Assembly: GCA_000165345.1 (NCBI GenBank)
Contig: CM000435.1
Coordinates: 1,184,001-1,248,000, forward strand
Direction of reading: 5' to 3'
Length of the DNA: 64,000 bases
Of this stretch, positions 1-64,000 are shown one piece after another; positions within the stretch are counted from its first letter, which is position 1, and each line of letters starts with the position of its first letter. The notes beneath the pieces were generated by a model, which was given only the letters and a program-made list of their open reading frames with translations, had not been told where the DNA came from and ran no database searches. Both the position numbers and the translations under genes were made by a program.

Positions 1-1126
1 TTGAGCTTTCTAGCTGGTACCTTACTAGATATGGTAGAGAGCTGGTATTTTCTAATTCACATTCCAGGTCAAATTGTGTCTTATTTTCTTGTATCTCGAC
101 TAATCTAATTAGAATTTTGATTCCGACTTCCTTTTCAAAAATAGTGAATATGACTCCAATTAATATATGTATGAATGAACGGTCAGTGGGAAATGAGATC
201 TGGTGCTTTTCCGTGAATGAGACCCATATATCCAGAACTCCTGTTGAAATCTTTCTCCTATATTGTATATCTCTAGATGCTCCTTGTTTTAGCCAAAATT
301 CTGATTTATCACTACTTACAATATCACTTTGACCCTCCCATTTACTTATCTCAAGTTCAAATGTCTCTTTTGGATCCAAAATGTACTTACCGTAGAATAA
401 GTCATTAGTCAGTATCTCTGCTAACTCTGTTGCTGTAATTGAGACAATACAACCAGGAAATATGTGTGATAAAGGAGCAAAATCTGAAAATGATTCTTTT
501 CCAACATGTTCCCTGCTACTTATTGGTATGTCTGCATTGTATATAGTAAAGCTACGAGCATTTGGATTTTTTGCATTTCCCTTGTTTTCTAAATCTCTTA
601 GAGAGTCTCTTCTTTCATTGTAAATTTCATAAACTTTCAAAATGCACTCTTCATTATCCCCTAAAAAATAACTTATTCCAGCTTTTGTCGTTATTCTCAC
701 TTCTTGCCCTTGGCTTTGTAATTCAACTCCTGTAATATGATCAAAAGGAAGTACAATCCATTCCCCTTTAGAGACTTTTGAATTATCCCCATTAAATGAG
801 GTAGCAAAAGCTGTGGCTGCTATTGGAGCTAAGATTCTTGAAATATTAAGGTTATTTCTACTCACCAAATGCAATACTATAAGTTGCTTCTCCATGAAAA
901 TTACATCACATTTATAGGATCCCAGTCCTACTCCACTTGTACGAAGAGTACATTTGTAACATCCATTCAACTCATAAATCTGGCTAAAGATGGAAGAATC
1001 GTTTGCTAAAATCTCTTCCTCACTTTCATTCCTGGAAGTTATATTATTTTTAGAGTGATTTACGGAATTCTCAGAATTTATTCCCGTTGTTAAGTTCTTG
1101 GTTAGTTTTTCCAACCACCAACTCAT
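1..1126 (-). CDS. Hypothetical protein, 5' portion only; the gene runs off the window start
   Basis: Reverse-complement translation from the ATG at complement 1126 (an in-frame TAA lies just upstream) reads open to position 1 with no stop (MSWWLEKLTKNLTTGINSENS...LVRYQLESS). It is absent from the ORF track only because no stop occurs inside the window. Confidence 0.5.
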   Translation of the reverse strand, partial: MSWWLEKLTKNLTTGINSENSVNHSKNNITSRNESEEEILANDSSIFSQIYELNGCYKCTLRTSGVGLGSYKCDVIFMEKQLIVLHLVSRNNLNISRILAPIAATAFATSFNGDNSKVSKGEWIVLPFDHITGVELQSQGQEVRITTKAGISYFLGDNEECILKVYEIYNERRDSLRDLENKGNAKNPNARSFTIYNADIPISSREHVGKESFSDFAPLSHIFPGCIVSITATELAEILTNDLFYGKYILDPKETFELEISKWEGQSDIVSSDKSEFWLKQGASRDIQYRRKISTGVLDIWVSFTEKHQISFPTDRSFIHILIGVIFTIFEKEVGIKILIRLVEIQENKTQFDLECELENTSSLPYLVRYQLESS

Positions 1127-1575
1127 TTAACGCTTTAATCTCCTTTTCTTTGATTTCAGCTATGCTTTTATTTCCTCTCCAAATTCTAAAATTTTCCAAA
1201 ACTCCCCTTCATCAGAATATTTTTTTGATATTGCATGCAATTTTTGAAATTTCATTAATTTATTTTGGAGCCCATAGCAAAAGGCTCCAAAATAAATTCC
1301 AGTTTGAGGGGCAATAATTAATCGAAATTTGACTTTTTTAAAGAATTTGAAATCCCCGTAAAACTCGACTTTATAAATTAATTTCTATTTTTTAATTAAT
1401 TCCAATTTTTCTCAGAATTCACAATTTCCACTCCCAATATTAGCAAATAATGGAGAGTTCCCCACTTTCTACACCATTCATTTGACCCTATTTACTGCTG
1501 AACTCTTGGAGTCTAGGCTAAAGTTAAGTTAACTTCTTGAATTAACAGAGCACTCTCTTACTATTACTTGCTTTG

Positions 1576-3087
1576 ATGTACCCAGAAATAATTAGTAATA
1601 AGCTTCCAGTTCTTATAAAACTGCTTATTGATCAATACATCTCCATATTTTCAAGTCCATTATTTCTATGTTTAAGTATTTTACTGGCTTTAGTTGTTCT
1701 AATAGATTTTATTATAAGAAAGAATAATGCAAAGAAATATTCATCATACTCCTTAAATAATCGTCAGAATGTGGTCCAAAATTCAAAACATATTAGAAAA
1801 TTTGTTGAGCAAACCAAAATATCCTTTGGATGTTGTTGGAGATATGAATCAAAAAAAAGAATTCATGGAAGGATGTTTGTGAACGATAGATCAATCACAT
1901 TCTTCTCACCAATCTCCATTACTTACGAAGATGAAGAGTTTATCTCAAAATATTCGTCATTCCCAGGTATGCTCATTTCAGATGTTACCAGAATCACTCT
2001 AGAATATACCCAGATCTCAAGGATGATACGTAGAGGTGGAAATAAAGTTTTAAGAGGAAGTGTTACTTTTGAGATCCATAATAACAGTGAAATTCCTTTG
2101 GAATTAATGTTTTGCCATTTTTTCCATACAAAATATGTATATGATTTACTTTCTAAGCTTTGTACTTTAAGTTGTAGCAGAATTCATGAAACCATCCTAG
2201 GGGATAAAAATAATCCCGATTTGAATAATATTGTTCATGAGAAGGTCAATTCTATTGAAGATTTGGAAAATATCGGGAAATTGGATCAAAAAACTGAGTC
2301 TATTATTCCTAATGAACCTTGCAATTTTCTCCTGTATAATATTCAAGATAGAATTTCCATAAGTAATAGCTGTGACTTGGATCAACAAAATATATATGGA
2401 ATATTGGCCAAAAAAGCAAGTAATGACTTTGAAGAATTTATTAACGAGTATGACTTTAACTCTATTCCAACATCATCTTTGTCAAATGTTTTCCCTTGTG
2501 TGATTATACCATTAAAAGTCCAGAAAATCTTCTCAATACTTTCAAACCATACCATGGATAGCTCAAAGAACGTTTATCTTAAATACCTGGAACTTTCTGG
2601 AGCTTCTAATATTCAAATTGAATCTAAACCTTGCAATGGTGACTTTATGTTTCATTATATATATAAATATGAAAAATCTTTAAGTTTAACAGGCAGTTTT
2701 GGATTTGGTTGGCTTTCCAAAGGAATGATGAATATAAAGTGTCAAGAGGATCTCAAACTTTATAATCTTGGTAGTGATGTTGGTATTTTACTTTGTATAG
2801 ATATTAACTCCACTGGTATTCCTGAAAATGACGCTTTTACTGTCAATATAAGACACAGATTTACACCTTTTACAACAGTTTCAAATGCTAATAGTTCAGT
2901 TAATATGGATAATCAAATATCAAATAAACAAGAGGATCAACAAAACAACTTTGTTCAGCTTGATGTTGAATGTGATGTTACTTTTTATAGATTTTCTTTT
3001 TTCAAAAGTCCTGTTGTTCAAAATGCAATTGACCAGACTAAAAAGGGTCTTGAGCTTATTAGATCATCATGGAAGATGCATTACTGA
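1576..3087 (+). CDS. Hypothetical protein with an N-terminal transmembrane segment
   Basis: 503-codon ORF. The ORF track starts it at TTG 1573; the first ATG is at 1576. Hydrophobic stretch LFLCLSILLALVVLIDFII near the N-terminus. No recognisable catalytic motif. Confidence 0.5.
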   Translation: MYPEIISNKLPVLIKLLIDQYISIFSSPLFLCLSILLALVVLIDFIIRKNNAKKYSSYSLNNRQNVVQNSKHIRKFVEQTKISFGCCWRYESKKRIHGRMFVNDRSITFFSPISITYEDEEFISKYSSFPGMLISDVTRITLEYTQISRMIRRGGNKVLRGSVTFEIHNNSEIPLELMFCHFFHTKYVYDLLSKLCTLSCSRIHETILGDKNNPDLNNIVHEKVNSIEDLENIGKLDQKTESIIPNEPCNFLLYNIQDRISISNSCDLDQQNIYGILAKKASNDFEEFINEYDFNSIPTSSLSNVFPCVIIPLKVQKIFSILSNHTMDSSKNVYLKYLELSGASNIQIESKPCNGDFMFHYIYKYEKSLSLTGSFGFGWLSKGMMNIKCQEDLKLYNLGSDVGILLCIDINSTGIPENDAFTVNIRHRFTPFTTVSNANSSVNMDNQISNKQEDQQNNFVQLDVECDVTFYRFSFFKSPVVQNAIDQTKKGLELIRSSWKMHY

Positions 3088-3321
3088 TTTAACCTAATCG
3101 TTGTTTGATTTTAATTGGTTATACTTTGACAACTTTTTTCTTTCCTTGTGAACATCAAAGAAAACTGACTTTATTGTTATTGGTAATTTTCAATATAGAG
3201 AAATATAACTAATATATTAGAGGAAATGACCATTGAATTATATTTATTTTAGATCTTTTGTTATTATCATATCTCCTTAACTCACTTGTTTTTATTTTAG
3301 AATGCAATAACTTTTATTTAA

Positions 3322-6300
3322 TTATTCGCTTTCTTCATTAATTATCATATTTTTCAAAATCTGTCTTAAATCCAATTTCTTTGTTGTAGATTTTCTATAT
3401 TTGCTTCTCTCCATCTCTTTCTTTTCTGATAATAATTTTATACTATTTTCTACCCTTTTCTTTTCTCTTTCAATTTCTTCCTTAAGTCCAACTATGACTT
3501 TCTTTCCTAATGAAAATTTATCTTGTTCTAATCCCTTTATATTCATTTCCTTTTCCTTATTAATTTTCTCGCCAATCATTTTCAAATCTGCAATATATTT
3601 TTTTTGTAAATTTAAATATTCATTTTCTATCTGAGCTCTGCTTGCTTCTACTTTTAATGTAAGATCTTTCCTTTTTTGAGAAAAAACATTAATCTTTTCA
3701 TTCCACATATTTTCAATACGGGTTTTAATTAAAATGAAGTAAGCTTCCAGCTTCTTCTGACACTTTTCGTAAAGTCCTTTACTAGTTGTCTCTAACTTGG
3801 TCAGTGCATTCTCAAGTTGTTTATTTTCCTCTAATTTAAGCTTTGAAATACAAAGATCAGAAGGTAACGAAGAATAATTTTGATTCTGGTTAATATTATC
3901 ACGGTGATCTTTTTCTTTAGATTTACAAATAAAATTGTAATTATTTACTGTCATATTATCATCAAAGTTGGTATCAGGGCTAAAAATAGAATCAGAGATT
4001 GACATTTTACCAATAGAATTGAGGGATTTTAAAGAAAAATCAGAAAATCCTCTTTTTTTTGGCTTTCTCATTATTTCATCAAGTATCTCAGTCCCTGTTA
4101 TAGATGAATAATTATCAAAATAGTCTCCAGAATTAATAGAGCCAAATTCACCTTTAGTTTCAGTTTCTGTAATTTGCTCAAATATTTTATTAATTCCAGA
4201 GAAGATTACAGATTTAGTTTCTTCCAAATCATATTTTTCTGAAATATCTTCATCCATTTCTGAAGACTTGTTTTCATTTAAGCAATAAACATTTTCGGAT
4301 ACTTCTTTTATTTTTGATTTCGACTTTTGTTTCACTTTTTTCTTTTTCTTGTTTAATCCAATATTAATAACTGTTGGAGTTTTTTCATCATTTTCATTAG
4401 ATTCTTGTAAACTATCACGAGTATCCCCATTAATTTCTGATATCCACATATTTAATAGCTTGTCTGACCTGGAATCAGATGAATATTTTCTCTTCTTTAT
4501 TTCAATTTCCTCAGTTTCCTTTAATTCATCAAAACTTCCTAGAATTGGATATTCATTGTCAACAACTGCAATTTCTATGGGAACTATTGATTTAGTTTCT
4601 TCTATCTCTATATCTTTTTTGTTATTATTTATCTTTTTCACTTCATTTTCCTGCTTTTGTTTATCTTGATCTTGATCCTGTTCTTCTTCTGTTTCTTTCA
4701 TCCTTGTTGGGCAAGTAGTTTCATTTTCTATTGTAATTATACTCTCTTTAAGAGATTTAGGAGGCTCTGATCTTTTTGTTATTGGAGTAAATACCTCACT
4801 ATTCTCTTTTTTATTTACTTTTTTTGAAAGATCTTTCTTTTCCTTGAAATTAGCATTTTTTTCACAATCGTTCTTACCAAAAACTATGTCTCTTAATGTA
4901 TCATAACTAACTCTTTCGTAAACTATATCCATCTTTAGTTCATTACTTTCTTTATTGAATCTCCCTCTCTTTAACCCAGATGCTCTCTTATTTGTCTGGT
5001 CCAATGTTGAGATTGGAAAGGCAACTTTCTTTACCTCCTTTTCATCATGATCATCCATAAGACTATTGCAAACCTTTTTATTATTTTCTTCTAACTGTCC
5101 TTCATTAACATTTGAATTAAATTCAATTTCCCCATTTTTTTTCTTTTCTAAATTCACTTCTTGACCTTTTTTTTCAGTTTCTATCTTTTCCTTTTTTCTT
5201 TTAAGCTCTTCCTCTTCTTTCTTTTTCTTATTTTCCTCCTCTTTTTCCTTCTTTCTCTTATTCTCCTCTTCTTTTTCCTTCTTACTCTTTAGCTCTTCTT
5301 TCTTTTTCTTATTCTCCTCTTTTTCCTTTTTTTTCTTAATATCCTCTTCATTCTTTTTTTTGAGTTCCTCTTCCTTTTCTTCTTTTCTTCTGATTTCCTC
5401 TTCTTTCTTCCTTTTAATTTCTTCTTCCTTTTCTTTCTTAATCTTAAGTTCTTCTTCTTTCTTTTTTTTATTTTCCTCCTCTTCTTTTTTTCTTTTTATT
5501 TCCCCTTCCTTTTCTTTCTTACTCTTAAGTTCTTCTTCTTCTTTCTTTTTCTTATTTTCCTCTTCCTTTTCCTTCTTTCTCTTAAACTCTTCCTCTTCCT
5601 TCTTTCTCTTAATCTCCTCTTCCTTTTCCTTCTTTTTTTTAAGTTCCTCTTCTTTTTCTTTCTTTCTTTTAAGTTCCTCTTCTTTATTCCTTTTAATTTC
5701 TTCTTCCTTTTCTTTCTTCTTAATCTCTTCTTCTTTTTCCCTCTTACTATTTAGCTCTTGATCATCATTTTCCTTTCTTTTCAATAAATCCTCTTCTTTC
5801 TCAATTTCTTTTCCTTTAATCTCCTTCTTTTTCCCTCTTTTAAGATTAGCTGGATTCTTAACAGAAGAATTTAATACTTTGTCGTCTCTTTTCTGTTGCT
5901 GATAATTATCAAATTTGTCTATATTTACATCCGTTTCAATCTCTCTGTTGGTTGCTTCTGCATTTTTACATTCGAATTCAAGTAACTCTTTTCTATTTTC
6001 TTCTACTCTGCCTCCTTCAGCCTTCAAATTTCCTAGTTCAGGCTTCTTTTTGCTTCCTTCTATCTCATTGTTATTCAAGCTCTTACCCCTTAATCTTGAT
6101 TTATTATTCTTAGAAGTTTTATTTGGATTACTTTTCTTGCTTTTGACTTTATTTCTTTCATCTTTTTCTGAGTCTATCTCAACATCTTCTCTTCCTTCCA
6201 ATGCTATATTCATATTTGGTAATTTTCCTGGAATTAAAGAATCCAATCCTCTACTTTTATCTAATAATACTTCATTTGAAATATTTCTAGTATCTTCTTT

Positions 6301-8196
6301 ACAATCTTTTATATTCCAATCTAATTCTGAACTATCTGAAGAACTATTTTCACTCTCCATTTCCTGAGTAAGTTTCTTCTGTTCATTGATTAATCCAAAT
6401 ATGATCACATCCGCCTTATTCTTCTTCTTTTGAGAATCTTCTATAATATCCGAATTTAATATCATATTCTCTTTCTCCAATTCTTTAACTATTAGATTAC
6501 TACTCCTTATATCTGAATCTGCTTGACTACACTCTTTAGAAGAAACAAAACTAACTCTTCTTGCTTTGTCATCTATTTGTTGATTATATAATTGATTCTT
6601 TTTTGGAGTCATTTTTGATGTAGCGATTGACATCTTAACATTCTCAATATTCTTATATCTATTCTCAACACTTTCTAAAATGACATTATGTTGATCCATC
6701 TTATTTAATTCTTTAATTGAAACTATTCTAGAATCTACCATTGATACTTTTCTTGAAGGTGTCTCTATTTGTTTCATTCCTTGGATATTTTCAATCTTAC
6801 TTGCTTTAAATATACCCATTATTTGATATGCTTGCTCTTCATCTATAATTAATGATACTTTAAGTAAATCATCCTTCATTTTTGGTTTGCTCTGTAAATT
6901 CTCAATATTAGTTGAAAATATACCCGTCCAACTCTGCTTTATTTCAAGAAGTTCACTAAAAACTATATTTATATGAAGATTATTCGTATCATCATCATAT
7001 ATAATCGACTGAATAGTCCAGTATGGTATTTCAGCTGTTGAAACAAATGGCTTTAAATCCTTCTCCTCAGTATTTCCCATATCAATTGAATATTTTGATT
7101 GATTACTATGGCATTCCTCTTCATCTATATCACTGTGAAATACTATACTAAATGCACATATATCAATTACTGTTACCAATTTGATCTCCAAACCTTGCAT
7201 CTGAATTAAAATCCCAGATAATGACCAAATATTCTTTCCATTTCCATTACATGTTTTGTTCCATGGGGTTAATAATCCTCTAAAAGAAAAATCAAAGTTT
7301 TCTATTCCAATATATCTAAGTTGTATCAACCCTTCAGGCCATGATGACCTAAATATTTCAATAAAGCTTAATTCTTCATTATCACTTTGAGAGTAGCCCC
7401 TTCCATAATTTGTCTTCTTTAAAACCCTCCAAATCAATTCCCCTAATATAAGCTGTAAATCAAAATCAGGACATGTTAAAAACCTTTTTATGCATACTTC
7501 CATCAATGCAGAAGGTAAATAACAACTAGATTTCTGAATACTTGAAATCTGTTGTATCATTGTATAAGTCTCTGCTGCATATCTGCTGGATAATATAAAA
7601 CTATGGCCAATATATAGATATTCCAATACTCCATTGCAATTTGACCTTTTTGGTTCAATCATTGTTAATAGCTCAAACAAACTATATATATACTTTTCAA
7701 GCATTACCTTATCTTTTATAAACATTGGAGTCTGCTCAATATTATTCCTTGATTCAGTATCTTCTATATCTATTTTGCTGATTTCTAAATAATATTCATC
7801 CACCCAAGACATAAAAAACCCTGTAATATTTCTTAATAATGTAGCAAATTCCAATTCTACCACCTGGTTTTTTTGAGACACTGAAACTATTGAATAGTAT
7901 ACATTCATGAGAATTTTAATATTCTTTTCATCAATATCATTGTATCTCAAACTTTTATATTGAATTAATGTCCAGATAAATCTTAAACAACTGTTGCAAC
8001 AGGACCAATTATTATCTTTTAAAGAGTCCCCTAATATGCTAAAAATTTTTCTTGTTAAGTTTTTACCTATCTTTGTTGATTCATTTTCTTCTTCTCTTTC
8101 CAAAATTTCAACAATCCCATCTTCAATAATAACCCATAAATCTTCATTTCCCTTTACTTTCTCAAGCTTCTTTTCAAGCTCTAACTGCCAGTCCAT
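3322..8196 (-). CDS. Very large low-complexity protein with a central charged (K/E/R) coiled-coil repeat array and a C-terminal coiled coil
   Basis: 4.9 kb uninterrupted ORF. The track start 8220 is TTG; the first ATG is at 8196 (…SMDWQLELEKK). Central block is (KKEKEEEIKR)-type repeats. No enzymatic motif seen. Confidence 0.6.
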   Translation of the reverse strand: MDWQLELEKKLEKVKGNEDLWVIIEDGIVEILEREEENESTKIGKNLTRKIFSILGDSLKDNNWSCCNSCLRFIWTLIQYKSLRYNDIDEKNIKILMNVYYSIVSVSQKNQVVELEFATLLRNITGFFMSWVDEYYLEISKIDIEDTESRNNIEQTPMFIKDKVMLEKYIYSLFELLTMIEPKRSNCNGVLEYLYIGHSFILSSRYAAETYTMIQQISSIQKSSCYLPSALMEVCIKRFLTCPDFDLQLILGELIWRVLKKTNYGRGYSQSDNEELSFIEIFRSSWPEGLIQLRYIGIENFDFSFRGLLTPWNKTCNGNGKNIWSLSGILIQMQGLEIKLVTVIDICAFSIVFHSDIDEEECHSNQSKYSIDMGNTEEKDLKPFVSTAEIPYWTIQSIIYDDDTNNLHINIVFSELLEIKQSWTGIFSTNIENLQSKPKMKDDLLKVSLIIDEEQAYQIMGIFKASKIENIQGMKQIETPSRKVSMVDSRIVSIKELNKMDQHNVILESVENRYKNIENVKMSIATSKMTPKKNQLYNQQIDDKARRVSFVSSKECSQADSDIRSSNLIVKELEKENMILNSDIIEDSQKKKNKADVIIFGLINEQKKLTQEMESENSSSDSSELDWNIKDCKEDTRNISNEVLLDKSRGLDSLIPGKLPNMNIALEGREDVEIDSEKDERNKVKSKKSNPNKTSKNNKSRLRGKSLNNNEIEGSKKKPELGNLKAEGGRVEENRKELLEFECKNAEATNREIETDVNIDKFDNYQQQKRDDKVLNSSVKNPANLKRGKKKEIKGKEIEKEEDLLKRKENDDQELNSKREKEEEIKKKEKEEEIKRNKEEELKRKKEKEEELKKKKEKEEEIKRKKEEEEFKRKKEKEEENKKKKEEEELKSKKEKEGEIKRKKEEEENKKKKEEELKIKKEKEEEIKRKKEEEIRRKEEKEEELKKKNEEDIKKKKEKEENKKKKEELKSKKEKEEENKRKKEKEEENKKKKEEEELKRKKEKIETEKKGQEVNLEKKKNGEIEFNSNVNEGQLEENNKKVCNSLMDDHDEKEVKKVAFPISTLDQTNKRASGLKRGRFNKESNELKMDIVYERVSYDTLRDIVFGKNDCEKNANFKEKKDLSKKVNKKENSEVFTPITKRSEPPKSLKESIITIENETTCPTRMKETEEEQDQDQDKQKQENEVKKINNNKKDIEIEETKSIVPIEIAVVDNEYPILGSFDELKETEEIEIKKRKYSSDSRSDKLLNMWISEINGDTRDSLQESNENDEKTPTVINIGLNKKKKKVKQKSKSKIKEVSENVYCLNENKSSEMDEDISEKYDLEETKSVIFSGINKIFEQITETETKGEFGSINSGDYFDNYSSITGTEILDEIMRKPKKRGFSDFSLKSLNSIGKMSISDSIFSPDTNFDDNMTVNNYNFICKSKEKDHRDNINQNQNYSSLPSDLCISKLKLEENKQLENALTKLETTSKGLYEKCQKKLEAYFILIKTRIENMWNEKINVFSQKRKDLTLKVEASRAQIENEYLNLQKKYIADLKMIGEKINKEKEMNIKGLEQDKFSLGKKVIVGLKEEIEREKKRVENSIKLLSEKKEMERSKYRKSTTKKLDLRQILKNMIINEESE
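5170..5760. repeat. In-frame, imperfect ~30-bp tandem repeat array encoding KKEKEEE(L/I)KR units inside the large gene
   Basis: Periodic ctcttcctcttctttttccttctt-type units on the + strand (coding strand is -). The antisense frame yields the spurious SSSFFL 'ORF' 5360..5761. Confidence 0.7.
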
Positions 8197-8341
8197 TGAT
8201 TTCAATGACCATATATCCAATTCTGTTATTTTCTTTCCTTTCCTCTCAATGCAGAATTTACCAGTTTATTACCTTATTATACTTGTCAATTTTCTACTTT
8301 TTACTAGTTTCCCCCCACCCTCATTCTGCTCTTCCCCTTAT

Positions 8342-8380
8342 TGCATGCATGCAATTCACATTTACTTTCTATATACCGGT
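8342..8380. promoter_or_regulatory. TGCATGCATGCA cluster plus an ATATACCGGT element
   Basis: 5' spacer of the large KE-repeat gene. TGCATGCA is the type of site bound by ApiAP2 factors in apicomplexans. Confidence 0.4.
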
Positions 8381-8635
8381 GTCCACATGCAAATATTTTA
8401 AAAAAATAATTAAACAAATTTCTTGATAAAAAAGTAGTTAATTAATTTTTTAAAAATTTATATAATAGCTAGTTATGTTTGGTAACTACCATTTAATAAT
8501 TTAGTTTTAAATATAAAATAGTAAAAGCAGATCAGAAAATCAATTATAATATATTTTACTAGGCAAAAGTACTATTTATTAATTATAATAAATGCCATAT
8601 TTATATTTATTTTTCATTTTGAGAAAATGATTTTT

Positions 8636-9696
8636 TTATTGAGACTTTTTTCCTCCACCCATATGGACAGATGCATAACCAGTTGGTGGTGCATCATCAA
8701 TAGAGACCATTAAGTGCTCAGCATCCGACTCTACGGTTATGAAGTATTAATGAGTCATTTGTAGAAAATTAGATGATTCTGATATATTTAATAACTTACC
8801 TAGAATTGCAAGCTTTTCGGAATCGGTCAAAATGGAGTTACCTGCCATATCTTGACTTGCAGAGCCTAAAGATTTAAGAATAAATTATTTCATTTTAATT
8901 AGTTCATTAATTGATAAAAAAACTTACCGTCAATTTCTGCAGGAATTTCAACACTATCTTCTTCGCTCTCCTCACCCTTTGGTGTAGTCAAAGCATTTTG
9001 TGCAGCCATTGTTTGCTTTTGAATAATCTGAGAAATTGGCTTTCCATTAATAGTGAGGAATGGCTTGCCTTGGCTACTGTCCTTGATAATAATATCAATT
9101 CCAGAAGGTTTCAGCTCACCAACATTACTTCCAGCGAGTACATTTTGTTTTTTTGATATTGCTGGTAATTTACCACTTCTAACTCCAGTTTTTTCACATA
9201 AAACCATTTCTGTAATGGCATTCATCCAAATATTTCTCATATTTCTGTTTTTTGTGCATACATTATAGCCTATTCCTTTATCGCTTCTGATTCCAAAACA
9301 TATATCGGAAATACTATCTATTGGTAATAAAATAGATGTTGATGATAAAGTTACAATTGGTAATTTTCCACGGAATAATTGGAAATTTCCTTGGTGAATG
9401 ATACCTGAAACTCTTTCCAAAGCATCTGGATCTCCTGGAATTAATTGTCTATCTAATAATCCTTTTAATCCCTCTCCGCATTGACCAATTTGTTCGTCAT
9501 CTACAGTCAAAAGTGAGCTTCTAATTGTTCCCACTAATGACTCTATATCACTTTTTGTGTATCCTTTATTCACCAACTGATTAAATACTGACTCTGACAA
9601 TCCTAGATGAGTCTTTGCTCCTTTAACTAGTGCAATAGATGCAAGGAATAGTGTTGCTATTGAAATTCTTGCCATATTCCCAATTTTTTCAATCAA
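8636..9696 (-). CDS. Secreted hypothetical protein, three exons: complement join(8636..8730, 8791..8865, 8928..9675)
   Basis: First ATG at 9675 gives MARISIATLFLASIALVKG (signal-peptide-like). At 8927 the reading frame meets GTAAGT (plus-strand acttac 8922-8927). A 62-nt AT-rich intron ends in TAG. A 75-nt exon follows (…GSASQDMAGNSILTDSEKLAIL). A second GTAAGT (plus acttac 8785-8790) opens a 60-nt intron ending CCGTAG. A final exon runs to TAA at 8636 (ESDAEHLMVSIDDAPPTGYASVHMGGGKKSQ). The track ORF end 8899 (…GKFFYQLMN*) is intron read-through. Confidence 0.5.
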
Positions 9697-9857
9697 TAAT
9701 TAATTAAAAAAATTACTTGTAATTAAATACAATACTTAAATTCCTATTTCACTGCTATATTATCCTCATAATCTATCTAAATTCAAGTAAACACAAAATG
9801 CAATTACTATATACCGGTATTCATGCAAATCATTTTTTCAATTACGTATTCAATTTT

Positions 9858-9884
9858 CATGCATACATGCATACATGCATTGCA
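9858..9884. promoter_or_regulatory. CATGCATACATGCATACATGCATTGCA cluster in a divergent spacer with no E2F box
   Basis: Between the secreted spliced gene (start 9675, -) and the COWP-like gene (10214, +). Shares the 17-mer ATACATGCATACATGCA with 16710-16726. ATATACCGGT at 9809-9818. Confidence 0.4.
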
Positions 9885-10213
9885 AAATAAATTTGTCCAC
9901 ATAAAAATAAAATAAAAAATAAAATAAAAAAAATACTCGGAATAGAGTAAAATGAGTGAATTAAATAAGCTAAAGATTATTTATGGCAATATGAATTTGG
10001 TATTGAAAGGGGAGATCGAATATATTAAGGCCAGTGATTTAAGGTAAAAATAAAAAAAGGAAATATTGCTTCAGTACTCTAAGACAATTTTAATAAAAAA
10101 AATTAATAACAAATAAGCAAAATTCATTTGATTATTATTAATATTCTTAATATTATTTGATAAGTATGAAAATACTGTCAGCGAAATAAAAGCTGGGAAT
10201 CAAATAAGTAAAG

Positions 10214-12103
10214 ATGTCGACAAGAATTCAAATTTTCCTGTTAACTGTGCTTTTTATTGGATTATTTAACGATTCAGTGTCACAATTTACACAAAACTTG
10301 AAAATAATTGAATCAAAGTCTGTATGTGTAGATTCAGATATTTATGATTCAGAAACAGATATGTGCCTGGCGAAAGTTAATGCAATAAGTAAAAGTTGTC
10401 CTAAAAATTGTCAAAAGTTTGGTCATCTCTGCAAATGCATTGATGAAATTCCAATTCAGTCAATTTGCCCAAGCGAATATGTTCTTTCTCCAAATATGAA
10501 AAAATGTATCAAAGTGGAAAAGCTTGCACCTTCAATAGAATGTGGGAGAGGATTAAAGTGGTCAGAAAGTAAAAATATATGCGTTGGAGTAAAGTTATCA
10601 GCTCCAGAGCTGACATGTAGTAAAGAGAATTCCATGTTAATTAATGGAGTTTGTTTGACGTATAGTAAAAAGAGTATTCAAAATGTTTGTGAAGATGGGT
10701 TTATTATTAGGGAAAAAAATATATCAGAAAAGTCACAAACTGTCAAGTTAAATACAAGAGGAATTAAGACTGGACATCAGAATAATAATGATGAATCGAG
10801 AATTAGTACAAGTTATTGTGTAAAAGAACTTAGCTCACCTTATAATTTAGAATGCCCCAATGGTTTTATTCTAGACAGAGAAAGATCTTCATGTATTTCT
10901 CAGGTTTTCAGTGATCCAGAACCTAAATGCTTACCTGGCTTTGAGTTTGATAATAAATCTGAAACTTGCGTAAATAGGTCATTAGAAGAGTCTTCCAGCA
11001 GAGTATGTCCAAAAGATTATGTGCTTGAAGGTTTTCAGTGCGTCCAATCATCTTTTGTCAGTCCTGAGCCACGATGTAGAGAGGGATTCGTTTTTAGTGT
11101 TGAAGATGCTGCATGCATTAAAGTATTACGAGAGCCTCCATCATATAGATGCCCTTCTGATTTATATATTTTTGATGGAAAACAATGCGAACTAAGAAAA
11201 ACAGAGAAACCAACAATAATGTGTGGAAATGGGACCATTTTAGACGAAAAGATACAAAAGTGTGTTAAAATCAATGTAATGCCAGCAACAATGGTTTGTT
11301 CAGGAGGAAGACAGTATGACGAAGATAAAAGAAAATGTTATGTAATTCAAGTTCAAGAATCTAACAAAACTTGCTCAAGTGAAGAAAAATATGATCCAAA
11401 AAGGGATATGTGTATTAAATTTGAAGAAAAGAAACCCGTCAAAGGTTGCCCTTATGGTTTTAATCTTAATGAATTAGAACAAATTTGTGTTCAAGAAAAC
11501 TTCGAAGAACCCAAGCTCTCTTGTAAGGCTCCTTTCTCCTTAGTTGGAGGGGACTGCCTTTATAATGCTGAAGTTCAACCCGAATATGTTTGCCCTGAGA
11601 ATTTTGAGTATAATGCACAAAATTCGCAATGTTTAATGCAAAGTACTATACAGCCTGAAAATGGGTGCCCCGAAGATTATAATGAGTACATTGATAAATG
11701 TATTAAACAAATAGAAAAGAATCCAGTAAGTGTATGCCCTACGAATTCAAAGTTAAACACAATCACAAATGAATGCTTTATTCCTAAAAAACCATTGAAG
11801 GAGTGCCCTACAGGGTTTAAACCAACTAATGATTCTGCCACTCAATGCATTCAAATATTAAATCAAAATAGACCTCAAGCTATCCAAACTACCCACAGCA
11901 ATAATAACAGACATCACAACGGTCATCATCAAGCTTTCATTGGAGATTACTACAATAATCATCCCAATATAAGAAATTTCGGAGATGTAAGTAATACCCA
12001 GGTGCAAACAGTTCAACTATCAAATCCTAATAGAAGAATAGGAGATCCCAGCTTAAATGTATATCCTCAAAACATTAAAACCGCACCTAGACCAAGAAGG
12101 TGA
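10214..12103 (+). CDS. Secreted cysteine-rich protein with oocyst-wall-protein (COWP)-like repeats and a His-rich C-terminal tail
   Basis: Signal peptide MSTRIQIFLLTVLFIGLF. At least 11 reiterations of C-x(n)-C-P-x-(G/D)-(F/Y)-x(4-8)-C modules (ECPNGFILDRERSSC, VCPKDYVLEGFQC, GCPYGFNLNELEQIC, ECPTGFKPTNDSATQC…). Tail NNRHHNGHHQ. Confidence 0.6.
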   Translation: MSTRIQIFLLTVLFIGLFNDSVSQFTQNLKIIESKSVCVDSDIYDSETDMCLAKVNAISKSCPKNCQKFGHLCKCIDEIPIQSICPSEYVLSPNMKKCIKVEKLAPSIECGRGLKWSESKNICVGVKLSAPELTCSKENSMLINGVCLTYSKKSIQNVCEDGFIIREKNISEKSQTVKLNTRGIKTGHQNNNDESRISTSYCVKELSSPYNLECPNGFILDRERSSCISQVFSDPEPKCLPGFEFDNKSETCVNRSLEESSSRVCPKDYVLEGFQCVQSSFVSPEPRCREGFVFSVEDAACIKVLREPPSYRCPSDLYIFDGKQCELRKTEKPTIMCGNGTILDEKIQKCVKINVMPATMVCSGGRQYDEDKRKCYVIQVQESNKTCSSEEKYDPKRDMCIKFEEKKPVKGCPYGFNLNELEQICVQENFEEPKLSCKAPFSLVGGDCLYNAEVQPEYVCPENFEYNAQNSQCLMQSTIQPENGCPEDYNEYIDKCIKQIEKNPVSVCPTNSKLNTITNECFIPKKPLKECPTGFKPTNDSATQCIQILNQNRPQAIQTTHSNNNRHHNGHHQAFIGDYYNNHPNIRNFGDVSNTQVQTVQLSNPNRRIGDPSLNVYPQNIKTAPRPRR

Positions 12104-12271
12104 TAATTAATATATAAAAGTTAAATTGGCGCCAACAATTCATACACGTTAATTTCAATAATTATAATATTTAAGTCGAATTAACAATAAGGCCCATTAG
12201 TTTTGCTCAGAGATTAAAGAATATACCAGGATCTAAAGATTTTATTAATATAATTCTATGAGAGGTGAATA

Positions 12272-12637
12272 ATGCTTAAAAAGTTAGTATCTGGAAGTGA
12301 AGAACAGCCTGCAAATAAGACTCTATATTGCAAGAACTTGAACGATAAAATCAACAAAAAAGATTTAAAGATTCTATTATTTGAACTCTTTATTCAATTT
12401 GGTTTGATTGATAAGATTACAATAAGGGGAGGAAGCCCATATAGAGGCCAAGCATTCATTTTGTTTCAAGATTTAAATTGTGCAATCAATGCAAAAAATA
12501 GCATTAATGGCATGAATGTATTAGGTAAACCTATACATATAGAATATGCAAAAGAAAACTCAATTTTGAATCCTGGACTAGCGGAGAAAAAGAGCTCGGG
12601 ATACATATTGGGACCAAAAATGCCGGACAATAAATAA
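12272..12637 (+). CDS. U1A/U2B''-type snRNP protein (single N-terminal RRM)
   Basis: TLYCKNLNDKINKKDLKILLFELFIQFG…RGQAFILFQD…PIHIEYAKENS aligns with U1A [28 protein letters not shown]…RGQAFVIFKE…MRIQYAKTDS. Confidence 0.7.
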   Translation: MLKKLVSGSEEQPANKTLYCKNLNDKINKKDLKILLFELFIQFGLIDKITIRGGSPYRGQAFILFQDLNCAINAKNSINGMNVLGKPIHIEYAKENSILNPGLAEKKSSGYILGPKMPDNK

Positions 12638-12732
12638 AACAGAATTAAGAATTAGAAATATTACGATAGAAGTACATAAAAACAAATAATTCTATTAAAA
12701 CGTAACTCTTCTCACACAGAATATTTTGGTAC

Positions 12733-13263
12733 TTATTGAACATTCTCTATCAAGTTCTCAGCGTTTTCTGTATCAATCTTTGCAATCTTTTGAGGTAATC
12801 CTTTTACTGAATCCAATTTGTCAGTAGAGCCAAAACCTCCCTCACCTCTAGTAGTTTTGTCCAATTCATCGACAATACTGAAGGTAATTTTTTCTCCATT
12901 AAAAGAAACGAGTTGGAAATATCTCTCGCCCTTTTTGACTTGGAAGTCAAAATCTTTAATATTATCAACTGGTGCCAAAAGTTCGCCTCTATACCCAGCA
13001 TCAATCAATCCAACAGAGTTGCATAGTCTAATTGGCGACTTTGAAATTGATGACCTTGCAAATAAAAGGTAACTAACTGGCTTGCCATCATCACTGTGAG
13101 CTGCAGCTTTAAATCCAAGCTTGATGTATGCAGTTTCTCCTGCTTTAATCACTTGGTCTTCAATTATGAAAAGGTCAAGTCCTGAATCACCATCGTGAAA
13201 AGTTTTATGGTTTTTGTAGAGCTCTTCAGCTATGGGGCATAAAGGTAACAAAGATAGATGCAT
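12733..13263 (-). CDS. DUT: dUTP pyrophosphatase (trimeric dUTPase)
   Basis: Canonical dUTPase motifs: DSGLDL, GLIDAGYRGE, and C-terminal RGEGGFGSTD. Confidence 0.85.
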   Translation of the reverse strand: MHLSLLPLCPIAEELYKNHKTFHDGDSGLDLFIIEDQVIKAGETAYIKLGFKAAAHSDDGKPVSYLLFARSSISKSPIRLCNSVGLIDAGYRGELLAPVDNIKDFDFQVKKGERYFQLVSFNGEKITFSIVDELDKTTRGEGGFGSTDKLDSVKGLPQKIAKIDTENAENLIENVQ

Positions 13264-13652
13264 AGTTAAATAAAATACAAAATAATGTTCTCTCCTTTAA
13301 CCAGTAATTACTTAAAATAGTAAATCTTTAAATTTAATTAGTATTCTATAATTTTTTTTTCCTAACGGAAGATACCTACCTTATTTATTTGTATTATTGT
13401 ACTTTACCACTATTTAATCAGTTAGAAAAAATGACGTTTAGGCGGGAAATATGTGGGATGTATACCGGCATAGAAAAAATATGAAGGTGAGGAGAAAAGT
13501 AGAAATATAAATCGTTAAGATTCAAAACAAGATCCTATAGTATGAAAACAAAAGCATAGCTCCTGTATTTGTGAGTATTGGTCAAGTTAGATTTTAAGAC
13601 CAATGATAATAGTGTTATTAGCTAAATCATCCCAACGGTTATAAGCGGAGCA

Positions 13653-15005
13653 TTACATGTCGTTCTTGATGTTTCGAATGAGAACCTTGGTAAGGCTTTC
13701 CTTTGAGTTGAAGTTTATTTCATTGCATTGAGATTCAACATATTTGGAAACAAGAATAACTGGGAGAGGATTTGGTGGGTCAACCTTCTTAATTGATTCC
13801 GTATCAATAGGTAATGGAGTCTCACCCTTGAGTTTTCTTTGTTCATTTTCAATTCTTCTCCTTTCTGCCATCTGTTTGATAAGGTATTGCTGTTTGTTAT
13901 AGTCCCTATATCCTTTGTAAAGTTTCTCTTGTTCTAATGACAAAACATCGATAGATTCTGCGAGATTTAATAGCGCCTTGTCATTGATATCAAGGGGTGT
14001 TTTTGTGTTGATAGATAATTCAGAATAGTCAATAGTGGATTGGAGTACATCTGAAGTTATCCAATCAAGTAGGAAAGCTTCAGAAAGAACTGGGTATTTA
14101 ATATAAATTGGGACTTCAACAAGAATATCCTCAAAGCTGGCATTCTTAAAAATGTGAAAGTTATCTTCGTCATCTTTGAGTTTGCTTGCATATTCAGAGT
14201 TCAAGGTAAAAGCTTTAAAAGCATTTTTCTTACCCTGAATAAGTAAGTCAGGATCAATGCTTAAAAGGATAGCATTTTTACTCTCAATGTTATTATAGTA
14301 AGATAATAATGTAGAAACAACTCCATAATCTTGGAAATCATCAAGACGTATAAGCTGGTACCATCCAAGCACAAAACAATCGGAACGTATTTCATGCATA
14401 AGCTCAACCATTGCAGCCTGATATTTGTCAACTTCTTCAACAAGACGCTCCTCTAAATCCAGTTTTTCTGATTTATCCAACTTTCCTCCACTATAGTTAG
14501 ACATGAGAGACGGAAGCAAATCTTCTCTTGTTGGAAGCTGGAAGGATGTTGTAATTTCTAGCTTATTGCCGTATTCCATACCTAGCAATTGACCTGTAGC
14601 ATTCATTTGTGAGTAGTTCTCTGTACAATGCTTAATAATTCTTAAAATGGCAGAAATATCAGCCTCTACTGAAGAAACTGTAGTTTTTGTTGATAAATGT
14701 TTATAGTGAGATGATCCTCCTGAATTTCCTATTGTATTTCCACTTGAAAAACTATAGTGCTGATGATGTCCAGTACCTGATGACAAAGAACCCTGTGAAA
14801 TCTGCTGTCCTCCTGACTGAGATTGAAAGTATCCAGATCCTTTTCCTCCTGAAATACCTGAAGAACCAGAAAGTTGCTGGACCTCCTCTTTTGAATCTTT
14901 ATCTTCAGTCTGTCTGCTAATTCCCCAACCTACATGTTTCGTTGTTTGAGTGGCTCCTTCCATTGGATTAGAACTCAACCCTATTAGGCCGTCTTTCCCG
15001 ATCAT
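13653..15005 (-). CDS. MPN-domain protein, eIF3h/eIF3f-like, with a Gly/Ser-rich N-terminal extension
   Basis: ILRIIKHCTE…ATGQLLGMEYGNKLEITTSFQLP…CFVLGWYQ is an MPN fold without a JAMM His-x-His motif. The N-terminal ~120 aa are G/S/Q-rich. Confidence 0.4.
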   Translation of the reverse strand: MIGKDGLIGLSSNPMEGATQTTKHVGWGISRQTEDKDSKEEVQQLSGSSGISGGKGSGYFQSQSGGQQISQGSLSSGTGHHQHYSFSSGNTIGNSGGSSHYKHLSTKTTVSSVEADISAILRIIKHCTENYSQMNATGQLLGMEYGNKLEITTSFQLPTREDLLPSLMSNYSGGKLDKSEKLDLEERLVEEVDKYQAAMVELMHEIRSDCFVLGWYQLIRLDDFQDYGVVSTLLSYYNNIESKNAILLSIDPDLLIQGKKNAFKAFTLNSEYASKLKDDEDNFHIFKNASFEDILVEVPIYIKYPVLSEAFLLDWITSDVLQSTIDYSELSINTKTPLDINDKALLNLAESIDVLSLEQEKLYKGYRDYNKQQYLIKQMAERRRIENEQRKLKGETPLPIDTESIKKVDPPNPLPVILVSKYVESQCNEINFNSKESLTKVLIRNIKNDM

Positions 15006-15161
15006 CTTGGCAAATTCTTGCTTCTGGAGCCGTAGTTCTAATTATTTATATCCTTTATTTTATACAAATATCAAGGTTTTAAAAGTTAAAACCTTTTTGT
15101 CAATTTAATATTTCTTTCCACTTTTTTCAGTCATATAGTCAATTAAAGCAATATTAGCCTT

Positions 15162-15179
15162 TTGGCGCCATGGCGCCAC
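15162..15179. promoter_or_regulatory. Paired E2F-type box, perfect 14-bp palindrome GGCGCCATGGCGCC, upstream of the MPN/eIF3-like gene
   Basis: TTGGCGCCATGGCGCCAC lies 160 bp upstream of the ATG at 15005. A TATACCGGC element follows at 15201-15209. Confidence 0.6.
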
Positions 15180-15337
15180 ATTTCGAGACGAGTATTTTTA
15201 TATACCGGCTAATTTACATGATCATTTGGAATTAGGGGGAAATGGCGAGTAAAGAAAATTGTAAAAAAAGCTATAATTAAGTAAAACTAAATAGAAAGCT
15301 TGAAACTGTCATATTAATGACTTAAAGGTATATAAGA

Positions 15338-16579
15338 CTAGGTATTAAATAGAATTGACTGTAGGCATGCGGGAAGATCAACTTCAATATTGCCGTACAA
15401 ATATTCGTTAAAAAAGCATCCGTTGGAGATCTGTTTATTTAGACTTAGGTTTTTATAAAGCTGATTTTTTGTAGAGATCCTCTTCAGTGTGAGATGAGAT
15501 GAATCTATCTGATTGAGAAAGTAGAGTGAAATTTGATTTAGCGTGACAAAGTCTTTATTGCATGATTGTTTTGTCATTTGAATTAGGTTAAAAATTTCGG
15601 ACTTAAGAGCCCACCAACTTTTATATCCTTTTTCTGAATTTGAGTTTACTTGTTCTAAGTAACAATTTGGGTGATATTGTTGGATAATATGGTTTGAAAT
15701 CGAGAAACATAGAGAAAAGTTGTCGATTATGTTAATTTCAATGACCCCATTTAATAATTTGTTTTTGCTTATAATGTTAAAAGTTTCGAGAACTTTACTA
15801 AAAATTGAGCTCAGGATTGCTTCCCTAATATAACAAGAAGAACAAGATTGTTTTCTTTTTTGAACGTTTTCATTTGGCTCTGAAACATCGCCTTCCTGAG
15901 TACAATTTGCAAGGGATATAATAAGATCTGACAGTACGGGACGTGATAGCCAAGTCAGAACATTATCATCCTTCCAATTACAGTTTATTAAAGTATTTAC
16001 AATTTCTCTGCAAATTTGGAACATTACTATACGAATATTGGAGAAATGTGAGTACTTTGTGATCATATCAAACATTGATAATATAAAGGACGGGAATAGA
16101 CTTTTCTTCTCATGCCATGATGCTTCATTGATGCTATTTTCGTAGATAAACTCTTTTGTTGCAAAATAATTTTGAGATTTTTGAGTACTCTCAATATTTT
16201 TATTGATAAATATTGAAATATTTTCTGGTCTACACATTTCAGTTATAGACTTAAATGTTCTTGTTAAAACCTCAAAATCATCCAAATCAATACAACCTGT
16301 TGAAATAGCCTCCCTTATCTCAAGTATATCTGGAATCTGATTAATTAGAGAATTAAAGTTATTTTCTTTATTATAATCAAAATCTATTAAAGAAAGTGAA
16401 CTCCTGGAATTAATGGCCCCTAGAATTCCAGACTTTATTTTCTCTTTGGTAACTTTCTTTTGGTCTTCATTCAAAAATTCATTTGAATCTTGTACTACTG
16501 AAGTCAGTATTGTAATAAAGTCCACTATAGAATCCTCATTTTCCTCAAATAAACTCAAATTATGACCAGTTACATCCAT
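15338..16579 (-). CDS. Hypothetical protein
   Basis: 413-codon ORF with an ATG start. E2F-like GGCGGG box and a TGCATG cluster about 110-150 bp upstream. No recognisable domain. Confidence 0.5.
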   Translation of the reverse strand: MDVTGHNLSLFEENEDSIVDFITILTSVVQDSNEFLNEDQKKVTKEKIKSGILGAINSRSSLSLIDFDYNKENNFNSLINQIPDILEIREAISTGCIDLDDFEVLTRTFKSITEMCRPENISIFINKNIESTQKSQNYFATKEFIYENSINEASWHEKKSLFPSFILSMFDMITKYSHFSNIRIVMFQICREIVNTLINCNWKDDNVLTWLSRPVLSDLIISLANCTQEGDVSEPNENVQKRKQSCSSCYIREAILSSIFSKVLETFNIISKNKLLNGVIEINIIDNFSLCFSISNHIIQQYHPNCYLEQVNSNSEKGYKSWWALKSEIFNLIQMTKQSCNKDFVTLNQISLYFLNQIDSSHLTLKRISTKNQLYKNLSLNKQISNGCFFNEYLYGNIEVDLPACLQSILFNT

Positions 16580-16690
16580 TTAGCTAAAGATATAACTTTC
16601 CAAGTAATTAATATAGATCAATAAAAATTTAGTTCTTTCAGTTTCATTTATATACATAAATTAATTAATATAAAAAAATCTGCCATATTT

Positions 16691-16730
16691 GGCGGGAATA
16701 TTGTGCATGTATACATGCATACATGCAAGC
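16691..16730. promoter_or_regulatory. GGCGGGAA box immediately followed by a TGCATG cluster (GTGCATGTATACATGCATACATGCAAGC)
   Basis: 110-150 bp upstream of the 15338..16579 gene start. Confidence 0.45.
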
Positions 16731-16736
16731 TTGTGG

Positions 16737-17609
16737 TTATGTGGGATGGATTGCTTTTTTTAGACTCTTAATAATAATTTGATGAATTGTTCTAGAAGTT
16801 TTTTGTGGAATTTCTGGATCATGTGAAACAATATGTACTGGCCAGTTCGTTGCATTATTTACAGTATTGGAAATGATTTCATCTTGAAGTTTTTGCAAAA
16901 AATCTATTTTTTCAGGGTTTACTCGGGTTTTTTTCAAATCTGCCTTAAGTAAAATTGGTATAAAGAGTAAGCTAATCGAATCTTCATTTTTTCTTGGAAG
17001 AAAGTAAAGTGGAAAAGAATGATTTACGGAATCATCTTCCATTTCGTTAATTAGAATTGGGGCAGGAAAAAGACCACCAGAGTGAAGCTCAAAAATATAT
17101 GGCAAAAATAGATTGTGGCCGGACAAAATGATAGATTTTCCTTGTTTTATTGCCTTTTCAATATCAACTTGAATACCTTTAGTAATTTCTCTTGAATCAA
17201 TCAAGTAGTTTGAAAAGCTAAAATTATCATTTTCTTTAGTATTATTTGTCTTTCCATGGTAAATTCTCAATGTTTCCTTAACAGTATTTGTGGATACAAC
17301 ATTTGGAATATTCAAATAATGCGACAAATCAATAATCACAGAGGATTTGTTTGAGCCTTGTATTCCAAATATAAGAGGAACAATTGCAAGCTTTGATGTA
17401 AACATTTCTTTCATAACTTTAATTTCTTTGCTAATATCTCTGTTGATTATTAATAGTGTATTCTTCGCAAGCATATCCAAAAATTCATCTTTATATTCAT
17501 CAACGTTAATTTCTGAAAGAGTATCTAGGATTTTATCTATTTGATCATTATCATAGACCTGACATGTAAGAAGTAACCTTCTGATATTGAAAGTATTTAG
17601 AGTCAACAT
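16737..17609 (-). CDS. Hypothetical protein, possibly a degenerate P-loop kinase-like fold
   Basis: PLIFGIQGSNKSSVIID…VVSTNTV loosely resembles the Walker-A/VISTD region of 2-phosphoglycerate-kinase-like proteins. Weak. Confidence 0.3.
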   Translation of the reverse strand: MLTLNTFNIRRLLLTCQVYDNDQIDKILDTLSEINVDEYKDEFLDMLAKNTLLIINRDISKEIKVMKEMFTSKLAIVPLIFGIQGSNKSSVIIDLSHYLNIPNVVSTNTVKETLRIYHGKTNNTKENDNFSFSNYLIDSREITKGIQVDIEKAIKQGKSIILSGHNLFLPYIFELHSGGLFPAPILINEMEDDSVNHSFPLYFLPRKNEDSISLLFIPILLKADLKKTRVNPEKIDFLQKLQDEIISNTVNNATNWPVHIVSHDPEIPQKTSRTIHQIIIKSLKKAIHPT

Positions 17610-18027
17610 ATTATTTACTTTAATCCCAAATTTACTTATTCAAAATATTTTAAGTTTATATTACGTTTTAAATTTGTCTTAAATATTACATAGAACACAA
17701 TTTATCTTCAATTAAACATTGTTTGGAGGCCTTAGAAATGCTTTATGTTTGTGTGTGTATGAGTAAGTTACCTATTTATATTTCAAAAAAAAATTTCAAC
17801 CTATTGTTTAATATTTCAATTAAAGCCTAATTACCAGAAAAACTATTCTGATCTTAATCTATTCCAACATTCTGAATAACTAATGCAACATTATTCCAGA
17901 ATATATCTGATTTGCAAGCTAATCTCTCACTCTTTATTGTTATTTTATGCCCTATTTATTTAATTTAATTTTTTTTTATTTTAGTTTATTCTTGCTTGAA
18001 TTTCAAGATATTATTACTCCATAGTCC

Positions 18028-18060
18028 TATACCGGTACCGCTTCAGTCGATTTTGGCGCC
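18028..18060. promoter_or_regulatory. TATACCGGTACCG element plus a GGCGCC box in a divergent promoter
   Basis: TATACCGGTACCGCTTCAGTCGATTTTGGCGCC lies between the 17609 (-) and 18176 (+, bromodomain) starts. Confidence 0.5.
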
Positions 18061-18175
18061 AACAGGTTTTCTAACTAATATTTTTAAGAATTTCAAAAGA
18101 AAAAAATAAAAAGAAAAGAAAAAAATTCAAGCAAAGAAAGACAAAGGAGAGAGTTACTCTTGTTCTTAACTTTGT

Positions 18176-19717
18176 ATGGAGCTTATAAACTCGAGAGGAG
18201 GCCTTGATGAGAAGGTGAATGGTGAGGGAAATTCTAGAGGAGAGTTATATTTAACGTTAGATGAATTGCGTTGGGTACAGTTACATGTAAGACCTGAATT
18301 TGGATTCATTCTATCTCCAACTGCTCCCAAAACGCAGAAACAAAAAAAGAGTAAAACTAAATCAGAAAATGACAGTGAGGATAAAGGCGTGAATAAATCT
18401 GCACTTTCTACTTCAAATAAAAGACAAAAAACTGGCTCATTATCTGGAAAAGGTACTTCTGGCTCATTTCTTGGTATTCCTGAAGATAGAGGTAACTGTG
18501 CAAGTAGTGAAGTCAGTTTTGAGGGAAAAACCACAAGGCAAAATAGTGGTAATAGAGCAACTATAAATCACGATGCTTCATCAAAAGATTATGCAGGTGT
18601 TAATAATATAGGTACAGGTTCTGCTACTACTTCCGTTAATTTGAAAAATATTAAGATGATTGATTTTAAAGCCTTTTCTCTGACACTTTTAGAAAAGTTG
18701 AGTAAGATTCCTGGATCTAGATGGTTTTTACAGCCTGTTGATCCAGAACTTGATGGAGTCCCTGATTACTTTGCTGTTATTGAAAACCCTATGGATTTCC
18801 AAACCATTCATGAAAAGCTAGTTCAAAACATGTACAAGAATCCTTTTGGTTGGCAACTTGATATGAGATTGGTCTTCTATAATGCTTTAAAGTATCACAA
18901 GGAGGGTAATACTGTTAGAGAAGATGCTCTTACTTTAGCAATCGAGTTTGAAAATAAATGCAAAGAAATTAAGGAAGTTAACCCATATTATTATACTATT
19001 CTGCAAGATAAGCAAGAGCTTTTGCCTTTATCAGAGTTTGATCCTAATGATGCTTTGTTGGAAAAACTTAATACTTTGGATCCAGAAATCCTAGTTAGAA
19101 TTTATTCCTTATTAGTTGACTCCAAAGAAGAGATACAGGATTCTGTAGATGACCCTAATCCCACATCAGAAATGATTCTTGATCAACTTAGATTCAAGCC
19201 TAAAATAATTCGTGATCAAATTATATTACTTGTTGATTCAATTATTCAAATTGAAGATAAATATCAAAAAGTTTCTCAATATACAAAAGTTGATGATACT
19301 ATTAATACAACTAATTTCCTTAACAATGATGTTGCAATGACTCCAAGCAGTGAAGGAAGCAGCCCCGAGGATGTTAGCTTTTCCAAAGATCCAGATATTG
19401 ACGACGAGTTTGAAGGAAGTGAGGATTTTGTAAGGATGCAAGCTGAAAATTCCAGTCCACAACATGATATTCCAATCAATTCGGGTTCTAATAGCAACGA
19501 CGATGAGCATGATGATATTTATAGTAACTCAATTCATGAAAAGGAGATCATGAACTCCTCTTTTACCTCTAACACCTTTCCAATACCTCCTCAAGAATCA
19601 GCTTGGGGTGAGTGGAAGGCAAAGGTTATTCACAACAGTACTTTAACCCAAAGAGAGAATGCTCCAAAGAAATCAAAGAGAGAAAGAGAGGCAGAACAAG
19701 CCGATGCTGAGATTTGA
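18176..19717 (+). CDS. Bromodomain-containing protein
   Basis: FLQPVDPELDGVPDYFAVIENPMDFQTIHEKL…YNALKYHKEGNTV matches the bromodomain ZA loop, B/C helices and the Asn pocket. Acidic Ser-rich tail. Confidence 0.75.
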   Translation: MELINSRGGLDEKVNGEGNSRGELYLTLDELRWVQLHVRPEFGFILSPTAPKTQKQKKSKTKSENDSEDKGVNKSALSTSNKRQKTGSLSGKGTSGSFLGIPEDRGNCASSEVSFEGKTTRQNSGNRATINHDASSKDYAGVNNIGTGSATTSVNLKNIKMIDFKAFSLTLLEKLSKIPGSRWFLQPVDPELDGVPDYFAVIENPMDFQTIHEKLVQNMYKNPFGWQLDMRLVFYNALKYHKEGNTVREDALTLAIEFENKCKEIKEVNPYYYTILQDKQELLPLSEFDPNDALLEKLNTLDPEILVRIYSLLVDSKEEIQDSVDDPNPTSEMILDQLRFKPKIIRDQIILLVDSIIQIEDKYQKVSQYTKVDDTINTTNFLNNDVAMTPSSEGSSPEDVSFSKDPDIDDEFEGSEDFVRMQAENSSPQHDIPINSGSNSNDDEHDDIYSNSIHEKEIMNSSFTSNTFPIPPQESAWGEWKAKVIHNSTLTQRENAPKKSKREREAEQADAEI

Positions 19718-19925
19718 AAACTTCCTAATTAAATTGACCGTAACTAGATCTTATAATGCTATTAAAGTAAATTCCTTGTGGATTAATGTGTTTCATTTGT
19801 ATAAGTAGTTAAGCCTCTTCTATTTCTAACTTAACCATTATATTAAATAATTAAATTGTGAATATTATACTTAATAATTACACTATCTTCTAATTTTCAC
19901 AAATATTGGTAATTAAACCAGAATA

Positions 19926-21617
19926 CTAGGATTTAACGGCTTTAGGGAATTCCTCATCTTTGATGAAGCTTACATTTAATTTCCTTCCAGCAAAGAACCT
20001 CCCGTGGAAAACCATCTTAGCTTTAGAGGCCTCCTCTGGACGAGAGTATTTTACCCACACATTTCCGTCCATCTTCTCCTTATCCAGAAAACATTCAAGT
20101 AGTGTTCCGTATTTTCCACATTCTTCCTCAACATCAGCTTGAATTTCCTCCAATATCTGTTCGATAGTTTCATCTTCCTCCATAGATTCTTTAATACTTT
20201 GTTCAGTGAACATATTACTAAGTAACAGGCAACGGAGATGTATTTCAGAGTTATTGAATTCAATGTTATTTGAAGAAGATTGTGAATACGCTTCTGTTAA
20301 GACTGGAAGATTTTGATTAGTGTTAGATAACTGATTAAGAGAAGGTATAGAGGAAGAGGGAGAAGGCAATGAGGTGTTTAATATAGTGGATGAAGAAGTA
20401 TCATTAGAGGTTTCTTGGATGGGAGGAGGATTATCAATCTGAGATTGAGCCCTTGCTAATAGCTTTTTTGTCAGAAAGTTTCTTGAGTCTGCACCAAGGA
20501 GTACTGCCTCTTCTGATTCATCTAATTTATCAAGTTCAGATACTCTTTCCAAATTATGAGCTGAGGAATTCCCCTTAGAAGGTTCATTTTGAGAATTGGA
20601 TACTGCAGAAGGAGACAAATAACTATTAAAGGTGGAGGAGGCCAAACAATTGGAAACTTTAATACTGGAATTGCATTCTTGAGATATTGTAACAGTAATC
20701 TTTTGTCCAGCAATTTCAAAGTTATTTAGAGCTTTGATGGCATCGTGGCCTTCAATAGCCTTTTCAAACAAAATATGAGCAAATCCAAGACATCTTTGAG
20801 TCTTTTTGTCAATTTCAATATCAATTTTGTTAACTTTACCAAATGTTGAAAACAAGCTTTCGATTTCATCTCGTCTTATTCTTGCCAATAAACCAACCAA
20901 TCCATCAACTCTAAGCAGAAGAGGTGTAGTTTCAGCCTTAATTTCTTCCAATTTAGCGAGCTTGGCAGCTCTGTTCTTTTCAGCTTGGGATGCCTGAACC
21001 GTGATAGGTGTATTCATAATCTTTTGGCCGCTAAGTTTGAGAGCCTTAAGCACTGACTCCACAGAATAAAACTCTACATAACAAACTCCTTTAGACCTTC
21101 CTGTGCGATGGTCCCGGATAATACGTATATCTCGTACATTTCCAGCATAAGTTGTAAAGAACTCATAAACTTCAAACTCACGTGCATCCAAGTTTAAATT
21201 CATGACTAAAACAGTCAAGTCATCCCTACTAGAATATTCTAAATCTTTTTTGACCTTGTCCAGCTTGGAATCCAGATTCTTTTCAAAATTTGGATTTGGA
21301 TATCTCCTACTACTATTAGAGGAGATTCTATCTGGTGATATAGAATTTGATCTTGAATATTCTATTCCTTTGGATATTTGATTTCTATTCCTATATCTTT
21401 CAGGGGATCTAGAACTATCTTTCCTAAAGTATTGATCTTTTCTTCTAAATTTATATGGGTATTCATTTCTATAAGGTTTATATGAGTTAGAATGTCCAGT
21501 TACATCGCTTTCTCTTCCATAGAAGTCTTTTTTCCTATAGTCGTAATTCCTTTTGCTTGATTCCCTGGAGTAGTCTCTTGGAAAATCTGATTTAAGCCTA
21601 TTATTGTAATCGTCCAT
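19926..21617 (-). CDS. RBM39/CAPER (CC1-like) splicing factor: RS/RY-rich N-terminus, two RRMs and a C-terminal UHM
   Basis: N-terminal RD/RS/RY repeats. RRM1 LTVLVMNLNLDAREFEVYEFF…KGVCYVEF. RRM2 LLLRVDGL…LGFAHILFE. C-terminal UHM RCLLLSNMF…GNVWVKYSRPEEASKAKMVFHGRFFAGRKL. Confidence 0.7.
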   Translation of the reverse strand: MDDYNNRLKSDFPRDYSRESSKRNYDYRKKDFYGRESDVTGHSNSYKPYRNEYPYKFRRKDQYFRKDSSRSPERYRNRNQISKGIEYSRSNSISPDRISSNSSRRYPNPNFEKNLDSKLDKVKKDLEYSSRDDLTVLVMNLNLDAREFEVYEFFTTYAGNVRDIRIIRDHRTGRSKGVCYVEFYSVESVLKALKLSGQKIMNTPITVQASQAEKNRAAKLAKLEEIKAETTPLLLRVDGLVGLLARIRRDEIESLFSTFGKVNKIDIEIDKKTQRCLGFAHILFEKAIEGHDAIKALNNFEIAGQKITVTISQECNSSIKVSNCLASSTFNSYLSPSAVSNSQNEPSKGNSSAHNLERVSELDKLDESEEAVLLGADSRNFLTKKLLARAQSQIDNPPPIQETSNDTSSSTILNTSLPSPSSSIPSLNQLSNTNQNLPVLTEAYSQSSSNNIEFNNSEIHLRCLLLSNMFTEQSIKESMEEDETIEQILEEIQADVEEECGKYGTLLECFLDKEKMDGNVWVKYSRPEEASKAKMVFHGRFFAGRKLNVSFIKDEEFPKAVKS

Positions 21618-21908
21618 TAGAGAAATTCTTTCTTACCCCACAAAGAATACCTAAAATCTATTCAAGGAATTCATTCAGGAAAATTAATTTCTAACCGAGA
21701 TTTTTCCTTTAGATATTTATAAATCAACTTTACCTAGTTTTTCCTCGATCGGTTGGAATTCTGTCAAAAGTATACGTGAAAACCGGATGAATCAAATCCC
21801 AAGTTCTTCAATACAATCAAAATTCGTTCTTATCCGTGTAAATTATTACTCTGATATTAATTCATTCACTAATGTTATTTTGTCCATAAGTAAATAATTA
21901 TAACAAAA

Positions 21909-21924
21909 GCCCGCCTAGGCGGGC
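21909..21924. promoter_or_regulatory. Perfect 16-bp palindrome GCCCGCCTAGGCGGGC: two head-to-head GGCGGG half-sites
   Basis: Located 290 bp upstream of the RBM39-like start (21617). Confidence 0.55.
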
Positions 21925-22033
21925 TCTTAAAGGCATGATTATGTAAGAGAGCTTACAAGCACAAAGAAAGAAGTCAAAGAACAACTCAAGAAATAGAACA
22001 AACTACTGAACAATTAGTATAGGGCCAGAATTT

Positions 22034-22534
22034 TTATGCTATACTGGACTTATCACTACCTGCATCATTCTTACTATTATTTTCTAATATAAGGGTAACT
22101 GGTCCATCATTGACAAGACTGACTTCCATTTCTTCTCCAAAGCAGCCAGTTTTGATTTTCTCTGGATCATGCGATTTTTTGAACTTTTCTACCATATTGT
22201 TAAAAATAACCAACGCATCTTTTCCGCTCATAGCATTATGGAAGTCGGGTTTCGATCCATTCTTTACATTGCCAAATAGAGTAAACTGTGAAACAACCAA
22301 GACTTCAAGATCCTTGTCTTTAACACTAAGTTTCCAAGGTTTGCTTGAAGTTGGATCTGATTCATCTGGCCAGAGTCGGATGCTTAGACATTTTCTAACC
22401 AAATAGTCAGAGTTTGAGTCAACATCATCTGTTCTTATTCCGACAAGTAGTAATAGTCCTGGCCCAATACTGCTAACAATTTGGCCATCAACCTTAACGG
22501 AGGCACCTTTAACTTTTTGTAAAACGACTTTCAT
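22034..22534 (-). CDS. DTD1: D-aminoacyl-tRNA deacylase
   Basis: MKVVLQKVKGASVKVDGQIVSSIGPGLLLLVGI…SQFTLFGN…NDGPVTLILE carries the DTD signature SQFTL and NDGPVT motifs. Confidence 0.8.
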   Translation of the reverse strand: MKVVLQKVKGASVKVDGQIVSSIGPGLLLLVGIRTDDVDSNSDYLVRKCLSIRLWPDESDPTSSKPWKLSVKDKDLEVLVVSQFTLFGNVKNGSKPDFHNAMSGKDALVIFNNMVEKFKKSHDPEKIKTGCFGEEMEVSLVNDGPVTLILENNSKNDAGSDKSSIA

Positions 22535-22873
22535 CCTTAAAGGAGAAAATTTTAAGTCTATTAATATTAATTATGTTATTTGCCCCTCTTAATACATTAC
22601 GTGTCTATCTGTCAAATCATAATTATTATCTAGAAAAATGATTCGTCAAGAATTTATTAAAAATATCTAATTTCTGAATTTAACCAATATATTGTTGCAA
22701 TCTTTGCAACTCAATAAGATAGTGATATCATCTCGTCTTATTTATATTTATAAATTTATCTCTAACTCCCACCATACTAATTAAAATCTAAATGTGTCCT
22801 TTATTACATAGATACAGTTTATTAAATTTGTATAATTGGCAAATTCACAAACAAATTCAACTAATTAGTCGAA

Positions 22874-24097
22874 TTAATGTTTAGGGAAGAAAAATCTTGA
22901 AACTTCATCCCAAGAAAAAGCCAGTAACAGTATCCCATTGAATCTAAACTGGGAGGTTTTGGAGTTGTGATGCCTCATCATCCTAGAAACACGTAAAAAA
23001 TCTCTAATATCAGCAATACCTTCTTCATCTCTCAGAATATCCTTGTATACTTTTAATCCAGAATTTTGAATACGTTCAGTATGATCATTCGAAATTGGAA
23101 CTATTTGAATAGAGAATAAAAGGCAGATTTTGAACATAAAGTGGTCGATATTTAGAGTATTCTCAGTAGCAGATAATGATGAATGCTGAGATAGTTCAAC
23201 AATTGAAGAATGCTCAGAAGTTTTAGCATCACAAATATTGTCTAAAGCAGGAGAATCTGCTATTATAACTCCAATTTCAGAATATAAGATACACTCTAAG
23301 TCGTTGACTTTGTTCCCAAAGAAAATTGATTTAATATAAATATCGTACTTAGAAATAGCATTCATACTTATTGATGCAATTACATAGTGTATTTTGTCTC
23401 TCATTCTTTTATTGTACTGTTTATTGATTTCCTTTACAGATTGTCTAAATGCTCTATACTTACAAGAAGGACCATAAAGTGAATTGGGAGCAGTTTCAAC
23501 GGTATCACAACTTTCAGATTTATACTCAAATTCGCTTGCAGAGATTTCAAGCTCACATTTGCCTTCATTATCAGACAGGATACCTTCAACAGTATCTTTA
23601 ATTCGCTTAGAACCCTTTGAGGTTGAAACTATTATAAATCTGTTTGTAAACTCACAAAGTGATTTTAATGTTTCAAATGCCCCTTCTCTAAATTCCCAAC
23701 CTTCTTTAAATTCAACAGATGATCCATCAACTATATCAGAATTTAAAAACTGCAATATCTTCATTTCCTTTTCTATTTTAAAGTTATATATATATTCAAA
23801 CTCTGAAATTGCCAAGAATATCTTTGCTATGGCATTTCCATCAAACTTTTCCAGTGGAGTCTCTGGTAACCACTCATTACACCATAAAAGTCGATCGTTT
23901 ATGTGTGTGTTTAGTATTTTTTCTGCCTCTTGTTCTAATAACAACATATCACATGCTTGTGGTTTATTTGAATAATACTTCTTACATGCTTGTAAAATCA
24001 CAGTTTCGAAAGTGTTATATTTTGTAATTGTTCCATCATAATTGGCTCCCACTGTTCCAATTAATAGCTTCTTATTTTTTCTGTTCTTCTTAAACAT
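22874..24097 (-). CDS. Hypothetical protein
   Basis: 407-codon ORF with an ATG start. Two E2F-type boxes upstream (24332 GGCGCC, 24395 GGCGGG). Confidence 0.5.
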   Translation of the reverse strand: MFKKNRKNKKLLIGTVGANYDGTITKYNTFETVILQACKKYYSNKPQACDMLLLEQEAEKILNTHINDRLLWCNEWLPETPLEKFDGNAIAKIFLAISEFEYIYNFKIEKEMKILQFLNSDIVDGSSVEFKEGWEFREGAFETLKSLCEFTNRFIIVSTSKGSKRIKDTVEGILSDNEGKCELEISASEFEYKSESCDTVETAPNSLYGPSCKYRAFRQSVKEINKQYNKRMRDKIHYVIASISMNAISKYDIYIKSIFFGNKVNDLECILYSEIGVIIADSPALDNICDAKTSEHSSIVELSQHSSLSATENTLNIDHFMFKICLLFSIQIVPISNDHTERIQNSGLKVYKDILRDEEGIADIRDFLRVSRMMRHHNSKTSQFRFNGILLLAFSWDEVSRFFFPKH

Positions 24098-24517
24098 TCT
24101 ATAAATACCATATATATATTACGTTATTAAGATTTTTCTTAAGAAATTAATAGTAATTCGCCGCATACCTTGCTTCAGACTATGAGAAACAAATGTAAAA
24201 ACTTAATCCTATCAATAAAATCTTACTAGAATAAGCCCCACTCAGGCCATAATACGATCTCTAATCCTACTAAGTTCGACTTAAATATTTTTCCTCATAT
24301 CTGGGTTTAATTATTGAATGCGCTTGTATTCGGCGCCATATCCGTTATTTTTCTTGTTATCAACTTTGCATGCATTTAAATATTGTAACAACAAGGCGGG
24401 AATTAAGATGAATTTAAAAATGGCAAGAAACGTATGCGAAGTTAGGGTAATAAAATCTAATGGAGAGAGCAGCAGAAATAAAAATATATAATTAGGAGAA
24501 ATGGAGTAATACTGGTT

Positions 24518-25819
24518 CTATTGTCTTCTGGCAATTAAGAGATAAAACTCAGATTGTGAAGAAAGTTCGTTAAATAATGAATCAGCAAGCTGTTGGCTTT
24601 GGCCATATAAAGGATTTCTAGTGTAATCTTCAGGGGATTGAATTTCTTGGCAAGCAAGTCCTGTGCTTTCAAGAGCTTGCTTAAACTTTGAAGCACATAA
24701 TCGATCATGCCTATGCACATAATAAAATGTTCCTTGAATAGCTAGAAGCCCTGATATAACTTGGGATAGTTGAATCTCCATATCAGAATTGTATACAAGA
24801 TCTGAGCCAAGAATAATATCAAAAGATCCCATAATTTCCGGATTTTCAGGGTCTAAGCTTCTAAAGCTTTCTTGATCAAACCAATTTAAGTACTTTGCTT
24901 GAATAAAATTTTGATGACTGCCAAGAAGTGAGGAGTTTAATTTAATGTTAATACCAGCATTTTCCAATGATAGTCTTGAAACATCTGTTAGAAAAAGCTT
25001 GGCTGGTTGACTATCAAAAAAGTATCTGGAGTAAATGGCAGCTGCCAAACTCATTAAACCACAACCACAACCTAATTCAATGACGCGTTTTCCTGCAAAT
25101 ATATTTTCATTTCTGACCAAATTAGCTATCCAATAGGAAGCTACAATTGAACTAGACCATAAGTGTACTCCTGTAGTATCATTTTGAGGATTCTGATCAA
25201 ACACTTCCTTAACTCCCATTAAAGCTAACTCCCTGCATTTTATTATAGGTCTCGCTCCAAGTTTATCAACATCATCGCTAGTAAAAGTAAGGTTATGAAT
25301 AACTTCTTGAGAAATCGTTACGTTGGAATCGCTATTTAATTCGCCATGATCTTCATCAAATTTGACGGATCCTGAATGTTCTTGTTCTAACTTATCTGCA
25401 GAAGGGTGTTCTAAAGCTAATTTTAAAATATCCTCGTCATTCATATTAAATACCTCAGTAAGCACACTCTTATTCAAAGAATTTTTTAATAAAACATCTG
25501 CTCCTCCTTCTTCTACTTTTCTCCTGTCACTCAATAACTTGATTATAACTTCTTTCTTCTTATTTGTCGTAGCCCAATGTAATGGTGAATTCCCATTATT
25601 ATTTTGCTTATTAATCGATGCTCCTCTATTCAAAAGTTCGCATACTACATCTAGATGCCCATTTGCGCTTGATTTATGTAAGGCAGTATTTCCATTATCA
25701 TCCTGATAATCTATATCAATCTTATAATTATCTAGTATATATTTCATATCATCCAACTCCCCGTATCTTGCACACTCAGTCATCTCGTCACTAATTTCCT
25801 TAACTGTTAGACCTTCCAT
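24518..25819 (-). CDS. Ankyrin-repeat / class-I SAM-dependent protein-lysine methyltransferase fusion (Methyltransf_16/FAM86-Nnt1-like)
   Basis: N-terminal ankyrin repeats (DDNGNTALHKSSANGHLDVVCELLNRGASIN…GNSPLHWA). C-terminal motif I VIELGCGCGLMSLAAA, post-I FLTD, motif II FDIILGSDLVY. Confidence 0.6.
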   Translation of the reverse strand: MEGLTVKEISDEMTECARYGELDDMKYILDNYKIDIDYQDDNGNTALHKSSANGHLDVVCELLNRGASINKQNNNGNSPLHWATTNKKKEVIIKLLSDRRKVEEGGADVLLKNSLNKSVLTEVFNMNDEDILKLALEHPSADKLEQEHSGSVKFDEDHGELNSDSNVTISQEVIHNLTFTSDDVDKLGARPIIKCRELALMGVKEVFDQNPQNDTTGVHLWSSSIVASYWIANLVRNENIFAGKRVIELGCGCGLMSLAAAIYSRYFFDSQPAKLFLTDVSRLSLENAGINIKLNSSLLGSHQNFIQAKYLNWFDQESFRSLDPENPEIMGSFDIILGSDLVYNSDMEIQLSQVISGLLAIQGTFYYVHRHDRLCASKFKQALESTGLACQEIQSPEDYTRNPLYGQSQQLADSLFNELSSQSEFYLLIARRQ

Positions 25820-25924
25820 TCTTATATCTACTACTTCTGAGCAATATGTGTACTCTTCTGCCTATTTTTTTTTCTATTTTCTTAAACAGTTTACTACTCA
25901 AATGGTCAGTTATAACCCCGAAAA

Positions 25925-25944
25925 GGCGCCACATATGAGGCGCC
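25925..25944. promoter_or_regulatory. Paired GGCGCC boxes flanking CATATG (GGCGCCACATATGAGGCGCC)
   Basis: About 105 bp upstream of the ankyrin-methyltransferase ATG (25819). An additional TTTGGCGGTAACC at 26131-26143. Confidence 0.55.
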
Positions 25945-26579
25945 TCTAAATTTTTGATCAGGATTTGAAAAAAGTAGGGTAGCAAATTGGAATCTAATTT
26001 TTAAATTTTTAGGAAAAATAGAATTAATAAAAAGCTTCCTACCAAGTTTGAAACTTTAGCAAGTATTTAGGTAGTGCACTTAGTTATCTAAATATTAAAT
26101 AATTCCTTATTTACAATTTAAAATAACAGTTTTGGCGGTAACCAATCAGCATTATAGCTTTTTAATTCAGTTTAAAAACTAGTGAGGAATTGAATAGAAA
26201 AATAAATTCAATACAAATTAATAAAGACAATAGAGTATTTTGATCTATTATTTTTTATCAAAGATGTTGTATAGCCTATCAAGTCCATTATTTAGACAAT
26301 ATTTAAGTGTTGTAAAGTAAGTTGAGTTTGATTCACTGCTAAATTTGAGCTGTTGAGAAATTAAAATTTTCATCAACTATTCGTAACTTTTTTACTCTTA
26401 TAAATTAACTAGAAAATCAAACAAGCAGTTACAGACAGGAGGAGCTGTAAGTAACTCAAAAGCTGTCTCTGAAAGAGCTCAAGTTTATCCTTCTAGTACA
26501 GGAATATAATATGAACATTAATTCTTAGTTTAATTTCAAATTATTCTTAATACCTTATTTCGATTATTCTGATTATCTT

Positions 26580-28247
26580 TCATAACACATTAAGAGGGTC
26601 TTCATCATCTTCGCTTTCATATATTTGTTGTTTCTGTTTAATATAATTTGGAGCGTTCATATTGGAGCTAGACTTAATCAACTTAGTGTCTATTGGATCA
26701 TTTCTGGGATTCTGATTAGAGTTTGCACCGTGAATACTAAAAATATGCGCAAATTGAGACCAGGATGGCCTTCTAGAAACGGAATTTGACTCAAATTGAA
26801 TATTTTTCAGTGACTCAATTTTCTCATTTAGGCATTCTTTTGATGATAAATCCTTATTTTTTTTGTTTTCAGTTGTCCCCATTCCTTTTGAATTACTTTT
26901 ATATAGAGAACTCTGTGCCTTATTAAGATATTTCTTTGTTAATAAATTCAGGTTAAAAATACGACCAGAAGTGGATACTGACATTCCTTTAAGTTTTGAT
27001 GAAATTGCATCCAGAGCTTTGTTTGTATTTGCATCTAAATTATACAATTTTTCACTAAATTCTTGATCAAACTCATTATCTATTTCTTCACTATCATATT
27101 CATCTGATTCTTGAAATTCTGATAATGAAAATGTATCCTCTTTCTGATAGCTGCTCAAATTATTTGAGATATCTATAAAACCCATAGAATATTCTTCAAT
27201 AGGTAAATCCCTTTTCAGAATTTTATTATCTGTTAATATCAAAGTATTTTGCACTATATTATGTGAATTTTCATAGTATTGATTCGTATCAATATTGCTT
27301 GAAATTAAAGAATCTTTTTTAGATTCATTAAATTGATATAAGGAATAAACTGATCTTACAAATTCATTCATTGTTGTTTCCTGAAAAAACCCACCGTTTG
27401 AATTTGAGCTTTTAAACAGGCTTGACAATGAAGAATCCTTCAAATTTTGTACATATTTATTTACTTCATTCCAAGTAATACAATTTGGTCTATATCCAAA
27501 ATTACAAATTAGTTTAATAGAAAAGTCATCAAAAATTCCTATCAGACTTTTTACTGTATGTTCTTGAATCAATTCTTTGCTTCTTTTTCTTGTAAATGAA
27601 CTCTTCTTTCTTGAAGAAAAAGTTCCTTCTAATTTATTTGGAATATATTGCCCTTGAGATCCATGAATCCACTCATGGGCTCCTGTTATTAGTGCTTTAA
27701 TAAACCTATTTGTTGAAAATGGATGGTCCATAATTTGGCATAATGAAAAATAAAAAGATATTCCAAGTCTTAATAGCACCAACTCAACTCCTTGCATTAC
27801 TGCTGGTCTCTTTTTTAAAGATGATCCAAAACAGGCTAATGCATTTAAAAGATTGAATAGTGCTTCGTTCTTACATCCAAATGGAGTTAATAAAGGGAAT
27901 TTCCTACTTTTGAGAAATTCCTCGAACCACTCCTCTTCAAAATCTTTTAATTTATGCACGTGGCAAATTGTTAATAGTAAGACTGAATATAATGTTGGAA
28001 TGCATAATCCATATTTTGCATCTTCTACCATATTATCAGGCTTTACTGAAAATTCATTAAATAACTCAGTTACAACTAATTCTATTAAACCCCTTTTATT
28101 TGCAGGAAATGCAGAACTTATTGAATGCAATACTGAAGGCCTTACTGAAAAATAATTACTTTCTCCCACTCTTTCCGAACTCAGATCTATGTTTGGAAAT
28201 TTATGACCCAGTTCACCAAATTCATTGCTTCCTTTTGAGTTATACAT
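26580..28247 (-). CDS. Hypothetical protein
   Basis: 555-codon ORF with an ATG start. No recognisable domain. Confidence 0.5.
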   Translation of the reverse strand: MYNSKGSNEFGELGHKFPNIDLSSERVGESNYFSVRPSVLHSISSAFPANKRGLIELVVTELFNEFSVKPDNMVEDAKYGLCIPTLYSVLLLTICHVHKLKDFEEEWFEEFLKSRKFPLLTPFGCKNEALFNLLNALACFGSSLKKRPAVMQGVELVLLRLGISFYFSLCQIMDHPFSTNRFIKALITGAHEWIHGSQGQYIPNKLEGTFSSRKKSSFTRKRSKELIQEHTVKSLIGIFDDFSIKLICNFGYRPNCITWNEVNKYVQNLKDSSLSSLFKSSNSNGGFFQETTMNEFVRSVYSLYQFNESKKDSLISSNIDTNQYYENSHNIVQNTLILTDNKILKRDLPIEEYSMGFIDISNNLSSYQKEDTFSLSEFQESDEYDSEEIDNEFDQEFSEKLYNLDANTNKALDAISSKLKGMSVSTSGRIFNLNLLTKKYLNKAQSSLYKSNSKGMGTTENKKNKDLSSKECLNEKIESLKNIQFESNSVSRRPSWSQFAHIFSIHGANSNQNPRNDPIDTKLIKSSSNMNAPNYIKQKQQIYESEDDEDPLNVL

Positions 28248-29199
28248 TATTTAAAAACTTTTTTTTTCAAAGATTGCTTCTATTATTAACAGTGACTGTT
28301 GTGAATATATAGATTTAACTTAATAGGTTGAAGCTTATTATTTACCTTTCCTATTCAAAAATTACGTTAAAATTCTTAAGCAATAATCCTTAGTAGTTTC
28401 AGACTCCTCTTTTCCCATTTCTAAACACAAGCTTTTGGGATTTCATTCACAAGGAATAATGGATTTCTAGTTATTCTTAAAGCTAAAACCAGGCTCTATT
28501 TTATCTGATAAATAATAAATACATTACAAAATAAAACAAAGTAATTCAGGTATAAAAGGTTGACTAGGTTAAAATTTTTTTTTCCTGTGACTTCACAAGT
28601 CTGACAGTTTCTTTAGACTTCTTTTTATTTGTGCTTGGTTTAATTAAAATGCATTATATGAAAATCAAGAAATTCTAATCCGCACCCTTAATTTGGCTTC
28701 TTAATAAATTCTTTCACATACTCATTATTCAAAATTTTAAAAGTTACATATAAGTTTTTCCTGTTCTTCCTTGAGTAATAGCAGTATTTTTATATTTGTT
28801 TTTTCCCACTATTTAATGCTTTTACATGCTCGTATTTTAATAAACTTTAAAAAAATTTTATCGTGGAAAAAAAAAATACTTTGCTTTTATATCCCGGGTA
28901 TATTTTTGTGTATTTTCTTTGTGAATATTTTGCCGGAATATTATTTATGTTTTTAGTACCGGCATTTTCATAATTGCATGCAAACAATTCCCAAAAAGTA
29001 ACAAATTTTTGATGATATTATTTGGCGGGGGGCTTAGCAAATTAATGTGGGAATTAAAGCTAAAAAAAAAAAAATAAAAATAATAGAAATAAAGAATTGG
29101 AATTTAAAGTGAAAGAAATTATAAGGAAACTTATTATATCATGTATTTCTATAATGTGTACTAAGCAAAGTTGACAAATTCTTGTATTTTCTCCCTTTT

Positions 29200-30207
29200 C
29201 TATTTGCCTTCTTCATCATCATCCTCAACATTGTCATTTTCATCGAATGGAATGTCCATATCTTCAACACGACCCATTGTTTCATCTTCCTCTTCATCTT
29301 CAGAATCAGAGTAATCAGACTCATTTTCAGATTCAGATGCACTATTGAGATCATTTTTCTCATCATCGCCTCCAACAACTTCAATTTCACCTTGTCTCTT
29401 AAAATCTCCTCCTTTATATTGAGTTATAACATTCTTAATAGTTTCCATCGCTTTTTCAATTGCTTCAACTCCTGCAGCCTTTCCATATGAAACTGCAGTA
29501 ACCAAATATTGAGGTGGAGCAATGAATTTGACTTGGATTTCAACATCGTCCTTGGTAACAGTTTCTTGTCCTGCAATGATTGCATGACGAACAGCATCGA
29601 TACCATCATAGCCACAGCAGCAAACATGGATTCTTGCTCTTAACTTTAACTGTTGTGGAGATAATCTAAACTTAATATCTTGAATGAGAGCTTCTTTAAC
29701 ACTTGCTGGCAAGTCAAATTCTCCGAGTACTGCTTCAGGATTAACAGCTGCCTCCTTGAGAGCATCCAATGCATGACCATACTTTCTATGTAAAGGCCAA
29801 ATCAATTTCTCACTAAGTTCTTCAACTGAAATACCCTCCTTTTGAGCAATATGGCGAACAGTCTGATAAACTTTCTTCATTTTAGAATATTTCTCCTCAC
29901 ATCTCTCAACATCTTCGGGATTTACTCTTCTTTTTGATAGATCAATATAGCCTTTATTCTTGTCTACCCTAAGTACAACAACAACTTCAAGTCTTCCAAC
30001 TCTGGTCAACTTATTAACACTACGAATACGTCTTTTAGATAGCTCTGACATCAAAATCATACCCTCAATATCATTATATTCCAAAAGACTAACAAAAGCT
30101 CCAACCTCTGTTATTCTTTTAACCCTAGCCATAACAAATTCTTCAGGTTCGGGAAACTTATTTTCGTAGAATCTACAATCCACCACATCTTGCTGCTTTG
30201 TCTCCAT
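29200..30207 (-). CDS. EIF2S1: Translation initiation factor eIF2 alpha subunit
   Basis: S1 domain plus the phosphorylation loop: GMILMSELSKRRIRSVNKL…GYIDLSKRRV aligns with human GMILLSELSRRRIRSINKL…GYIDLSKRRV. Acidic tail. The track start 30255 is TTG; the first ATG at 30207 gives METKQQ…CRFYENKFPE, matching the human N-terminus. Confidence 0.85.
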   Translation of the reverse strand: METKQQDVVDCRFYENKFPEPEEFVMARVKRITEVGAFVSLLEYNDIEGMILMSELSKRRIRSVNKLTRVGRLEVVVVLRVDKNKGYIDLSKRRVNPEDVERCEEKYSKMKKVYQTVRHIAQKEGISVEELSEKLIWPLHRKYGHALDALKEAAVNPEAVLGEFDLPASVKEALIQDIKFRLSPQQLKLRARIHVCCCGYDGIDAVRHAIIAGQETVTKDDVEIQVKFIAPPQYLVTAVSYGKAAGVEAIEKAMETIKNVITQYKGGDFKRQGEIEVVGGDDEKNDLNSASESENESDYSDSEDEEEDETMGRVEDMDIPFDENDNVEDDDEEGK

Positions 30208-30330
30208 TTTCAAATCACTCCAAGTATTAAGGATTCTTGTTGATAATAATGCCAATAAAATAAAAGGCTAGTTTATTTTGATCTCTTTTTATTTTCTGTT
30301 ATTAATAATAAATTAATTGACTCTGTCTTT

Positions 30331-30356
30331 GGCGCCAAATTAGCTTTAATACCGGT
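30331..30356. promoter_or_regulatory. GGCGCC box plus ATACCGGT element upstream of eIF2-alpha
   Basis: TTTGGCGCCAAATTAGCTTTAATACCGGT, 125-150 bp upstream of the eIF2-alpha ATG (30207). Confidence 0.5.
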
Positions 30357-30883
30357 TATTATTAAGAGAGAAAATTAAAAGCACAATTTGTGGGTTTAAT
30401 TTAGTTTTAAATGAAAAAATATCTATGTAGATTAGATCCAATTCAATTTGATTTTATTTCTAGTTTATACCCAGTATTAAATATTTAGGCCTTAGCTTAT
30501 TAGTAGAAGACATATTCAAAGTGTGAGGAATAGGTGGTTTATAATTCAGCCTTAGACTCTTTGATATATTCAAATTAAACAAATTGTAGACTTAATTAAT
30601 TAGTATTATGTATTCTAAAATATCTATTTAGAGTGGGATCTATTTTTCATTTGAAGAAAAAATAGTCCAATATTCACTATTCAGAAGTTGTTTATAATAA
30701 ATCTAATAGATGGAAACTAATAGCAATGGTAAATTAACTTAGAAATCAGCTGCATCTGAAATTCATAAAGATTATCATCCTTATTTGTGCTAGTATAAAA
30801 TCCGCAGTGATCAAGAAAAGCCAACATATTAGTTGGAAGAAAGCATGTAAAACCATGAATATTAAATAAGAATGCAATTCACT

Positions 30884-32455
30884 TTACTCGTCATCATCAT
30901 CATCGTCAGCCTCATCTTCATCTTCACTCCCACCCTCCTCATCTCCATCGGAACTGCCACTACTTGAAGAATAAGACTCCTCATCATTTTCAAAGTCTTC
31001 GTCATCTTCATCATCACTTGGTAGGTCTTGCTCAAGAATAGACTTGGTTGATGATTCTTTCTTAGAAGAATCCTGATCTTTTGATCTAGAAGTTGTTCTT
31101 CTAGATGAAGAATCAAGACTCTCCTGAAGATTTTTAATTCTGATATTCTTTTCTTGTAAGAATTTTATGAGTGGATTATACTCAGCTTTATCAATACTTG
31201 TGAAACTGTAGTCACCTCCACCCCTAATTGTAATAGTTAATTCAAAGAATCTAGTTTGATTACCACCCATTCTTGAAAACTCAATATTCAAGATATCATC
31301 AAATCTAATTAATATTACAGGTTTTGTAATAAAAATGAAGCTACGATTAAGAGGATAAAGTAGACCATCCTGAGCCTTATATGAGCATCTAATACAGTGG
31401 TACATAGATGCAGATCTGAAATCTCCTGGAACTATGATTGAGTGCCCTGTTAGGGACTTTAAAATACGAGTAACTATATCCCAGAATTTACCGGTCATTA
31501 TAGGGGATAGCCCAGTGAACCTTTGAATTTCTTTTTCTGAAAGATTTAAAGGCATTTCAATATTCTCATCTTGTTGTGTATCAAATTGCATTACAACAAA
31601 TGGGTATTTTGTGTTTCCTTGTCTCATTGGAGTTTCTAATGCTACTACTAGGTTAACCAAGGATGTACCAGGCCTTGGGAGTAGAAATAGTCTGGAAATT
31701 GATTGGAATAAGATTGTATAATCGAAAGATTTACCATGGAGTTTTAAGCAGTTAACCAAAACTTCAATTTCGTATCTACCTCTTGGAACCAATAAGTGAA
31801 TATCATTCCAACGACAGACTTTGTCCATAGATCCACTAGATCCTATTCCTGTCAGCTTTAATAAATCAGATCTCAATTTTTCTGCTGATGACAAGGAATT
31901 TCCATCAAGGGAATTTTCTTGATTTGGTACGAATAAACGTATCTCCATTAATTCATCACAATCTTCTCCTGCATTAACTCCTTCATTGAACTCCAAAACT
32001 AACTCTGATTTAGATGGCATTGCTATTTGATTAATATTAATACTCGGAACATACATCATTACTTTGCCTTCATTACCTATACATATGGTATCATTGTGAA
32101 TAGTTAAATCTCCCCAATTAATTCCTTTTGTATTCAGCTCCTTAGTCTCCAAATTAATTCCATAATATGTCTCAAAATGGCTCTTAATTACACTATAATC
32201 TTCAGTCTTAAAACCTGTAAAGTGGATGCAATCCTTTTTTTCTCTGATAAATACTCTTAATTGACAGCTGCTATCCTCACAACTTGTTTGTATCCATTCA
32301 ACTCCCATAACTTCCTCTGGTTTATAATGATAAGTTGCATTTGTTCTTCTATTCTTCCACCCAAATAGTTCTTTACTTGCTTTAAATATTCCTTGGTCCT
32401 GGTAACCCAGCCCTCTAATATTTCCATAAGATAGTACTCCAGCGGTTGTCGCCAT
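30884..32455 (-). CDS. SSRP1: FACT complex subunit SSRP1/Pob3
   Basis: N-terminal MATTAGVLSYGNIRGLGYQDQ… (SSRP1 N-domain), PH-like middle region and a long Asp/Glu/Ser acidic C-terminus. No HMG box, so Pob3-type. Confidence 0.7.
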   Translation of the reverse strand: MATTAGVLSYGNIRGLGYQDQGIFKASKELFGWKNRRTNATYHYKPEEVMGVEWIQTSCEDSSCQLRVFIREKKDCIHFTGFKTEDYSVIKSHFETYYGINLETKELNTKGINWGDLTIHNDTICIGNEGKVMMYVPSININQIAMPSKSELVLEFNEGVNAGEDCDELMEIRLFVPNQENSLDGNSLSSAEKLRSDLLKLTGIGSSGSMDKVCRWNDIHLLVPRGRYEIEVLVNCLKLHGKSFDYTILFQSISRLFLLPRPGTSLVNLVVALETPMRQGNTKYPFVVMQFDTQQDENIEMPLNLSEKEIQRFTGLSPIMTGKFWDIVTRILKSLTGHSIIVPGDFRSASMYHCIRCSYKAQDGLLYPLNRSFIFITKPVILIRFDDILNIEFSRMGGNQTRFFELTITIRGGGDYSFTSIDKAEYNPLIKFLQEKNIRIKNLQESLDSSSRRTTSRSKDQDSSKKESSTKSILEQDLPSDDEDDEDFENDEESYSSSSGSSDGDEEGGSEDEDEADDDDDDE

Positions 32456-32852
32456 CTTATAGAGGATTACAATAGGCTCTCCAGTTAATCAAAACAATCG
32501 TCTATGTGTGTTAATATTTACTAAAAGTCTCAAAACTATCCTTTGATCAACTTACAATTATTATTTTATTATTTTATTTTCCTATTATTATTTACTCCAT
32601 AGTGGGGCAAAGGCGGTACCTTTCCTAAATATTACATAAAAACATTTAAAAAAATTGAATATTGTTTTAGATCAAATAATTAAAAGAAAATCTCAAACTA
32701 AAACTTCATAAATTGAAATAAACAAGTTCTATAAAATTGTTAAATCTTCAAAACATATTCCCTTCCCTTTGTCACATTAATCTAAAATATTCATTACTTT
32801 TCATTTGACTATAATTAAAATACTATTAGGCGGGAACATCCCAAATTCTGAA

Positions 32853-33983
32853 TTACTTGACAAAAAGAGAAATTGCTCTAATAATTTCTAAAGAGAGTGC
32901 AATACTTTGATCAAATGTATATTTTGATGAAATATTGCTAATATATCTGAGAATCTTGACCACTCCATTTCTGGTATAATCAAAAATTTGTTTGAAGTGG
33001 ATTTCTATATTAACAATAGGTCTTGCGAGTAGATCTATAAGATTATGACTAGGATTCAATAATTCCATTGGCCAAGGGAAAGGCTTGCTATAGCTTGAAA
33101 CTAAAACCCCATTTACAATTAAGTAGCCATCTGTTGTTAATGGAGCATACCTTCCCACATACTCGTAATTTTTTTGATTGCTGTTTACATTAGAAATTAT
33201 CGAGACTTGTGTTACCCACCCAACTCGCTCTTTTGAATAGATAATTACTGAGTCACCAACCCTAATATCCTTTGCTTGGATTGAAGTAAGTTTCTTTTTT
33301 TTCTCAAGTTGAGGAGTGACTTCAATTCCAATAGCTTTTTCAATTTGACTAGGATAATAACAATTTCCTTCGTGTGGTTTTTCTCCAAGGTATTGTATGA
33401 ATATTAGATGATTCGGAGAAAGAACCAGAGGTTTCTCCATCCCTAAATATTCTACTTGAATCCATTCATCATCCAAGTATATATTTTTATCTTTATGTAA
33501 CATTATTTCAACTTTGCTGTACTTAAATTTCATTGTGTTAAGATCTCTAATTAAAACATACTCTCCAATTCTTAAATCTTCCAACTTTATTTCTCCCCTT
33601 TCTCTAGTGATTACTAAGCTATTTCCTGGGAAACACAAATTATTTGATTGACTCTGAGCCCCACAATTTGGATTATAAGGATAATCATCCTCATCAAGTT
33701 CATTAGACAAGTAACCAATATTTATCAGTTGGCCTACACAGGAAGAGGGAAATGCTAATGAAATGGCATTTGAAATAACATTCCCCCACCCAGACCTAAA
33801 TCCGGTTCCTCCTGCTGACATTCCTGAAAATGTATCAAATATCGATTTGGTTCTAACTCGAATAAAACTTAGATTTGAATGAAATAAATCCACATTTTTG
33901 CGAGATTCTTTATTAAACCAGAATAATTCAACAAGTATAGTTAACCAGAGAAAGCAAATAATTTTTATATTATTAACTTTCAT
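32853..33983 (-). CDS. Secreted protein with a Hedgehog/intein-type Hint (Hog) autoprocessing domain
   Basis: Signal/anchor MKVNNIKIICFLWLTILVELFWF. About 115-aa N-terminal region ending …GAQSQSNNL, directly followed by CFPGNSLV…IGEYVLI…SPNHLIF…VGDSVIIY…YAPLTTDGYLIVNGVLVSSY. This parallels Drosophila Hh-C CFTPESTA…IGDRVLS…TPAHLVSV…YAPLTREGTIVVNSVAASCY. Confidence 0.65.
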   Translation of the reverse strand: MKVNNIKIICFLWLTILVELFWFNKESRKNVDLFHSNLSFIRVRTKSIFDTFSGMSAGGTGFRSGWGNVISNAISLAFPSSCVGQLINIGYLSNELDEDDYPYNPNCGAQSQSNNLCFPGNSLVITRERGEIKLEDLRIGEYVLIRDLNTMKFKYSKVEIMLHKDKNIYLDDEWIQVEYLGMEKPLVLSPNHLIFIQYLGEKPHEGNCYYPSQIEKAIGIEVTPQLEKKKKLTSIQAKDIRVGDSVIIYSKERVGWVTQVSIISNVNSNQKNYEYVGRYAPLTTDGYLIVNGVLVSSYSKPFPWPMELLNPSHNLIDLLARPIVNIEIHFKQIFDYTRNGVVKILRYISNISSKYTFDQSIALSLEIIRAISLFVK

Positions 33984-34230
33984 TTACTCAAACCAAACCT
34001 CAATATTTAGCTATATCATTAGATTAGTTAAAGTTACAAAAAAAATTTAATTAATAAAACTCTCTGCATTCAACCAATATCAATCTGGCTATTTTTTAGT
34101 TTGATTTAATTATTAATACAACTCTCCTTCTAGAACTTGATTCCTATATTCTTCCTTTTTTTTAATCACTACCACATTTTTATTAAATTGTCACTTATTG
34201 AAATTTGTGAGTACACACATTCAACTATTT

Positions 34231-34249
34231 GGCGCCACAATGCGGCGCC
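34231..34249. promoter_or_regulatory. Paired E2F-type boxes (TTTGGCGCCACAATGCGGCGCCAAA) in a divergent promoter
   Basis: Between the Hint-protein start (33983, -) and the RabGGT-alpha start (34367, +). Followed by TTGCCGGTAC at 34251-34260. Confidence 0.6.
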
Positions 34250-34366
34250 AAATTGCCGGTACTTGAAAAGATCAAAAAGAATTTTTGAAAAGAAGTCAAG
34301 TGGAAAAAAATTACAAATAAATAAATAACTAGAATTGTAAGCAAAATTTATACAAACCTAGATTAA

Positions 34367-36070
34367 ATGCATGGCAGAGTGAAGAGCGAGCAGAAGGAAC
34401 TTACTGAGGAGGAAAAGCAGTACATAGCAAGAGCAAAGCGGCTTTTTGATGAATGCATAGAGTTAATTAATCAAGATCAAAAAGAGTCAACCTTTTCAGT
34501 AAAAACTTTGGAATTAACTGAAAAGATTTTGAAGATTAATACAGAAGTAGCAACTATGTGGAATTTCAGGAAAAGCTACATTATTTCTGAGCAAAGCAAT
34601 ACACAACTTATTGATAATATATTAAACAATGAATTAATATTGACAGAAAGTCTGTTCAAAAATGACCCAAAATCTTACAATCTTTGGTCAAATAGAGCCT
34701 GGTTACTTGAGTTTATTGTGAATCTTAAGGATGCTGACAAAATTCTACTTAAGGTTGAAGAAGATTATTTGAAGAATATTTCAAATTTTGATAACTTAAA
34801 TTATATACAACCATTTAAAGAGTCCTTAGCTAAGTACAGCAATATAAGATTAAAGTTATTGATAAATGAATTAGAGCTTTGCAATAGGTTATTTGAAGTA
34901 GATGATCGCAATTTCCATTGTTGGAGACATCGATCATTTGTTCTTTGTTGTTTAAGATATATTTCTGTTATTATATCATGGAACACCTTTCTAGAAGAAA
35001 TGCAACTACAAGAACTAGAATTCCTTAATAGAATGACAGAAACCAATTTTTCAAATTATTCTGCTTGGCATCATAGGACTTTACTTGCGTTTGGACACCA
35101 ATTTAACAGCATAAAAGACTTTAATAGAGAAGCAGAGTTTGTGCATACAGCAATTTATACTGAACCAAATGATCAGAGTATTTGGCAATACTATTTTTGG
35201 CTAATGGGTGACTTTCTTCCTAAGATACTCTTTAAAAATGAACAATTTAAAGTAACTCCATCATTTCATATCAAAGATTTACAGGTTGAATTTCCTGAAA
35301 ACAAAGATGATCAAATAGTAATTCACATTAAATTTTCATTACCTTGTTTGATTAATAGTTCTACATCAAGCCTATCAATAGAATCTGATGATGGTTCCAC
35401 AATCACTTTTGAAAAAGGTACCTGGGAACCAATTTATGAGGACTATGCAAGCATCTATGGCTTTTTTAACTCCAAACTAAACTCTGATTTTGACAATAAA
35501 CGTAAAAAACGAACTGCAACTTGGAGTTATTCTTTATCTCTAAAAGAAAATTCCCAAGATGAAATTAGATCCATCACTAATTTACTAAGTAATTCCCCAT
35601 CCATTTTTCTAATAATATCTGCTGCACATTCTGATACAACATATACAAACACTCCATCTTGGAACTTAAATGACCCAGAATATAAAAATGAAACGTTTTC
35701 ATCACTCAGAATTAGTCCAAAATTAATTTTGGATGAATACAAATTCTACAGTTTTAATACACGTACAAATGACAATATAGTTACTTGTAAATATTATTTT
35801 CAGTCAGAATCTTCCAAATCTCAACTTAGAGAATGGATTGGAATTCTTCAAAGTGAATTTGACCTTTTAAAGAGCATACAAGAATTAGAGCCTGAATGTA
35901 AATATCCTATAATAGCACTTAAGTATGTAAATGACATCTATCATCTATGCTCTCCGCCAGATATTGCGGAGAATGAAAAAATGAAAGTGGATCCAGAAAT
36001 GATAAAACTGCTACCAACTATAGATCCTCTAAGAAAATTATACTATAGTGAAAAGTTCAATATTGCATAA
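34367..36070 (+). CDS. Protein prenyltransferase alpha subunit, Rab geranylgeranyltransferase alpha-like
   Basis: Repeated PPTA motifs: KSYNLWSNRAWLL, NFHCWRHRSFVL, NYSAWHHRTLL, plus an N-terminal helical repeat. Extra ~250-aa C-terminal region as in RabGGT-alpha. Confidence 0.65.
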   Translation: MHGRVKSEQKELTEEEKQYIARAKRLFDECIELINQDQKESTFSVKTLELTEKILKINTEVATMWNFRKSYIISEQSNTQLIDNILNNELILTESLFKNDPKSYNLWSNRAWLLEFIVNLKDADKILLKVEEDYLKNISNFDNLNYIQPFKESLAKYSNIRLKLLINELELCNRLFEVDDRNFHCWRHRSFVLCCLRYISVIISWNTFLEEMQLQELEFLNRMTETNFSNYSAWHHRTLLAFGHQFNSIKDFNREAEFVHTAIYTEPNDQSIWQYYFWLMGDFLPKILFKNEQFKVTPSFHIKDLQVEFPENKDDQIVIHIKFSLPCLINSSTSSLSIESDDGSTITFEKGTWEPIYEDYASIYGFFNSKLNSDFDNKRKKRTATWSYSLSLKENSQDEIRSITNLLSNSPSIFLIISAAHSDTTYTNTPSWNLNDPEYKNETFSSLRISPKLILDEYKFYSFNTRTNDNIVTCKYYFQSESSKSQLREWIGILQSEFDLLKSIQELEPECKYPIIALKYVNDIYHLCSPPDIAENEKMKVDPEMIKLLPTIDPLRKLYYSEKFNIA

Positions 36071-36161
36071 TATTCACAAAATTCCCAATACAAATTGAGG
36101 AAAATACCTGTAAGATGAGCTATATTCAAATTAGGGAGGAATCCATCATTCGAAAAAACTC

Positions 36162-36755
36162 TTATAAGACAATTTCCTCCTGATCGTCTTCCATATCCAT
36201 CATGCTAACATCTGTGTTACCACTAAATTTATCTATAAATGATTTTCTCTTTTCAACGATCTTATTCATTTTCTTCTCGCTCTTTTTAAGAGCTTTCTGG
36301 CGAGAAATATCACTCATTGTTGTTGTTTGTGCTAAAGGAATTTCAGGTCCCTTTAGTAATGTAGCATTTCTCTCAGTTTCCTTATCAACTAAAGTCCTCT
36401 GTGTCTGCTGCTGCTTCATTAATCTAGTCTTGTAGAATCTCTCCTTTCTTGATTCCTTAATCTTTTCCACCAATTTCATTGCCTTGATTGTCTTAATATA
36501 TAGCTCTCTGTCATATCTTATTGGGCAATTCCTCTTCTTTTCAAATTCAAATGTAGTATCCATAATCATTTCTTTTCCACGAGTCTTTCTATATGCCTTG
36601 GTCCATTTGGACTTTCTTGGGTTATGCTTCATCTTAAAATGTCTATGGCATTTACTTCTGCAAAACCTGAAAATTTTGGCATCATTTCTTACAAAAGTTA
36701 CACCGTGACCTGGATATATATTACTTGAACAGTACCAACACTTCTCAATACGCAT
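36162..36755 (-). CDS. RLP24: Ribosome biogenesis protein RLP24 (ribosomal L24e-like)
   Basis: MRIEKCWYCSSNIYPGHGVTFVRNDAKIFRFCRSKCHRHFKMKHNPRKSKWTKAYRK is near-identical in pattern to RLP24 [57 protein letters not shown]. Confidence 0.9.
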   Translation of the reverse strand: MRIEKCWYCSSNIYPGHGVTFVRNDAKIFRFCRSKCHRHFKMKHNPRKSKWTKAYRKTRGKEMIMDTTFEFEKKRNCPIRYDRELYIKTIKAMKLVEKIKESRKERFYKTRLMKQQQTQRTLVDKETERNATLLKGPEIPLAQTTTMSDISRQKALKKSEKKMNKIVEKRKSFIDKFSGNTDVSMMDMEDDQEEIVL

Positions 36756-37069
36756 ATTTTCTGTGCTCTTCTATTATACAGTCAAATGCTACTCTTGGGA
36801 CAACGCACTTCTTCTTTTATAAATGTATCAATCTTTTAGTTCAAAGTCTGACTTCAAGCTAACTTGTCTCTTAGAATGTTACTTTATATCAGACGTTTCA
36901 AATTCCTTAGATTACTTATAGCTCTACTCGAGATACTAGAACTACACCTGAATTGTTCCAAATACTTTTCCAGCCCTCTTTCTACTACTTTTATAGTTAT
37001 CCCCTTGTAACTTATGTTTTTTTATTCCCTCCTTTTTATTTATCTATTATTATTAGTCAAAAAATACAT

Positions 37070-37098
37070 GGCGCCAAAATGGGTCCACATGTGGCGCC
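37070..37098. promoter_or_regulatory. Paired GGCGCC boxes (GGCGCCAAAATGGGTCCACATGTGGCGCC) in a divergent promoter
   Basis: Between the RLP24 start (36755, -) and the Slt11-like start (37217, +). Confidence 0.6.
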
Positions 37099-37216
37099 AT
37101 TAGCAACAATATAATAATAAAGAAAATCTGAAAATTGATTAAAGTAATTACAGAAAGACCGGCAAGAGTTTGCCTTAATGCCCTTAAAGTAGGTTTAGAG
37201 AAGGGAGGTTTGAAGA

Positions 37217-37777
37217 ATGTCTCACGGTTTAAGTTATGAGGACTGCAATTTCCCCATTGTATGCGACAGATGCTTGGGTGAAAGCAAGTTTCTCAGAATG
37301 ACAAAATCAAACCAAGAAAGATCTTGCAAGATTTGCAATCGACCATGCACAATGTTTCGCTGGAAGCTTCACAATTCCAAAAAATACAATCAAACCACAA
37401 TATGTTATTCTTGTGGTAAAATCAAGAATGTATGCCAATCATGCGTAAGTGATTTAAACTTTGGATTATCATTATATGCCAGAGATGACTATATAAAGAG
37501 TAAAAAAGAACAAGGAGATGAAACTGCTCTTCAAATTATGAATATTCCGGATAGCGTAGATAACAGGGATCATTTCATGGAGAATAAATTGAATGGAAAT
37601 GATGAAACCTTTATTAAGAGAATTGATGAAAACCAGAAAAAGAGAAAGGAAATATTAAAAAAGATTTTGGCAAAGGATGACAAAATTGAAGCAAAAGAAG
37701 TGACCAATTATAGTAAGAATACCACAGAATGTGGCTCTAGTTCTAAAACTACAATCAAAAGTATTTCGAAAAATTGA
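37217..37777 (+). CDS. Slt11/Ecm2/RBM22-family zinc-finger splicing factor, short form lacking the RRM
   Basis: CDRCLGESKFLRMTKSNQERSCKICNRPCTMFRWK…TTICYSCGKIKNVCQSCVSDLNFGL matches the RBM22/Slt11 N-terminal Cys pattern (CxRC…CKIC.RPFT.F.W…C..C.K.KN.CQ.C..DL.FGL). Confidence 0.55.
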   Translation: MSHGLSYEDCNFPIVCDRCLGESKFLRMTKSNQERSCKICNRPCTMFRWKLHNSKKYNQTTICYSCGKIKNVCQSCVSDLNFGLSLYARDDYIKSKKEQGDETALQIMNIPDSVDNRDHFMENKLNGNDETFIKRIDENQKKRKEILKKILAKDDKIEAKEVTNYSKNTTECGSSSKTTIKSISKN

Positions 37778-37927
37778 ATACTTAATACTTTAATAAGTAT
37801 ATTTGTAGCCATAATGCCACTATATATAAATGCATACATTTCATTATACAAATATATTTTTCATAAAAGCCTTCTAATAGTTAAAAATCTGTTGCTAATT
37901 TTTTTTTTTTATCAATTCGATGTCAAG

Positions 37928-39922
37928 TCATTCATTTACCTCATCACTTTGTATCATTTCTGAAACTACATGATCACTGGAAGATGATTGCTCGGAAGGC
38001 TCTGCTGCCTGACCTGAAGTAGTTTTGTCTAAAATATTAATGGTATTTGAGCTTTTTTGGCCGGCTTGAAGGAACAATTTATCATCCTGCTCACCTTGCG
38101 TTGGTGTGATCAACCTTTCGCTGTTGTCTTTTTGAAGTTCATTGAGCATTCCAACTTCACGACTCTGAGAATCTACTTCATTCAAATCATTGATAATCTC
38201 TGATTCAACTTCAGCTCCAACTATTTGGTCATTATCATCGTTTTCTATATCTCTAATTTCCTTTTCTGCTTCTTGCTCCAACTTTTGTTCCTCTTTAATC
38301 ATCTCCTCATTCCTTCTATTAATGCTATCAGAGAGCTTCTCAAATTCTTCTTTAGACGGTAGTTCAAGGCCTTCTTTTAAGCCCTGATCTTCACTATTCT
38401 CTGGATTTGCCTCAATTAAATTCACAATCTTTTCTCCACCAGCCTTATTATTTGCTTCCAATTTGTTCAGAATGCTCATTCCTCTGAACGATGGCTGATC
38501 ATACATACTTTCTGCCAACTCCTCCTCCTCCTGTTCTTCCTTATTCTTGGAGATTTGTTTATTTTGAATCTTGGCCTTTTTTTTCTTAATCGCATTTCTT
38601 CTCTTCTTTCTCTTATTTTTCTGAACATCTTTTTGAATTTCTTCTACAACCTCACTCGATTGTTCAAAATTATCTTCTTTATCATCGCCAACTTCATTAT
38701 TATTTCTAATTTCTTCCCCAAGCTCTTTTGCTATTAAATCAACTTTTCCCTCTCCAAATGAAACTGAGCTTAGCTCTTTTGAAATATCCTCGCCTTGAGC
38801 TTCTGTTGAATCGGTATCTGTATCTGTGCTTGCCTCTGTACTTGAACCTTCCGAAAAGTCAGATATTCTATTCTCAATTTCCTTTTTATCATCTGGATGA
38901 ACTAAAGCAAGAACTTCCTCTGATAACTCCTTCAAATTGATATTTACCATGTGAGCAATAGTCTTTGGTGAAACTACTCCAGAAATTGTCTTGTCCCCAA
39001 TTAGCCAAGTTGGATAAGATGTGATTTTTTCTTCAACACAACTTGTCCAAGAATTTCTATTCTGATCAAAGTTGCAGTCAAAATATGAATTATTGTCTTT
39101 AAGTACTTGAATAGCTGCTTTTCCCCACTCCAGTTCAGTTGCAATTGCTGCAGGTGAAGTACTTATTGTGTAATATTTTCCTCCAGATTCTACATACCTT
39201 TCAATAATCCTTCTATTGATTATTTCCTCTCCTTTAGTTAGTTTTCTAATATTCATAACTTCTGAAGTTAGGTCTTTTACTTTTCCAGTAATTTGATAGT
39301 TTCTTGAATACATCATAAATATAAACACAATAGAACTTGCAACAACTATTCCAAATAACCTGAAACTTTCTGTATAAGTACTAAGAACTCCAGGTATCCA
39401 TGTTAAAATAAGAGCTAAACCAATTACAGAAGACTTGAGTAAAAATGTCACTGATCTAGTATTATATTCAAATAAGCCAATAAACAAGAAGTAGCAACTC
39501 ATAATTGCAATAAAGTTAGTCATCATGAAAACTATTCTATTCCATATTCCAATGCTATCTATCCAATTCAAAATAGAAGAAGTATAACCCTCAGCATTTT
39601 CGTATAGATTTGAGTAGGTATAATTTGAATTATAGCTTCTGTACTCTTTAAATCTTTCCCCATCTTCAAACTCTATTTCATTTTGAGCTTTCATGTACGA
39701 AAATGAAGTTGCAATTAACAATGAAATCTCAGCCAATAAAGAGTATACTGATAATGGTATTCCACAAATCCACCAAGCCTTGCTTTCCAATAGTTGGTGG
39801 TCATATATTGACCAGTTTTTATCCATATTATTTAGATAATACAAATCTAATATACTCAAAATTATGCAAACTGACCAGCAAGCCAATAGCACTGGCATTG
39901 TAAAAGCACTAAAAACGCTCAT
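37928..39922 (-). CDS. Multi-pass membrane protein with an acidic low-complexity C-terminus
   Basis: At least 6 hydrophobic segments in the first ~230 aa, then a soluble region and an E/D/S-rich tail with KKRKKRR. No catalytic motif confirmed. Confidence 0.5.
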   Translation of the reverse strand: MSVFSAFTMPVLLACWSVCIILSILDLYYLNNMDKNWSIYDHQLLESKAWWICGIPLSVYSLLAEISLLIATSFSYMKAQNEIEFEDGERFKEYRSYNSNYTYSNLYENAEGYTSSILNWIDSIGIWNRIVFMMTNFIAIMSCYFLFIGLFEYNTRSVTFLLKSSVIGLALILTWIPGVLSTYTESFRLFGIVVASSIVFIFMMYSRNYQITGKVKDLTSEVMNIRKLTKGEEIINRRIIERYVESGGKYYTISTSPAAIATELEWGKAAIQVLKDNNSYFDCNFDQNRNSWTSCVEEKITSYPTWLIGDKTISGVVSPKTIAHMVNINLKELSEEVLALVHPDDKKEIENRISDFSEGSSTEASTDTDTDSTEAQGEDISKELSSVSFGEGKVDLIAKELGEEIRNNNEVGDDKEDNFEQSSEVVEEIQKDVQKNKRKKRRNAIKKKKAKIQNKQISKNKEEQEEEELAESMYDQPSFRGMSILNKLEANNKAGGEKIVNLIEANPENSEDQGLKEGLELPSKEEFEKLSDSINRRNEEMIKEEQKLEQEAEKEIRDIENDDNDQIVGAEVESEIINDLNEVDSQSREVGMLNELQKDNSERLITPTQGEQDDKLFLQAGQKSSNTINILDKTTSGQAAEPSEQSSSSDHVVSEMIQSDEVNE

Positions 39923-40446
39923 CTTAAAATTTAAAACTATCCATATAAAATTTGAATTACTATATTAATTTTCTATTATTTGATTTTGGGTGCAAAATTT
40001 ATATTGATTACCGAGCACACTAAATTTTCAATACACTATTCGGGAAAAGCTAACAAGCCTAAATTCACACTTTAACAAATCATTAGATTTTAATCTCAAT
40101 AGTAACATTATAGAGAAAATTTGTTCAATGTAGTACTATTTGGTTTATTAATCAATAATTGGTTTTGTAGAATTTAGTGTAATGTTAACAATTTTAGATT
40201 AATTTTAGAATAAAAAATGAAATGGAGACTATTAGACAAATAAATAAACCAGAAAGATTTAAACTCTAATATAAAGAGGGCTTCAACGAATTCTACTTCC
40301 TAATTTATAATTATTTTTTTTCAAAACTTAATTTGGACTTGAATATTAAAAATGCACCTTTTTGGCGGCATATGTGGGCAGAAAAGCATGTATATCTTGA
40401 TTTTTTTTTAATATGGAAATAAGTGTAAAAATAATTAAAGAATACC

Positions 40447-42093
40447 TCAATTCCATGATAAAGACTGATTTCCAGAATTGATGTAACTTGGAATACTTGA
40501 ACAGGAAATGCTGAAAATAAAATTGTTAAACTCGTGGTTTAACTGATCAAACCTAATTTCAATACTTTTAATTTTATTGAAAGCATATTCTCTAGATTCG
40601 CTCATCAAATTTTTATTATCAATTACAGCTTCTCTAGATTTGATTCCATAGAGCTCAACAGACTGCCTAAGCTTTTCCATTCTTTCAATAAACTGAGCAT
40701 ATCCAGAATTAGAAATGACAGGCTGCAAGACTGAAATTTGGTCATTGTCTGTTACAACAAATTGATTTGCTACCTCTGATTTCTTGGCTTTTAAGCTTTG
40801 ACTATGTAAAATTAAAGCACTTTCCATGTACTGAATCTCTTCTAAAAGGGACTTATATGTAATCTCGTTTGCTGTTCCGTGTACAGTAAAGGATGCAGGT
40901 GAGGTCGCCATGAACATGTCCATAATACCAACAAGCTGGAGTTGTAATTCACTCATTTCTTGCTTAAGTAGTTGAATATCCTTATTTGTAGACTCTAAAC
41001 TACTTGGCTGTGGATAAAATTCTGAATCACTATCTTCAACAAAACTCTCCTCTGTAGGTGTTTTATTTGAACCTGAATTAAAGTCCCCATTAAAATACTT
41101 TACTTTTCCATCCTGATCAATCAAAACTTTTCCTTCGAGTATTTTGTCCTTATTTTTTGTGAGAAACTCCTTTAGATAATCCTTTCTCTCCTTTAATCTA
41201 TTGAGAAGGTATTTATAATCTGTAATACTACTCGAGTGTTTGACAAGTAAAGGACCATCTAAATTGGCATCTTCGGATTCATTCAATCCTAAAATTTGGT
41301 TTTCAACTCTATCAGCATTTTTATTCTTATTAATACCTTCATCATCACCAATTAATAATGATCTAATAGACCTGCAACCTTCTGGAAGTTCTAAATCTCT
41401 CAAAATGATGTTATTTAGCGCATAACATAAATTTTTGGAATCTTTAATTTTTTCAATTAAACTATTTGCTAAATACATATGGGAAAGAGGTTTCATATTC
41501 CACCTATCAGCATAAATAAAAAACATCATTACTGCAATATTGTTCCAATCTTCATCAATATCATAAACGCTTTTATCTTCAACAGGTGAAAACGAAAAGA
41601 TATTCCATACTTCCTTTTCTTCCTCTGCTTTATAAAACTTATCTTTATTTCTAAAAGTTGAAGGATTTACTACATCCAAGTAAACTGTTAAATTCTTCAT
41701 AACTTCATATATTGAGCTAGTTTTAGTATTTAAAGTTACTAATATTATTCCGGTACCAGATGATTGAACTGCATTCAGGTCTATTTTTGCTCTTGGGAAA
41801 TATCTTTCAATATCTGAGCTAACGCTAACACACCCGTCAAGTGCAGGATTGTCTGGATTAGTTACACAGTCAATAAATTCTCCGATACTATCCATCATCC
41901 AAACATTACAACTTACATCTTCAGGAAGCTTCCAGTTATCGTAATCATCATTATTGGCTTCTTCAGGAAAAATTTGTGATCTTTCAAATCTAACAATGAT
42001 AACTTCCCCTGCATATTTAGGTATTCCGAACCCTCCATGTGAACTATAATGCTTCAATCTCCCTGTTTCATTTTCTGTGATAAGCTCTGTCAT
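40447..42093 (-). CDS. Hypothetical protein with a C-terminal coiled coil
   Basis: 548-codon ORF with an ATG start. E2F pair about 460 bp upstream. Confidence 0.5.
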   Translation of the reverse strand: MTELITENETGRLKHYSSHGGFGIPKYAGEVIIVRFERSQIFPEEANNDDYDNWKLPEDVSCNVWMMDSIGEFIDCVTNPDNPALDGCVSVSSDIERYFPRAKIDLNAVQSSGTGIILVTLNTKTSSIYEVMKNLTVYLDVVNPSTFRNKDKFYKAEEEKEVWNIFSFSPVEDKSVYDIDEDWNNIAVMMFFIYADRWNMKPLSHMYLANSLIEKIKDSKNLCYALNNIILRDLELPEGCRSIRSLLIGDDEGINKNKNADRVENQILGLNESEDANLDGPLLVKHSSSITDYKYLLNRLKERKDYLKEFLTKNKDKILEGKVLIDQDGKVKYFNGDFNSGSNKTPTEESFVEDSDSEFYPQPSSLESTNKDIQLLKQEMSELQLQLVGIMDMFMATSPASFTVHGTANEITYKSLLEEIQYMESALILHSQSLKAKKSEVANQFVVTDNDQISVLQPVISNSGYAQFIERMEKLRQSVELYGIKSREAVIDNKNLMSESREYAFNKIKSIEIRFDQLNHEFNNFIFSISCSSIPSYINSGNQSLSWN

Positions 42094-42555
42094 TTTTTTT
42101 TAAAAGCTCTTTTATATTAATATTATTTAAAATATTTTCATTTAACTAGAGATCTTAATTCGCTTAGTTCATATAGCATGGTACTTTACGTTACGTATCT
42201 ACGTGTTATACCAATATTGTTCATAACTAACAGTTACCTGCAAAATAATCTTAATTAAAAGAAATTTAAATTGAAAATATTTAAGAAAAACAAATATTAT
42301 ATCTAAAATCACTTTTAAAAAGATAATAGTAAGTCGATATTCACTTTTATCGCAACCTAATACAAACATTAAACTCCACTTCAAAATGATAAGTTCTAAA
42401 AATGTAGGCTATATATATTAATGCTTTAAATTTCAAAAATCCTATGTAATATAGTTGAAAATCTGAATAGATTTGGATAAGATCTTTTATCAAAACTTGA
42501 ATCAATTTTTCAAATGCTTATTTTTGAACTGACTACAATAGTGCATGCAAGGCAG

Positions 42556-42584
42556 CGCCAAATCACACGAACGCTGTTGGCGCC
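42556..42584. promoter_or_regulatory. Paired E2F-type boxes (AGCGCCAAA … TTGGCGCC)
   Basis: In the 1-kb gap between 42093 (- start) and the small ORF at 42777. Confidence 0.5.
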
Positions 42585-42776
42585 TATTTGAAACAAATTT
42601 GTGTGGTTTTTGATATAAATGTAAGATGAAAAAGAAAATGTATTTTTTTTCATTTTTTTTCGCAAGTTAAGGTAGGATTATCTTTTGTAATATTTTTAAA
42701 TTACTTAGGTTGATAGAATGTTTCTCTTTTTTGTAACTTGACTAACTATTAGAGCATAAACTCTTTTAAAGTAGAA

Positions 42777-43001
42777 ATGTACAGAAATGAAATATTAAGT
42801 AATTTCTCCTCTAGATTGAGAATTATGTATCGCTACTACGAGAATAGATGGAATGAGCTTATATACAAACAAAATGATGATTTGGTAATGATTCTAAAAG
42901 AATATAACTTGAAAATAAAACGTGTAGCAAACAACCAAGGAAAAGGGATAGTTAAAAAAATAATGTTTTGTGAGCCTGATATAAAAAGGAATATAATTTA
43001 A
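42777..43001 (+). CDS. Possible small protein (74 aa). Very uncertain
   Basis: ATG ORF MYRNEILSNFSSRLRIMYRYYENRW… sits about 190 bp downstream of a paired E2F box (42556-42584) in an otherwise ORF-free 1-kb gap. No homology recognised. Confidence 0.2.
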   Translation: MYRNEILSNFSSRLRIMYRYYENRWNELIYKQNDDLVMILKEYNLKIKRVANNQGKGIVKKIMFCEPDIKRNII

Positions 43002-43147
43002 ATAAACTTGATTCTACAGAAAGAGCGTTTTCTATCATCAAGTACAATTTTCTAAAGTTGGGAAAAGCAATACATAATTTAAAATAACTTGGGTGTTGGA
43101 AATAAATAGTATTCAAGAATTGAATAAAAATAATCCAAAACCTTTAT

Positions 43148-43444
43148 TTAAGAATCTGAAATCTTTTGCCTCTTATATACTTGTTGGTCTTTCTCAAAGT
43201 TTTGAGTCAAATCTTCATATCCCTCTCCTACCATTCCAATACAATCGCCACGTAAAACAAGAGACTCCATACTTACAGTTTCTACTTTGTTCAGATCTTT
43301 ATTATATATCTTTTCAAAGCAATTTTGTAATACTATATTTGTTAGCTGATCGAACCCTACCAAATTCCCAACATATACTTTGTTATCAACTGTCAATACG
43401 CTCACAGTCTTGTTGATAAACTGTTCTAATGTAGAACTATTCAT
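43148..43444 (-). CDS. LSM8: Sm-like protein LSm8
   Basis: LEQFINKTVSVLTVDNKVYVGNLVGFDQLTNIVLQNCFEKIY…LVLRGDCIGMVGE aligns with human LSm8 LENYINRTVAVITSDGRMIVGTLKGFDQTINLILDESHERVF…IVRGDNVAVIGE. Confidence 0.8.
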   Translation of the reverse strand: MNSSTLEQFINKTVSVLTVDNKVYVGNLVGFDQLTNIVLQNCFEKIYNKDLNKVETVSMESLVLRGDCIGMVGEGYEDLTQNFEKDQQVYKRQKISDS

Positions 43445-44070
43445 CTGCTAATTCTAAAAGTTGGTAAAAAGTATGCAAATAATTAATAAGGACCAATATA
43501 AATATATATATTTATATAGATCAGTTTGCCAATGTATTTTGGAATCCTAATTTTTTTTAAACCTTGAAAGTAACTGGAATAATTGAAACAGTCAGTTCAA
43601 AAATAGAAAATCCTAAGGCATTGTCTAGCCACGTATTTAAGATGAATTCTTATTTAATATATTGTTAACAAATAAATTTCCTTGAAAAATAATTTTAAAA
43701 TAATTTTTCTGGTCTCATTCTACCGACATCAATGGACCCTCATCTTGATACCGGTTTTTGACTATGAGTGCATTTTGGCGGGCTTCGGGAATAATTTATT
43801 TATTAAGCTGATGAAAAAATTAGTATACAAATAATTTAGATTACTGTGAGTTTGAAAGAAAATTTTCGGTATTATTTGTTCTCACTGGAAAGAAGATACA
43901 ATCTCTTGAAGGTATAAAGTAAAAGTCCCTTATATTCGTATTAATAATAAGTGGCTCATAAAGCCATTAATAATAAATTTAAAAATACGAAATTTATGTG
44001 AGAATATAAGTAATAAACCTTTAAAGTGAGGGAGAAAGAGGTAGGAGTTTATCATATTGAGTACAAAACC

Positions 44071-46044
44071 ATGTATGTGGGCTCTCAGAAGAAGAATGGA
44101 GTTGTGGAATTAGAACTTGTGGGAGAAATTCCAAAAACTGAAAGGTTAGATACCGATGTAAACTCTCCCGTTTCATATGATGATTTATTCGAAATTATAC
44201 CAAATTCTAGAGGAAGAAAACGCAGTAATGAGCTGAAGATTGATATACCTGAGGACTTAAACTCTCAGATGGCCGAACTTCTAAAATTTTGTGGTATTAA
44301 TGAATTTGATGATGAGGAACCCTTAAATTCGGAAGAAAACAATAAGCAATCAAAATACAATAAGGACTCTAAAAATGATAAATTACTTAAAGCTCACTCT
44401 ATAGGTCCACCATTCTTAGTCAGATTAATGAGGTATAATTTACTGGAAAATAAGTTTCCTAACTTTTTTGATTTTGGGGTAAATTTAACTTTGCCTGCTT
44501 CTTTTCAAGTCTCTGAATATCGCCTTCTAAAGACAGTTCATCCCAGAGATAATCCATGGTACAAAGGTTGTAATAAACTTATTTTATTGGGGATCCCTTC
44601 ATCTTTACGTCCAAATGACTTGAAGGAAATTATCCTATCTTTTGCTAATAAACCAGGGTGTAATTTAAAGATCAGAGAAACAGAAGTTGAAAATTCTAGC
44701 CCAGATTTGAAGTCTTCATCCCAGAAGTCCTTCTCAATTACAGAGTTGGGTATAAAGAACTTCACAAATTTGTTTACAACAGAAAATAAAGGCCACTACT
44801 TAAATAATTTATATCAGCCTTCTGGAGCATTGGTAAAGAGTCATATGAATATGGCAATATTAGAATTCCAAGAAGAAGAAGATGCATTTGAATTTTGGGT
44901 GGCGTTAAGTACCGGACTATTTCAATGTTATGGAAGCGTTTTAACAGCAATTCCTGACCCTTCTGGAAAGAGAATTCTTGCCGAGGGAATGTTAACGGTA
45001 TTTTCCCCAAAAAACATTCCACTTATGGATTCTATTGAATCTTTTACAAAAAATATTCTTCAAAAGAATTATCAAAACTCAGATGAAGTAGAACTTGTTT
45101 TATCTTTTCCACTTATTGGTTCATCACGTTCTATTGATACTTTAAAAAATGAATTAATTCAAATATTTAAAGATTTACCAGAATCTGACAGTTATGTAAT
45201 TGAAGAAACTGTATACTGTCTAACTATACGTTCTAAGACTCAAAAAATCATGGAACTAATTAACAATCGGCTTTTTCAACTTTGTACTTTCAAACTGACT
45301 TCAGAATCCGATCAGATGAATTTTATGGATGAGAATAATCAAATTATAAATACTGCAATGTTTATTTTCAAAGACAAAATTTGTGAACCTGTAATAATTC
45401 AAGGGAATTATGATATTCATCCAATAAAGCACCGTACAATTGAGCTTTCAAGCTTTAATAAAAAGCACGAAAAGAACTCTAAAGTCAGTTTTTCCTCAGT
45501 AAACCAGAATGATCAAGACACAGAGCCTGTTGGGTTTCTTTTCAAGAAATTTGAGGAATTAAGAGAAGCTCTTCAGCATGGGCTAGCACCAATCTCTACA
45601 AACTCCGGAGACCAGAACATTAATTCTGACCAAAATGGTTCAAATAACGCTAAGAGATTGCTTAGAACCCCTTCAGAAGTTTGTTCAATTGGTGACTCGA
45701 ATTCTTCGCAAATAGCATCTAACACGATGAATGCTATCAACAAGAAACTTTCTGGAGTCCAAATAGATGGACCATTAAAGAATGAAGAAGAAAATTTCGT
45801 ACAAGAATATCCAGATTCGCATTATAGACGCTCAAATAATAGAAAAAGAGCTCTCGAAAGTTTAGATGAGGATCCTGAACTTCCATTAGGTTCAAATTCT
45901 GACAATAGAAATGTGAACGGGTCAAATAAAGATGAAACACAAAGATCTGAAAACAATAAAGCTGAGAAATCTACAAGCAAGAGGAAAACCTCCGTTGAAC
46001 TACCCAGGAAAAACATTAAAAGTAGCTCATCTAGGAGAGACTAA
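44071..46044 (+). CDS. Hypothetical protein
   Basis: The track start 44026 is GTG; the first in-frame ATG is at 44071 (MYVGSQKKNG…). 657 codons with a basic Ser-rich tail. No recognisable domain. Confidence 0.45.
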   Translation: MYVGSQKKNGVVELELVGEIPKTERLDTDVNSPVSYDDLFEIIPNSRGRKRSNELKIDIPEDLNSQMAELLKFCGINEFDDEEPLNSEENNKQSKYNKDSKNDKLLKAHSIGPPFLVRLMRYNLLENKFPNFFDFGVNLTLPASFQVSEYRLLKTVHPRDNPWYKGCNKLILLGIPSSLRPNDLKEIILSFANKPGCNLKIRETEVENSSPDLKSSSQKSFSITELGIKNFTNLFTTENKGHYLNNLYQPSGALVKSHMNMAILEFQEEEDAFEFWVALSTGLFQCYGSVLTAIPDPSGKRILAEGMLTVFSPKNIPLMDSIESFTKNILQKNYQNSDEVELVLSFPLIGSSRSIDTLKNELIQIFKDLPESDSYVIEETVYCLTIRSKTQKIMELINNRLFQLCTFKLTSESDQMNFMDENNQIINTAMFIFKDKICEPVIIQGNYDIHPIKHRTIELSSFNKKHEKNSKVSFSSVNQNDQDTEPVGFLFKKFEELREALQHGLAPISTNSGDQNINSDQNGSNNAKRLLRTPSEVCSIGDSNSSQIASNTMNAINKKLSGVQIDGPLKNEEENFVQEYPDSHYRRSNNRKRALESLDEDPELPLGSNSDNRNVNGSNKDETQRSENNKAEKSTSKRKTSVELPRKNIKSSSSRRD

Positions 46045-46091
46045 TATTTAGAATTTAAGCTCCAAACTTTATAAAATATATTATTTATGAA

Positions 46092-47267
46092 CTATTCATT
46101 TCTGTTAATTTTAATAGAGGAAATAGTTTTATATACCTGTTCTTCATTACTTATGACTCCTATTTCTTGAATTCCAGATAATTCATTAAGCTGAATTTCA
46201 GAGATATATCCAGGACCAAAGCTTTTTTTTGAGTATGCTTTCACAAGACTACTAGAATTAAATGTTAATTTCTGTTTTTCACTTTTATTTCCGTATTTTG
46301 TATTGATAAAGGTTACATGTGGGTTATAATCCTGTACTATAGAATCTTTTAGATTTTGTGATTTGTTACTAATCTCTGAATTAGAATCAGATATTGTTAA
46401 ATTAACCCCATATTTTATCAGTATCTCACAAAGTTTAATCCAAAGTCGTTTAATCATTGCAATTTTATGATTTTCAGATATTTTTGCATATACAACTCTA
46501 GAATTATAAGGAGATCCAAAGTACCCTAATCCATGTAACTCCACAGGAAATCCCTTTTCAGAAGATGATTCTTCCAAAATGTCTCGAAACTCTTGAGTTT
46601 CTTTTAATTCGAATAATGCATTCTCACACTGTAAAAGTTCTTGAGGTGTTTCTGCTCGAACTAACCCCAAAGTTATGTGCAATTTCTTCTCACCAATAAA
46701 AAATGTCGGTTTAATTTCTCCGTACTCTGCAGATTCATTCACCACTTTTTTTAAAGCTTTGAATTCCTTGAATAGATTCAAAGAGTGCTGATTAAATGAT
46801 AAACTGAAAAAGTGTGTTGGAGTTTGATTTACTTTGATATTTTGATCTTTTTCCTCCAAATAATCCACAAATTCCAAATGATCAAAATTTGAGCCAAGCT
46901 TAGTAGCTTCTTCAGATTCTTCGCTTTCAGAATTTGAGAAATTACTATCTTCCTTAATAACTTGCACTTCGCTTGTAGGCTTAAATGAAAGTCTTTTCAA
47001 CAAACTTGCTGGAATCTGACTCAAGTCCACATACTCACTCACCATCCTCCCCCTTTCTTTATCCCCTGACCTCTGAAAGATGTTGTCTCGTATTTCAACA
47101 GCTTTTACTGGCGGGAATAAAATCATCTCATCTAACTTTTCGATTTCATTTGAATGAAAATGACTACCCTGGGGGGAATTATGATCATTATAAGATCCCT
47201 CTGCTCCCGTAACTCCGCTTTCTTCGTTCAGTTGTTTTTTAGATTCCTTAATTTTTTTTGAAGCCAT
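46092..47267 (-). CDS. 2H-phosphoesterase-fold protein (ASCC1/AKAP7/LigT-like)
   Basis: Two H-x-T/S-x motifs at the right spacing: KKLHITLGLV and NPHVTFINTKYG. Confidence 0.45.
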   Translation of the reverse strand: MASKKIKESKKQLNEESGVTGAEGSYNDHNSPQGSHFHSNEIEKLDEMILFPPVKAVEIRDNIFQRSGDKERGRMVSEYVDLSQIPASLLKRLSFKPTSEVQVIKEDSNFSNSESEESEEATKLGSNFDHLEFVDYLEEKDQNIKVNQTPTHFFSLSFNQHSLNLFKEFKALKKVVNESAEYGEIKPTFFIGEKKLHITLGLVRAETPQELLQCENALFELKETQEFRDILEESSSEKGFPVELHGLGYFGSPYNSRVVYAKISENHKIAMIKRLWIKLCEILIKYGVNLTISDSNSEISNKSQNLKDSIVQDYNPHVTFINTKYGNKSEKQKLTFNSSSLVKAYSKKSFGPGYISEIQLNELSGIQEIGVISNEEQVYKTISSIKINRNE

Positions 47268-47340
47268 AAATCATTCTAATCGGTACCGTTAATTTCCTCA
47301 ATTTACTTTTACTACTTTAAGCACTGCAAGCAAACAGAGA

Positions 47341-47358
47341 GCGCCAACTAATGGCGCC
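47341..47358. promoter_or_regulatory. Paired E2F-type boxes (GCGCCAACTAATGGCGCC) in a divergent promoter
   Basis: Between the 2H-phosphoesterase start (47267, -) and the CtIP-like start (47623, +). CGGTACCG at 47281-47288. Confidence 0.55.
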
Positions 47359-47622
47359 GTTTGTCGATCTAATTTACAGCCAAAATTATTTAAAGGGGTG
47401 GGCTTAATAATATTCTGAATTTACTTAAGAATAGAAACGGGTATAATTTGACTTGGAAAATAGCAAGAGGTTGCAGATGTTTTATATTTTTTGTGTGAGC
47501 ATTTTCATTCGGAAAATACACTCGTATTAAGTAAATAGTATTAATATATCGATCGCATGCTGGTAGTTACCAGGAGCTAAACAGTAAAATAAAAATAAGA
47601 TAATACTTGTTTTAATGAAACC

Positions 47623-48423
47623 ATGGATCAAATCATTGACGATGATGAGTACAATTCAATTTTCCCACTTGAGAAAATTGCTTCTCATTTGAATATTTCC
47701 TTAAAATTCCTAGAAAATGCTCAAATTCAGTGGATGAATGAAAAAGAATCACTCCTTCGTGAAATTGAGAGACTAAGAATGGAAAATAGAACTCTAAGAA
47801 TGGAAGTTAGAAGTAGTGAAAATATTGAAAGGAATTCTGTCTCAAATACTCCAAATAACAACAGAATTAAAAGTTATTATTTAATAAACAATGACTCTGG
47901 TCAGATTATTCCTATCCCTCCAAATCCAGTAAATCAAGTAGTTGGAAGAAGCTGCAGTAGTTCAAACAATATTAAAAGAGTAAACGATGTTCTTGAGATT
48001 CAAAATATTACCGAAAGAAATTCGAATGCTATTCCAAATAGAAATTCGATTTCTGCATCGAGAAGCATCCAAAATGATCAGATTTCTCCAGCTACAAGTT
48101 CACAAAACTGTCGAGTGAGACATATACAACTTGAAGACGAAAATAGCGACCATGAACCATTAGAGGAAAAGAAAAAAGCTATTAAGTATAGAGAAGTTGG
48201 AAAAAGTATTGGCAAAAAAGAACAAAGAAAGAATCTTGAAGCATTCGAGTGTACCGAGTGTTCTAAGTTTTACAAAGCTATTAATAATAATAGAACATCA
48301 AATAGCCAATCAATGTGTAAGCATCTAAAGCAAAGCCTTCTTCTTCAGAATTCAGGAAGGCATAGGTTCAAACATCCTCCAACTAAATCTCCCCCAGGGT
48401 ATTGGGATTTGGATGAAATTTGA
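47623..48423 (+). CDS. CtIP/Sae2/Ctp1-like DNA end-resection factor (short form)
   Basis: N-terminal coiled coil (LLREIERLRMENRTLRMEV). C-terminal Sae2/CtIP signature FECTECSKFY…GRHRFKHPPTKSPPGYWDLDEI, matching the CtIP C-terminus C.ECSKFY…GRHRY.PP.TPE.FW…F. Confidence 0.55.
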   Translation: MDQIIDDDEYNSIFPLEKIASHLNISLKFLENAQIQWMNEKESLLREIERLRMENRTLRMEVRSSENIERNSVSNTPNNNRIKSYYLINNDSGQIIPIPPNPVNQVVGRSCSSSNNIKRVNDVLEIQNITERNSNAIPNRNSISASRSIQNDQISPATSSQNCRVRHIQLEDENSDHEPLEEKKKAIKYREVGKSIGKKEQRKNLEAFECTECSKFYKAINNNRTSNSQSMCKHLKQSLLLQNSGRHRFKHPPTKSPPGYWDLDEI

Positions 48424-48514
48424 TATTAAGAAAGTATAATAAAATTTTGTTAACTTATTATTTCTATTATCTTTTTTTTTTACTTATATTTCATTTTAAA
48501 TTATCAATATGTAA

Positions 48515-50411
48515 TTATCCGGCATTAGTAAACGGTAAATCTTTTCCATTAGGTATTAAGTTAGAACCAGAATCGGGATCAGCTTGCAGTACAAAAACGG
48601 CCCAATCTCTTAAGATGTGGTTTATTTCTTTCAAGAAGGGTGACTTACATTGTAAAGGAGTACAATTTGTAGAATGCACCGCTACAACGAGAGAGCATGC
48701 TGGCTCTTTAAAAAATTGTGCCTTTTTCTCCACGTACTGGAGAAGTGGAGCAGTTGTAGCTTGATTATTACCTATAAGTTGCCCAAGATTTCCAGAAATA
48801 ATTATTTCTTCTTCTGTTTCTTTACCAAATACATTACCATAGTTTCCCATATATACCCCCGATAAAGGACCAAATTCCAATTCTTTTTCTAAACCAGGCT
48901 CAAACATTTGGGTCGCTAATGTTCCTCCGAATGCCATTTCTTGGAGTCTTCTAAGCATTATATTGTTGTTATTACCGATATCATCCCATTTCCTTTTACC
49001 CACTCCAATCTCAGATTCATCATCTTTTAATCCTTTGGAATCTCCACAAATTCCTTTATCTTTGATACAATTCTTTGAACTGTTTTCAAATTCGTTAGTT
49101 AAAAACTCAACATTATTTTCCATATCAATTCCCATACCTCTCATTTGAACAGCTTGGATGTCTGCTTGACTTTTCTTCACATAACGAGAAGAGGAAGTGA
49201 ACAAATTGTTTGAAATAGTGTCTTGACCTCTTGAACTAGTGTCATTAAAGTTGATTGGAAACTCTTGATCATTCTTATTTTCAGAAATTTCGTTTAAAGT
49301 TTCAAAGATATCTTCAACTACTTCATCTGACACCACATCATTCTCATCAAATGTTCCAGAAATAATTTTGTATGTCTCATCTTCAGGAATTTCTTCTCCA
49401 AACTCATATTTTTCGAGTGCTTTAGGAGGAAAAATAACGTTGAAGCCCTTTGGACACCAAATTCTGCCTCTTGTATAATTAACAATATTACAAATCATAG
49501 TTACTCTTTGATAAAAAGCAAAGTTTGAGCCAATATATGAAGGTTGGGAATTATCTGGACAAATTGCTATTGGTGGAATAACCTGAAATGCTTTGCATCC
49601 TTCAATTGAATTAACAAATCCTGCTGGACAAATTCCTCCATCCAATTCCTATAAAAAAAAAATTCAAATGAATTATCATCAATAATTTTATCTCCTTAAA
49701 CTTACAGAAAATGGAATAACACGATACCCTTCGCATGCCCATGATATAATATCTGGAGTAACTTCTCCTGTATTTGAATTAGTTTCTGATTCGTACTTAA
49801 GTCTAAGTTTCATTCCTGCTGGACATGCTAAAGAAGGTCCTACTTCTCTTTTTTCCTGGCAAATTCCTATTTTTAATAAATAAAAAATATATTATATTTA
49901 ATATAAGTAAATTTATTACTGTAAGCCAAAAAGAATATTTTGCAAAATTACCTGGATATAAAGATGACTGTTTAGGAATAGTGCCTGACGCTGAGCTAAC
50001 AAATCTTCCCAGATCACCAAAACACTCTGTTCTTGGTCCCAAAGAAACCTCAGCCATACAAAGTGGCCCCCAAGGAGTCCAGCCTTTTGGGCATCTGACC
50101 TGAACAGGTCTAATTAATTCAGGTACCCTATTATCTACTCCTTTTTCTTGCTTTCTAGTTAAAATGGGTTCAAATTCAGGTTTTTTTTCCGTCAATTTAT
50201 GAAGCTCAAGAATCTCCGTAATATTTGCATCATATCTGGGAAACTTGTCTTTCCAAGGAAGGGGCTTGTAATCTGACTTTAATTTTTGAGGTCCATACAT
50301 TTCAGCTGGGTTTGTAGATCCTGAAAAGTCATGCCTTTCTTGTGCCACATTTCTTTGCGATAATACATATCTAAAACATAAAACAAGCAGTAATAATATC
50401 AAAAAATTCAT
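48515..50411 (-). CDS. Secreted cysteine-rich (COWP-like) protein, spliced; the middle exon is not resolved
   Basis: The track ORFs 49803..50411 and 48515..49645 belong to one gene. The first has an ATG and a signal peptide MNFLILLLLVLCFRYVLS. The second starts at a TTG artefact. Exon 1 ends at 49952: CCAG followed by GTAATT at plus 49946-49951. A perfect 57-nt intron (GTAAGT…TTTTTTTTTATAG, 49648..49704) joins …PFS to ELDGGICPAGFVNSIEGC. Between them the 49705..49866 segment has stops in all frames as one exon. The best model uses acceptor CTTAG at 49803, giving exon 49705..49802 (DLKYESETNSNTGEVTPDIISWACEGYRVIPFS). Motifs RCPKGWTPWGPLC, ICPAGF…C and WCPKGF. Confidence 0.45.
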
Positions 50412-50760
50412 TTTATAACTAGAAAATGAGTATCATCTGCTCAGTTCAATTCATATTTCTTGAACTTTCATTAAAAAGAAAAACCTTATTGCATGCTTTT
50501 TTATAATATTACCAAATTACCCGCCAAAGCGATTTTTTGATGATACCCCAAAAAGATCGATAAAGAAAAAAAAATAGGACAAATTATTACGTGAAAAGTG
50601 GGAAAAACTTTGATACACATATTTTTGTGTATGAGCCCTAATAGTGAATCAGATATTAGGTAGCAGAGAGAGAGAGAGAGAAGCAAAATATCTTGGAGTT
50701 GGAACAATGTTTTGAAGTTAATGGGATCAGAAAGAAGAACAAAGGTATTTCCGGTTAAAT

Positions 50761-53433
50761 ATGAATAACGAGATTGAAGTATCCGGAATTTATTCATTAC
50801 CTGAGATAGATAAGTTAATAGGAGAAAAGGTATTTTTTTCATCGGCTCTACAAAATAGCCTTTCAAGCAAAAATGAACAAGAATTAAAAATATATAGTTA
50901 TCTAAATCAAGATTTAAGCGGATCTATCTTAGAGACTGAATCAATTTTAAATAAAGTATTTAACACTGATAACTTTTCTATGACGGATTCGTCTATTTTG
51001 GAGAAAAATGAAGACAATATAGTCGATGGAATTCATCAAAAAGAAGAGTTAAATAGTCATTACGTCTCAGTAGAAAACACTCTGAAAGAGAATCAAAGCA
51101 TTGAAAACTCTTTGAGTGAATTTCCAGATGAAAAAGGAGTAGCAGCTCAAGATGATTTAAACGAGAGTTCTGAAGGGAAAAGTAAAATTAATATCAACGA
51201 AATGGAGCATTTTATGGATGCTGATGCAAACTCTGTTGGGTCTGAGATGGATTCTCTGGATGGATATACAACATTTGACTATGGATTTGATGGGAGTGGG
51301 ATTATTTCTTCTGTGGAAGACTGGGAAAGTGACGATAACTCGGTAGTTTTTAGATATAATGAAATGGCCTGGCCAGAAGAAGCCATATTAGAAGGAACAG
51401 AAACGGATGCAAATGAGGTTATAGAAAATATATGTGAAGAGGATGACCCAGATAAAGATTTAGGCGAAGCTAAATCTGAAGAAGAAATTGTACCTAAAGA
51501 AAATACTCCTGAATGCAAGGATTATAATCAAATTTCAGTTAATGAAGAGAATTTTATTAAAGAATCCGAATTTGTTAGCAGTGAAATCAAAATTGGTGAT
51601 GTTGAATCTATTGGCAGAAGCGATCAAATAGATAGTGATGAAAGAGATGTTATTTATATAAAAAGAAGACCAGGTTCTGAAAGCAGCTTTCATGTTGAAG
51701 GAGGGATGATGCACGTACCTTCAGTTGAACAAGAGGTAGTACTGGAAAAAGTTGCGGGAGAGAGTGCTGAGGCTTCTCCGTCGTCGACAAAATTCAGGAA
51801 ATGGCTTTCAAGTAACTCAGGAACCTCTAAGATCCATTCATATTTAGGAAATTTTAGAGGAGAAAATTTCAAGGATGGCTCCGGGATATCTGGTTCAAGT
51901 ACTTTGAAGAGTTTATTTAAAGTTGGAGGAGTTTTTAGAAGATATGGGTACCTTTCAAACTCTTCTTTTAACTCAAATCTTGTTACAAGTTTGGGAAGTA
52001 TTATTAATCAAGCAGAAAAGAGCAATAGTAGGACATTCAAAGGTGATGATTCTGGCCTATCTCATGTAGAAGTCTTAAACGGAGCTCACGAAGCCAGAAG
52101 AAACTTGAGACAGCGTACCCTTCCGATGAAGATTTCTACAAAATTTCAAATCAGCAATAAGACAAGGAAGGCAAGGGAAAATGATATTGGATCAATTTGG
52201 CTGATAAGAGAAATATATTTATCTTTAACACCTCAAATTCTAAAGCTATCAATGAGTATTGATGGAGAGTGGTTGATTTTAGGAAGTCAAGATGGTAGTA
52301 TACGACAATGGAAGTTTAAAGGAGATGAATTTGGAGATTCTGGAATGATTTCGTCATCAGGCCATCAAATAGAGCCATTCTTTAATGAAAAGGAGGACTT
52401 TAATATTCAAGCTCATTCAAATGCAATCATATCTTTGCACTGGGAGAATGATGAAGGAAGCCATAGGTTTCTCTCAAGCAGTATGGACAGAACTGTGAAG
52501 CTTTGGGAGGCAGGCTCTACAGAACCAAATGCTGTAATTAACTGCTCAGATTGGCCGACATCTGTTTCTTTCCATCCAATACAAAAAAATATTATTTTTA
52601 TTGGCTCATTAGATGCATCTGTACAGATTTTGAGACTAATTCCTAACGAAGGTTCCCCAAATAAATTCCTAACCAAAGTAGTTGAAACGATTAGAGTACA
52701 GGATTTATTGACTTCTTTATCTATTTCACCTAATGGTAAATATCTTGCTTGTGGATTTAAGGATGGGGGAGTTGCATTTTACGATGCTAGAACTTTAAAG
52801 TATAGATGTGATGTGGATTGTAGAAATAGAAGAGGAAAATCCTCAAAAGGCAGAAAAGTTAGTGGTATTTCTTGGAAAAGAGACAATAAAAGTGTTTTAG
52901 TAACTACTAATGATAGCAGAGTGAGATTATTTAATTTGAGTGATTTGTCAACATTTGTTAAATTTAAAGGCCATATAAATGAGGAAACTCTTCTTTCTGC
53001 TCAAATTTCTAATGATGAAAAATTCATAGTCTCTGGTTCGGAAAATGGGTACATTTGTTTGTGGGATCTTCAACCAGATTTTGGAAGATCCATTTTTGGA
53101 ATCCAATACAATAAAAATAACCTAAATGGCTCGAACTTCCACCCAAATGTTACCAGCAACCAAATTTCTTTAAGATATGATAGGATTAACATTAGAAGAG
53201 GTCCCACGCAACATTGTGTTGACTCATTCAAGGCATTTGATTCGTCTCTAACCTCGACTATACTTGCTCCTCCTGCTTTTTCCAAAAAGATTATTAAATT
53301 CTTCAAAATGAACCAAAGAAATTCATTGAATTATCCTTCATTTGGAACCTACATTAATGAAAAAAATGCTCAAATATTTATCGCTGTAAACAGAAATGGA
53401 CAAATCAGAATTTTTATGAACATTCCTAATTAA
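50761..53433 (+). CDS. WD40-repeat protein (C-terminal beta-propeller, long low-complexity N-terminus)
   Basis: WD signatures LGSQDGSIRQWKF, SSSMDRTVKLWEA, GSLDASVQILRL, CGFKDGGVAFYDA, SGSENGYICLWDL in the last ~400 aa. Confidence 0.7.
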   Translation: MNNEIEVSGIYSLPEIDKLIGEKVFFSSALQNSLSSKNEQELKIYSYLNQDLSGSILETESILNKVFNTDNFSMTDSSILEKNEDNIVDGIHQKEELNSHYVSVENTLKENQSIENSLSEFPDEKGVAAQDDLNESSEGKSKININEMEHFMDADANSVGSEMDSLDGYTTFDYGFDGSGIISSVEDWESDDNSVVFRYNEMAWPEEAILEGTETDANEVIENICEEDDPDKDLGEAKSEEEIVPKENTPECKDYNQISVNEENFIKESEFVSSEIKIGDVESIGRSDQIDSDERDVIYIKRRPGSESSFHVEGGMMHVPSVEQEVVLEKVAGESAEASPSSTKFRKWLSSNSGTSKIHSYLGNFRGENFKDGSGISGSSTLKSLFKVGGVFRRYGYLSNSSFNSNLVTSLGSIINQAEKSNSRTFKGDDSGLSHVEVLNGAHEARRNLRQRTLPMKISTKFQISNKTRKARENDIGSIWLIREIYLSLTPQILKLSMSIDGEWLILGSQDGSIRQWKFKGDEFGDSGMISSSGHQIEPFFNEKEDFNIQAHSNAIISLHWENDEGSHRFLSSSMDRTVKLWEAGSTEPNAVINCSDWPTSVSFHPIQKNIIFIGSLDASVQILRLIPNEGSPNKFLTKVVETIRVQDLLTSLSISPNGKYLACGFKDGGVAFYDARTLKYRCDVDCRNRRGKSSKGRKVSGISWKRDNKSVLVTTNDSRVRLFNLSDLSTFVKFKGHINEETLLSAQISNDEKFIVSGSENGYICLWDLQPDFGRSIFGIQYNKNNLNGSNFHPNVTSNQISLRYDRINIRRGPTQHCVDSFKAFDSSLTSTILAPPAFSKKIIKFFKMNQRNSLNYPSFGTYINEKNAQIFIAVNRNGQIRIFMNIPN

Positions 53434-53744
53434 AAACAATCTCTTATATTAGGTTATTCTTCATTTGCACTCTGATAAAAAAAAATTAATATCTTTCAAT
53501 CTATTCCTAAGATAATAACTCTATCTTTTCATTCAAATACACAATATATTCTCGTCACGAAGATACGTATTTCTTTGTTTTTTCTTTATCTAAATAGCAT
53601 TAAACTTATATGAAGGATAACATAATTCTGTGTTATTCAATAGTAATAAATCAAAGCCTGAAAGTAATTACATCAATAAAACTCGGGTATTAAATTTAAG
53701 ACCCTTTCCCGATCAAGGATGAAATATCTAGTATTTACTTTCTT

Positions 53745-55316
53745 TCAAGTAGGAACAAATCCAACTAAGTTTACTATTTTTAATTTATTACTTGAATCAA
53801 ATGATGCATTTAGGCAAATATTTCCCTGAATAAAACGAACATATAATAATAAATTATCGATAGTGAAATTAGGGTTAGAACATTCAGAAGATCCTTCATT
53901 GTTTTCAATAGACAGTATTCTCTCAGCTACTTGCCTGGTTAAACATACATCCTCCAATAGTAATTCATCCCACGGCTTTGGTAAAGGTATTGGATAATGA
54001 ATACCTAGTTCAAGGAGCATTTCATCACTATTTACACTCCTTCTAGAGTTAATTACAACAGCTTCAACCCAAATGACTAATTCATCTTCATTTTGTGGGT
54101 GATCAATTTCATTTAAACTTTCAGAATTAGTTTGTAATACTGATGGAGCTTCCGATAAATTAAATTCATGATTATTATTTATATCAGGATAATAGCTATT
54201 TAAACCCTCGAAATTTTCATCTTGATATTCTAAATCCTCTCTAATTTCAATATCAGCATAATTTTCAAAGTCAAAATAACCTTGTAAATCGTCTACAATA
54301 CCGACATCCAATATTTCATTTTCCTTTTCTTCAATGGACTTAGGAAAAATCTCAATAACTGAATTAGAATCAGAATTAGAGTTATCTGGTTCTATAAAGC
54401 ATTCATCTTTGATTTCTAATTTCTCTAATAATAACTCGTCTTCAATCAAAGAGTTGCTTAAAAAAGAATCTGAATTAACTTGATTCAGTGCTTTTTGGTT
54501 TGAAATAACTTTATAGTTCTCTTCAAATATCTGATTATCTTTTTTTTCCTTTAAGCCTGAATTTGTAATCACAAAGTTTGAGTATGACCTGATATCTAAG
54601 ATCCCCTCTGGGGTTTTAATTGGTTTCTTAACTAAGTTTTCTGACAAAATAGAGGAGCTGGAATTGCTTGTAGACTTTTCTCCTATGTTTTCATTGAGCT
54701 TTTTAACTCGATCATGAACACTTTGTTCAGCATCTTTATGCATGATAAAAGTAAGCATTCCAGGTAATAAAAGCATGACTCCTCTTTTGATTTCAGGCTC
54801 ACCTGACAAAAGAACCAATATATGGGCGTTGTTATCTCGCTGATTTGAATCTCCATTCTTTTCAATATGTTCTGTATATTTGCACCAAAAGCTTATGAAT
54901 TCATCTAATTCAGGCATGTACCTATATTCCATTGCAGAGCATACATTTGTGCCATCTGTTAAAATGAGTTTCATCATCCTATTCTTAGAAGGAGTAGTTA
55001 TTGATACTTGCTCCATCTTAGATAAATCTGAGTTAAAATAGAATCGATTTCTAGACTTAGCCTTGGAAACATCCTCAGCCTCTATTAATTGCAATAAATG
55101 AACTCCTTTTAAGTTAATTTTATGCAAAGAATGAATATCCAAAGGTAGACTTCCTTTCTTAATAATTTTTGATAGGTCCACTGAAAGCAAAAGTTTTAAA
55201 AGTTTGTCAGAATAATCATCATAATCCTCTTTAAATGGTTCTAATAGCTTTTCAACCTCCTCACAAACTTGAATTTGCAAATCCTTCAAAATGTGTTCAA
55301 TCAAATTTTCACTCAT
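53745..55316 (-). CDS. RMI1/TDRD3-like DUF1767 + OB-fold protein
   Basis: NRMMKLILTDGTNVCSAMEYRYMPELDEF…KRGVMLLLPG aligns with human RMI1 [31 protein letters not shown]…LGVLLLKP. The track start 55328 is TTG; the first ATG is at 55316 (MSENLIEHIL). Confidence 0.45.
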   Translation of the reverse strand: MSENLIEHILKDLQIQVCEEVEKLLEPFKEDYDDYSDKLLKLLLSVDLSKIIKKGSLPLDIHSLHKINLKGVHLLQLIEAEDVSKAKSRNRFYFNSDLSKMEQVSITTPSKNRMMKLILTDGTNVCSAMEYRYMPELDEFISFWCKYTEHIEKNGDSNQRDNNAHILVLLSGEPEIKRGVMLLLPGMLTFIMHKDAEQSVHDRVKKLNENIGEKSTSNSSSSILSENLVKKPIKTPEGILDIRSYSNFVITNSGLKEKKDNQIFEENYKVISNQKALNQVNSDSFLSNSLIEDELLLEKLEIKDECFIEPDNSNSDSNSVIEIFPKSIEEKENEILDVGIVDDLQGYFDFENYADIEIREDLEYQDENFEGLNSYYPDINNNHEFNLSEAPSVLQTNSESLNEIDHPQNEDELVIWVEAVVINSRRSVNSDEMLLELGIHYPIPLPKPWDELLLEDVCLTRQVAERILSIENNEGSSECSNPNFTIDNLLLYVRFIQGNICLNASFDSSNKLKIVNLVGFVPT

Positions 55317-55520
55317 CAATCTATTCAATGTTCAAATCTCATTTAACAGGAAGAAAATGTATTTTGCACATTATAAGTTCATTTGAGCTACTCACTATTA
55401 TTTCAAACTAATTATTTTTTTCTTTTACATTTGGATCAAATATTGTTTGGTACCGTACATAATTTGGCGGGAATTGCAATTCCAAAATAATCAACAAAAA
55501 AATAAAAGAAAGTTAAGATC

Positions 55521-57266
55521 ATGTTTAAAAAGCTTAATATAAAAGAAAAGGGCTGTGATGATGAATCTTTACTCTCTGACAGGTTTCATATTCAGAAACT
55601 TCTTTTAGATTTTGATAGGGAAGCATCCATTCATTTAGATGATGACAATACCGAAGAACTGCTTATTCAACTTTCTAAGATTTATTCAGAATATGTTATT
55701 CCCTTAACTGCAGTTACAATAAATGAAGACCTTGTAAAAAGTTGGAGTTTGTTTAATATTTATTTAAAATTAGAATTGTGTGGTGGCTGTATTGAACACT
55801 TCATATTAGCATTTCAAATGATTTCTAGTATTATTACCACAAATCCAAATTCTGTATATTTATTATTTACTCCATTAAATGAAAGGACTGATATATGCCC
55901 AATAAAGTACATATGTTTGATGTTGAGTAATTCTTTTTATGGCTTAGATCCCAAATCACCAGAATTTGAAAATTTGTTAACTAGTATTAGTTTTTTACAA
56001 ACTGATTATATTGGAAACGGAATTGAAGATGAATTTATTAGAAATTTGGAAAATGGCCAAAAAGATAATTTGAAAGCTATTAAGAATGAAGAAATTGAAA
56101 ATAAGAAATTCAAATTAGAAGAATTGGCAGTAAATTTAATTATTGAATCTCTAGATTTACTTGAGCTAATCCTAAAGTACATAGATGATTTATCATTGAT
56201 GTATGAAGCAGATTTTAAGCAAACCGAAAATTTTATTATTTGCATTAAAGCTTTAATAGATACTTACTCCCCTATATTTCAAACAATTCTCTCATCTAAA
56301 ATGATGTTAAAATTACATGGGAAGGAAACTGATAAGATTAAGGAAACACGAATTATTGTTTTGAGGATTTTTGAGAGGCTGGCTTTGGTTTTATTTAATA
56401 CAGGCCTACTTCCTTACTTTCTTGAATCCCTTAATAAAGAAATAGTTAGTAATCAAGGTACTGTTTTTGAAAGTTTGATGGACATTCTATCTCCAGATTT
56501 TCCGAATTGGTACACATTTAAGTACAAAGGGCTGGAAGAATTAAAAAATTTCATTTTTTCTTTACAACTTCAATTTACTGGATTCTTGTTTTTAAAAACC
56601 ATATGTAACACTGTAGAAGAGCCATCTTCCGCCGTTAATATGCTCTTAAATGTAAGAAAGTATCATATACCTTTTGATGAACTCCCTGACTTTATCTCAC
56701 AATCCAATTATTGGTTTAGCGACATTAAAGACAAAATAAACTTTGATAAAGAAAACACTATTTTTGGAAATTTCTCGGAATATGGGAATTCTTTACCAAA
56801 ATATGTAAACAGTATTTTCTCCAACTTATTCTATAGGGTGGCTGCTGTAGCGTTTCATAATGGGCTCAAACTCCAACAGAATATGATCGATTTTTCTCAA
56901 ATCACTGAAACATTTCATGAAGGTATTATTGGAAGTGAAACTCTGGCTCTAAAAAGACTTTACTCTCTTAAGACTGATCTTTTTATTGTTAATATCCAAA
57001 TTATTACTTTTATAATTTCTTCAATTGTTTCAATTTCTGCAGAAGTTGTTTCCGATGATGAATTTATAAAGTCAAATCCTACAGCAGAAGTTATTTCTAT
57101 TCTTCACTTGTTTTTAGTATGGATCTGCGAGTTCGTATTTGATTACAAATCTAAAATTCCAATATTCTATCATATTCTTGAGGAAATTAATATTATAAAA
57201 ATTAGGCTTCCTATACTATATAATGCCTTTAATAATAAAGATTCTACAAATGATAATAAGATATAG
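55521..57266 (+). CDS. Hypothetical protein
   Basis: 581-codon ORF with an ATG start, predicted helical. Divergent from the 53745 gene, with an E2F box (55466) between them. Confidence 0.5.
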   Translation: MFKKLNIKEKGCDDESLLSDRFHIQKLLLDFDREASIHLDDDNTEELLIQLSKIYSEYVIPLTAVTINEDLVKSWSLFNIYLKLELCGGCIEHFILAFQMISSIITTNPNSVYLLFTPLNERTDICPIKYICLMLSNSFYGLDPKSPEFENLLTSISFLQTDYIGNGIEDEFIRNLENGQKDNLKAIKNEEIENKKFKLEELAVNLIIESLDLLELILKYIDDLSLMYEADFKQTENFIICIKALIDTYSPIFQTILSSKMMLKLHGKETDKIKETRIIVLRIFERLALVLFNTGLLPYFLESLNKEIVSNQGTVFESLMDILSPDFPNWYTFKYKGLEELKNFIFSLQLQFTGFLFLKTICNTVEEPSSAVNMLLNVRKYHIPFDELPDFISQSNYWFSDIKDKINFDKENTIFGNFSEYGNSLPKYVNSIFSNLFYRVAAVAFHNGLKLQQNMIDFSQITETFHEGIIGSETLALKRLYSLKTDLFIVNIQIITFIISSIVSISAEVVSDDEFIKSNPTAEVISILHLFLVWICEFVFDYKSKIPIFYHILEEINIIKIRLPILYNAFNNKDSTNDNKI

Positions 57267-57879
57267 TATATTTGAGCTAAATCTAGACAACTATTGATTC
57301 ATGTGACACAAATGTGAATAGTTATTATTCTCAACAGGGATTAATCTTTCTAGCTCCCCTATTTCTTAAATTACTATTCTATTTAGGCTACACACTAAAT
57401 ATATTATTTCATATTTAAAATCAAACAAGCCAAACTGAATTGAAAAGTCATTTAGTTTCGTAGTCAAAGTAATTTTTTTAATTAAATAGACAAATCTTTA
57501 GGGTGATAGCTTAGAGAAACTTGTGACATAACTCCCCTTATATCTTGCTTTGGACTTGTTTAATTTTACTTGGAGGCGGAGATAGGCTCATTCTTCAGAA
57601 AAATGGCGCGCGCTTGAAAATGTTTTTTTTTGTGTTGTATTGATTAAAATACTTTTTGTTATATATAATAATTAAAAAAATAGAGGAGTTTAAAAACCAC
57701 AACATAGATAAATTTAATAGATTTAGAGAAACAAAAGTAGCTAATCAACTCATAATTGATGTGTCTAAGGTTGAAAACAAAGGCAAAAAATCCGCAGAAT
57801 TAACACTGAAGAATTTATGACAAAAATTAATTAATTTAGGTGGGAAAAGAAAATAGTGGCAGGAGCCTTAAGATCAAAG

Positions 57880-60800
57880 ATGGATAGAGACAGATGGATT
57901 GGATTACTGAGAAATTGTAACAGATCCCTGCTTTCATTCCAAGTATATGCAAACCACCAGTATACAGAAAAGGGGAGTACCCAAGAAATAGAAAATCTGG
58001 TTCTGAAAGATATTCCTCTAGTTGTTCGTGAGAGGATTGAGAGTTATACAAAAAAAAGTATTATTCCTCAGAATATTTCTCCTGAGAGTCAAATATTTTC
58101 AGAAAAGGATGTAATTAAGACAATTTCAAATTGCTTTCAAGTAGAATCAGAAGAAGCCTGTCGAATTTTTAGAGGCTTTAACTATTTAAGAGAAGGCGGT
58201 TTCATTATAAGATTTACAAATACAGACGACCAATTTTTATCAAAAGAGATCATAAATAGAAACGGGAATGATCCTGAAGGTAAATATAGTAATGCTGGAA
58301 CAAACTCTGGAGGAGTTTTGGATTGTTTTTTTTCAGATGTGGACTTAATAAGCAAAATATACGATTTCATATTACAAGAACAGCTTTCTCTACTAGACTC
58401 AGTGAAATTCATGTATGAAAATGCAAATTTTGAAAAGGAACATTCAGGCTATGGAGCAGTTTTAAAGAAGGTTTGTTTTGGAGAAGTCCTCTGGGGAAAA
58501 GACCAAGATCAATCAACAAAAGAAGGGATTGGAAAACATTCTTCCTCATTTAATATACTAGATGAGCTTTGGAGATGGTATTCTAGGTTAGTTAATGACC
58601 AGTTTGTTGATTTTGACAATCCAGAATTGGAAAGAGTTTTTGGAGGTCCTCTATTACAAGCATATTCTAGACAACTACTCGAGTCTAATCTGTTACACAC
58701 TATTTTGGTGGTTCTCCAAGCTCATAAAGGGTATATGGGTAGTTTAACTGGTATTCAAAAGAAACCAGAAACTGAAGTGAGCTCTAACAATAATAATAAT
58801 AGAATCCCTATTGGGGAATCTCTTTCAAGGTCTTCACCTCTTAACAGATGTAGACTCATCATTTCTGAACTCCAGTCAAAATGCTTCCTTGGTAGTCTTT
58901 ATACTTTATATTCCTCCAACAGTGGAATTGGCATAGGACCACTCACGTTTTGCGATAGCAGCTTGGCTCACTCCACATCTATGATAGATCAACTCAGACA
59001 AACTGCCTCCAATGGAGTACTTTTGGCTAGCTCTCTAATACTTTCATTCTCTCCAAAAGAGATTACAATTAATAATGAAGATTTGGGCTTTTTAATCAAC
59101 GTTATAGTAACTTTATTACAGTCAATATGCTCGAATGACTCAGGAGAGGTTTTGTGTGATATCCAACAAGAAAAGTATAACTTTTCTACTCCTGCGAGAG
59201 CTAAAGCTGATACATTTAGTAGAAATGCTCAGAAACAACTATTTATAAGAGGTAACTTACTTTTGGTTCATGCTAAGGTTGTAAAACCCTTATTACCTGC
59301 TCTAATATTCAGCTATGCCTCCATAGTTGTACAAACTCCAAATAGAGATTCACTTTTGGCTCCTATTCTTGAAGCTCCGTCATTCTTTCAATCCTCTGCA
59401 TTTTCTGATTCTTTGGAAAGTATACTTCATGCTCTCAGTTCTCAACATCCTCTTAAACAATATATTTCAGTTTCATTACTTTCAAGCTGCGGATTGGAAA
59501 ACAAGACAACTCAAAACAAAACTTTAGATTTGGATGATGCTTACTTTTCAGAAGATTTTAATAGTGACAATAAGAAAAATATCATTCTGGGAGAAGCCTT
59601 TGGAACATATTACCAGCATTTGGTTCTTTATAGTATAATTAGAAATACAGTTTCAACATTTTCACTCAACTCCTTACCTTTAGTTGCAAGAATTTCGAAA
59701 CATCTAAGTTTCTTACTCAGAAAAGAGCCTAGACTGGTTTATAGAGAATGTTGGAGAGGGGACTATTTCAGACAAATTGGAGTCCATTTAATCATTGAAT
59801 TATTCATGTCATCATTTCCATACGGAATTGTTGAGTTTCTTGATCTCTTAAACAGTCTTGTTCCTGACTTTAATTCAATTTCAAAATTCAATCAAGCTGA
59901 CATCGATATGGCCAAGCAATCATTCAAACTTTTTATGACTTTTTTGAGAACTCCAATTAGAAATATTTCCTTTCCTCCATACCTTTCCTCTCTTGGGTTA
60001 TCTCCTATTCCTGTTAATAATTGGAATCCGGATTCAATAAAAAATGATTCTGAATTCCCTGAGCTTCCTCTACATTTACAAGTATCACGCTTAGAGACAC
60101 CAGATTTGGCTCTTGGAGCATCCTTTTCTCAGGCATCCTTGGCAGGAACGCTTGAAGGATGCTTGTTGGACTTTTTAGAAATCAAACTCAACGATGTAAC
60201 TCCGCTCTCTGCTGGATTTCCGAATGCAAGAAAATGTCTCACACCACTTAGAGTACTTCCTATTGGAGTTGCTCAGTCAGTTCCTTTAAAGTCGCTTTTA
60301 ATCGAAAACTCAGAAACTAGTTTTTCTTCACCTCTTTGGTCAAATTCTCCCTATGGAACTTCTTATGACTTTCCTGAAGTTGAAATGCCACCATATTACC
60401 ACATTTACAATTCTAGAAGCAAGTTAGAAGAAAGCAAAAAGGTAAGAAGTTCCGATCTTCTTGATATTAATAAGCTTAGACTTCCTTCTGAACTTAATAA
60501 TAACTCAACAGAAATTAGGCTTGGAGATTTGGACCCTTTCACAATAAAATTCTGTTGTAAAAATATTCAAAATCCTGATTCTTTGCCATCGCTTCTCAAA
60601 ATTTTGTTGTTGATCTGGGAATCTATTGGCCTTTCATTGTCACAGTTTGGCGGAAACTTGATAAAACAACATATTGAAATGCTGGTTTCACTTAGCGAAC
60701 TTATATATAGACTTGCATCATTCCACCCTTCAATTATATTTGTTCTTGATCAGGAAATCTTCTCATGGAATGCACTAATTCCGAATGCTACCCAACAAGG

Positions 60801-63800
60801 ATTAAAAGCTTCCACTAGATTTGGGCTTTTACCAATCAAAACTATACAAATGCTGAAGGGAATTTGCTATCTAATTAACAACAAGAATAATGGAGAGGAG
60901 GCTGTATCAGTTACTTTCCAAACTATTCCTAGACTCATTAATCTTCTTCAAGTATCCCTCCAACCTATTGATTTACTTTCAATCGATGACGCAGCTAATG
61001 GGAACTTTTTAAAGCTTCAAATTGGTTCTAAAGAGTTTAATAGAGAAAATAAACAAGTAAACAAGCAATCAAAGTTATTTAGCTTTCAATTCCCGTGGAG
61101 CCACCAATCTCACAATATACCAATGTACTGGCTTGTTCCTCTGTTGGTTTCATGTCTTGGTTCGAAAACTCTTGTGGATCCGGCTACACAAAGAGATTCA
61201 GGTTTTTATTCTCCAGTGCTTAAAGGAATACAGGGATTCAACTTGGATGAGCTTTTTAACCTTGTATCAAAATCTCTAGAAATTGTCGAAAAGCAGCTGA
61301 AGTCATATCCAATTACTGCTCAAATTCTTGAATTTATTGTTACTTTACTTAACTTTTGTCCTGCTTCATTTTGGGGTCTTGGATGGGACAGACATGCAAG
61401 ACTTCTGCTTTCAACTTTGGAAGAATTTAGCTATAGTTCATCTACAACAAATAAGATTATTAGAGATATTCAGTTTCTAATTAATGACTGCATATTATGT
61501 CAACAATGCTCTGAAGAGTTGGAGCAGAGAGATTTATTTGGATTTTTTGGTAGGATCTCCAACTTCTCAATTCATACCGTTCTTTCTAGAATTTCAAGCT
61601 GGCAATTCAATTTGGAGTCAGAAAGGAACTTATTGTTTCTACGCTCACTTTCAGTGTTTGGATTACTATTAAACTCAATGGACTCTGCTACAATAATAAA
61701 ATCTGACGAAGATTATGAACAACAATTAAATGAAAACATGATAAAGTCTGAAGTTAAAGATAGCAACTCTTATAGCCTAAAAGATATTGTTCCCAGTATT
61801 TCAGGAATTGCATCGTCTAATCATCGTGCTATTATAGCTACTCTTTTAAAACACATCACTGAAACTGGCTTGATACCTTCATTACTTACAATACTGTCTT
61901 GTGAATACAGCATTCACTCCCAGTCATTTAGAAGGTCGCGGTATTCGCAGTTAGCAAAAGATGAATTGAATGATATTCCTGCTCCTTGGGAATTACTTAT
62001 TTCAAACTCTGTAGTTGCCCAGGCAATGGAAAAGAATGAATCTCTTTCCTTTACTCTCGCTCTCCATCTTCAACATTCAAACTCTCAAGTTATGTTTTTA
62101 GATAAACTCCTTGTTCCTACGTTCGAATGCAGTAATACTCTTCCTAACAGAAGCGGGGAATTATTCTCTTCTCCAGATGTTATCGTTGCTCAACAGGTTG
62201 TTACTGAAGTTCTCAAGGTAATTCAAAAATTGCTCAACTCCGTTGCCGATCTTCAAACTAGTTCAGATATGCTTTGCTCTCTAAGAACGGCTTTAGTTCA
62301 ATGGATTTTATCTTCTTCATCAAATCAAGGCTCTCATATTTCAAATAGTCTGCTGAATTCCCCAAAGTTTAGTTGGTCAGATACTGACATTATCGCAAAT
62401 CATATACATTCAAGAATATCACTGCTTTATCTTTCTAAGAAGCCAGTAATGAATTTAGTAAAGTCTTTATTTTCACTCATGCTTAGCTTTGTACCTTCAT
62501 CTATGGCCTCAAATACTCCAATTGTTGCAGCAAAGCTTCTCTCTTCATTCTGTTATATACTTTCATCAGAATCTTCCGTAAACAACTATGAGCAAAGCCA
62601 AGTACAAAACTCCAGATTGGACATAATTCTTGAGCAAATTCTAAAGCCATCTACATCTCTCGGCTCAATACAGCAAGATTTCTTACTTTCACTAACAAAT
62701 ACTAAACTATTTCCATTGCTGATCAAACTTCTATACCAAGAGCTTGACTTTGTACTTTTAGCCCCGATTTTCAGCTTCTTAAAGACCTTTGACTTTTCTG
62801 AAACTAAAATAAATAGCCAGGACAAAACCCCAATTGAATTTTGTAAAGTGGTTTTGGAACTCATTAACTTATTTTCTGCATCCCATCCTTCAATGCTTAT
62901 TGGATCAACTAAAAGCTTTTCTTTTGAAAGGCTAGATTATGTTTTAGCTCACTGTAAATCTAATCTCACTATTTGCTCTGGTAATCAGATTAATGGGTCT
63001 CCTTCATCCTCTTTTAGTAGAATCGGATTAATTTGCCATGCTATAGTTGGAATCCTTGAGAAATGTAATTCACTACTAACATGTATCAACAAGGCTAATC
63101 TAGTAATCTCCTCAAATCTGCTCAATATTTTACATCTAATTCCTCTTTCATTAAGTATATTGAACCAACTTTTTGAAAATACAAGATCAAAGGATTTCTT
63201 GATCAGGGAAATGTTTATTAAAACAAAAGATAAAGATGGCAGTCCATCAGCCACTTCAACATGGAATATTGTCATTTCAGTTACACAAAATCTAACTTCT
63301 CTTTGGAGTTGTCTTCAACTTGATTCCAATATCTCTCAAGCCAAGTTGCAATTGTTAACTATAATATCTTCATCTGTTGCATGTACATATCATTTAACAT
63401 CCAGGTTTATCAGTGTATCTACTCATCTGAGCTTTAAAAACTATGACAAACTTCCAGTTTTCCTAAGAGAACGAAAAATATTTGATTTTGTCAAGTACCT
63501 TGTTTCAGACAAAACTATAAATGAAATTCTTCACTCCTCCAAGAGCTCCAAGCTTATTTTTGGTTTATTCCTTAGATCCAATAGCCATTTTTCAGAAGTT
63601 GAAGATAAACTAGGAGTGCCAATTAAATATTGTGTATTCAGTAGAAAAAACTATGATTCCAGTAATGATTCAGAATTGGCTAAAACTCAAAGCTCATACA
63701 CAGATAATTCCTTGGAACAATTTGTTAACAAATATTACTTTGAAAGATACCTCAAATTCTCTCATTTGATCATTTCAAATGAGACAATTAACAATCTCAC

Positions 63801-64000
63801 AGAATTTAATATATCAAAGATTTGTGAGTTTAGAGATGAAAGTACTAAAGATTTGAGATCAAGTTCCTTTGATCCCAGCAGCCAAACCTTCAAGCTTCCT
63901 CCTTCCAGCAATAGTGAAACTTCTCAGCTTGCTACACTTGAAATGGTATGGGAATCTGGACAGCTTTTAGCTCCAAAACAACACTTTTCTCCAAACAATA
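57880..64000 (+). CDS. Giant (>2,030 aa) predicted alpha-helical protein, 3'-truncated by the window edge
   Basis: From ATG 57880 (MDRDRWIGLLRNC…; an in-frame TAA lies at 57832) the frame stays open to position 64000. Absent from the ORF track because no stop lies inside the window. Leu-rich helical-repeat character. No specific family recognised. Confidence 0.55.
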   Translation, partial: MDRDRWIGLLRNCNRSLLSFQVYANHQYTEKGSTQEIENLVLKDIPLVVRERIESYTKKSIIPQNISPESQIFSEKDVIKTISNCFQVESEEACRIFRGFNYLREGGFIIRFTNTDDQFLSKEIINRNGNDPEGKYSNAGTNSGGVLDCFFSDVDLISKIYDFILQEQLSLLDSVKFMYENANFEKEHSGYGAVLKKVCFGEVLWGKDQDQSTKEGIGKHSSSFNILDELWRWYSRLVNDQFVDFDNPELERVFGGPLLQAYSRQLLESNLLHTILVVLQAHKGYMGSLTGIQKKPETEVSSNNNNNRIPIGESLSRSSPLNRCRLIISELQSKCFLGSLYTLYSSNSGIGIGPLTFCDSSLAHSTSMIDQLRQTASNGVLLASSLILSFSPKEITINNEDLGFLINVIVTLLQSICSNDSGEVLCDIQQEKYNFSTPARAKADTFSRNAQKQLFIRGNLLLVHAKVVKPLLPALIFSYASIVVQTPNRDSLLAPILEAPSFFQSSAFSDSLESILHALSSQHPLKQYISVSLLSSCGLENKTTQNKTLDLDDAYFSEDFNSDNKKNIILGEAFGTYYQHLVLYSIIRNTVSTFSLNSLPLVARISKHLSFLLRKEPRLVYRECWRGDYFRQIGVHLIIELFMSSFPYGIVEFLDLLNSLVPDFNSISKFNQADIDMAKQSFKLFMTFLRTPIRNISFPPYLSSLGLSPIPVNNWNPDSIKNDSEFPELPLHLQVSRLETPDLALGASFSQASLAGTLEGCLLDFLEIKLNDVTPLSAGFPNARKCLTPLRVLPIGVAQSVPLKSLLIENSETSFSSPLWSNSPYGTSYDFPEVEMPPYYHIYNSRSKLEESKKVRSSDLLDINKLRLPSELNNNSTEIRLGDLDPFTIKFCCKNIQNPDSLPSLLKILLLIWESIGLSLSQFGGNLIKQHIEMLVSLSELIYRLASFHPSIIFVLDQEIFSWNALIPNATQQGLKASTRFGLLPIKTIQMLKGICYLINNKNNGEEAVSVTFQTIPRLINLLQVSLQPIDLLSIDDAANGNFLKLQIGSKEFNRENKQVNKQSKLFSFQFPWSHQSHNIPMYWLVPLLVSCLGSKTLVDPATQRDSGFYSPVLKGIQGFNLDELFNLVSKSLEIVEKQLKSYPITAQILEFIVTLLNFCPASFWGLGWDRHARLLLSTLEEFSYSSSTTNKIIRDIQFLINDCILCQQCSEELEQRDLFGFFGRISNFSIHTVLSRISSWQFNLESERNLLFLRSLSVFGLLLNSMDSATIIKSDEDYEQQLNENMIKSEVKDSNSYSLKDIVPSISGIASSNHRAIIATLLKHITETGLIPSLLTILSCEYSIHSQSFRRSRYSQLAKDELNDIPAPWELLISNSVVAQAMEKNESLSFTLALHLQHSNSQVMFLDKLLVPTFECSNTLPNRSGELFSSPDVIVAQQVVTEVLKVIQKLLNSVADLQTSSDMLCSLRTALVQWILSSSSNQGSHISNSLLNSPKFSWSDTDIIANHIHSRISLLYLSKKPVMNLVKSLFSLMLSFVPSSMASNTPIVAAKLLSSFCYILSSESSVNNYEQSQVQNSRLDIILEQILKPSTSLGSIQQDFLLSLTNTKLFPLLIKLLYQELDFVLLAPIFSFLKTFDFSETKINSQDKTPIEFCKVVLELINLFSASHPSMLIGSTKSFSFERLDYVLAHCKSNLTICSGNQINGSPSSSFSRIGLICHAIVGILEKCNSLLTCINKANLVISSNLLNILHLIPLSLSILNQLFENTRSKDFLIREMFIKTKDKDGSPSATSTWNIVISVTQNLTSLWSCLQLDSNISQAKLQLLTIISSSVACTYHLTSRFISVSTHLSFKNYDKLPVFLRERKIFDFVKYLVSDKTINEILHSSKSSKLIFGLFLRSNSHFSEVEDKLGVPIKYCVFSRKNYDSSNDSELAKTQSSYTDNSLEQFVNKYYFERYLKFSHLIISNETINNLTEFNISKICEFRDESTKDLRSSSFDPSSQTFKLPPSSNSETSQLATLEMVWESGQLLAPKQHFSPNN

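Follow-up and report, generated by a model that had tools for sequence, protein, structure and literature searches.

The question raised by this locus is what a short CCGG-containing word, which recurs in the 5′ spacers, does there. The window, i.e., the whole stretch of 64,000 nt analysed, belongs to Cryptosporidium parvum chromosome 7 (cgd7_51xx-53xx) and consists of 13.3 kb of spacers and 50.7 kb of ORFs. Its gene models are ORF calls made in this analysis, except that the model of gene M (8636-9675, −) was taken from the C. parvum annotation. The promoters were compared with the orthologous promoters of seven other Cryptosporidium species, where the counts cover orthologous loci and not independent samples. 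In total, ~72 kb of the ~9.1 Mb C. parvum genome was sampled, and the region could be unusually rich in CCGGTA.

The first-pass annotation had described a non-random element of 5′ spacers that is distinct from the E2F box, and this description is supported by shuffled sequences and by spacer/ORF counts. In the window, TATACCGG was observed 5 times (0.26 expected), CCGGTA on either strand 14 times (3.05 expected), and TACCGGTA with at most one mismatch 14 times (4.96 expected); in each case, none of 100 shuffles reached the observed count. CCGGTA/TACCGG occurs 11 times in the spacers and 3 times in the ORFs, which is a 12-fold enrichment (Fisher p = 6 × 10−6), while the control hexamers CCGGAT, CCGGAA, and TCCGGA showed no spacer enrichment. 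The 12 sites quoted in the annotation are exactly the 12 intergenic CCGGTA/CGGTAC clusters of the window, and only 4 clusters lie in coding sequence. Among the spacer words, the CCGGTA/CGGTACC/ACCGGTAT family is the third most enriched, after E2F (GGCGCC/GGCGGG) and GCATGC; ACCGGTAT itself has 6 copies in the spacers and none in the CDS, and CCGGTA is about as abundant as TGCATGCA. The CCGGTA-type element is present in about half of the promoter spacers of the window and absent from about half. No tRNA or Rfam matches were found in the window.

The same tendency was observed across the genus. The density of CCGGTA/TACCGG was 3.5- to 57-fold higher in spacers than in the CDS in all eight species, and the pooled non-parvum species gave 50 copies per 51.9 kb of spacers against 18 per 159 kb of CDS (p = 3 × 10−17), with a spacer/CDS density ratio of 8- to 12-fold for the motif. 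Over all species, 23 matches fall in divergent 5′-5′ spacers and 1 in a 3′-3′ spacer, and the element is confined to spacers facing the 5′ end of a gene. In a hold-out of 8.4 kb of further C. parvum sequence, three of the four wholly new spacers carry the element, as ATACCGGTAT, as TACCGGTA with CGGTACC, and as CGGTACC, respectively, including two perfect TACCGGTA copies; the hold-out CDS contained zero CCGGTA.

The conserved core of the element is CCGGTA(Y), i.e., TACCGGTA or ATACCGGTAT, which is read on the strand opposite to the spelling first given. In its complete form, (A)TACCGGTA(T), the element is palindromic, and CGGTACC(G) is its register variant. Perfect copies of TACCGGTA are located at 9812 and 18030, with seven one-mismatch copies in the spacers of the window; the copies at 30349 and 43747 read AACCGGT. 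All five TATACCGG copies lie on the + strand because four of them sit 5′ of − strand genes, where they read CCGGTATA in the direction of the gene; the fifth, at 18028, occupies a divergent spacer, with the bromodomain gene on the + strand as its assigned gene. All 12 strings of the first-pass annotation are present in the sequence: seven stood at the coordinates it gave (8371, 9809, 13461, 15201, 18028, 43747, and 47281), and five were off by 1-11 nt (GTACCGGC, ATACCGGT, GCGGTACC, TTGCCGGTAC, and GGTACCGTA), whose actual positions are included in Table 1.

Table 1. Sites of the CCGGTA element in the window, with their surroundings and their conservation in other Cryptosporidium species.
Word	Positions	Strand	Reading and location	Neighbouring motifs	Conservation
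ATATACCGGT	8371-8380	−	minus reads ACCGGTATAT; ~180 nt before ATG (8196) of 1624-aa gene 3322-8196(−)	no E2F box in spacer; flanks CATGTGGA and TGCATGCATGCA	module CATGTGGA..CCGGTAT..TGCATGCATGCA in C. ubiquitum, C. bovis, C. ryanae; CCGGTAT with TGCATGCA also in C. andersoni
ATATACCGGTAT	9809-9820	.	contains perfect 10-bp palindrome ATACCGGTAT (9811-9820); divergent spacer, ~140 nt from gene M ATG, ~400 nt from COWP5 (10214, +)	no E2F box; GCATG repeats upstream	TTTGCA..TACCGGTAT aligned in six species; C. andersoni copy present unaligned
TATACCGGCA	13461-13470	−	minus reads TGCCGGTATA; ~202 nt before dUTPase ATG (13263)	E2F-like GGCGGG 13441-13446, 22 nt nearer gene	kept in C. meleagridis; TACCGG in C. 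canis at a matching distance; C. ryanae copy shifted
TATACCGGCT	15201-15210	−	minus reads AGCCGGTATATAAAAA; ~200 nt before eIF3H ATG (15005)	geneward: conserved block ACTCGTCTCG (15184-15193), then double E2F box (15164-15177)	see text
TATACCGGTACCG	18028-18040	.	overlapping TACCGGTA (18030-18037) and CGGTACCG (18033-18040); divergent spacer, ~143 nt before bromodomain-gene ATG (18176, +)	E2F box 18055-18060, 23 nt nearer gene	CGGTACCGGTAT in C. meleagridis and C. ubiquitum; variant CGGTACCGGAAT (GTA -> GAA) in C. canis; E2F spacing identical in all three
GTACCGGC	28956-28963	−	minus reads GCCGGTAC; one of three CCGG words (28894, 28933, 28959); cluster ~650-780 nt before ATG of 26580-28247(−)	TTGCATGCAA; E2F-like CCCGCC (29024)	three TACCGG words at same place in C. 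ubiquitum, one in C. felis
ATACCGGT	30349-30356	−	minus reads AACCGGTATTAAAG; ~145 nt before eIF2-alpha ATG (30207)	E2F box 30331-30336, 19 nt nearer gene	order and spacing same in C. ubiquitum
GCGGTACC	32613-32620	.	GGTACC register variant; ~160 nt before SSRP1/POB3 ATG (32455, −)	within conserved block GGCAAAGGCGGTACC	block kept in C. ubiquitum, C. felis (CGGTATT), C. bovis
TTGCCGGTAC	34253-34262	+	~110 nt before Rab GGTase alpha ATG (34367, +)	directly downstream of double E2F box (34231-34249); usual order reversed	CCGGTACT in C. ubiquitum; CGGTACT/CGGTACC in C. felis and C. andersoni
GATACCGGTT	43747-43756	.	divergent spacer, LSM gene (43148-43444, −)/gene 44071(+); ~305-322 nt from either ATG	E2F-like GGCGGG box at 43777	C. 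ubiquitum only
CGGTACCG palindrome	47281-47288	.	register variant, weak member; 14 nt from first ATG of 46092-47267(−), ~340 nt from CtIP-like gene (47623, +)	E2F boxes 60-70 nt away	
GGTACCGTA	55449-55457	.	register variant, weak member; minus reads TACGGTACC; 204-nt divergent spacer 55317-55520	E2F-like GGCGGG box (55466) 16 nt away	

As shown in Table 1, where the conservation column covers all sites but 47281 and 55449, and by tabulated comparisons of nine spacers, the same word occupies the same place in orthologous promoters of the seven other species, inside spacers that are otherwise unalignable. In the eIF3H promoter, CCGGTA is invariant in six of six species (alignment A1), where it forms the most upstream conserved block between unconserved flanks, and it remains 31-36 nt away from the E2F box. 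The element is also kept in the COWP5/M spacer and in the promoter of gene 3322-8196, and perfect TACCGGTA copies occur in orthologous promoters of C. bovis, C. ryanae, C. andersoni, and C. canis. It is retained in C. canis, whose GC content is 51%, and, in some promoters only, in C. felis (45% GC). In an alignment-free comparison of the 6- and 7-mers common to a C. parvum spacer and its C. bovis, C. ryanae, or C. andersoni orthologue, only the E2F words rank above CGGTAC, CCGGTA, and ATACCGG, and none of 200 shuffles reached the observed count. Several sites are not kept beyond the intestinal clade (30349 and 43747). Individual sites also turn over, since the strong site at 8371 is lost in C. 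meleagridis through a single G>A substitution (CCAGTAT) without obvious replacement.

From the enrichment and the conservation, we infer that CCGGTA(Y) is probably a genus-wide, promoter-proximal cis-regulatory element of Cryptosporidium, which most likely serves as the site of a sequence-specific DNA-binding protein.

The location of the sites bears on a different role, in which CCGGTATA(T/A)A serves as an initiator, or as a TATA-like box whose upstream flank is GC-rich and BRE-like. It would then place RNA polymerase II, and transcription would begin at a set distance further down, close to the E2F boxes. The sites are mostly located ~110-210 nt 5′ of the start codon, with a clustering at 145-212 nt before the ATG, and such a narrow distance would suit a core-promoter signal. 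CCGGTA also points to the gene at all five C. parvum sites of this kind in tandem spacers, and the tandem spacers of all species hold 22 sense, 5 antisense, and 5 palindromic copies; the sense bias and the fixed ATG distance are compatible with a core-promoter role no less than with a factor site. In C. parvum, CCGGTATA is the reading of five copies and CCGGTATATAAAAA that of the eIF3H copy, and four promoters have their E2F box 19-31 nt further downstream than the element, where the start is expected after a TATA box. However, the "TATA" part of the core TATACCGG(T/C) proposed in the first-pass annotation is not conserved and has to give way to CCGGTA(Y)/TACCGGTA: the orthologues read TACCGGTAAATGG, CCGGTACT, CCGGTATG, and CCGGTATTGG, in which CCGGTA is fixed throughout, while the bases after it vary (TAAATGG, CTATAT, TGACAT, and TTGGAT). 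A TATA box/BRE defined by a conserved TATAWAWR was rejected for this pattern. Moreover, the form found in distant species is the symmetric TACCGGTA, and a TATA is missing altogether from the GGTACC register variants. In the RabGGT-alpha and 26580-28247 promoters, the element and the E2F box stand in reverse order. The zone free of upstream ATGs has a median of 68 nt against one ATG per 78 nt, which gives no start-site signal. A core-promoter role is considered unlikely, and a factor site is favoured over it because of the palindromy, the variable spacing, and the presence of the element in only about half of the promoter spacers.

The closeness to E2F boxes can be read in terms of an obligate composite, in which CCGGTA, as one half of an E2F element, is a cofactor site that works only with the GGCGCC box, like the CDE/CHR tandem in cell-cycle promoters of animals. 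An E2F-like box lies 12-31 nt away (centre to centre) at seven of the 12 sites, where 2.0-3.9 are expected depending on the null (p = 0.0006-0.013). Two further sites have their nearest E2F-like box at 68 and 71 nt, and three have none nearby, namely 8371 and 9809, whose spacers hold none, and 32613 (215 nt). The first-pass annotation had counted at least eight promoters with the two words 10-55 bp apart; the proximity, often within a few helical turns, is borne out, and the count of eight was slightly generous. The orthologous eIF3H, dUTPase, bromodomain, and eIF2-alpha promoters preserve both spacing and order, and all three hold-out sites lie 15-50 nt from a GGCGCC box. The composite suggested in that annotation holds as a frequent association and not as an obligate one, because the two best copies (8371 and 9809) are without an E2F box. 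Their spacers are E2F-free in every species examined and carry flanking TGCATGCA-type motifs instead, a pairing kept as far as C. andersoni; in general, the element lies 12-35 nt from the major site of the promoter, which is usually an E2F/DP box and, where E2F is absent, a TGCATGCA-type ApiAP2 motif. The spacing, which varies from 12 to 71 nt, the invertible order, and the many E2F promoters of the window without CCGGTA (e.g., 12128, 24332, 25925, 37070, and 42579) also disagree with obligate pairing, which appears quite improbable. The element is not an E2F/DP site itself (TTTSSCGC/GGCGCC core), as CCGGTA contains no GCGC and forms a separate, separately conserved block in alignment A1. A non-functional origin, as a compositional or mutational by-product, a 3′-end signal (polyadenylation/termination), or the 5′ splice donor CCG|GTAT in an unannotated leader intron, is very improbable. 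Seven of the 12 C. parvum sites do lie in tandem spacers, which also hold the 3′ end of the neighbouring gene, and the C. meleagridis loss would suit a dispensable word; against this, other CCGG hexamers are unenriched, and the word is kept at orthologous positions between clades with unalignable spacers. For a 3′-end signal, the preponderance of divergent spacers, which have no 3′ end, over convergent ones is unfavourable, and the sites in C. parvum tandem spacers keep a tighter distance to the ATG downstream of them (145-202 nt, with one at 712) than to the stop codon upstream (135-534 nt). GTAT or GTAC after CCG could in principle act as a splice donor, but the palindromic forms and the occurrence on both strands do not fit, and in the species closest to C. 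parvum the 450-aa eIF3H is encoded by a single exon, which places the site 200 nt before it outside any intron of this gene.

If CCGGTA(Y) is a factor site, it would be bound by a protein that is probably a dimer or two adjacent monomers, as suggested by the palindromic and overlapping arrangements of the 5-bp unit CGGTA. The protein might act together with E2F/DP or ApiAP2 factors and thereby set up or activate the promoter. Its behaviour would be more like that of a general promoter factor than of a stage-specific switch, since the element occurs in about half of the promoter spacers, at housekeeping genes (eIF3H, eIF2-alpha, and dUTPase) and in the region of an oocyst-wall gene.

The catalogued upstream motifs of Cryptosporidium include E2F (TGGCGCCA/TTTGGCGGGAA), AP2_1 (TGCATGCA), and AP2_2 (GCACAC) (Oberstaller 2013, PMC3734150; 2025 review PMC12246861, Table 3), as well as the G-box, GAGA, CAAT-box, and "unknown" FIRE motifs (PMC3734150; PMC12246861). 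The element resembles these in being short and enriched in the 5′ spacers of C. parvum, but it has no GCGC or GCATGC core and agrees with none of the 25 consensus patterns and 11 families that have been published (Oberstaller 2013; review 2025). No pattern in Table 1 of PMC3734150 contains CCGG, and ACCGG, CCGGT, CGGTA, and TACCG are absent from the accessible parts of its text and supplements and from the texts of PMC4117751, PMC1779779, and PMC2832001; CCGG is absent from the text of PMC12246861. On these catalogues, the element is uncatalogued in Cryptosporidium; the first-pass annotation was not aware of a described motif of this kind, which holds to this extent, but the same palindrome is known in oomycetes. 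The silence of the genome-wide motif searches (PMC3734150, PMC1779779, and PMC2832001) is odd if the element is in about half of all promoters, and it may be due to a cluster-contrast design, by which general motifs would be missed. As far as the accessible parts of the sources go, the element does not match the PBM-determined AP2 motifs TGCAT, CACACA, G-box, and GGTGCACC, six Cryptosporidium AP2 domains yielded no PBM motif, and AP2 domains are reported to bind AP2_1 and the G-box, whereas none is reported for CCGGTA.

In oomycetes, the promoter motif TACCGGTA is known as Phytophthora infestans M94 (Roy et al. 2013, PMC3597505), as motif-9 GTACCGGTA, which precedes 1,284 Phytophthora genes (Seidl et al. 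2012, PMC3520976), and as Plasmopara halstedii streme-5 ATACCGGTAT (PMC10031896). The sequence is identical to the Cryptosporidium element up to the 10-bp ATACCGGTAT (9811-9820 of the window; L015 around position 1630), and the oomycete motif is likewise abundant, a few hundred nt upstream of start codons, and orphan, with no assigned binding protein. The palindromic core TACCGGTA (ATACCGGTAT) and the enrichment within ~500 nt before start codons are both found in Cryptosporidium. However, oomycetes are stramenopiles and Cryptosporidium belongs to the alveolates, a different supergroup branch; the oomycete motif is linked to infection-stage, RXLR-effector, and hyphal expression, which is without counterpart here, and no E2F-box link is reported for it. 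The resemblance may be convergent.

A Myb-like protein is weakly suggested as the leading candidate class for binding CCGGTA, and 16 Myb-domain proteins are annotated in C. parvum (2025 review PMC12246861). CCGGTA is absent from the accessible parts of the P. infestans PBM 8-mer lists; closest to it come those of the Myb protein PITG_08960, NACCGGTC, which have the ACCGGT core in common with the element but prefer C after ACCGGT, where the element has A. The ACCGGT core is also found in animal Grainyhead sites (AACCGGTT), and the Drosophila DRE (TATCGATA, bound by DREF) is an 8-bp palindrome that cooperates with E2F at growth-gene promoters and has the same TA..TA shape, with different central bases. 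These two likenesses are functional analogies only, and BED-finger DREF and CP2/Grainyhead proteins are not known from Apicomplexa. The classical Myb site is YAACNG (reverse complement CNGTTR); CCGGTA is one base off the Myb site CCGTTA, and TACCGG is one base off TTACCCGG of Reb1, a yeast general regulatory factor with the site TTACCCG. Reb1 and TTACCCG are mentioned together in papers on nucleosomes. The comparison with Myb and Reb1 is an analogy and a lead, not a membership. A large proportion of promoters are marked by Reb1-type factors 5′ of the start site, and the same behaviour is proposed for the Cryptosporidium element.

The word CCGGTA occurs 14 times in the window against 3.05 expected, TATACCGG five times against 0.26, and the palindrome TACCGGTA with at most one mismatch 14 times against 4.96; no shuffle reached the observed number in any of these cases. 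The recurring ACCGG-core element that the first-pass annotation had described in 5' spacers is real, and all 12 of the strings quoted for it are present, seven exactly where they had been placed and five displaced by 1-11 nt. In an unbiased ranking of all 6-, 7- and 8-mers of the spacers, with a second-order Markov model as background, CCGGTA, CGGTAC(C), ACCGGTA(T) and CCGGTATA came right after the E2F (GGCGCC, GGCGGG) and GCATGC families. Two other words in excess in the window spacers are AGTCGA and GATCGA.

Gene models were ORFs of at least 90 aa starting at the first ATG, by which coding sequence makes up 50.7 kb and the 33 spacers 13.3 kb; the model of gene M, which is divergent from COWP5, was amended from the C. 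parvum annotation to 8636-9675(-) and contains an intron. The window corresponds roughly to cgd7_51xx-53xx of C. parvum chromosome 7, with a GC content of 27-36% and tightly packed genes, nearly all without introns. Six ORF products are identical to C. parvum Iowa II / ATCC proteins (COWP5, eIF3 subunit H, a bromodomain protein, Rab GGTase alpha, Cgd7_5250 and a CtIP-type protein). The C. parvum sequence covered amounts to about 72 kb in total.

The merged CCGGTA/CGGTAC matches form 16 clusters, 12 in spacers, which are exactly the sites of the first-pass annotation, and four in coding sequence; in the k-mer scan of the window, ACCGGTAT occurs six times in spacers and never in coding sequence. 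Other CCGG-bearing hexamers show no spacer enrichment, so that the excess of CCGGTA is no CpG or GC effect, and a compositional artefact was rejected. The comparison of spacers with coding sequence, proposed as a genome-wide one and carried out on this region and its orthologous loci, gave a higher density of CCGGTA/TACCGG in the spacers of every species, by 3.5- to 57-fold (pooled non-parvum p = 3e-17). Scans for tRNAs and Rfam families, meant to rule out a Pol III element or an overlooked RNA gene, gave no hit at any site.

The element is thus retained as genuine, but its core is restated as CCGGTA(Y), with TACCGGTA as the full form, in place of TATACCGG. Read towards the nearest gene, all 12 sites share CGGTA; the base before it is C in nine sites, the base one further upstream is A or G, and the base after it is T or C, giving the consensus R-C-CGGTA-Y. 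CCGGTATA is the reverse complement of TATACCGG, whose copies were seen on the + strand because the genes downstream of four of the five are on the - strand; the remaining copy (18028) sits in a divergent spacer and is assigned to a + strand gene. Three copies read TACCGGCA. Perfect palindromes and a second register are listed in the table, and both registers overlap at 18028 in TATACCGGTACCG. Judged from the sequence, the simplest description is a 5-bp unit, CGGTA, that is used alone or in one of two kinds of inverted pair.

Forms of the element and neighbouring features in the window and in the adjoining hold-out sequence
Feature	Location	Distance from GGCGCC
Perfect palindrome ATACCGGTAT	9811-9820	
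Perfect palindrome TACCGGTA	18030-18037	
Second register, CGGTACC(G)	18033, 32613, 47281, 55449	
Palindrome CGGTACCG	47281-47288	
CGTCTC block, ACTCGTCTCG on the - strand	15184-15193	
Block GGCAAAGGCGGTACC, upstream of SSRP1/POB3	32605-32620	
Promoter-like cluster in spacer 28248-29199	28890-29035	
E2F-less promoter of 3322-8196	8197-8500	
E2F-less promoter of M/COWP5	9676-9900	
ATACCGGTAT	hold-out spacer	15 nt
CGGTACC and TACCGGTA	hold-out spacer upstream of SET-domain gene	27 and 50 nt
CGGTACC	hold-out spacer	15 nt

The hold-out, 8,425 nt of C. parvum sequence next to the window, had no part in the definition of the motif. The element stands beside E2F boxes in three of its four wholly new spacers, and CCGGTA is absent from its coding sequence.

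The sites are confined to spacers faced by the 5' end of at least one gene. Over all species, with orthologues counted and hence not independent, 23 matches fall in divergent, 37 in tandem and one in convergent spacers. The orientation in tandem spacers is biased, with 22 sense, five antisense and five palindromic matches (all species, non-independent orthologues included), and all five tandem-spacer sites of C. parvum are sense. Sites in tandem spacers tend to stand 145-212 nt before the downstream ATG; in the tandem spacers of C. parvum they are 135-534 nt from the upstream stop codon. Upstream ATGs, whose depletion would have served as a proxy for the transcription start, were not depleted, and a search for short RNA-derived eIF3H contigs marking 5' ends returned only genomic contigs.

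The palindrome CGGTACCG lies 14 nt before the first ATG of ORF 46092-47267(-), which encodes an AKAP7/2'-5' RNA-ligase-like domain; the real start codon may come later in this ORF, or the palindrome may serve the divergent CtIP-like gene instead. The 952-nt spacer 28248-29199 contains a promoter-like cluster at 650-780 nt before the ATG of 26580-28247(-). It combines three CCGG words with TTGCATGCAA and an E2F-like CCCGCC box, and is kept in C. ubiquitum and C. felis. A search of this spacer for a missed gene explaining the cluster gave no convincing ORF; suggested explanations are a non-coding transcript, a first exon missing from the annotation or an extended 5' leader.

A GGCGCC or GGCGGG box is found 12-31 nt away (centre to centre) from 7 of the 12 sites, whereas 2.0 such sites are expected for random placement within the same spacer and 3.1-3.9 for placement restricted to 100-260 nt before the ATG (p = 0.0006-0.013); the co-occurrence with the E2F box noted in the first-pass annotation is therefore above expectation in the C. 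parvum window. The order element, E2F box, ATG is seen in the eIF3H, dUTPase, bromodomain and eIF2-alpha promoters, and both order and spacing are retained in the orthologues; the promoters of Rab GGTase alpha and 26580-28247 have the element and E2F in the opposite order. For the two best copies (8371, 9809), an E2F box is missing in every species examined, and TGCATGCA-type motifs surround them; many E2F promoters in the window have no CCGGTA. The E2F-less promoters of 3322-8196 and M/COWP5 carry GCATG/TGCATGCA arrays and CATGTGGA, conserved genus-wide. cgd7_5140, whose number falls in this neighbourhood, is among the targets of the female factor AP2-F (2025 review, PMC12246861). Of the composite element proposed earlier, the frequent closeness to E2F of a second, independent element stands, but the pairing is not obligate; because of the E2F-less best copies, the reversed orders and the E2F promoters without CCGGTA, the element is better described as adjoining whichever major site a promoter uses than as half of an E2F pair.

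Syntenic loci were taken from seven species (C. meleagridis, ubiquitum, canis, felis, bovis, ryanae and andersoni) with eIF3H and Rab GGTase alpha as anchors, and these orthologous loci are non-independent samples. Whole-spacer global MAFFT alignments with distant species were unreliable (the motif was misaligned in C. andersoni), and an alignment-free shared-k-mer test and hand-chosen sub-regions were used instead. In that test, CGGTAC, CCGGTA and ATACCGG rank right behind E2F words among the words shared by a C. parvum spacer and its distant-clade orthologue, and the shared-word count was reached by 0 of 200 shuffles. In the eIF3H promoter (alignment A1), CCGGTA does not vary among the six species and forms the furthest-upstream conserved block, beyond which the sequence is unalignable. 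It is followed by the CGTCTC block, equally invariant in the six species, and then by a double E2F box; the CGTCTC block lies between CCGGTAT and that box and is similar to the FIRE motifs that Oberstaller 2013 lists as 'Unknown set 1' (VYGTCBC, RMGACG).

At the spacer between COWP5 and M, TTTGCA..TACCGGTAT is common to six species, and C. andersoni has it too. Upstream of 3322-8196, the module CATGTGGA..CCGGTAT..TGCATGCATGCA is common to C. parvum, ubiquitum, bovis and ryanae, and the C. andersoni orthologue has CCGGTAT with TGCATGCA. In C. meleagridis (L006:16580-16600), a single G>A change turns CCGGTAT into CCAGTAT in an otherwise near-identical promoter, which is therefore a natural mutant of the element. 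Sites 18028, 28956, 30349, 32613, 34253 and 43747 are conserved at least across the intestinal clade, 32613 as far as C. bovis and 34253 as far as C. andersoni. The locus GC content is 51.5% in C. canis (L001) and 44.7% in C. felis (L012) versus 25-32% in the other six species; in both, E2F boxes persist at orthologous positions, and so does CCGGTA at the majority of such positions in C. canis and at some in C. felis. The block GGCAAAGGCGGTACC is kept from C. parvum to C. bovis, and within it GGCAAAGGCGG may be an element of its own, unlike E2F, joined to the GGTACC variant.

The best-supported reading of these patterns is that the element is a putative site for a sequence-specific protein, which is predicted to bind it and to work, alongside E2F/DP or ApiAP2 factors, at the promoter's upstream end. 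The arrangement of the 5-bp unit as palindromes and overlaps points to a dimer, or to monomers side by side. A core-promoter role, less probable, is the main rival; the orientation and the distance to the ATG agree with it, as does the eIF3H copy, CCGGTATATAAAAA. However, the conserved part is not the TATA part, the element is a symmetric palindrome in distant species, and its order relative to E2F can invert. A splice donor was rejected on the palindromic forms and the use of both strands, and a 3'-end signal on the 23 divergent against 1 convergent matches over all species.

For the predicted binding site, a general rather than stage-specific role is pointed to by the presence of the element in about half of the promoter spacers here and by the mixture of genes downstream, which include those for translation factors, dUTPase and chromatin proteins; it also occurs in a spacer that has an oocyst wall protein gene on one side. 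For the unnamed flanking genes, Pfam annotation was mostly empty and gave no help for a gene-class association. Because the element adjoins E2F boxes in housekeeping promoters and TGCATGCA motifs in COWP5-region promoters, it may be a general promoter component and not a stage switch, which would bear on minimal-promoter design for transgenes. About half a dozen Cryptosporidium cis-motifs are recognised (E2F, AP2_1, AP2_2, G-box, GAGA, CAAT), and a frequent, deeply conserved palindromic promoter word offers a concrete bait for a new factor and a concrete mutation for existing transfection systems.

The first study of over-represented octamers, by Bankier et al. in 2003, reportedly gives only two abundant motifs in its abstract. 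The word is not among the 25 motifs of Oberstaller et al. 2013 or in the accessible portion of its supplements (PMC3734150), and it is missing from the 2007 and 2010 Cryptosporidium motif papers (PMC1779779, PMC2832001), from the text of the AP2 PBM paper (PMC4117751), from the motif table of the 2025 review (PMC12246861) and from a 2025 ATAC-seq preprint, in which only E2F-type and poly-T motifs were found. The Cryptosporidium, Theileria and Babesia promoter studies and supplements searched do not mention it either. The earlier suggestion of an undescribed motif thus agrees with the Cryptosporidium sources compared, but the identical palindrome is known in oomycetes; for Cryptosporidium, the sequence evidence indicates a new conserved cis-regulatory motif with an identical oomycete counterpart.

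By analogy, a Myb-like protein would be the leading candidate factor, because CCGGTA is one base off the classical Myb site CCGTTA and TACCGG one base off TTACCCGG, at which Reb1, a Myb-like general regulatory factor of yeast, binds. The same candidate is favoured by the closest specificity in the P. infestans PBM data, that of the Myb protein PITG_08960 (top 8-mers NACCGGTC), and by the 16 Myb-domain proteins of C. parvum. These have no known specificity (2025 review, PMC12246861), and most putative non-AP2 DNA-binding proteins of Cryptosporidium, these 16 included, have no known target.

In P. infestans, M94 is TACCGGTA, a 'high-confidence' motif (Roy et al. 2013, PMC3597505); motif-9, GTACCGGTA, lies upstream of 1,284 Phytophthora genes (Seidl et al. 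2012, PMC3520976), and a Plasmopara halstedii motif is ATACCGGTAT (PMC10031896). The palindrome of these oomycete motifs is identical to the Cryptosporidium element and likewise has no assigned binding protein, which raises the testable question of a regulator common to both groups. It is rather improbable that TACCGGTA and its putative factor are an ancient pair common to alveolates and stramenopiles, serving in Cryptosporidium as a general organiser of about half of all promoters, upstream of the E2F/DP and ApiAP2 programmes; if true, the pair would be a third pillar, unseen so far, in a transcription system thought to be built on E2F and AP2 factors. Models for such a promoter-organising role of the TACCGGTA factor in Cryptosporidium are Reb1/Abf1 in yeast and DREF in Drosophila.

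Follow-up and report, generated by a model that had tools for sequence, protein, structure and literature searches.

COWP5 of Cryptosporidium parvum, a type I-only oocyst wall protein, and the spacer shared with its divergent neighbour cgd7_5140

The COWP5 locus

The window, which is the whole stretch of DNA that was analysed (64,000 nucleotides), carries on its plus strand a single-exon coding sequence (10214-12103) that starts with ATG and, according to the ORF list, encodes 629 aa followed by a stop, as the initial annotation had read it. In an exact-sequence look-up, the protein agreed at 629/629 residues with "oocyst wall protein 5" of C. parvum Iowa II (EAK90472.1, Q5CXS2, cgd7_5150). 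Positions 4214-18103 of the window are 100% identical to C. parvum CP141124.1, and the window is part of C. parvum chromosome 7. Nothing distinguishes the gene from cgd7_5150, and the neighbours are also the same, with cgd7_5140 upstream in divergent orientation and genes for an RRM protein, a dUTPase and eIF3h downstream. With high confidence, the gene is COWP5 (cgd7_5150) of C. parvum, encoding a putative structural protein of the oocyst wall. The COWP-like secreted cysteine-repeat protein that had been proposed from the sequence is COWP5 itself, as indicated by this identity and by the profile matches to CpCOWP1 and TgOWP3 given below. The name COWP5 reportedly dates from 2004 and the protein was put in the wall in 2025; it was already known, and no new entity is described here.

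Upstream of COWP5 lie the following features:

8899..9675, minus strand: cgd7_5140 (CpSP1), single-exon ORF; newer annotations extend it to 8636 as a spliced gene of 302 aa
9676..10213, no strand: divergent intergenic spacer between cgd7_5140 and COWP5, 538 bp, from the gene calls in C. parvum assemblies

Both published cloning primers of cgd7_5140 match the window exactly (9592-9615, minus strand; 8899-8932, plus strand). The gene call in C. parvum assemblies spans 8636-9675, and no single GT-AG intron of 131 nt was found that would yield the 302-aa spliced model. The product of cgd7_5140 begins with the signal-peptide-like sequence MARISIATLFLASIALVKG, which bears out the early remark that COWP5 is divergent to another secreted gene.

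Cysteine scaffold and family relations

The first 548 residues of COWP5 are laid out as follows:

10214..10282, plus strand: putative signal peptide, about aa 1-23 (Kyte-Doolittle profile and AF2 helix 3-19)
10325..10465, plus strand: first hairpin module and four-cysteine knot (C38, C51, C62, C66, C73, C75), gaps 13-11-4-7-2-10
10466..10717, plus strand: modules 2-5, with a-cysteines C85, C110, C135 and C159 and a spacing of 12-13 residues; the linker splits module 5
10718..10804, plus strand: cysteine-free, low-confidence linker inside module 5, aa 169-197 (pLDDT < 50; Cys gap 43)
10817..11857, plus strand: C202, which closes module 5, and fourteen tandem two-cysteine modules of 23-26 aa each (aa 202-548, from the module stack)

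The N-terminal MSTRIQIFLLTVLFIGLFNDSVSQ is the sole strongly hydrophobic stretch of COWP5 (11-residue Kyte-Doolittle mean up to 2.99), and AF2 models aa 3-19 as a helix, which is consistent with the signal peptide suggested earlier and with the lack of a transmembrane segment. The protein contains 42 cysteines at a very regular spacing of 12/13 residues (35 of the 41 gaps measure 11-13 residues), and all 42 are invariant in an alignment of 12 Cryptosporidium orthologues. They are distributed over 19 two-cysteine modules and the four-cysteine knot (19 x 2 + 4 = 42). The AF2 model, which is weak overall (pTM 0.27), gives the modules a beta-hairpin pattern with strands around each cysteine (pLDDT 70-88), while the linker and the tail fall below 50.

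According to positional counts in the module stack, the consensus of the modules in aa 202-548 is C-[P]-x-[G]-[FY]-x(6-8)-C-x(6-8)-P-x(3). The C-P-x-G-[FY] motif is degenerate in COWP5: among the 19 modules, proline stands at +1 in nine, glycine at +3 in nine and phenylalanine or tyrosine at +4 in 11, and C-P occurs 10 times in the protein. The strict motif is present in three copies (C214, C412 and C531), compared with 27 in COWP1 and five in TgOWP3. The initial annotation had counted at least 11 such motifs, a number that requires either a relaxed pattern or a tally of the aromatic residue at +4; what the protein holds is 19 looser two-cysteine modules.

Orthologues of COWP5 occur throughout the genus (45-98% identity). 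Word-index homology searches, with the single COWP5 protein and with the orthologue profile, retrieved the nine clusters of COWP5 orthologues without any paralogue. CpCOWP1 (E 1.5e-22, 12 matched stretches) and TgOWP3 (E 4.9e-57) were both reached in a 1.84-billion-protein library with the orthologue profile by a full HMMER scan of representatives, and the profile also matched oocyst wall proteins of Cardiosporidium, Vitrella and Chromera. In direct BLASTP comparisons, COWP5 matched COWP1 at E 4e-21, most strongly within the type I region of COWP1 (residues 42-694), and TgOWP3 at E 6e-53, with 25% identity across 593 columns.

The two repeat types were defined according to a previous study (PMC4514997) and COWP1's own cysteine gap string. 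The type II gap string of 12-11-8-5-12 (six cysteines with His-rich spacers) was not found in COWP5, which is a type I-only member of the COWP/OWP family, like the TgOWPs (PMC4514997). Comparison of the cysteine spacing with both COWP repeat types, named at the outset as the check on the assignment, gave a type I-like match and not the failure to match that was to speak against it. COWP1 resembles COWP5 in its signal peptide, its tandem two-cysteine C-P-x-G-[FY] hairpin modules and its location in the oocyst wall. It differs in its size (1623 aa, 124 Cys), in its tighter type I units (gaps 11-12-11-10-11-10, 65 aa per six Cys), in its type II repeats, which COWP5 lacks, and in its high expression, that of COWP5 being weak (PMC12548878). 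Type II repeats are a feature of COWP1 that family membership does not require.

TgOWP3 is close to COWP5 in length (640 vs 629 aa) and has a collinear cysteine scaffold with the same N-terminal knot. The N-terminal gap string of COWP5 recurs in TgOWP3, Hammondia OWP3 and Cardiosporidium OWP3 and is the signature of the COWP5/TgOWP3 orthogroup. The two proteins agree in all the features by which this orthogroup is recognised, namely the knot (gaps about 13-12-4-8-2-10), the linker position, the gap count and the CIKVLREPP segment. In both, a cysteine-free linker follows the sixth regular cysteine and is itself followed by 28 regular gaps, with an equal number of regular cysteines behind the linker. 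They also have in common a CRDGF...CIKVLREPP segment, of which CIKVLREPP is kept through to Toxoplasma. TgOWP3 differs from COWP5 in its sequence, at the 25% identity given above, and in its linker of 107 instead of 43 aa, and it has neither the His/Asn tail nor the NIKTAPxPR motif. Antibodies against TgOWP1-3 label the Toxoplasma oocyst wall (PMC4514997).

The spacer shared with cgd7_5140

Three elements stand out in the spacer:

9811..9828, no strand: conserved block ATACCGGTATTCATGCAA, with an ACCGGT palindrome and a CATGCA half-site, near-invariant in a six-species alignment
9858..9879, no strand: CATGCATACATGCATACATGCA, three CATGCA units, which are one-mismatch candidate sites for AP2_1 (TGCATGCA), from a motif scan
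9936..9952, no strand: conserved block CTCGGAATAGAGTAAAA, candidate core promoter or transcription-start element, near-invariant in six species

The initial annotation had described a shared TGCATGCA spacer. This exact 8-mer occurs seven times in the window and is absent from the spacer (9676-10213), where the conserved CATGCATACATGCATACATGCA cluster is found instead, containing two one-mismatch copies of the 8-mer (TACATGCA). A further element, TTCATGCAA, lies at 9820-9828. In total, CATGCA/TGCATG occurs four times in the spacer (7.4 per kb, vs 0.5 per kb window-wide), an enrichment with a shuffle p of ~1e-4 (mononucleotide) or 1.5e-3 (first-order Markov). At the position aligned to CATGCATACATGCATACATGCA in the six-species alignment, C. 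meleagridis and C. canis have the exact TGCATGCA and C. ubiquitum has GCATGC. Similar clusters, unaligned and at a comparable distance from the ATG, are present in C. bovis (exact TGCATGCA) and in C. felis and gastric species (GCATGC); the spacers of C. bovis, C. felis and gastric species also contain TACCGG-type elements. No E2F-like (GGCGG) or AP2_2 (GCACAC) motif was found in 9676-10213; such motifs have been reported upstream of some COWP genes.

We weighed whether a 31-aa ORF at 9952-10047 might be a small gene or a first exon and rejected it. The chipmunk genotype and C. ubiquitum have lost its ATG, an insertion breaks its frame in C. meleagridis, and it is not called in current NCBI annotations. 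A 2007 study gave the upstream length of COWP5 as 170 bp, apparently with this ORF as the "previous CDS".

The spacer might act as one bidirectional female-stage promoter, with the conserved GCATGC-type (AP2_1) cluster as its key element, so that COWP5 and cgd7_5140 would form a co-regulated divergent pair. We consider this a tentative reading, somewhat more doubtful than probable. The head-to-head arrangement was present in 9/9 Cryptosporidium species loci examined, conserved non-coding blocks lie in the middle of the spacer, and a CATGCA/GCATGC cluster enriched over chance occurs in every species. Previous studies showed that the cgd7_5140 transcript cannot be detected earlier than 24 h and is highest at 48 h (PMC3305300) and that the tagged protein is found in female gametes only (PMC6877471). 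COWP genes peak at 48-72 h, AP2_1-like motifs lie upstream of class II COWPs (PMC3734150), and AP2_1-like sites are bound by the female-specific AP2 factors cgd2_3490 and AP2-F (PMC12246861).

However, ablation of AP2-F lowered the crystalloid-body genes, among which a review lists cgd7_5140, and left the oocyst-wall genes as a class unchanged (PMC10233709; PMC12246861), so that at least one regulator is probably not common to the two genes. The expression of COWP5 is also much weaker than that of strong female genes (PMC12548878), and the missing exact 8-mer in the C. parvum spacer likewise counts against a shared promoter. Of the stage-co-regulated pair proposed in the initial annotation, the female-gamete specificity of cgd7_5140 and the genus-wide conservation of the pairing and of the GCATGC-type cluster stand, and common control is put in question by the reported AP2-F dependence of cgd7_5140 alongside an unchanged oocyst-wall class.

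The tail, the knot and the oocyst wall

Behind the modules, three features make up the C-terminal part of COWP5:

11858..12100, plus strand: cysteine-free C-terminal tail, aa 549-629, predicted disordered (pLDDT 25-36)
11894..11968, plus strand: His/Asn/Tyr-rich stretch, aa 561-585, HSNNNRHHNGHHQAFIGDYYNNHPN, with six of the eight histidines of the protein
12071..12100, plus strand: C-terminal motif N-I-K-T-A-P-x-P-R, aa 620-628, with invariant columns N620-R628 in 12 orthologues

The His/Asn-rich tail noted earlier exists, with NNRHHNGHHQAFIGDYYNNHPN at aa 564-585 and the six histidines between aa 561 and 583, and it is poorly conserved. Within the genus, the tail shows low conservation except for its last 10 residues (12 orthologues), and an alignment found no counterpart in TgOWP3. 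The stretch is His-rich in the parvum clade and in gastric species, and an Asn-rich sequence replaces it in C. bovis and C. ryanae. NIKTAPxPR was present in 18/18 retrieved Cryptosporidium COWP5 sequences and absent from every other family member in the set of 186 retrieved sequences. Judged by these alignments, the genus-invariant NIKTAPxPR is the better-conserved feature of the tail.

This motif could be a docking, sorting or processing signal used in assembling the wall. That it is one, and that the spacer in addition is a genus-wide bidirectional female-stage promoter built on ACCGGT, the GCATGC-type cluster and CTCGGAATAGAGT, is a speculative combination that we think rather unlikely to hold as a whole. 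If true, the spacer would offer a small natural system for studying how one sequence is read into two different female programmes, because cgd7_5140 is reported to depend on AP2-F and the wall genes are not.

The His/Asn/Tyr stretch might, in line with the metal binding or cross-linking suggested in the initial annotation, be a functional element that would harden the wall, either by metal coordination through its histidines or by dityrosine formation through its YY pair. Six histidines within 23 residues adjoin a DYY, the gastric-species orthologue also has His runs (HHHHNHYHNH), and OWP3-type proteins of other taxa carry His-rich low-complexity segments elsewhere in their sequence. COWP1, with 61 histidines, has His-rich spacers between its type II repeats (PMC4514997). 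However, the His patch is not conserved, being Asn-rich in C. bovis and C. ryanae, the C. felis tail is shortened, and TgOWP3 has no such tail. The sole invariant part, NIKTAPxPR, contains neither His nor Tyr, and a bulky C-terminal mNeon fusion still got to the wall (PMC12548878). We regard a cross-linking or metal-binding tail as improbable.

Two Pfam domains came near to the protein. CBM_14 (PF01607) scored 21.2 bits on aa 52-100 against a cut-off of 22.1 (E 3.3e-4), with matches of any score in 2/7 orthogroup members, and cEGF (PF12662) scored 15.6 bits on aa 213-227 against a curated cut-off of 26.6, with sub-threshold matches in 6/7 members (best E 4.4e-4). Both were rejected as domain memberships because their scores are sub-threshold. 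The last disulfide-bonded hairpin of EGF-like domains resembles the C-x-x-G-[FY]-x(n)-C hairpin of COWP5; unlike EGF-like/cEGF and peritrophin-A CBM14 domains, the COWP5 modules have two cysteines instead of six. Searched with a profile, the PDB sequences yielded no match at E up to 0.01. Foldseek with the AF2 model against the PDB returned nothing meaningful (best E 0.47, TM 0.04-0.10), as expected for a long and flexible model with such a low pTM.

That COWP5 is chiefly a lectin-like glycan-binding anchor rather than a passive brick, its N-terminal knot being a diverged peritrophin-A/CBM14-type domain that ties the protein layer to a wall polysaccharide or glycoprotein, is very unlikely. In its favour, the CBM_14 score lies just 0.9 bit under the curated cut-off, several database records name orthologues "Chitin-binding type-2 domain containing protein", and the knot gap string is kept from Cryptosporidium to Toxoplasma and Cardiosporidium. 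However, the score is below threshold and the match is found in few orthogroup members; it also overlaps a C-P-x-x-Y...C hairpin (C85-C98) of the type repeated protein-wide, so that the resemblance may lie in this generic hairpin and not in the knot. The usual six-cysteine peritrophin-A pattern is unlike the COWP5 spacing of 11-4-7-2-10-13, and to our knowledge chitin has not been reported from Cryptosporidium walls.

The reading of COWP5 as a structural wall protein agrees with published localisation. In 2025, COWP5-mNeon was found evenly across the oocyst wall, also under the cowp1 promoter (PMC12548878), which supplies the tagged-protein test that the initial annotation had asked for. The tagged protein was an ectopic, C-terminally tagged copy, used because endogenous tagging failed, and its signal was "particularly dim", COWP5 being weakly expressed (PMC12548878). 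Expression in the female gamete (macrogamont) has been shown directly for COWP1, COWP6 and COWP8 and is indicated by sorted-female transcript data for COWP5; COWP8, which is much more abundant than COWP5, is dispensable (PMC12548878). COWP5, COWP7 and COWP9 went undetected in an earlier mass-spectrometric analysis of purified walls (PMC3734150), and an oocyst-wall proteome has since detected COWP1-9 (PMC9508764).

For COWP5 itself, we infer the disulfide pairing, the storage in wall-forming bodies and any role of the tail. The signal peptide would direct COWP5 into the secretory pathway of the female gamete. On the model of COWP1, wall-forming bodies may then store it until, after fertilisation, it is discharged into the proteinaceous inner wall. 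Mature COWP5 may be a long, extended molecule in which 19 short beta-hairpin modules with two invariant cysteines apiece are combined with the four-cysteine knot towards its N-terminus. As 42 is an even number, 21 disulfides would be possible, and hairpins stapled in this way could make a stiff, protease-resistant rod. Free cysteines or inter-chain disulfide exchange could knit COWP5 to other COWPs, and the disordered cysteine-free tail, with its modest His/Asn/Tyr patch and NIKTAPxPR, would be the likeliest contact site for other wall components.

The oocyst wall makes Cryptosporidium waterborne and chlorine-resistant, and its proteins are therefore of practical interest. Knowledge of the wall is unchanged by the present analysis. 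What is added is the repeat anatomy of COWP5 (19 modules and a knot, type I only), its cysteine-by-cysteine match with TgOWP3, the genus-invariant C-terminal motif and a phylogenetic footprint of the intergenic region between COWP5 and cgd7_5140, which could guide promoter dissection and truncation work.

Identity and wall localisation of COWP5

The initial annotation had assigned the gene to the oocyst-wall family from raw sequence, and this was borne out by exact-sequence look-up: the product is residue-for-residue identical to EAK90472.1 (UniProt Q5CXS2), "oocyst wall protein 5" of Cryptosporidium parvum Iowa II, and the identifier cgd7_5150 is used for COWP5 in two papers, one of which is PMC12548878. 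Both the gene and the family to which it belongs were already known. The stretch at window positions 4214-18103 matches the C. parvum chromosome record CP141124.1 with 100% identity, and the G+C content of the window (~31%) is uniform along its length. Orthologues of COWP5 with 45-98% identity were found in C. tyzzeri, C. hominis, C. meleagridis, the chipmunk genotype, C. ubiquitum, C. canis, C. felis, C. bovis and C. ryanae, as well as in the gastric C. muris, C. andersoni and C. serpentis; all 42 cysteine positions are unchanged across the 12 orthologues aligned.

Genes of the locus (window positions)
8899..9675, minus strand, cgd7_5140, both published cloning primers matching the window exactly
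8636-9675, minus strand, cgd7_5140 including the spliced model of the current NCBI annotation
9952-10047, plus strand, 31-aa ORF MSELNKLKIIYGNMNLVLKGEIEYIKASDLR inside the spacer, called by automatic gene callers (Logan assemblies)
10214..12103, plus strand, COWP5, 629 aa, ATG start (ORF list)
12272-12637, plus strand, 121-aa RRM protein, starting 169 bp past the COWP5 stop codon
12733-13263, minus strand, dUTPase, downstream neighbour of COWP5
13653-15005, minus strand, eIF3h-like protein, downstream neighbour of COWP5

[quoted passage not shown] Localisation of tagged COWP5 to the wall, proposed earlier as a check, has been published with the predicted result: COWP5-mNeon, expressed from an ectopic locus under its own or the cowp1 promoter, labelled the whole oocyst wall evenly, unlike COWP2-4, which mark the suture (PMC12548878). 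In the same study the label was dim, the expression stage was not imaged and native-locus tagging failed, the legend showing each such COWP with a neighbouring gene very close to its 3' end. The genes downstream of COWP5 are ordinary housekeeping genes. COWP5 was missed in one wall proteome (PMC3734150) and detected in a later one (PMC9508764).

Repeat anatomy and correspondence to TgOWP3

The N-terminus of COWP5, MSTRIQIFLLTVLFIGLFNDSVSQ, is the sole strongly hydrophobic stretch of the protein and forms a helix in the AlphaFold2 model, which fits the signal peptide already proposed and a soluble secreted protein. The 42 cysteines begin with irregular gaps (13-11-4-7-2-10), and the remainder are spaced by 12 or 13 residues with a single 43-residue break. 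When the repeat units were aligned at their first cysteines, 19 two-cysteine modules emerged, with the consensus C-[P]-x-[G]-[FY]-x(6-8)-C-x(6-8)-P-x(3); the first module holds four additional cysteines (C62, C66, C73 and C75; 19 x 2 + 4 = 42), and module 5 is interrupted by a low-confidence linker at residues 169-197. The claim of at least 11 C-P-x-G-[FY] modules did not hold, as the strict motif occurs three times and 11 needs a loosened pattern; the same number is also obtained by counting an aromatic residue at +4 from the first cysteine of each module.

The AlphaFold2 model, built from a 12-sequence alignment, has a mean pLDDT of 64.5 and a pTM of 0.27. Every cysteine is flanked by short strands, with pLDDT of 70-88 inside modules and below 50 in the linker and residues 549-629. 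We read this model as a flexible rod whose beta-hairpins are stapled by disulfides and whose tail is disordered. By analogy to the last hairpin of EGF-like domains, the two cysteines of each module would be paired with each other; the cEGF matches behind this analogy are sub-threshold only. Likewise, the CBM_14 matches are sub-threshold, the COWP5 family has no Pfam model, and no solved structure is related to COWP5 by sequence or fold.

Paralogues of COWP5 were not reached by word-index homology searches. A HMMER scan with the COWP5 orthologue profile against 1.84 billion representative proteins returned 246 matches (E up to 0.001), including CpCOWP1 (1623 aa, E 1.5e-22, 12 matched stretches), TgOWP3 of Toxoplasma gondii and Hammondia OWP3 (640 aa, E 4.9e-57) and, by cluster name, Cardiosporidium OWP3 and "oocyst wall proteins" of the chromerids Vitrella and Chromera. 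The profile also matched very large proteins of 3,900-5,400 aa over 13-22 stretches (profile matches P0016, P0020, P0022, P0026 and P0092), which could be OWP-like proteins of giant size from uncharacterised alveolates; P0016, located on a JGI metagenome contig, is unnamed.

The check proposed in the initial annotation, whether the cysteine spacing fits COWP type I or II repeats, was settled by comparison with the two repeat types of COWP1, of which the type I unit has gaps of 11-12-11-10-11-10 (65 aa per six cysteines), whereas the type II unit has gaps of 12-11-8-5-12 followed by a His-rich spacer of variable length. According to the gap strings, the regular part of COWP5 is type I-like with slightly longer modules (23-26 aa versus 21-23 in COWP1), and the type II pattern does not occur in the COWP5 gap string. 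BLASTP agrees with this assignment: the best COWP5-COWP1 alignments lie in the type I region of COWP1 (residues 42-694; E 4e-21), and the type II half aligns far more weakly (E 4e-8 and worse).

COWP5 and TgOWP3 are collinear cysteine by cysteine, sharing the N-terminal knot and, beyond a cysteine-free linker placed at the same point, an identical run of regular cysteines; the linker is 43 residues long in COWP5 but 107 in TgOWP3. BLASTP aligned them at 25% identity over 593 columns (E 6e-53), and both contain a CRDGF...CIKVLREPP segment seen only in the COWP5/TgOWP3 orthogroup. On these sequence grounds, COWP5 is the Cryptosporidium counterpart of TgOWP3, which accounts for the name "OWP3" on some C. 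felis and chipmunk genotype orthologue records.

TgOWP3 lacks a tail like that of COWP5. The His/Asn-rich tail quoted in the initial annotation is present, with six of eight histidines within residues 561-583, but this His/Asn/Tyr patch is modest and unconserved: C. bovis and C. ryanae are Asn-rich at this place, and the tail of C. felis is shorter. His-rich low-complexity stretches recur at other places in OWP3-type proteins of other taxa, and they separate the type II repeats of COWP1 (PMC4514997), so the COWP5 tail may have a compositional role. The final N-I-K-T-A-P-x-P-R is invariant in all Cryptosporidium COWP5 retrieved, gastric species included, whereas the other family members among the 186 retrieved sequences all lack it. 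Judged from the alignment, nothing else in the tail is strongly conserved, and this motif was absent from the earlier description.

The divergent neighbour and the intergenic spacer

The minus-strand gene at 8899..9675 was identified as cgd7_5140 by the exact match of both published primers. The head-to-head arrangement of COWP5 and cgd7_5140 holds at each of the nine species loci examined. Two models of the neighbour exist: a single exon ending at 8899 (258 aa from MARIS), as cloned in the CpSP1 antibody study with a reverse primer on the stop codon at 8899, and a spliced 302-aa form extending to 8636, which is the current NCBI model in C. parvum, C. hominis, C. meleagridis, C. ubiquitum and C. 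bovis and was not reproduced with a single 131-nt GT-AG intron. In C. canis (locus L009, 1-1992, minus strand) the orthologue is annotated as fused with a large upstream gene into a 1717-aa product; the two genes stay separate in all other species compared, and the merged product is probably an annotation error.

The transcript of cgd7_5140 is undetectable during the first 24 h and reaches its maximum at 48 h (PMC3305300). Published locations of the protein conflict: the antibody study from which the name CpSP1 derives placed it on the oocyst wall surface, a review citing hyperLOPIT data lists it in the sporozoite crystalloid body as AP2-F-regulated (PMC12246861), and Myc tagging stained oocysts and, in culture, only female gametes (PMC6877471).

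The shared TGCATGCA spacer that had been described was not found as such: there are no exact copies in 9676-10213 and seven in the whole window (0.64 expected), one of them at 11110 within the COWP5 coding sequence. Instead, the spacer carries CATGCATACATGCATACATGCA at 9858-9879 and TTCATGCAA at 9820-9828, and a six-species alignment revealed conserved blocks at four places.

Conserved spacer blocks in the six-species alignment (window positions)
9811-9828, ATACCGGTATTCATGCAA
9858-9879, CATGCA cluster
9897-9902, CCACAT
9936-9952, CTCGGAATAGAGTAAAA

CATGCA/TGCATG is enriched ~15-fold over the window average in this spacer (shuffle p 1e-4 to 1.5e-3). Exact TGCATGCA occurs in the spacers of C. 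meleagridis, C. canis and C. bovis, one-mismatch copies in those of C. parvum and C. hominis, and the GCATGC core in those of C. ubiquitum, C. felis and the gastric species. The ACCGGT palindrome inside ATACCGGTATTCATGCAA is near-invariant in six species (the window and loci L005-L009 of other Cryptosporidium species), and TACCGG-type elements also occur in the C. bovis, C. felis and gastric-species spacers (L010-L012); the palindrome has no counterpart among the published Cryptosporidium motif families compared. Elsewhere, two exact AP2_1 octamers overlap in TGCATGCATGCA at 8342-8353. This site falls past the 3' end of cgd7_5140 and before the start of a ~1624-aa minus-strand gene that ends near 8196, and so is upstream of the latter gene.

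AP2_1 (GCATGC-type) sites are bound by the female-specific cgd2_3490 and AP2-F (PMC12246861) and have been reported upstream of late-class COWP genes (PMC3734150). The proposed stage-co-regulated pair stands in part: COWP5 and cgd7_5140 both belong to the female programme, but loss of AP2-F reduces crystalloid-body transcripts and leaves oocyst-wall genes as a class unchanged (PMC10233709), which argues against simple co-regulation.

The 31-aa ORF at 9952-10047 was rejected as a gene and is probably spurious, since its coding sequence is not conserved between species: the chipmunk genotype and C. ubiquitum have lost its ATG, and the C. meleagridis copy carries an insertion. A 2007 study put the upstream length of COWP5 at just 170 bp, as would be expected had this ORF been taken as the previous CDS. 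The conserved blocks at 9811-9952 would have escaped motif studies limited to those 170 bp. What is added here to the known COWP5 is descriptive throughout, namely an architecture of 19 modules and a knot with type I repeats only, the one-to-one cysteine correspondence to TgOWP3, the invariant NIKTAPxPR terminus and the conserved footprint of the spacer.

Follow-up and report, generated by a model that had tools for sequence, protein, structure and literature searches.

GGCGCC/GGCGGG boxes before most genes of a Cryptosporidium parvum chromosome 7 segment belong to the published E2F-like promoter motif

The window analyzed here, a 64,000-nucleotide stretch of Cryptosporidium parvum chromosome 7, carries GGCGCC or GGCGGG boxes upstream of most of its genes, and these boxes are genuine, conserved promoter elements. 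They are a correct rediscovery of something already known, because the E2F-like upstream motif of C. parvum has already been published. Judging by its sequence, the element (TTT-GGCG[C/G][C/G]-AAA) is probably bound by E2F/DP proteins.

Origin of the window and identity of the motif

Three proteins encoded in the window match C. parvum Iowa II / ATCC entries exactly, the Iowa II ones including EAK90472 (oocyst wall protein 5) and EAK90480, and Cryptosporidium species rank first among the homologs of SSRP1, so that the Cryptosporidium origin proposed in an earlier note on this DNA was borne out. At the DNA level, a Logan contig is 99.98% identical to the window and GCA_001593475.1 is 97.6% identical. 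The same note had matched the boxes to the E2F-like upstream motif of the genus, which holds at the level of sequence class. The box forms TTTGGCGCCAAA and TTTGGCGGGAA correspond to motifs 3 (DTTGSCGCCH) and 4 (TTTGGCGGGAAV) in Table 1 of Oberstaller 2013, both labeled E2F-like there, and the site list and flank frequencies place the window sites in one or the other. The extended consensus is T rich on its 5' side and A rich on its 3' side, with the GGCG core invariant in all sites; among 28 half sites, 21 have T at position -1, and A is the prevailing base at +1 and +2. This is the TTTSSCGC type of sequence, with a symmetric G/C core, and it resembles animal and plant E2F/DP sites (TTTSSCGC; TTTGGCGGGAAA or TTTCCCGCC in Arabidopsis) in the 12-bp core with T/A-rich flanks, in the location near gene starts, and in the use of either orientation.

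The motif has a long record in this organism. Bankier 2003 mentioned it for chromosome 6, Mullapudi 2007 noted it in part, with multiple copies in some upstream regions, and Xiao et al. 2025 found E2F-like motifs within ATAC-seq peaks. According to ATAC-seq work, E2F motifs are the top motif of the peaks, which are open promoters, many of them bidirectional. We see no essential difference between the published motifs and the boxes of this 64-kb stretch, as both have the same two sequence forms, upstream location, and bidirectional and tandem-gene use, and their prevalence is alike (upstream of 161/200 gene clusters genome-wide, and of 27/33 genes here).

Distribution of the boxes

GGCGCC occurs 14 times in the window against 0.68 expected from shuffles, and GGCGGG 11 times against 1.28 expected. 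Taking GGCGSS/SSCGCC as the strict class, we counted 27 distinct sites, 26 of them intergenic and 1 coding (odds ratio 96, Fisher p = 8e-17). Among the k-mers that distinguish 5' spacers from coding sequence, TGGCGCC(A) leads all that are not purely A/T (21:0, p = 1.5e-15). A strict box is present in 20 of the 24 spacers holding a 5' end and before 27 of 33 gene 5' ends, counts that replace the roughly 22 of about 30 promoters given earlier and that follow two gene-model fixes (an LSM gene was placed at 43148-43444, minus strand, and 48515-50411 became a single spliced gene). The sites are enriched about 20-fold in spacers holding a 5' end, and none of the eight convergent 3'/3' spacers of the window holds a strict box. 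The claim of the earlier note that boxes occur nowhere inside coding sequence has one exception, at 47110, which is probably a coincidence and was excluded from the promoter elements.

Base composition, CpG content, chance, or a dispersed repeat has next to no probability as the source of the boxes. The genome is AT rich and GC hexamers are rare everywhere in it, and the scarcity of boxes in coding sequence is not significant alone (1 observed versus 2.9 expected, P = 0.19), so the signal is one of intergenic enrichment, not of coding depletion. However, the spacers make up only 21% of the window and are less GC rich than coding sequence (27% versus 33%), yet hold 26 of the 27 strict boxes, and other all-G/C hexamers lack a comparable intergenic bias. 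First-order Markov resampling of the spacers gives 1.28 expected sites against the 26 observed, dinucleotide shuffles yield 0.7-1.3, and no dispersed repeat containing the boxes was found. We rejected this explanation on the spacer bias, the Markov null, the repeat search, and the invariance of the boxes within diverged spacers described below.

The median distance between a box and the nearest start codon facing it is about 150 bp (Table 1). Some are much farther away, up to 779 bp, and several follow the upstream gene's stop codon by only 21-43 bp; for these distant or stop-adjacent boxes, the promoter role is a purely positional assignment. All the strict positions of the earlier list are present, two entries (32828 and 57604) being one base off. 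Of the sites listed there, 26134 (GGCGGT) and the GCGCCAA half boxes at 42556 and 47341 are degenerate; the site at 40364 reads GGCGGC, and that at 57605 reads GGCGCG.

Table 1. Boxes of the window, their setting, and their counterparts in other species (positions are those of the window)
Site	Position	Strand	Setting	Orthologous loci
GGCGCC (ttGGCGCCaa)	12128..12133		141 bp upstream of RRM gene ATG (12272), 27 bp past COWP5 stop	C. canis spacer also has a GGCGCC box
GGCGGG (ttaGGCGGGaaa)	13441..13446	+	180 bp upstream of dUTPase ATG; TACCGG at 13463	
GGCGCC pair, 8 bp apart, perfect palindrome GGCGCCATGGCGCC	15164..15177		~165 bp upstream of eIF3h ATG	C. canis (GGCGCCTTGGCGCC): both boxes and 8-bp spacing kept, central dinucleotide differs
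GGCGGG (tttGGCGGGaat)	16691..16696	+	114 bp upstream of 413-aa gene ATG	Conserved in C. canis
GGCGCC (ttttGGCGCCaac)	18055..18060		Divergent bromodomain / 290-aa promoter; TACCGGTACCG at 18030-18040	Box and GGTACCGG element both invariant in C. canis
Inverted CCCGCC/GGCGGG, 8 bp apart, palindrome GCCCGCCTAGGCGGGC	21909..21924		~300 bp upstream of RRM gene ATG (21617)	Invariant in C. canis and Logan SRR31860986 species
GGCGCC (24332) and GGCGGG (24395), 63 bp apart	24332..24400		Upstream of 407-aa gene; TGCATGCA between (24367)	GGCGCC (24332) and ATGCATGCA conserved in three species; this box also in C. ryanae and bovis-like species
GGCGCC pair, 14 bp apart	25925..25944		108 and 122 bp upstream of ankyrin-methyltransferase ATG	-123/-109 in C. 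canis, -122/-107 in SRR31860986 species, -127/-113 in C. felis
Degenerate GGCGGT adjoining CCAAT element (ttttGGCGGTAACCAATCA)	26134..26139	+	Weak site; function uncertain	
GGCGGG (tttGGCGGGggg)	29024..29029	+	779 bp upstream of 555-aa gene ATG; 173 bp past eIF2-alpha stop; TGCATGCA at 28975, TACCGG at 28957	GGCGCC in C. canis and SRR31860986 species
Full consensus tttGGCGCCaaa	30331..30336		126 bp upstream of eIF2-alpha ATG; TACCGGT at 30350	TTGGCGCCAAAGAC invariant in four species; GGCGCCAAA box also in C. ryanae and bovis-like species
GGCGGG	32829..32834	+	376 bp upstream of SSRP1 ATG; 21 bp past Hint-gene stop	Post-stop-codon position kept in C. canis, C. felis, SRR31860986 species
GGCGCC pair, 13 bp apart	34231..34249		Divergent prenyltransferase-alpha / Hint promoter; CCGGTAC at 34256	Pair, 13-bp spacing, and flanking AGTACCGG invariant in C. 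canis and C. felis
GGCGCC pair, 23 bp apart	37070..37098		Divergent L24e / STL11 promoter	23-bp spacing kept in C. canis, C. ubiquitum, C. felis; one C. felis member is GGCGGG
GGCGGC variant (tttttGGCGGCat)	40364..40369	+	444 bp upstream of 664-aa gene ATG	CCCGCC in C. ubiquitum (pair 13 bp apart) and C. canis
Half box GCGCCAAA (42556-42563) and strict GGCGCC (42579-42584), 23 bp apart	42556..42584		Upstream of 548-aa gene; TGCATGCA at 42542	Strict box in place of the half box in C. canis, C. felis (spacing 21, 20 bp); module AACCACAC...GGCGCC...TGGCG...TGCATGCA conserved in four species
GGCGGG (ttttGGCGGGct)	43777..43782	+	Divergent 657-aa / LSM promoter; TACCGGT at 43749	CCCGCC-AAATGCA...GTCA...ACCGG-AT conserved with fixed spacing in four species
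Sole strict box in coding sequence, GGCGGG	47110..47115	+	~152 nt into AKAP7-like gene (46092-47267, minus)	Same position has a box in C. canis, none in C. ubiquitum, C. felis
Half box GCGCCAAC (47341) and strict GGCGCC (47353)	47341..47358		Divergent SAE2/CtIP-like / AKAP7-like promoter	Two strict boxes 13-14 bp apart in C. canis, C. felis
GGCGGG (ctttGGCGGGtaa, minus-strand reading)	50520..50525	-	Divergent WD40 / 584-aa promoter	TTTGGCGGG invariant in C. ubiquitum and C. canis; conserved GCATGCAAT nearby
GGCGGG (atttGGCGGGaatt)	55466..55471	+	204-bp divergent RMI1 / 581-aa promoter; GGTACCG 55449-55455 (GTACCG 55450)	Same offset in C. ubiquitum, C. canis, C. felis
GGCGCGCG variant (aaaaatGGCGCGCGctt)	57605..57612	+	272 bp upstream of long ORF starting at 57880	

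Conservation, paired boxes, and neighboring motifs

We aligned orthologous loci of C. ubiquitum, C. canis, and C. felis, among others, with two to four species at each locus. In these footprints 111 of 138 box columns (80%) are invariant, against 26% of the other spacer columns, the pattern of a discrete element under purifying selection. The boxes stay invariant although the GC content rises from 32% in C. parvum to 42-51% in C. felis and C. canis. GGCGCC and GGCGGG are one site class, because the two forms replace each other at orthologous positions. As a point on the other side, strict boxes are, per kilobase of spacer, 3 to 13 times rarer in C. ryanae, a bovis-like species, C. muris, and a C. 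andersoni-like sequence.

The paired arrangement, which the earlier note had proposed for quantification, proved to be real in clustering tests and conserved across species. We found five close pairs (≤25 bp). The expected number is 1.3 for a uniform null (P = 0.007), 0.7 if each spacer keeps its own count of boxes (P < 5e-5), and 1.8 if placement is confined to a 150-bp promoter window (P = 0.011). The pair spacings (8, 13-14, and 20-23 bp) hold from one species to another. Several classical E2F-regulated promoters (adenovirus E2, DHFR, E2F1) also carry paired or inverted sites. The two pairs at 15164-15177 and 21909-21924 are perfect palindromes, as the earlier note had described them, but GGCGCCACATATGAGGCGCC at 25925-25944 is not, because its spacer ACATATGA is not self-complementary.

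The palindromes raise the question of an action at the nucleic acid level, either as hairpins or cruciforms or as 3'-end or termination signals of the tandem upstream genes. GGCGCC is self-complementary, the two perfect palindromes span 14-16 bp, and the boxes just past stop codons would suit a termination signal. Nevertheless, we consider this explanation disfavored and very improbable, as no box occurs in 32 convergent 3'/3' spacers from 12 sequences, where 7.9 would be expected (P = 3.6e-4), and single boxes outnumber paired ones. In addition, GGCGCC changes to GGCGGG without a compensating change in the partner at STL11/L24e (C. felis), 555aa/AnkMT (C. canis), and SAE2/AKAP7, and the center of the palindrome varies, reading AT in C. 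parvum but TT in C. canis.

Around the boxes we found a second conserved motif, TACCGG(T), which lies 12-31 bp from many of them, and TGCATGCA, which occurs at 6 intergenic positions versus 1 coding position and shares the box spacers, sometimes adjoining the boxes. The boxes are parts of conserved composite modules with TACCGG, TGCATGCA, and CACAC elements. The conserved pair spacing is an addition to the literature searched, in which we also found no description of footprinting through a large GC shift or of the neighboring TACCGG(T).

Target genes, candidate factors, and box-free promoters

Genes with a box include those for dUTPase, SSRP1, a CtIP/SAE2-like protein, and RMI1, and also those for eIF2-alpha, eIF3h, L24e, an LSM protein, and RRM proteins, with translation factors, a ribosomal protein, RNA-binding proteins, and DNA repair genes all represented. 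This set is too broad to be called cell cycle specific, because 27 of the 33 genes carry a box. Animal and plant E2F/DP sites mark a G1/S set, whereas the boxes of the window, for which E2F/DP binding is predicted, precede about 80% of its genes, and no Rb-type pocket protein is reported for Cryptosporidium. With targets that are not a cell cycle set and no Rb-type protein reported, the regulatory logic must differ from that of the textbook E2F.

Two E2F genes (cgd1_1560 and cgd6_1430) and two DP genes (cgd7_3650 and cgd8_1850) are described in C. parvum, with stage-biased transcripts that peak in the early asexual stages; no E2F or DP domain was found among the 30 window proteins scanned against Pfam (three of the 33 genes were unscanned). 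We propose that winged-helix heterodimers of these proteins, absent from other apicomplexans, would bind each box in a region that others found to be nucleosome depleted, and would permit or drive transcription of one flank, or of both in divergent promoters, at most housekeeping-type genes of the window. Two heterodimers probably bind together where boxes are 8, 13-14, or 20-23 bp apart, and TACCGG(T) probably binds a partner factor. The effect would be activation and not repression, and binding at the pairs would be cooperative.

A factor other than E2F/DP (a zinc finger, Myb/SANT, or untested AP2 protein) could instead bind functional boxes whose likeness to E2F sites is coincidental, which we regard as unlikely. 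We found no ChIP, EMSA, or protein-binding microarray of Cryptosporidium E2F/DP on the boxes in the searchable literature, and a 2025 review notes that experimental validation is lacking for most such components. Oberstaller 2013 warns that the presence of a motif is no proof of factor binding, and the spread of the boxes over every functional class is unlike a classical E2F regulon. Against such a factor, TTTGGCG[C/G][C/G]AAA agrees with an E2F/DP site across about 12 bp, T- and A-rich flanks included, and Cryptosporidium, the only apicomplexan genus that keeps E2F/DP, is also the one in which the motif is over-represented. In published protein-binding microarray tests, AP2 domains of C. parvum recognize TGCAT, CACACA, and G-box sequences, with the E2F-like motif listed among the unbound. 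ApiAP2 motifs (TGCATGCA, G-box, CACACA) resemble the boxes as short conserved motifs in compact apicomplexan promoters but differ in sequence.

A further possibility, tentative but worth weighing, is that E2F/DP-bound boxes define promoters in a general way, by opening chromatin or by marking boundaries in an array of closely packed genes, and are no regulated on/off switch, with stage specificity coming from other motifs. It refines the E2F/DP explanation more than it competes with it. The boxes precede genes whatever their function and sit in the composite modules described above, E2F motifs dominate sporozoite ATAC-seq peaks and also lie between the genes of polycistronic transcripts, and Oberstaller 2013 found that gene clusters with the E2F-like motif peak at every time point; the lack of a reported Rb homolog points the same way. 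The stage bias of the E2F and DP transcripts argues against it.

Last, the box-free promoters contain no GGCG, CGCC, GCGC, or CGCG 4-mers at all. The comparison with C. canis covered three of the four; two (including that of COWP5) are likewise box free there, and the third has a single GGCGGC. The box-free promoters at 1127-1575 and 8197-8898 carry TGCATGCA and G-box motifs instead.

Gene map and organism

The window (about 32% GC) is dense with eukaryotic genes containing few introns, among them those for dUTPase, eIF3h, a bromodomain protein, D-Tyr-tRNA deacylase, eIF2-alpha, SSRP1, a Hint-domain protein, prenyltransferase alpha and L24e. Its assignment to Cryptosporidium, guessed earlier from sequence features, is borne out, as three of the encoded proteins have identical entries from Cryptosporidium parvum Iowa II / ATCC, a Logan contig matches the DNA at 99.98% identity (vs 97.6% for assembly GCA_001593475.1), and Cryptosporidium species head the ranking of SSRP1 homologues. 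For the C. hominis ortholog, the locus tag CHM_7g5260 is indicative of chromosome 7.

The ORF-based gene map was mended at two places using orthologous annotations. Searches of the long spacers with ARAGORN and Rfam returned no RNA genes, and an LSM protein gene turned up instead. C. ubiquitum and C. felis carry an annotation for this gene; in the C. canis assembly it is uncalled, and tblastn gives a match there. At the second place, two exons form one gene with a short intron carrying the signals GTAAGT...TTTTTTTTTATAG (GTAAGT...ATAG), so the box-free "spacer" at 49499-49802 is no promoter.

Features of the window discussed in the text (positions in nt of the window; pair spacings are those seen across species)
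Feature	Position	Strand	Description
Oocyst wall protein 5 (COWP5)	10214-12103		identical to C. parvum Iowa II / ATCC entry
LSM gene	43148-43444	minus	98 aa; inside a seeming 2-kb spacer
Spliced gene	48515-49498 + 49803-50411	minus	584 aa in C. ubiquitum
Coding box	47110-47115		CCCGCC on sense strand, ~152 nt into AKAP7-like gene
Box pair	15164		8 bp
Box pair	21910		8 bp
Box pair	25925		14-15 bp
Box pair	34231		13 bp
Box pair	37070		23 bp
Box pair	42556/42579		20-23 bp
Box pair	47341/47353		12-14 bp
(T)ATACCGG(T), intergenic	8374, 9812, 13463, 15203, 18030, 28957, 30350, 34256, 43749		
GTACCG	55450		
Composite module	42542-42620		upstream of 548-aa gene; AACCACAC-AATTTG...GGCGCC...TGTGTG...TGGCG(C/G)...TGCATGCA
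Box-free promoter	1127-1575		
Box-free promoter	8197-8898		
Box-free promoter	9676-10213		COWP5 and divergent neighbour
Box-free promoter	22535-22873		

E2F-type boxes in 5' spacers

The window has 14 copies of the hexamer GGCGCC (0.68 expected) and 11 of GGCGGG (1.28 expected). Taken as GGCG[C/G][C/G] and its complement (the strict box), they give 27 distinct sites, including the variants GGCGGC at 40364 and GGCGCG at 57605, and 26 of these are intergenic. Spacers make up 21% of the window and have 27% GC vs 33% in coding sequence, and the preference of the boxes for them has an odds ratio of 96 (p = 8e-17). Markov resampling of the spacers, based on their own first-order composition, yields 1.28 sites against the 26 observed. 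An unbiased k-mer search of 5' spacers versus coding sequence ranked TGGCGCC(A) first among the k-mers not made purely of A/T (21:0, p = 1.5e-15), and among the 36 G/C-only hexamer classes an intergenic bias was confined to these two and their one-base shifts. The consensus is TTT-GGCGSS-AA(A), T-rich on one flank and A-rich on the other. Shuffles, Markov resampling of the spacers alone and the G/C-only hexamer table rule out an artefact of chance or composition.

The positions listed in the earlier note are present, except that the sites at 26134, 42556 and 47341 are degenerate and those at 32828 and 57604 are each one base off; the third of its palindromes (25925-25944) is imperfect. Its statement that boxes are found nowhere inside coding sequence does not stand, as one lies in the AKAP7-like gene. 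This box occupies the same position in C. canis, is absent in C. ubiquitum and C. felis, and is probably a coding coincidence. Avoidance of coding sequence as the source of the signal is ruled out, with 1 coding site vs 2.9 expected (P = 0.19), and depletion in coding sequence is merely mild when all species are taken together. An origin from dispersed repeats is likewise ruled out, as no dispersed repeat carries boxes.

With the corrected gene models, a strict box is found in 20 of the 24 spacers that hold a gene 5' end, which corresponds to 27 of 33 gene 5' ends, and in none of the 8 convergent (3'/3') spacers of the window. The distance to the nearest facing start codon has a median of 153 bp, with half of the boxes at 100-180 bp. 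The 32 convergent spacers of 12 sequences, in which orthologous spacers are non-independent, contain no box at all against 7.9 expected (P = 3.6e-4), and this rules out a 3'-end or termination signal. The orientation of asymmetric boxes relative to the downstream gene shows no significant bias (7 vs 2 in the window, mixed elsewhere). About four fifths of the genes use the box, and a minority, including oocyst wall protein 5, is entirely without it.

In tandem arrays, the boxes at 32829 and 12128 follow the stop codon of the preceding gene by 21-27 bp, the former position being kept in three other species, so that the promoter element of the next gene falls in the probable 3' UTR of the gene before it. 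This arrangement is in line with the E2F motifs that Xiao et al. (2025) also found between genes of polycistronic transcripts.

A match to the E2F-like motif reported for Cryptosporidium had been proposed, and both forms indeed correspond to motifs 3 (DTTGSCGCCH) and 4 of Oberstaller et al. (2013), for which that study recorded upstream over-representation in 114 and 47 expression clusters, respectively. By sequence class, location, conservation and literature, the boxes are most likely this known promoter element. The same authors described two E2F/DP pairs in C. parvum, which are absent from other apicomplexans, and no Rb homologue. The E2F genes are cgd1_1560 and cgd6_1430, and the DP genes cgd7_3650 and cgd8_1850. 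In the follow-up paper, 161 of 200 clusters have the motif upstream, and it is not among the motifs bound by AP2. In sporozoites, ATAC-seq peaks are dominated by E2F1/E2F6-type motifs, with over half of these peaks assigned to bidirectional promoters (Xiao et al., 2025). According to a 2025 review, the E2F/DP-type components are still without experimental validation, and our literature search turned up no functional study after it. As the main live alternative, a factor other than E2F/DP would bind the boxes, which we consider improbable. The data presented here show that the sites exist, are enriched, are specific to 5' spacers and are conserved; we infer the identity of the factor (E2F/DP), the sign of the regulation and the cooperativity. 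In the proposed mechanism, E2F/DP heterodimers would bind the boxes in a nucleosome-depleted region, at a median distance of about 150 bp from the closest start codon facing them, and once bound would license transcription in one or both directions, with two heterodimers probably occupying paired boxes. As a refinement of this mechanism, it is quite likely that the box is a general mark of promoters or open chromatin and no cell-cycle switch; the genes bearing it range over translation, RNA binding, chromatin and DNA repair.

Conservation and spacing across species

Syntenic loci jointly covering about 3-57 kb of the window were compared from C. muris (L005), a C. andersoni-like sequence (L015), C. 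ryanae (L006) and a bovis-like species (L008), together with further loci from C. felis (L007, L013), two assemblies of C. canis (L009, L012, L014), C. ubiquitum (L011) and the species of Logan run SRR31860986. Gene order is the same in all of them. Almost all C. parvum boxes have a counterpart in the orthologous spacers of C. ubiquitum, C. canis, C. felis and the Logan species, about as far from the start codon, and 111 of 138 box columns are invariant in the alignments vs 26% of the other spacer columns. This conservation holds despite a shift in GC from 32% in C. parvum to 42-51%. The shift, seen in the C. canis and C. felis loci and in L010, affects coding sequence and spacers alike, and promoter motifs are conspicuous there against the compositional drift. 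At some orthologous sites (spacers eIF2a|555aa, STL11|L24e, 555aa|AnkMT and SAE2|AKAP7) one species has GGCGCC where another has GGCGGG, so both forms belong to one functional class. In C. canis and C. felis, strict boxes stand in place of the half boxes (degenerate sites with GCGCCAA) at 42556 and 47341.

Box density, based on about 6-7 kb of spacer per species, is 2.0 strict boxes per kb of spacer in C. parvum and 2.1 in C. ubiquitum. It falls to 0.6-0.7 for C. ryanae and for the bovis-like species, while C. muris and the C. andersoni-like sequence have 0.15-0.44. In these sparse clades the boxes are still enriched over expectation, TGGCGCCA or its sub-words are among the most enriched G/C-containing spacer k-mers, and some orthologous sites are degenerate (TTGGCGCTAA, TTTGCGGGAA). 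The drop in C. ryanae, the bovis-like species and the gastric species may reflect a lineage difference in the use of the E2F regulon.

The earlier note held that the frequency of paired boxes was worth quantifying. There are five pairs of strict boxes whose members are no more than 25 bp apart (spacings of 8, 8, 13, 14 and 23 bp), and this number exceeds all three null models: 1.3 expected under uniform placement (P = 0.007), 0.7 with the count per spacer kept (P < 5e-5) and 1.8 with placement in a 150-bp promoter window (P = 0.011). The palindrome at 15164 has AT at its centre in C. parvum and has TT there in C. canis, so what is conserved is two boxes at a fixed distance and not the palindrome. 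We reject a hairpin or cruciform, as one-sided changes from GGCGCC to GGCGGG are uncompensated and the palindrome centre is unconserved.

The deposited STL11-like gene model of C. felis (L007 4843-5884 / L013 19345-20386) has 286 aa vs 185-186 aa elsewhere; it spans the divergent promoter, engulfing the conserved E2F pair TTTGGCGGGAAG and TTTGGCGCCATG with its 23-bp spacing, and is likely over-extended.

Companion motif, composite modules and box-free promoters

The motif (T)ATACCGG(T) occurs 14 times in the window against 2.84 expected, 11 of them intergenic. Six of the nine intergenic loci lie within 35 bp of an E2F box (12-31 bp; P = 4.5e-4), mostly on the side opposite the nearest gene, and next to boxes the motif is invariant in several alignments (C. 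canis, C. felis, C. ubiquitum). It is absent from the 25 motifs of Oberstaller et al. (2013) and from the AP2 motifs of Oberstaller et al. (2014). The layout of the module upstream of the 548-aa gene is common to four species (the window and the orthologues L011-L013).

One joint reading of these observations, which we put forward tentatively as possible rather than probable, is that the boxes are parts of composite modules of fixed geometry. Such modules would hold two E2F boxes at 8, 13-14 or 20-23 bp, often with TACCGG(T) 12-31 bp off and sometimes with TGCATGCA or CACAC; their layout would have stayed constant across intestinal Cryptosporidium through the genome-wide GC shift, and promoters of the E2F-box class would be far denser in the lineage of C. 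parvum and C. ubiquitum than in C. muris and C. andersoni, which are gastric species. If this were true, it would imply cooperative higher-order E2F/DP binding, a partner factor for TACCGG and lineage-specific growth of the E2F regulon.

Cryptosporidium ranks among the major causes of diarrhoea in children, and little is understood of how it regulates its genes; the E2F-like box is regarded as its most widely used promoter element. The central finding, namely the two sequence forms, their very high prevalence and their use in bidirectional promoters, is already known, and the window offers no new principle but a clean, quantified local picture. For the cross-species conservation of pair spacing, the footprinting of boxes through a large GC shift and the companion motif we found no account in the literature searched, and these are modest extensions from one 64-kb region and its orthologues. 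The conserved pairs and the TACCGG companion provide concrete, testable promoter designs for reporter constructs and E2F/DP binding studies.

The four box-free promoters contain none of the 4-mers GGCG, CGCC, GCGC and CGCG, and those located before 12 kb explain why the interval of boxes in the earlier note begins at 12128. Of the three compared, COWP5|258-aa and the spacer before the D-Tyr deacylase gene have no box in C. canis either, a GC-rich species in which chance box matches would be likelier; 258-aa|1624-aa carries one GGCGGC there. Two box-free promoters contain TGCATGCA (1232, 8342/8346) and a G-box (1460, 8313), and two contain TACCGG (8374, 9812). This suggests that the box-free promoters of 1-12103 and 22535-22873 are a separate promoter class, probably stage-specific. 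Elsewhere, the divergent promoter of the WD40 and 584-aa genes has a (GA)8 run at 50666-50681, which fits the published GAGA-like family of upstream motifs.

Follow-up and report, generated by a model that had tools for sequence, protein, structure and literature searches.

The window analysed here (the whole stretch of DNA, 64 kb) carries on its forward strand a single-exon coding sequence for 266 amino acids plus stop, which runs from ATG to TGA and has no in-frame stop in the list of open reading frames (Table 1). The original prediction described this gene as a compact homologue of CtIP, Sae2 and Ctp1. Its reading frame proved to be uninterrupted over 266 codons, and the translation terminates in EAFECTECSKFYKAINNNRTSNSQSMCKHLKQSLLLQNSGRHRFKHPPTKSPPGYWDLDEI, matching the C-terminus quoted in that prediction. 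An exact-sequence look-up found the protein to be identical to C. parvum Iowa II XP_628681.1 / EAK90492.1 / Q5CXP9, whose deposited name is ‘CtIP type zinc knuckle (C2H2)’. Among the database names of its orthologues are ‘DNA repair protein endonuclease SAE2/CtIP C-terminus family protein’ and ‘DNA endonuclease activator Ctp1 C-terminal domain-containing protein’. The identification is therefore correct but not new: the family assignment is already public under CtIP names, so the annotation is unchanged and the practical consequences are modest. A literature search by product name, accessions and locus tags found, within the library covered, no paper that mentions the Cryptosporidium CtIP-family protein, and it yielded neither expression nor phenotype data for the gene. 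Known members of the family range from <200 to >900 aa (bioRxiv 10.1101/2023.08.05.552090), a range that includes 266 aa. A tRNA scan of the window identified no tRNA genes.

Table 1. Features of the CtIP-family locus and its divergent neighbour (positions are those of the window; residues are those of the 266-aa protein)
Feature	Residues	Position	Strand	Basis or remark
Divergent neighbour, AKAP7/LigT-type 2H phosphoesterase, 391 aa		46092..47267	-	Pfam
355-bp intergenic, bidirectional promoter region		47268..47622	.	Between divergent genes
E2F/DP-like pair		47340..47359	.	AGCGCCAA at 47340-47347 (reverse complement TTGGCGCT); TGGCGCCG at 47352-47359
Interspecies-conserved blocks proximal to the CtIP-gene ATG		47492..47560	.	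Intergenic alignment
CtIP-family coding sequence	266 aa + stop	47623..48423	+	List of open reading frames
Long N-terminal helix, leucine-zipper-like	16-71	47668..47835	+	AlphaFold2; presumed homo-oligomerisation coiled coil
Variable linker, predicted disordered	72-154	47836..48084	+	Low pLDDT, indels, poor conservation
Central motif S155-P156..S160-Q161-x-C163-[RK]-V165-R166-x-I168-Q169	155-169	48085..48129	+	Invariant genus-wide
SAE2/CtIP C-terminal domain (PF08573 envelope)	188-264	48184..48414	+	Pfam match and profile search
CxxC (C210-T-E-C213)	210-213	48250..48261	+	Invariant in genus; putative Cys/His cluster, C-rich-H domain
C232-K-H234	232-234	48316-48324	+	Downstream of CxxC; putative Cys/His cluster, C-rich-H domain
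RHR (R246-H247-R248)	246-248	48358..48366	+	[RK]HR throughout the genus Cryptosporidium
S256-P257-P258-G259-Y260-W261, candidate CDK phospho-site loop	256-261	48388..48405	+	Genus and family alignment

The divergently transcribed neighbour matches AKAP7_NLS (PF10469; E = 2.3e-31, 109.7 bits) and LigT_PEase (PF02834; 26.2 bits), and its translation displays the two HxT motifs LHITLG and PHVTFI. Its deposited names include ‘LigT, 2 H domain protein’ and ‘Cyclic phosphodiesterase’, and C. ubiquitum, C. felis, C. ryanae and C. andersoni all have this divergent arrangement of the two genes. The two genes had been predicted to share a divergent promoter with paired E2F sites. The C. parvum E2F/DP motif is TGGCGCCA, with the core [CG]GCGC[CG] (identity from PMC3734150). 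TGGCGCCG holds the full core, and AGCGCCAA corresponds to a minus-strand half-site, TTGGCGC. The pair is found at the aligned position in three of five species (C. parvum, C. ubiquitum and C. felis), with one site in C. andersoni and none in C. ryanae. These E2F-like sites are real and partly conserved, but they are generic in this genome, and the pair lies nearer the 2H gene, 74-92 bp from its ATG versus 264-283 bp from that of the CtIP gene. The window contains 14 copies of GGCGCC, nearly all in intergenic DNA, where 0.68 would be expected by chance, and no upstream motif is more common in C. parvum than the E2F-like one (PMC3734150). Closer to the CtIP-gene ATG, TGTGTGAG (47492-47499) is recognisable in four species, and an ApiAP2-like core at 47555-47560 reads GCATGC in C. 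parvum and ACATGC in C. ubiquitum; an AP2_1-like motif, BGCATGCAH, is listed in PMC3734150.

Assignment of the protein to the CtIP family, as originally proposed, is borne out by searches in both directions. The SAE2 profile (PF08573) matched at 28.2 bits, above its gathering score of 19.8 (E = 4.1e-6), aligning about 77 residues to profile positions 39-104 of 110 and ending 2 residues ahead of the stop codon, the extreme C-terminal position that is usual in the family. The C. andersoni orthologue scored 32 bits, and a precomputed PF08573 match was present in all nine orthologues of one retrieved set. In the reverse direction, an 84-residue C-terminal profile (aa 183-266) gave 245 matches at E <= 1e-3 among 1.84 billion proteins (1.84e9), most of them falling at or near the C-terminus of the matched protein. 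Family members matched under a name include ‘Ctp1 C-terminal domain-containing protein’ and, in plants, ‘gamma response 1’. PF08573 accounted for 40 of the 41 best non-query matches of this profile, and the pattern CxxC...[RK]H[RK]...P..[ST]P..[FYW]W was present in 120 of the matches listed. The distant members share the consensus KYxEVVRKKxERxxLxAxxCxxCxKFYxA...CxH...SRHRYxxxPPxTPPGFWD. A 20-sequence C-terminal profile searched against named proteins recovered the SAE2/CtIP family again; the matches listed were short proteins only, which, where named, were largely fragments of plant GR1, and they had no bearing on apicomplexans.

The moderate Pfam E-value, the small number of residues matched, and a remainder of the protein that has no detectable homologue outside the genus could be taken to mean that an unrelated coiled-coil protein ends in a short tail, rich in Cys/His and Pro, that resembles the family by chance, or that the reading frame is not a real gene. 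We regard this as scarcely conceivable, since the score lies above the curated cutoff, the reciprocal profile is specific, the agreement with the family consensus extends column by column, and both frame and synteny are kept in four other species, and dN/dS is about 0.1. The gene is, with high probability, the C. parvum orthologue of CtIP/Ctp1 (Com1/Sae2 family), whose members contribute to activating the Mre11-Rad50 nuclease where DNA is broken.

The residues that define the family are strongly conserved. All 12 Cryptosporidium orthologues examined, including those of the gastric clade at ~40% identity, carry CxxC, C-x-H, [RK]HR and KSPPG[YF]WD without exception, so that conservation of the S-P site and RHR, which the original prediction had proposed to check, was observed in 12 of 12. 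Both cysteines of CxxC and the histidine of RHR are likewise invariant across the 20-sequence family alignment, in which each flanking arginine is at least 90% conserved. A putative role in a Cys/His cluster was assigned to the cysteine and histidine residues from PMC4551917 and bioRxiv 10.1101/2023.08.05.552090. The predicted C-terminal signature is present, with a spacing of RHR-x3-PP-x2-SP-x2-YW and not the PP-x-[TS]P that had been given. K-S-P-P-G-[YF]-W-D, invariant in the genus, aligns without gaps to the family TPPGFWD, and S256-P257 falls on the family T-P in an ungapped alignment to the consensus SRHRYxxxPPxTPPGFWD. S256 thereby takes the position of human CtIP T847 and of yeast Sae2 S267, two sites whose equivalence comes from bioRxiv 10.1101/2023.08.05.552090.

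The N-terminus was predicted to be leucine-zipper-like, and its heptad pattern agrees. Position d is occupied by L16, L23, L30, W37, L44, L51 and L58, and position a by A20, L27, Q34, K41, I48, N55 and V62. AlphaFold2 models residues 16-71 as a helix with a mean pLDDT of 88-96 in 10-residue blocks across residues 21-60, and many of the helix residues are invariant across the genus. Given this modelled helix and its seven Leu/Trp heptads, an N-terminal coiled coil is very likely. The full-length model has a mean pLDDT of 50.6 and is reliable for this helix only; confidence is low in the C-terminal domain (pLDDT about 40-50), and pLDDT is <50 for most of aa 73-198. The CtIP_N profile (PF10482), which had been suggested as a further check, gave no match even at E <= 10. 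Searches of solved structures with the single sequence and with a 9-sequence profile matched no CtIP or Ctp1 entry, and the matches that did appear (BQLF2 and APC coiled coils; integrin) were dismissed as weak look-alikes or noise. At the level of sequence, homology is detectable for the C-terminal domain only, and the probable N-terminal coiled coil corresponds to that of other members by architecture alone.

The gene is under purifying selection across the genus. Whole-gene dN/dS was 0.096 (about 0.10) against C. ubiquitum, the only species for which the ratio was usable and one whose dS of ~1 is itself near saturation; values against C. felis were discarded because synonymous sites were saturated (pS >= 0.8). 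Constraint is concentrated in the helix (aa 12-72; 0.02), the C-terminal domain (0.08) and a stretch around the central motif (aa 153-172; 0.035), with a more relaxed value in the linker (aa 73-152; 0.31). Conserved synteny and purifying selection ruled out a pseudogene or chance reading frame at 47623..48423.

Within the central motif, SP is a candidate site for CDK and SQ a candidate site for PIKK, and both adjoin a short linear motif. Patterns built on it occurred in 15-16 of 16 Cryptosporidium sequences and in none of ~230 other proteins compared, and no homologue was detectable beyond the genus for any part of the protein outside the C-terminal domain. Mammalian CtIP acts also with CtBP and Rb. 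A repurposed protein, serving as a zinc-knuckle/coiled-coil transcriptional or chromatin cofactor with the central motif as its main interaction site, would account for a SP..SQ.C[RK]VR.IQ element whose constraint equals that of the SAE2 domain and which other members lack, and would suit the depositors’ choice of the name ‘zinc knuckle’. This is highly improbable, however, because the invariance of CxxC, RHR, S-P and [YF]W-D is hard to explain without Mre11-Rad50 activation, and the Pfam search detected no DNA-binding or transcription-factor domain.

A second proposal for the central motif retains the CtIP function. No convincing CK2-type SxT cluster of the Nbs1-binding, Ctp1-like kind was found in the 266-aa protein: the sole SxT (S74-N75-T76) has no acidic context and lies in a region that is missing from the gastric clade by deletion (C. 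andersoni, C. muris and C. serpentis), and the sole S/T-x-x-[DE] site is S175. T. gondii is reported to have no Nbs1 in the apicomplexan literature. It may be speculated that the central motif is a lineage-specific, phospho-regulated docking site which recruits this minimal CtIP to Mre11-Rad50 or to breaks and replaces the Nbs1-FHA/SxT route on which Ctp1 and CtIP rely, an idea that we consider rather unlikely. If it were true, break repair in this parasite, which has no end joining, would depend on the protein as an essential control point of divergent structure, relevant to CRISPR-based genetics and perhaps to the search for drug targets.

Among characterized proteins, S. pombe Ctp1 is similar in its small size and in its order of N-terminal coiled coil (very likely in the C. 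parvum protein), disordered middle, C-terminal CxxC and RHR, and conserved tail. Ctp1 tetramerises through aa 5-60 and is otherwise disordered, with the two motifs at aa 226-229 and 273-275 and D291 near the C-terminus (PMC4551917). Sequence similarity between the two is undetectable outside the C-terminal domain, and the Cryptosporidium protein differs from Ctp1 in having the genus-specific central motif, in lacking a convincing CK2 SxT cluster for Nbs1-FHA binding and, in the intestinal clade, in a 3-residue insertion upstream of CxxC (EVGKSIGKK versus EVVRKK). Human CtIP (RBBP8) shares the C-rich-H module, PF08573 and an S/T-P site directly after RHR; in a published model its T847, with which S256 aligns, contacts Rad50 R79 (bioRxiv 10.1101/2023.08.05.552090). 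Human CtIP has >900 residues (bioRxiv 10.1101/2023.08.05.552090), whereas the C. parvum protein has 266, carries Ser instead of Thr at the CDK site, and ends 5 residues past the W, so that the segment holding human T859 is missing. With no CtIP_N match, it departs from the architecture of vertebrate CtIP while still belonging to the family. S. cerevisiae Sae2 is alike in PF08573, in the Ser at its CDK site (S267) and in being a proposed phospho-dependent activator of the Mre11-Rad50 endonuclease, but has a beta-strand/helix C-terminal domain in place of the CxxC...RHR C-rich-H module (bioRxiv 10.1101/2023.08.05.552090). Its sequence motifs place the Cryptosporidium protein with the CtIP/Ctp1 type, in the ‘C-rich-H’ subgroup. 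Cross-complementation of sae2-delta, as originally suggested, is therefore not assured, and S. pombe ctp1-delta is the better complementation host. The C-terminal domain also aligns throughout with plant COM1/GR1 and with the proteins of Selenidium, Rhytidocystis and Vitrella, which differ in their longer CxxC-RHR inserts, in having T-P and not S-P, and in lacking the Cryptosporidium central motif.

We propose that the protein likely serves as a CDK-regulated cofactor of Mre11-Rad50 end resection, with the individual steps modelled on studies of the yeast and human homologues. The N-terminal helix would oligomerise the protein, and S256 would be phosphorylated by a cyclin-dependent kinase; Sae2 S267 and CtIP T847 are CDK-phosphorylated and contact Rad50 R77/R79, and the phosphorylated Sae2 and CtIP stimulate the Mre11-Rad50 endonuclease (bioRxiv 10.1101/2023.08.05.552090). 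Mre11-Rad50 would be shifted to its endonuclease-active state, and this activity would clip protein-blocked or Spo11-bound 5' ends, starting resection for homologous recombination. Clipping and resection would operate in replicating stages and in meiosis, and the bidirectional promoter with its two E2F/DP-like sites may drive expression. Spo11, Mre11, Rad50, Rad51 and Dmc1 are reported in Cryptosporidium (PMC2488364 Table 2), and classical NHEJ has been lost (PMC6635534). Resection-dependent repair is thus probably the main route for double-strand breaks.

Alternatively, a true CtIP-family protein could act in meiosis only, as the name Com1 would suggest, removing Spo11 from programmed breaks in the zygote or oocyst with no asexual role. 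The presence of Spo11 and Dmc1 fits such a restriction, as does the specific requirement in S. pombe for the C-terminal CxxC and RHR in the clipping of Rec12(Spo11)-oligonucleotides (PMC4551917). Replicating stages should, however, need resection too in the absence of classical NHEJ, and the E2F-like motif in the promoter region is a general one, with gene clusters whose peaks fall at every time point (PMC3734150). We consider a purely meiotic role to be distinctly unlikely, and the cofactor role in both replicating stages and meiosis to be the preferred reading.

The C-terminal SAE2 domain was found in the apicomplexans Selenidium serpulae and Rhytidocystis pertsovi and in the chromerid Vitrella, which indicates that Cryptosporidium retained an ancestral gene. 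T. gondii has been described as having no CtIP in reviews and in a December 2025 paper (PMC4853372, PMC12712053). A canonical, strongly constrained CtIP/Ctp1 is present throughout Cryptosporidium and also in Selenidium, Rhytidocystis and Vitrella, and the C. parvum protein provides a compact reference with which Toxoplasma and Plasmodium can be searched again. In an organism dependent on homology-directed repair, the CtIP-family gene is an obvious candidate to test.

The C. parvum CtIP gene is an uninterrupted 266-codon ORF (ATG to TGA) in a window with a G+C content of 31.7%. Its translation ends in ...EAFECTECSKFYKAINNNRTSNSQSMCKHLKQSLLLQNSGRHRFKHPPTKSPPGYWDLDEI, an exact match to the C-terminal sequence quoted in the original prediction, and the observation of a CtIP-like ORF is confirmed. 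The tail pattern claimed for this C-terminus was right in RHR-x3-PP and YW and wrong in its PP-x-[TS]P spacing, the actual arrangement being PP-x2-SP-x2-YW; despite this difference, S256-P257 falls on the T-P of the family consensus in an ungapped alignment. The window is C. parvum DNA, both proteins examined in it having identical entries from C. parvum Iowa II. The entry for the CtIP protein (XP_628681.1 / EAK90492.1 / UniProt Q5CXP9) is deposited as 'CtIP type zinc knuckle (C2H2)'; orthologues bear the name 'DNA repair protein endonuclease SAE2/CtIP C-terminus family protein' or the name 'DNA endonuclease activator Ctp1 C-terminal domain-containing protein'. Because of these deposited names, the identification is already known and public; no paper giving the product name or accessions was found in the searched literature.

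The predicted homology to CtIP/Sae2/Ctp1 is supported. The Pfam SAE2 profile (PF08573, 'DNA endonuclease activator SAE2/CtIP C-terminus') matched aa 188-264 with 28.2 bits (E = 4.1e-6; curated cutoff, 19.8 bits). The CtIP_N domain gave no match even at E <= 10 and no solved CtIP or Ctp1 structure was matched by sequence search, so that detectable homology is confined to the C-terminal domain. In the reverse direction, a profile of aa 183-266 from nine Cryptosporidium orthologues was searched against all 1.84 billion representative proteins and returned 245 at E <= 1e-3, mostly matching at or near their own C-terminus. PF08573 membership was found in 40 of the 41 best non-query matches, and 120 among the profile matches listed contain the complete string CxxC...[RK]H[RK]...P..[ST]P..[FYW]W. 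Plant 'gamma response 1' (COM1/GR1) proteins are among the named matches, together with entries titled 'Ctp1 C-terminal domain-containing protein'. The C. parvum sequence agrees column by column with the consensus of the distant matches, KYxEVVRKKxERxxLxAxxCxxCxKFYxA...CxH...SRHRYxxxPPxTPPGFWD.

Orthologues occur in C. tyzzeri, C. hominis, chipmunk genotype I, C. ubiquitum, C. canis, C. felis, C. ryanae, C. xiaoi, C. andersoni, C. muris and C. serpentis. The genus-wide alignment contains three invariant blocks even at ~40% overall identity, and the orthologues do not lack the C-terminal motif, so that the prediction survives this check. Whole-gene dN/dS against C. ubiquitum was 0.096; it was lowest in the helix (0.02), followed by the central motif (0.035) and the C-domain (0.08), and highest in the linker (0.31), all values being approximate because dS is ~1.

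Coordinates of features in the window and of invariant blocks in the C. parvum protein
Feature	Position	Context
Invariant block 1, N-terminal helix	P15...R59	genus alignment
Invariant block 2, central motif	S155-P156..S160-Q161.C163.V165-R166.I168-Q169	genus alignment
Invariant block 3, C-terminal	C210, C213, C232, H234, H247, R248, P253, K255-S256-P257-P258-G259, W261-D262	genus alignment
CtIP gene	47623..48423 (+)	
2H gene	46092..47267 (-)	divergent left neighbour
E2F-like site AGCGCCAA	47340-47347	355-bp spacer
E2F-like site TGGCGCCG	47352-47359	355-bp spacer
G-box-like GGGGTGGG	47395-47402	spacer
Block TGTGTGAG	47492-47499	spacer; recognisable in four species (intergenic alignment)
GCATGC (ApiAP2-like) core	47555-47560	spacer; near-identical form in C. 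ubiquitum
GGCGCC pairs	15164/15172, 25925/25939, 34231/34244, 37070/37093, 42555/42579, 47341/47353	window
Region lacking ATG-initiated ORF >= 120 aa	42094-44070	between 40447-42093 (-) gene and 44071 (+) gene; contains E2F-like pair 42555/42579
Convergent ORF, 327-376 aa	48515-49645 (-)	downstream of CtIP gene; no Pfam match
Small ORF, 202 aa	49803-50411 (-)	next to the convergent ORF
RMI1-domain ORF, 523 aa	53745-55316 (-)	~5.3 kb from CtIP gene
ORF of at least 2055 codons	57835-63999 (+)	extends past right end of window; no Pfam match at E <= 1e-5

For the N-terminus, AlphaFold2 (9-sequence alignment) predicted a single long helix spanning aa 16-71; mean pLDDT in 10-residue blocks was 88-96 over residues 21-60, and most residues outside the helix had pLDDT < 50. 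With L23 set as d, the d positions are L16, L23, L30, W37, L44, L51 and L58, and the a positions are A20, L27, Q34, K41, I48, N55 and V62; L16, L23, L27, W37, L44, L51, N55 and L58 are invariant genus-wide. These heptads, with Leu or Trp at d, agree with the leucine-zipper-like N-terminus originally proposed. In Ctp1, an N-terminal coiled coil (aa 5-60) forms a tetramer, the rest is largely disordered, and CxxC and RHR lie at the C-terminus (PMC4551917). The C. parvum protein appears alike in its predicted helix, low-confidence remainder and C-terminal CxxC and RHR. Its 266 aa are small and not exceptional, since family lengths span < 200 to > 900 aa (bioRxiv 10.1101/2023.08.05.552090).

The 2H gene encodes a 2H phosphoesterase of the AKAP7/LigT type (PF10469, E = 2.3e-31) with two HxT motifs and only a very weak KH-like match (E = 0.08; 13.4 bits, cutoff 34.2). 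Its product presumably resembles eukaryotic ASCC1-type proteins (RNA and alkylation-damage processing). The divergent gene pair also occurs in C. ubiquitum, C. felis, C. ryanae and C. andersoni, and paired E2F-like sites, as predicted for the shared promoter, are present. At the aligned spacer position, C. ubiquitum and C. felis have the pair, C. andersoni one site and C. ryanae none. The E2F/DP-like core GGCGCC occurs 14 times in the window against 0.68 expected (~20-fold excess); nearly all sites are intergenic, often two 8-25 bp apart, and several pairs lie between divergent genes, such as ribosomal L24e and an STL11-like gene (36162-37777). The E2F-like pair says little specific, because this published C. 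parvum motif outnumbers all other upstream motifs of that genome, being over-represented in 163/200 expression clusters (2,379 genes) with peaks at all time points (PMC3734150). The distance from the pair to the ATG is 74-92 bp for the 2H gene versus 264-283 bp for the CtIP gene; GGGGTGGG, TGTGTGAG and GCATGC are all nearer the CtIP start codon than the pair is.

Elsewhere in the window, the ~2-kb region lacking a long ORF is unusually long for the compact C. parvum genome. Counterparts of the two minus-strand ORFs downstream of the CtIP gene (L001 3388-5273) are annotated separately in both C. ryanae and C. andersoni and as a single 584-aa product in C. ubiquitum, and C. felis has a 412-aa model here; as the gene models disagree between species, an intron or mis-merge is possible. 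A second recombination-related gene encodes an RMI1 N-terminal OB-fold domain (PF08585; 31.3 bits, cutoff 23; E = 2e-7). RMI1 is a partner of the Sgs1/BLM-Top3 complex. BLM/Sgs1 is given as not detected in a Toxoplasma review (PMC4853372).

In yeast and human, CDK phosphorylates Sae2 S267 / CtIP T847 just downstream of RHR, and the phosphorylated residue contacts Rad50 R77/R79 and Mre11, stabilising the nuclease-active state (bioRxiv 10.1101/2023.08.05.552090). A Cys/His-constrained 'C-rich-H' CxxC...RHR module, present in most eukaryotes and not in S. cerevisiae, is predicted to contact Mre11 (bioRxiv 10.1101/2023.08.05.552090). CxxC and RHR mutations abolish Rec12(Spo11)-oligonucleotide clipping in S. 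pombe (PMC4551917). The residues tied to Mre11-Rad50 activation in homologues are all kept in the Cryptosporidium protein, with S256 at the CDK position as a candidate phospho-site, the putative counterpart of S267/T847. Given this conservation, the reported presence of Spo11, Mre11, Rad50, Rad51 and Dmc1 in Cryptosporidium (PMC2488364) and the loss of classical NHEJ (PMC6635534), the best-supported reading is that the protein would act as a phospho-regulated Mre11-Rad50 cofactor, starting end resection in mitotic and meiotic repair.

With the family assignment itself public, the Cryptosporidium-only central motif, SP..SQ.C[RK]VR.IQ, is a modest residual lead. Depending on the pattern used, 15-16 of 16 Cryptosporidium sequences contain it, against none of ~230 other fetched proteins. 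It brings together a minimal CDK site and a PIKK-type SQ site with a short basic/hydrophobic stretch. A Ctp1-like SxT/Nbs1 module was looked for in the Cryptosporidium proteins and not found. We speculate that the motif may serve as a lineage-specific docking site that perhaps makes up for that module.

Papers on apicomplexan DNA repair describe CtIP as undetected in, or absent from, T. gondii (PMC4853372; PMC12712053). Two apicomplexans, Selenidium serpulae (301 aa) and Rhytidocystis pertsovi (1253 aa), are among the named profile matches, as is the chromerid Vitrella brassicaformis (549 aa); all three proteins resemble that of C. parvum in the C-terminal domain only. Because this domain is also found in these lineages, Cryptosporidium has simply retained an ancestral eukaryotic factor, and the C. 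parvum sequence offers a compact query for re-examining the 'missing' CtIP of other apicomplexans.
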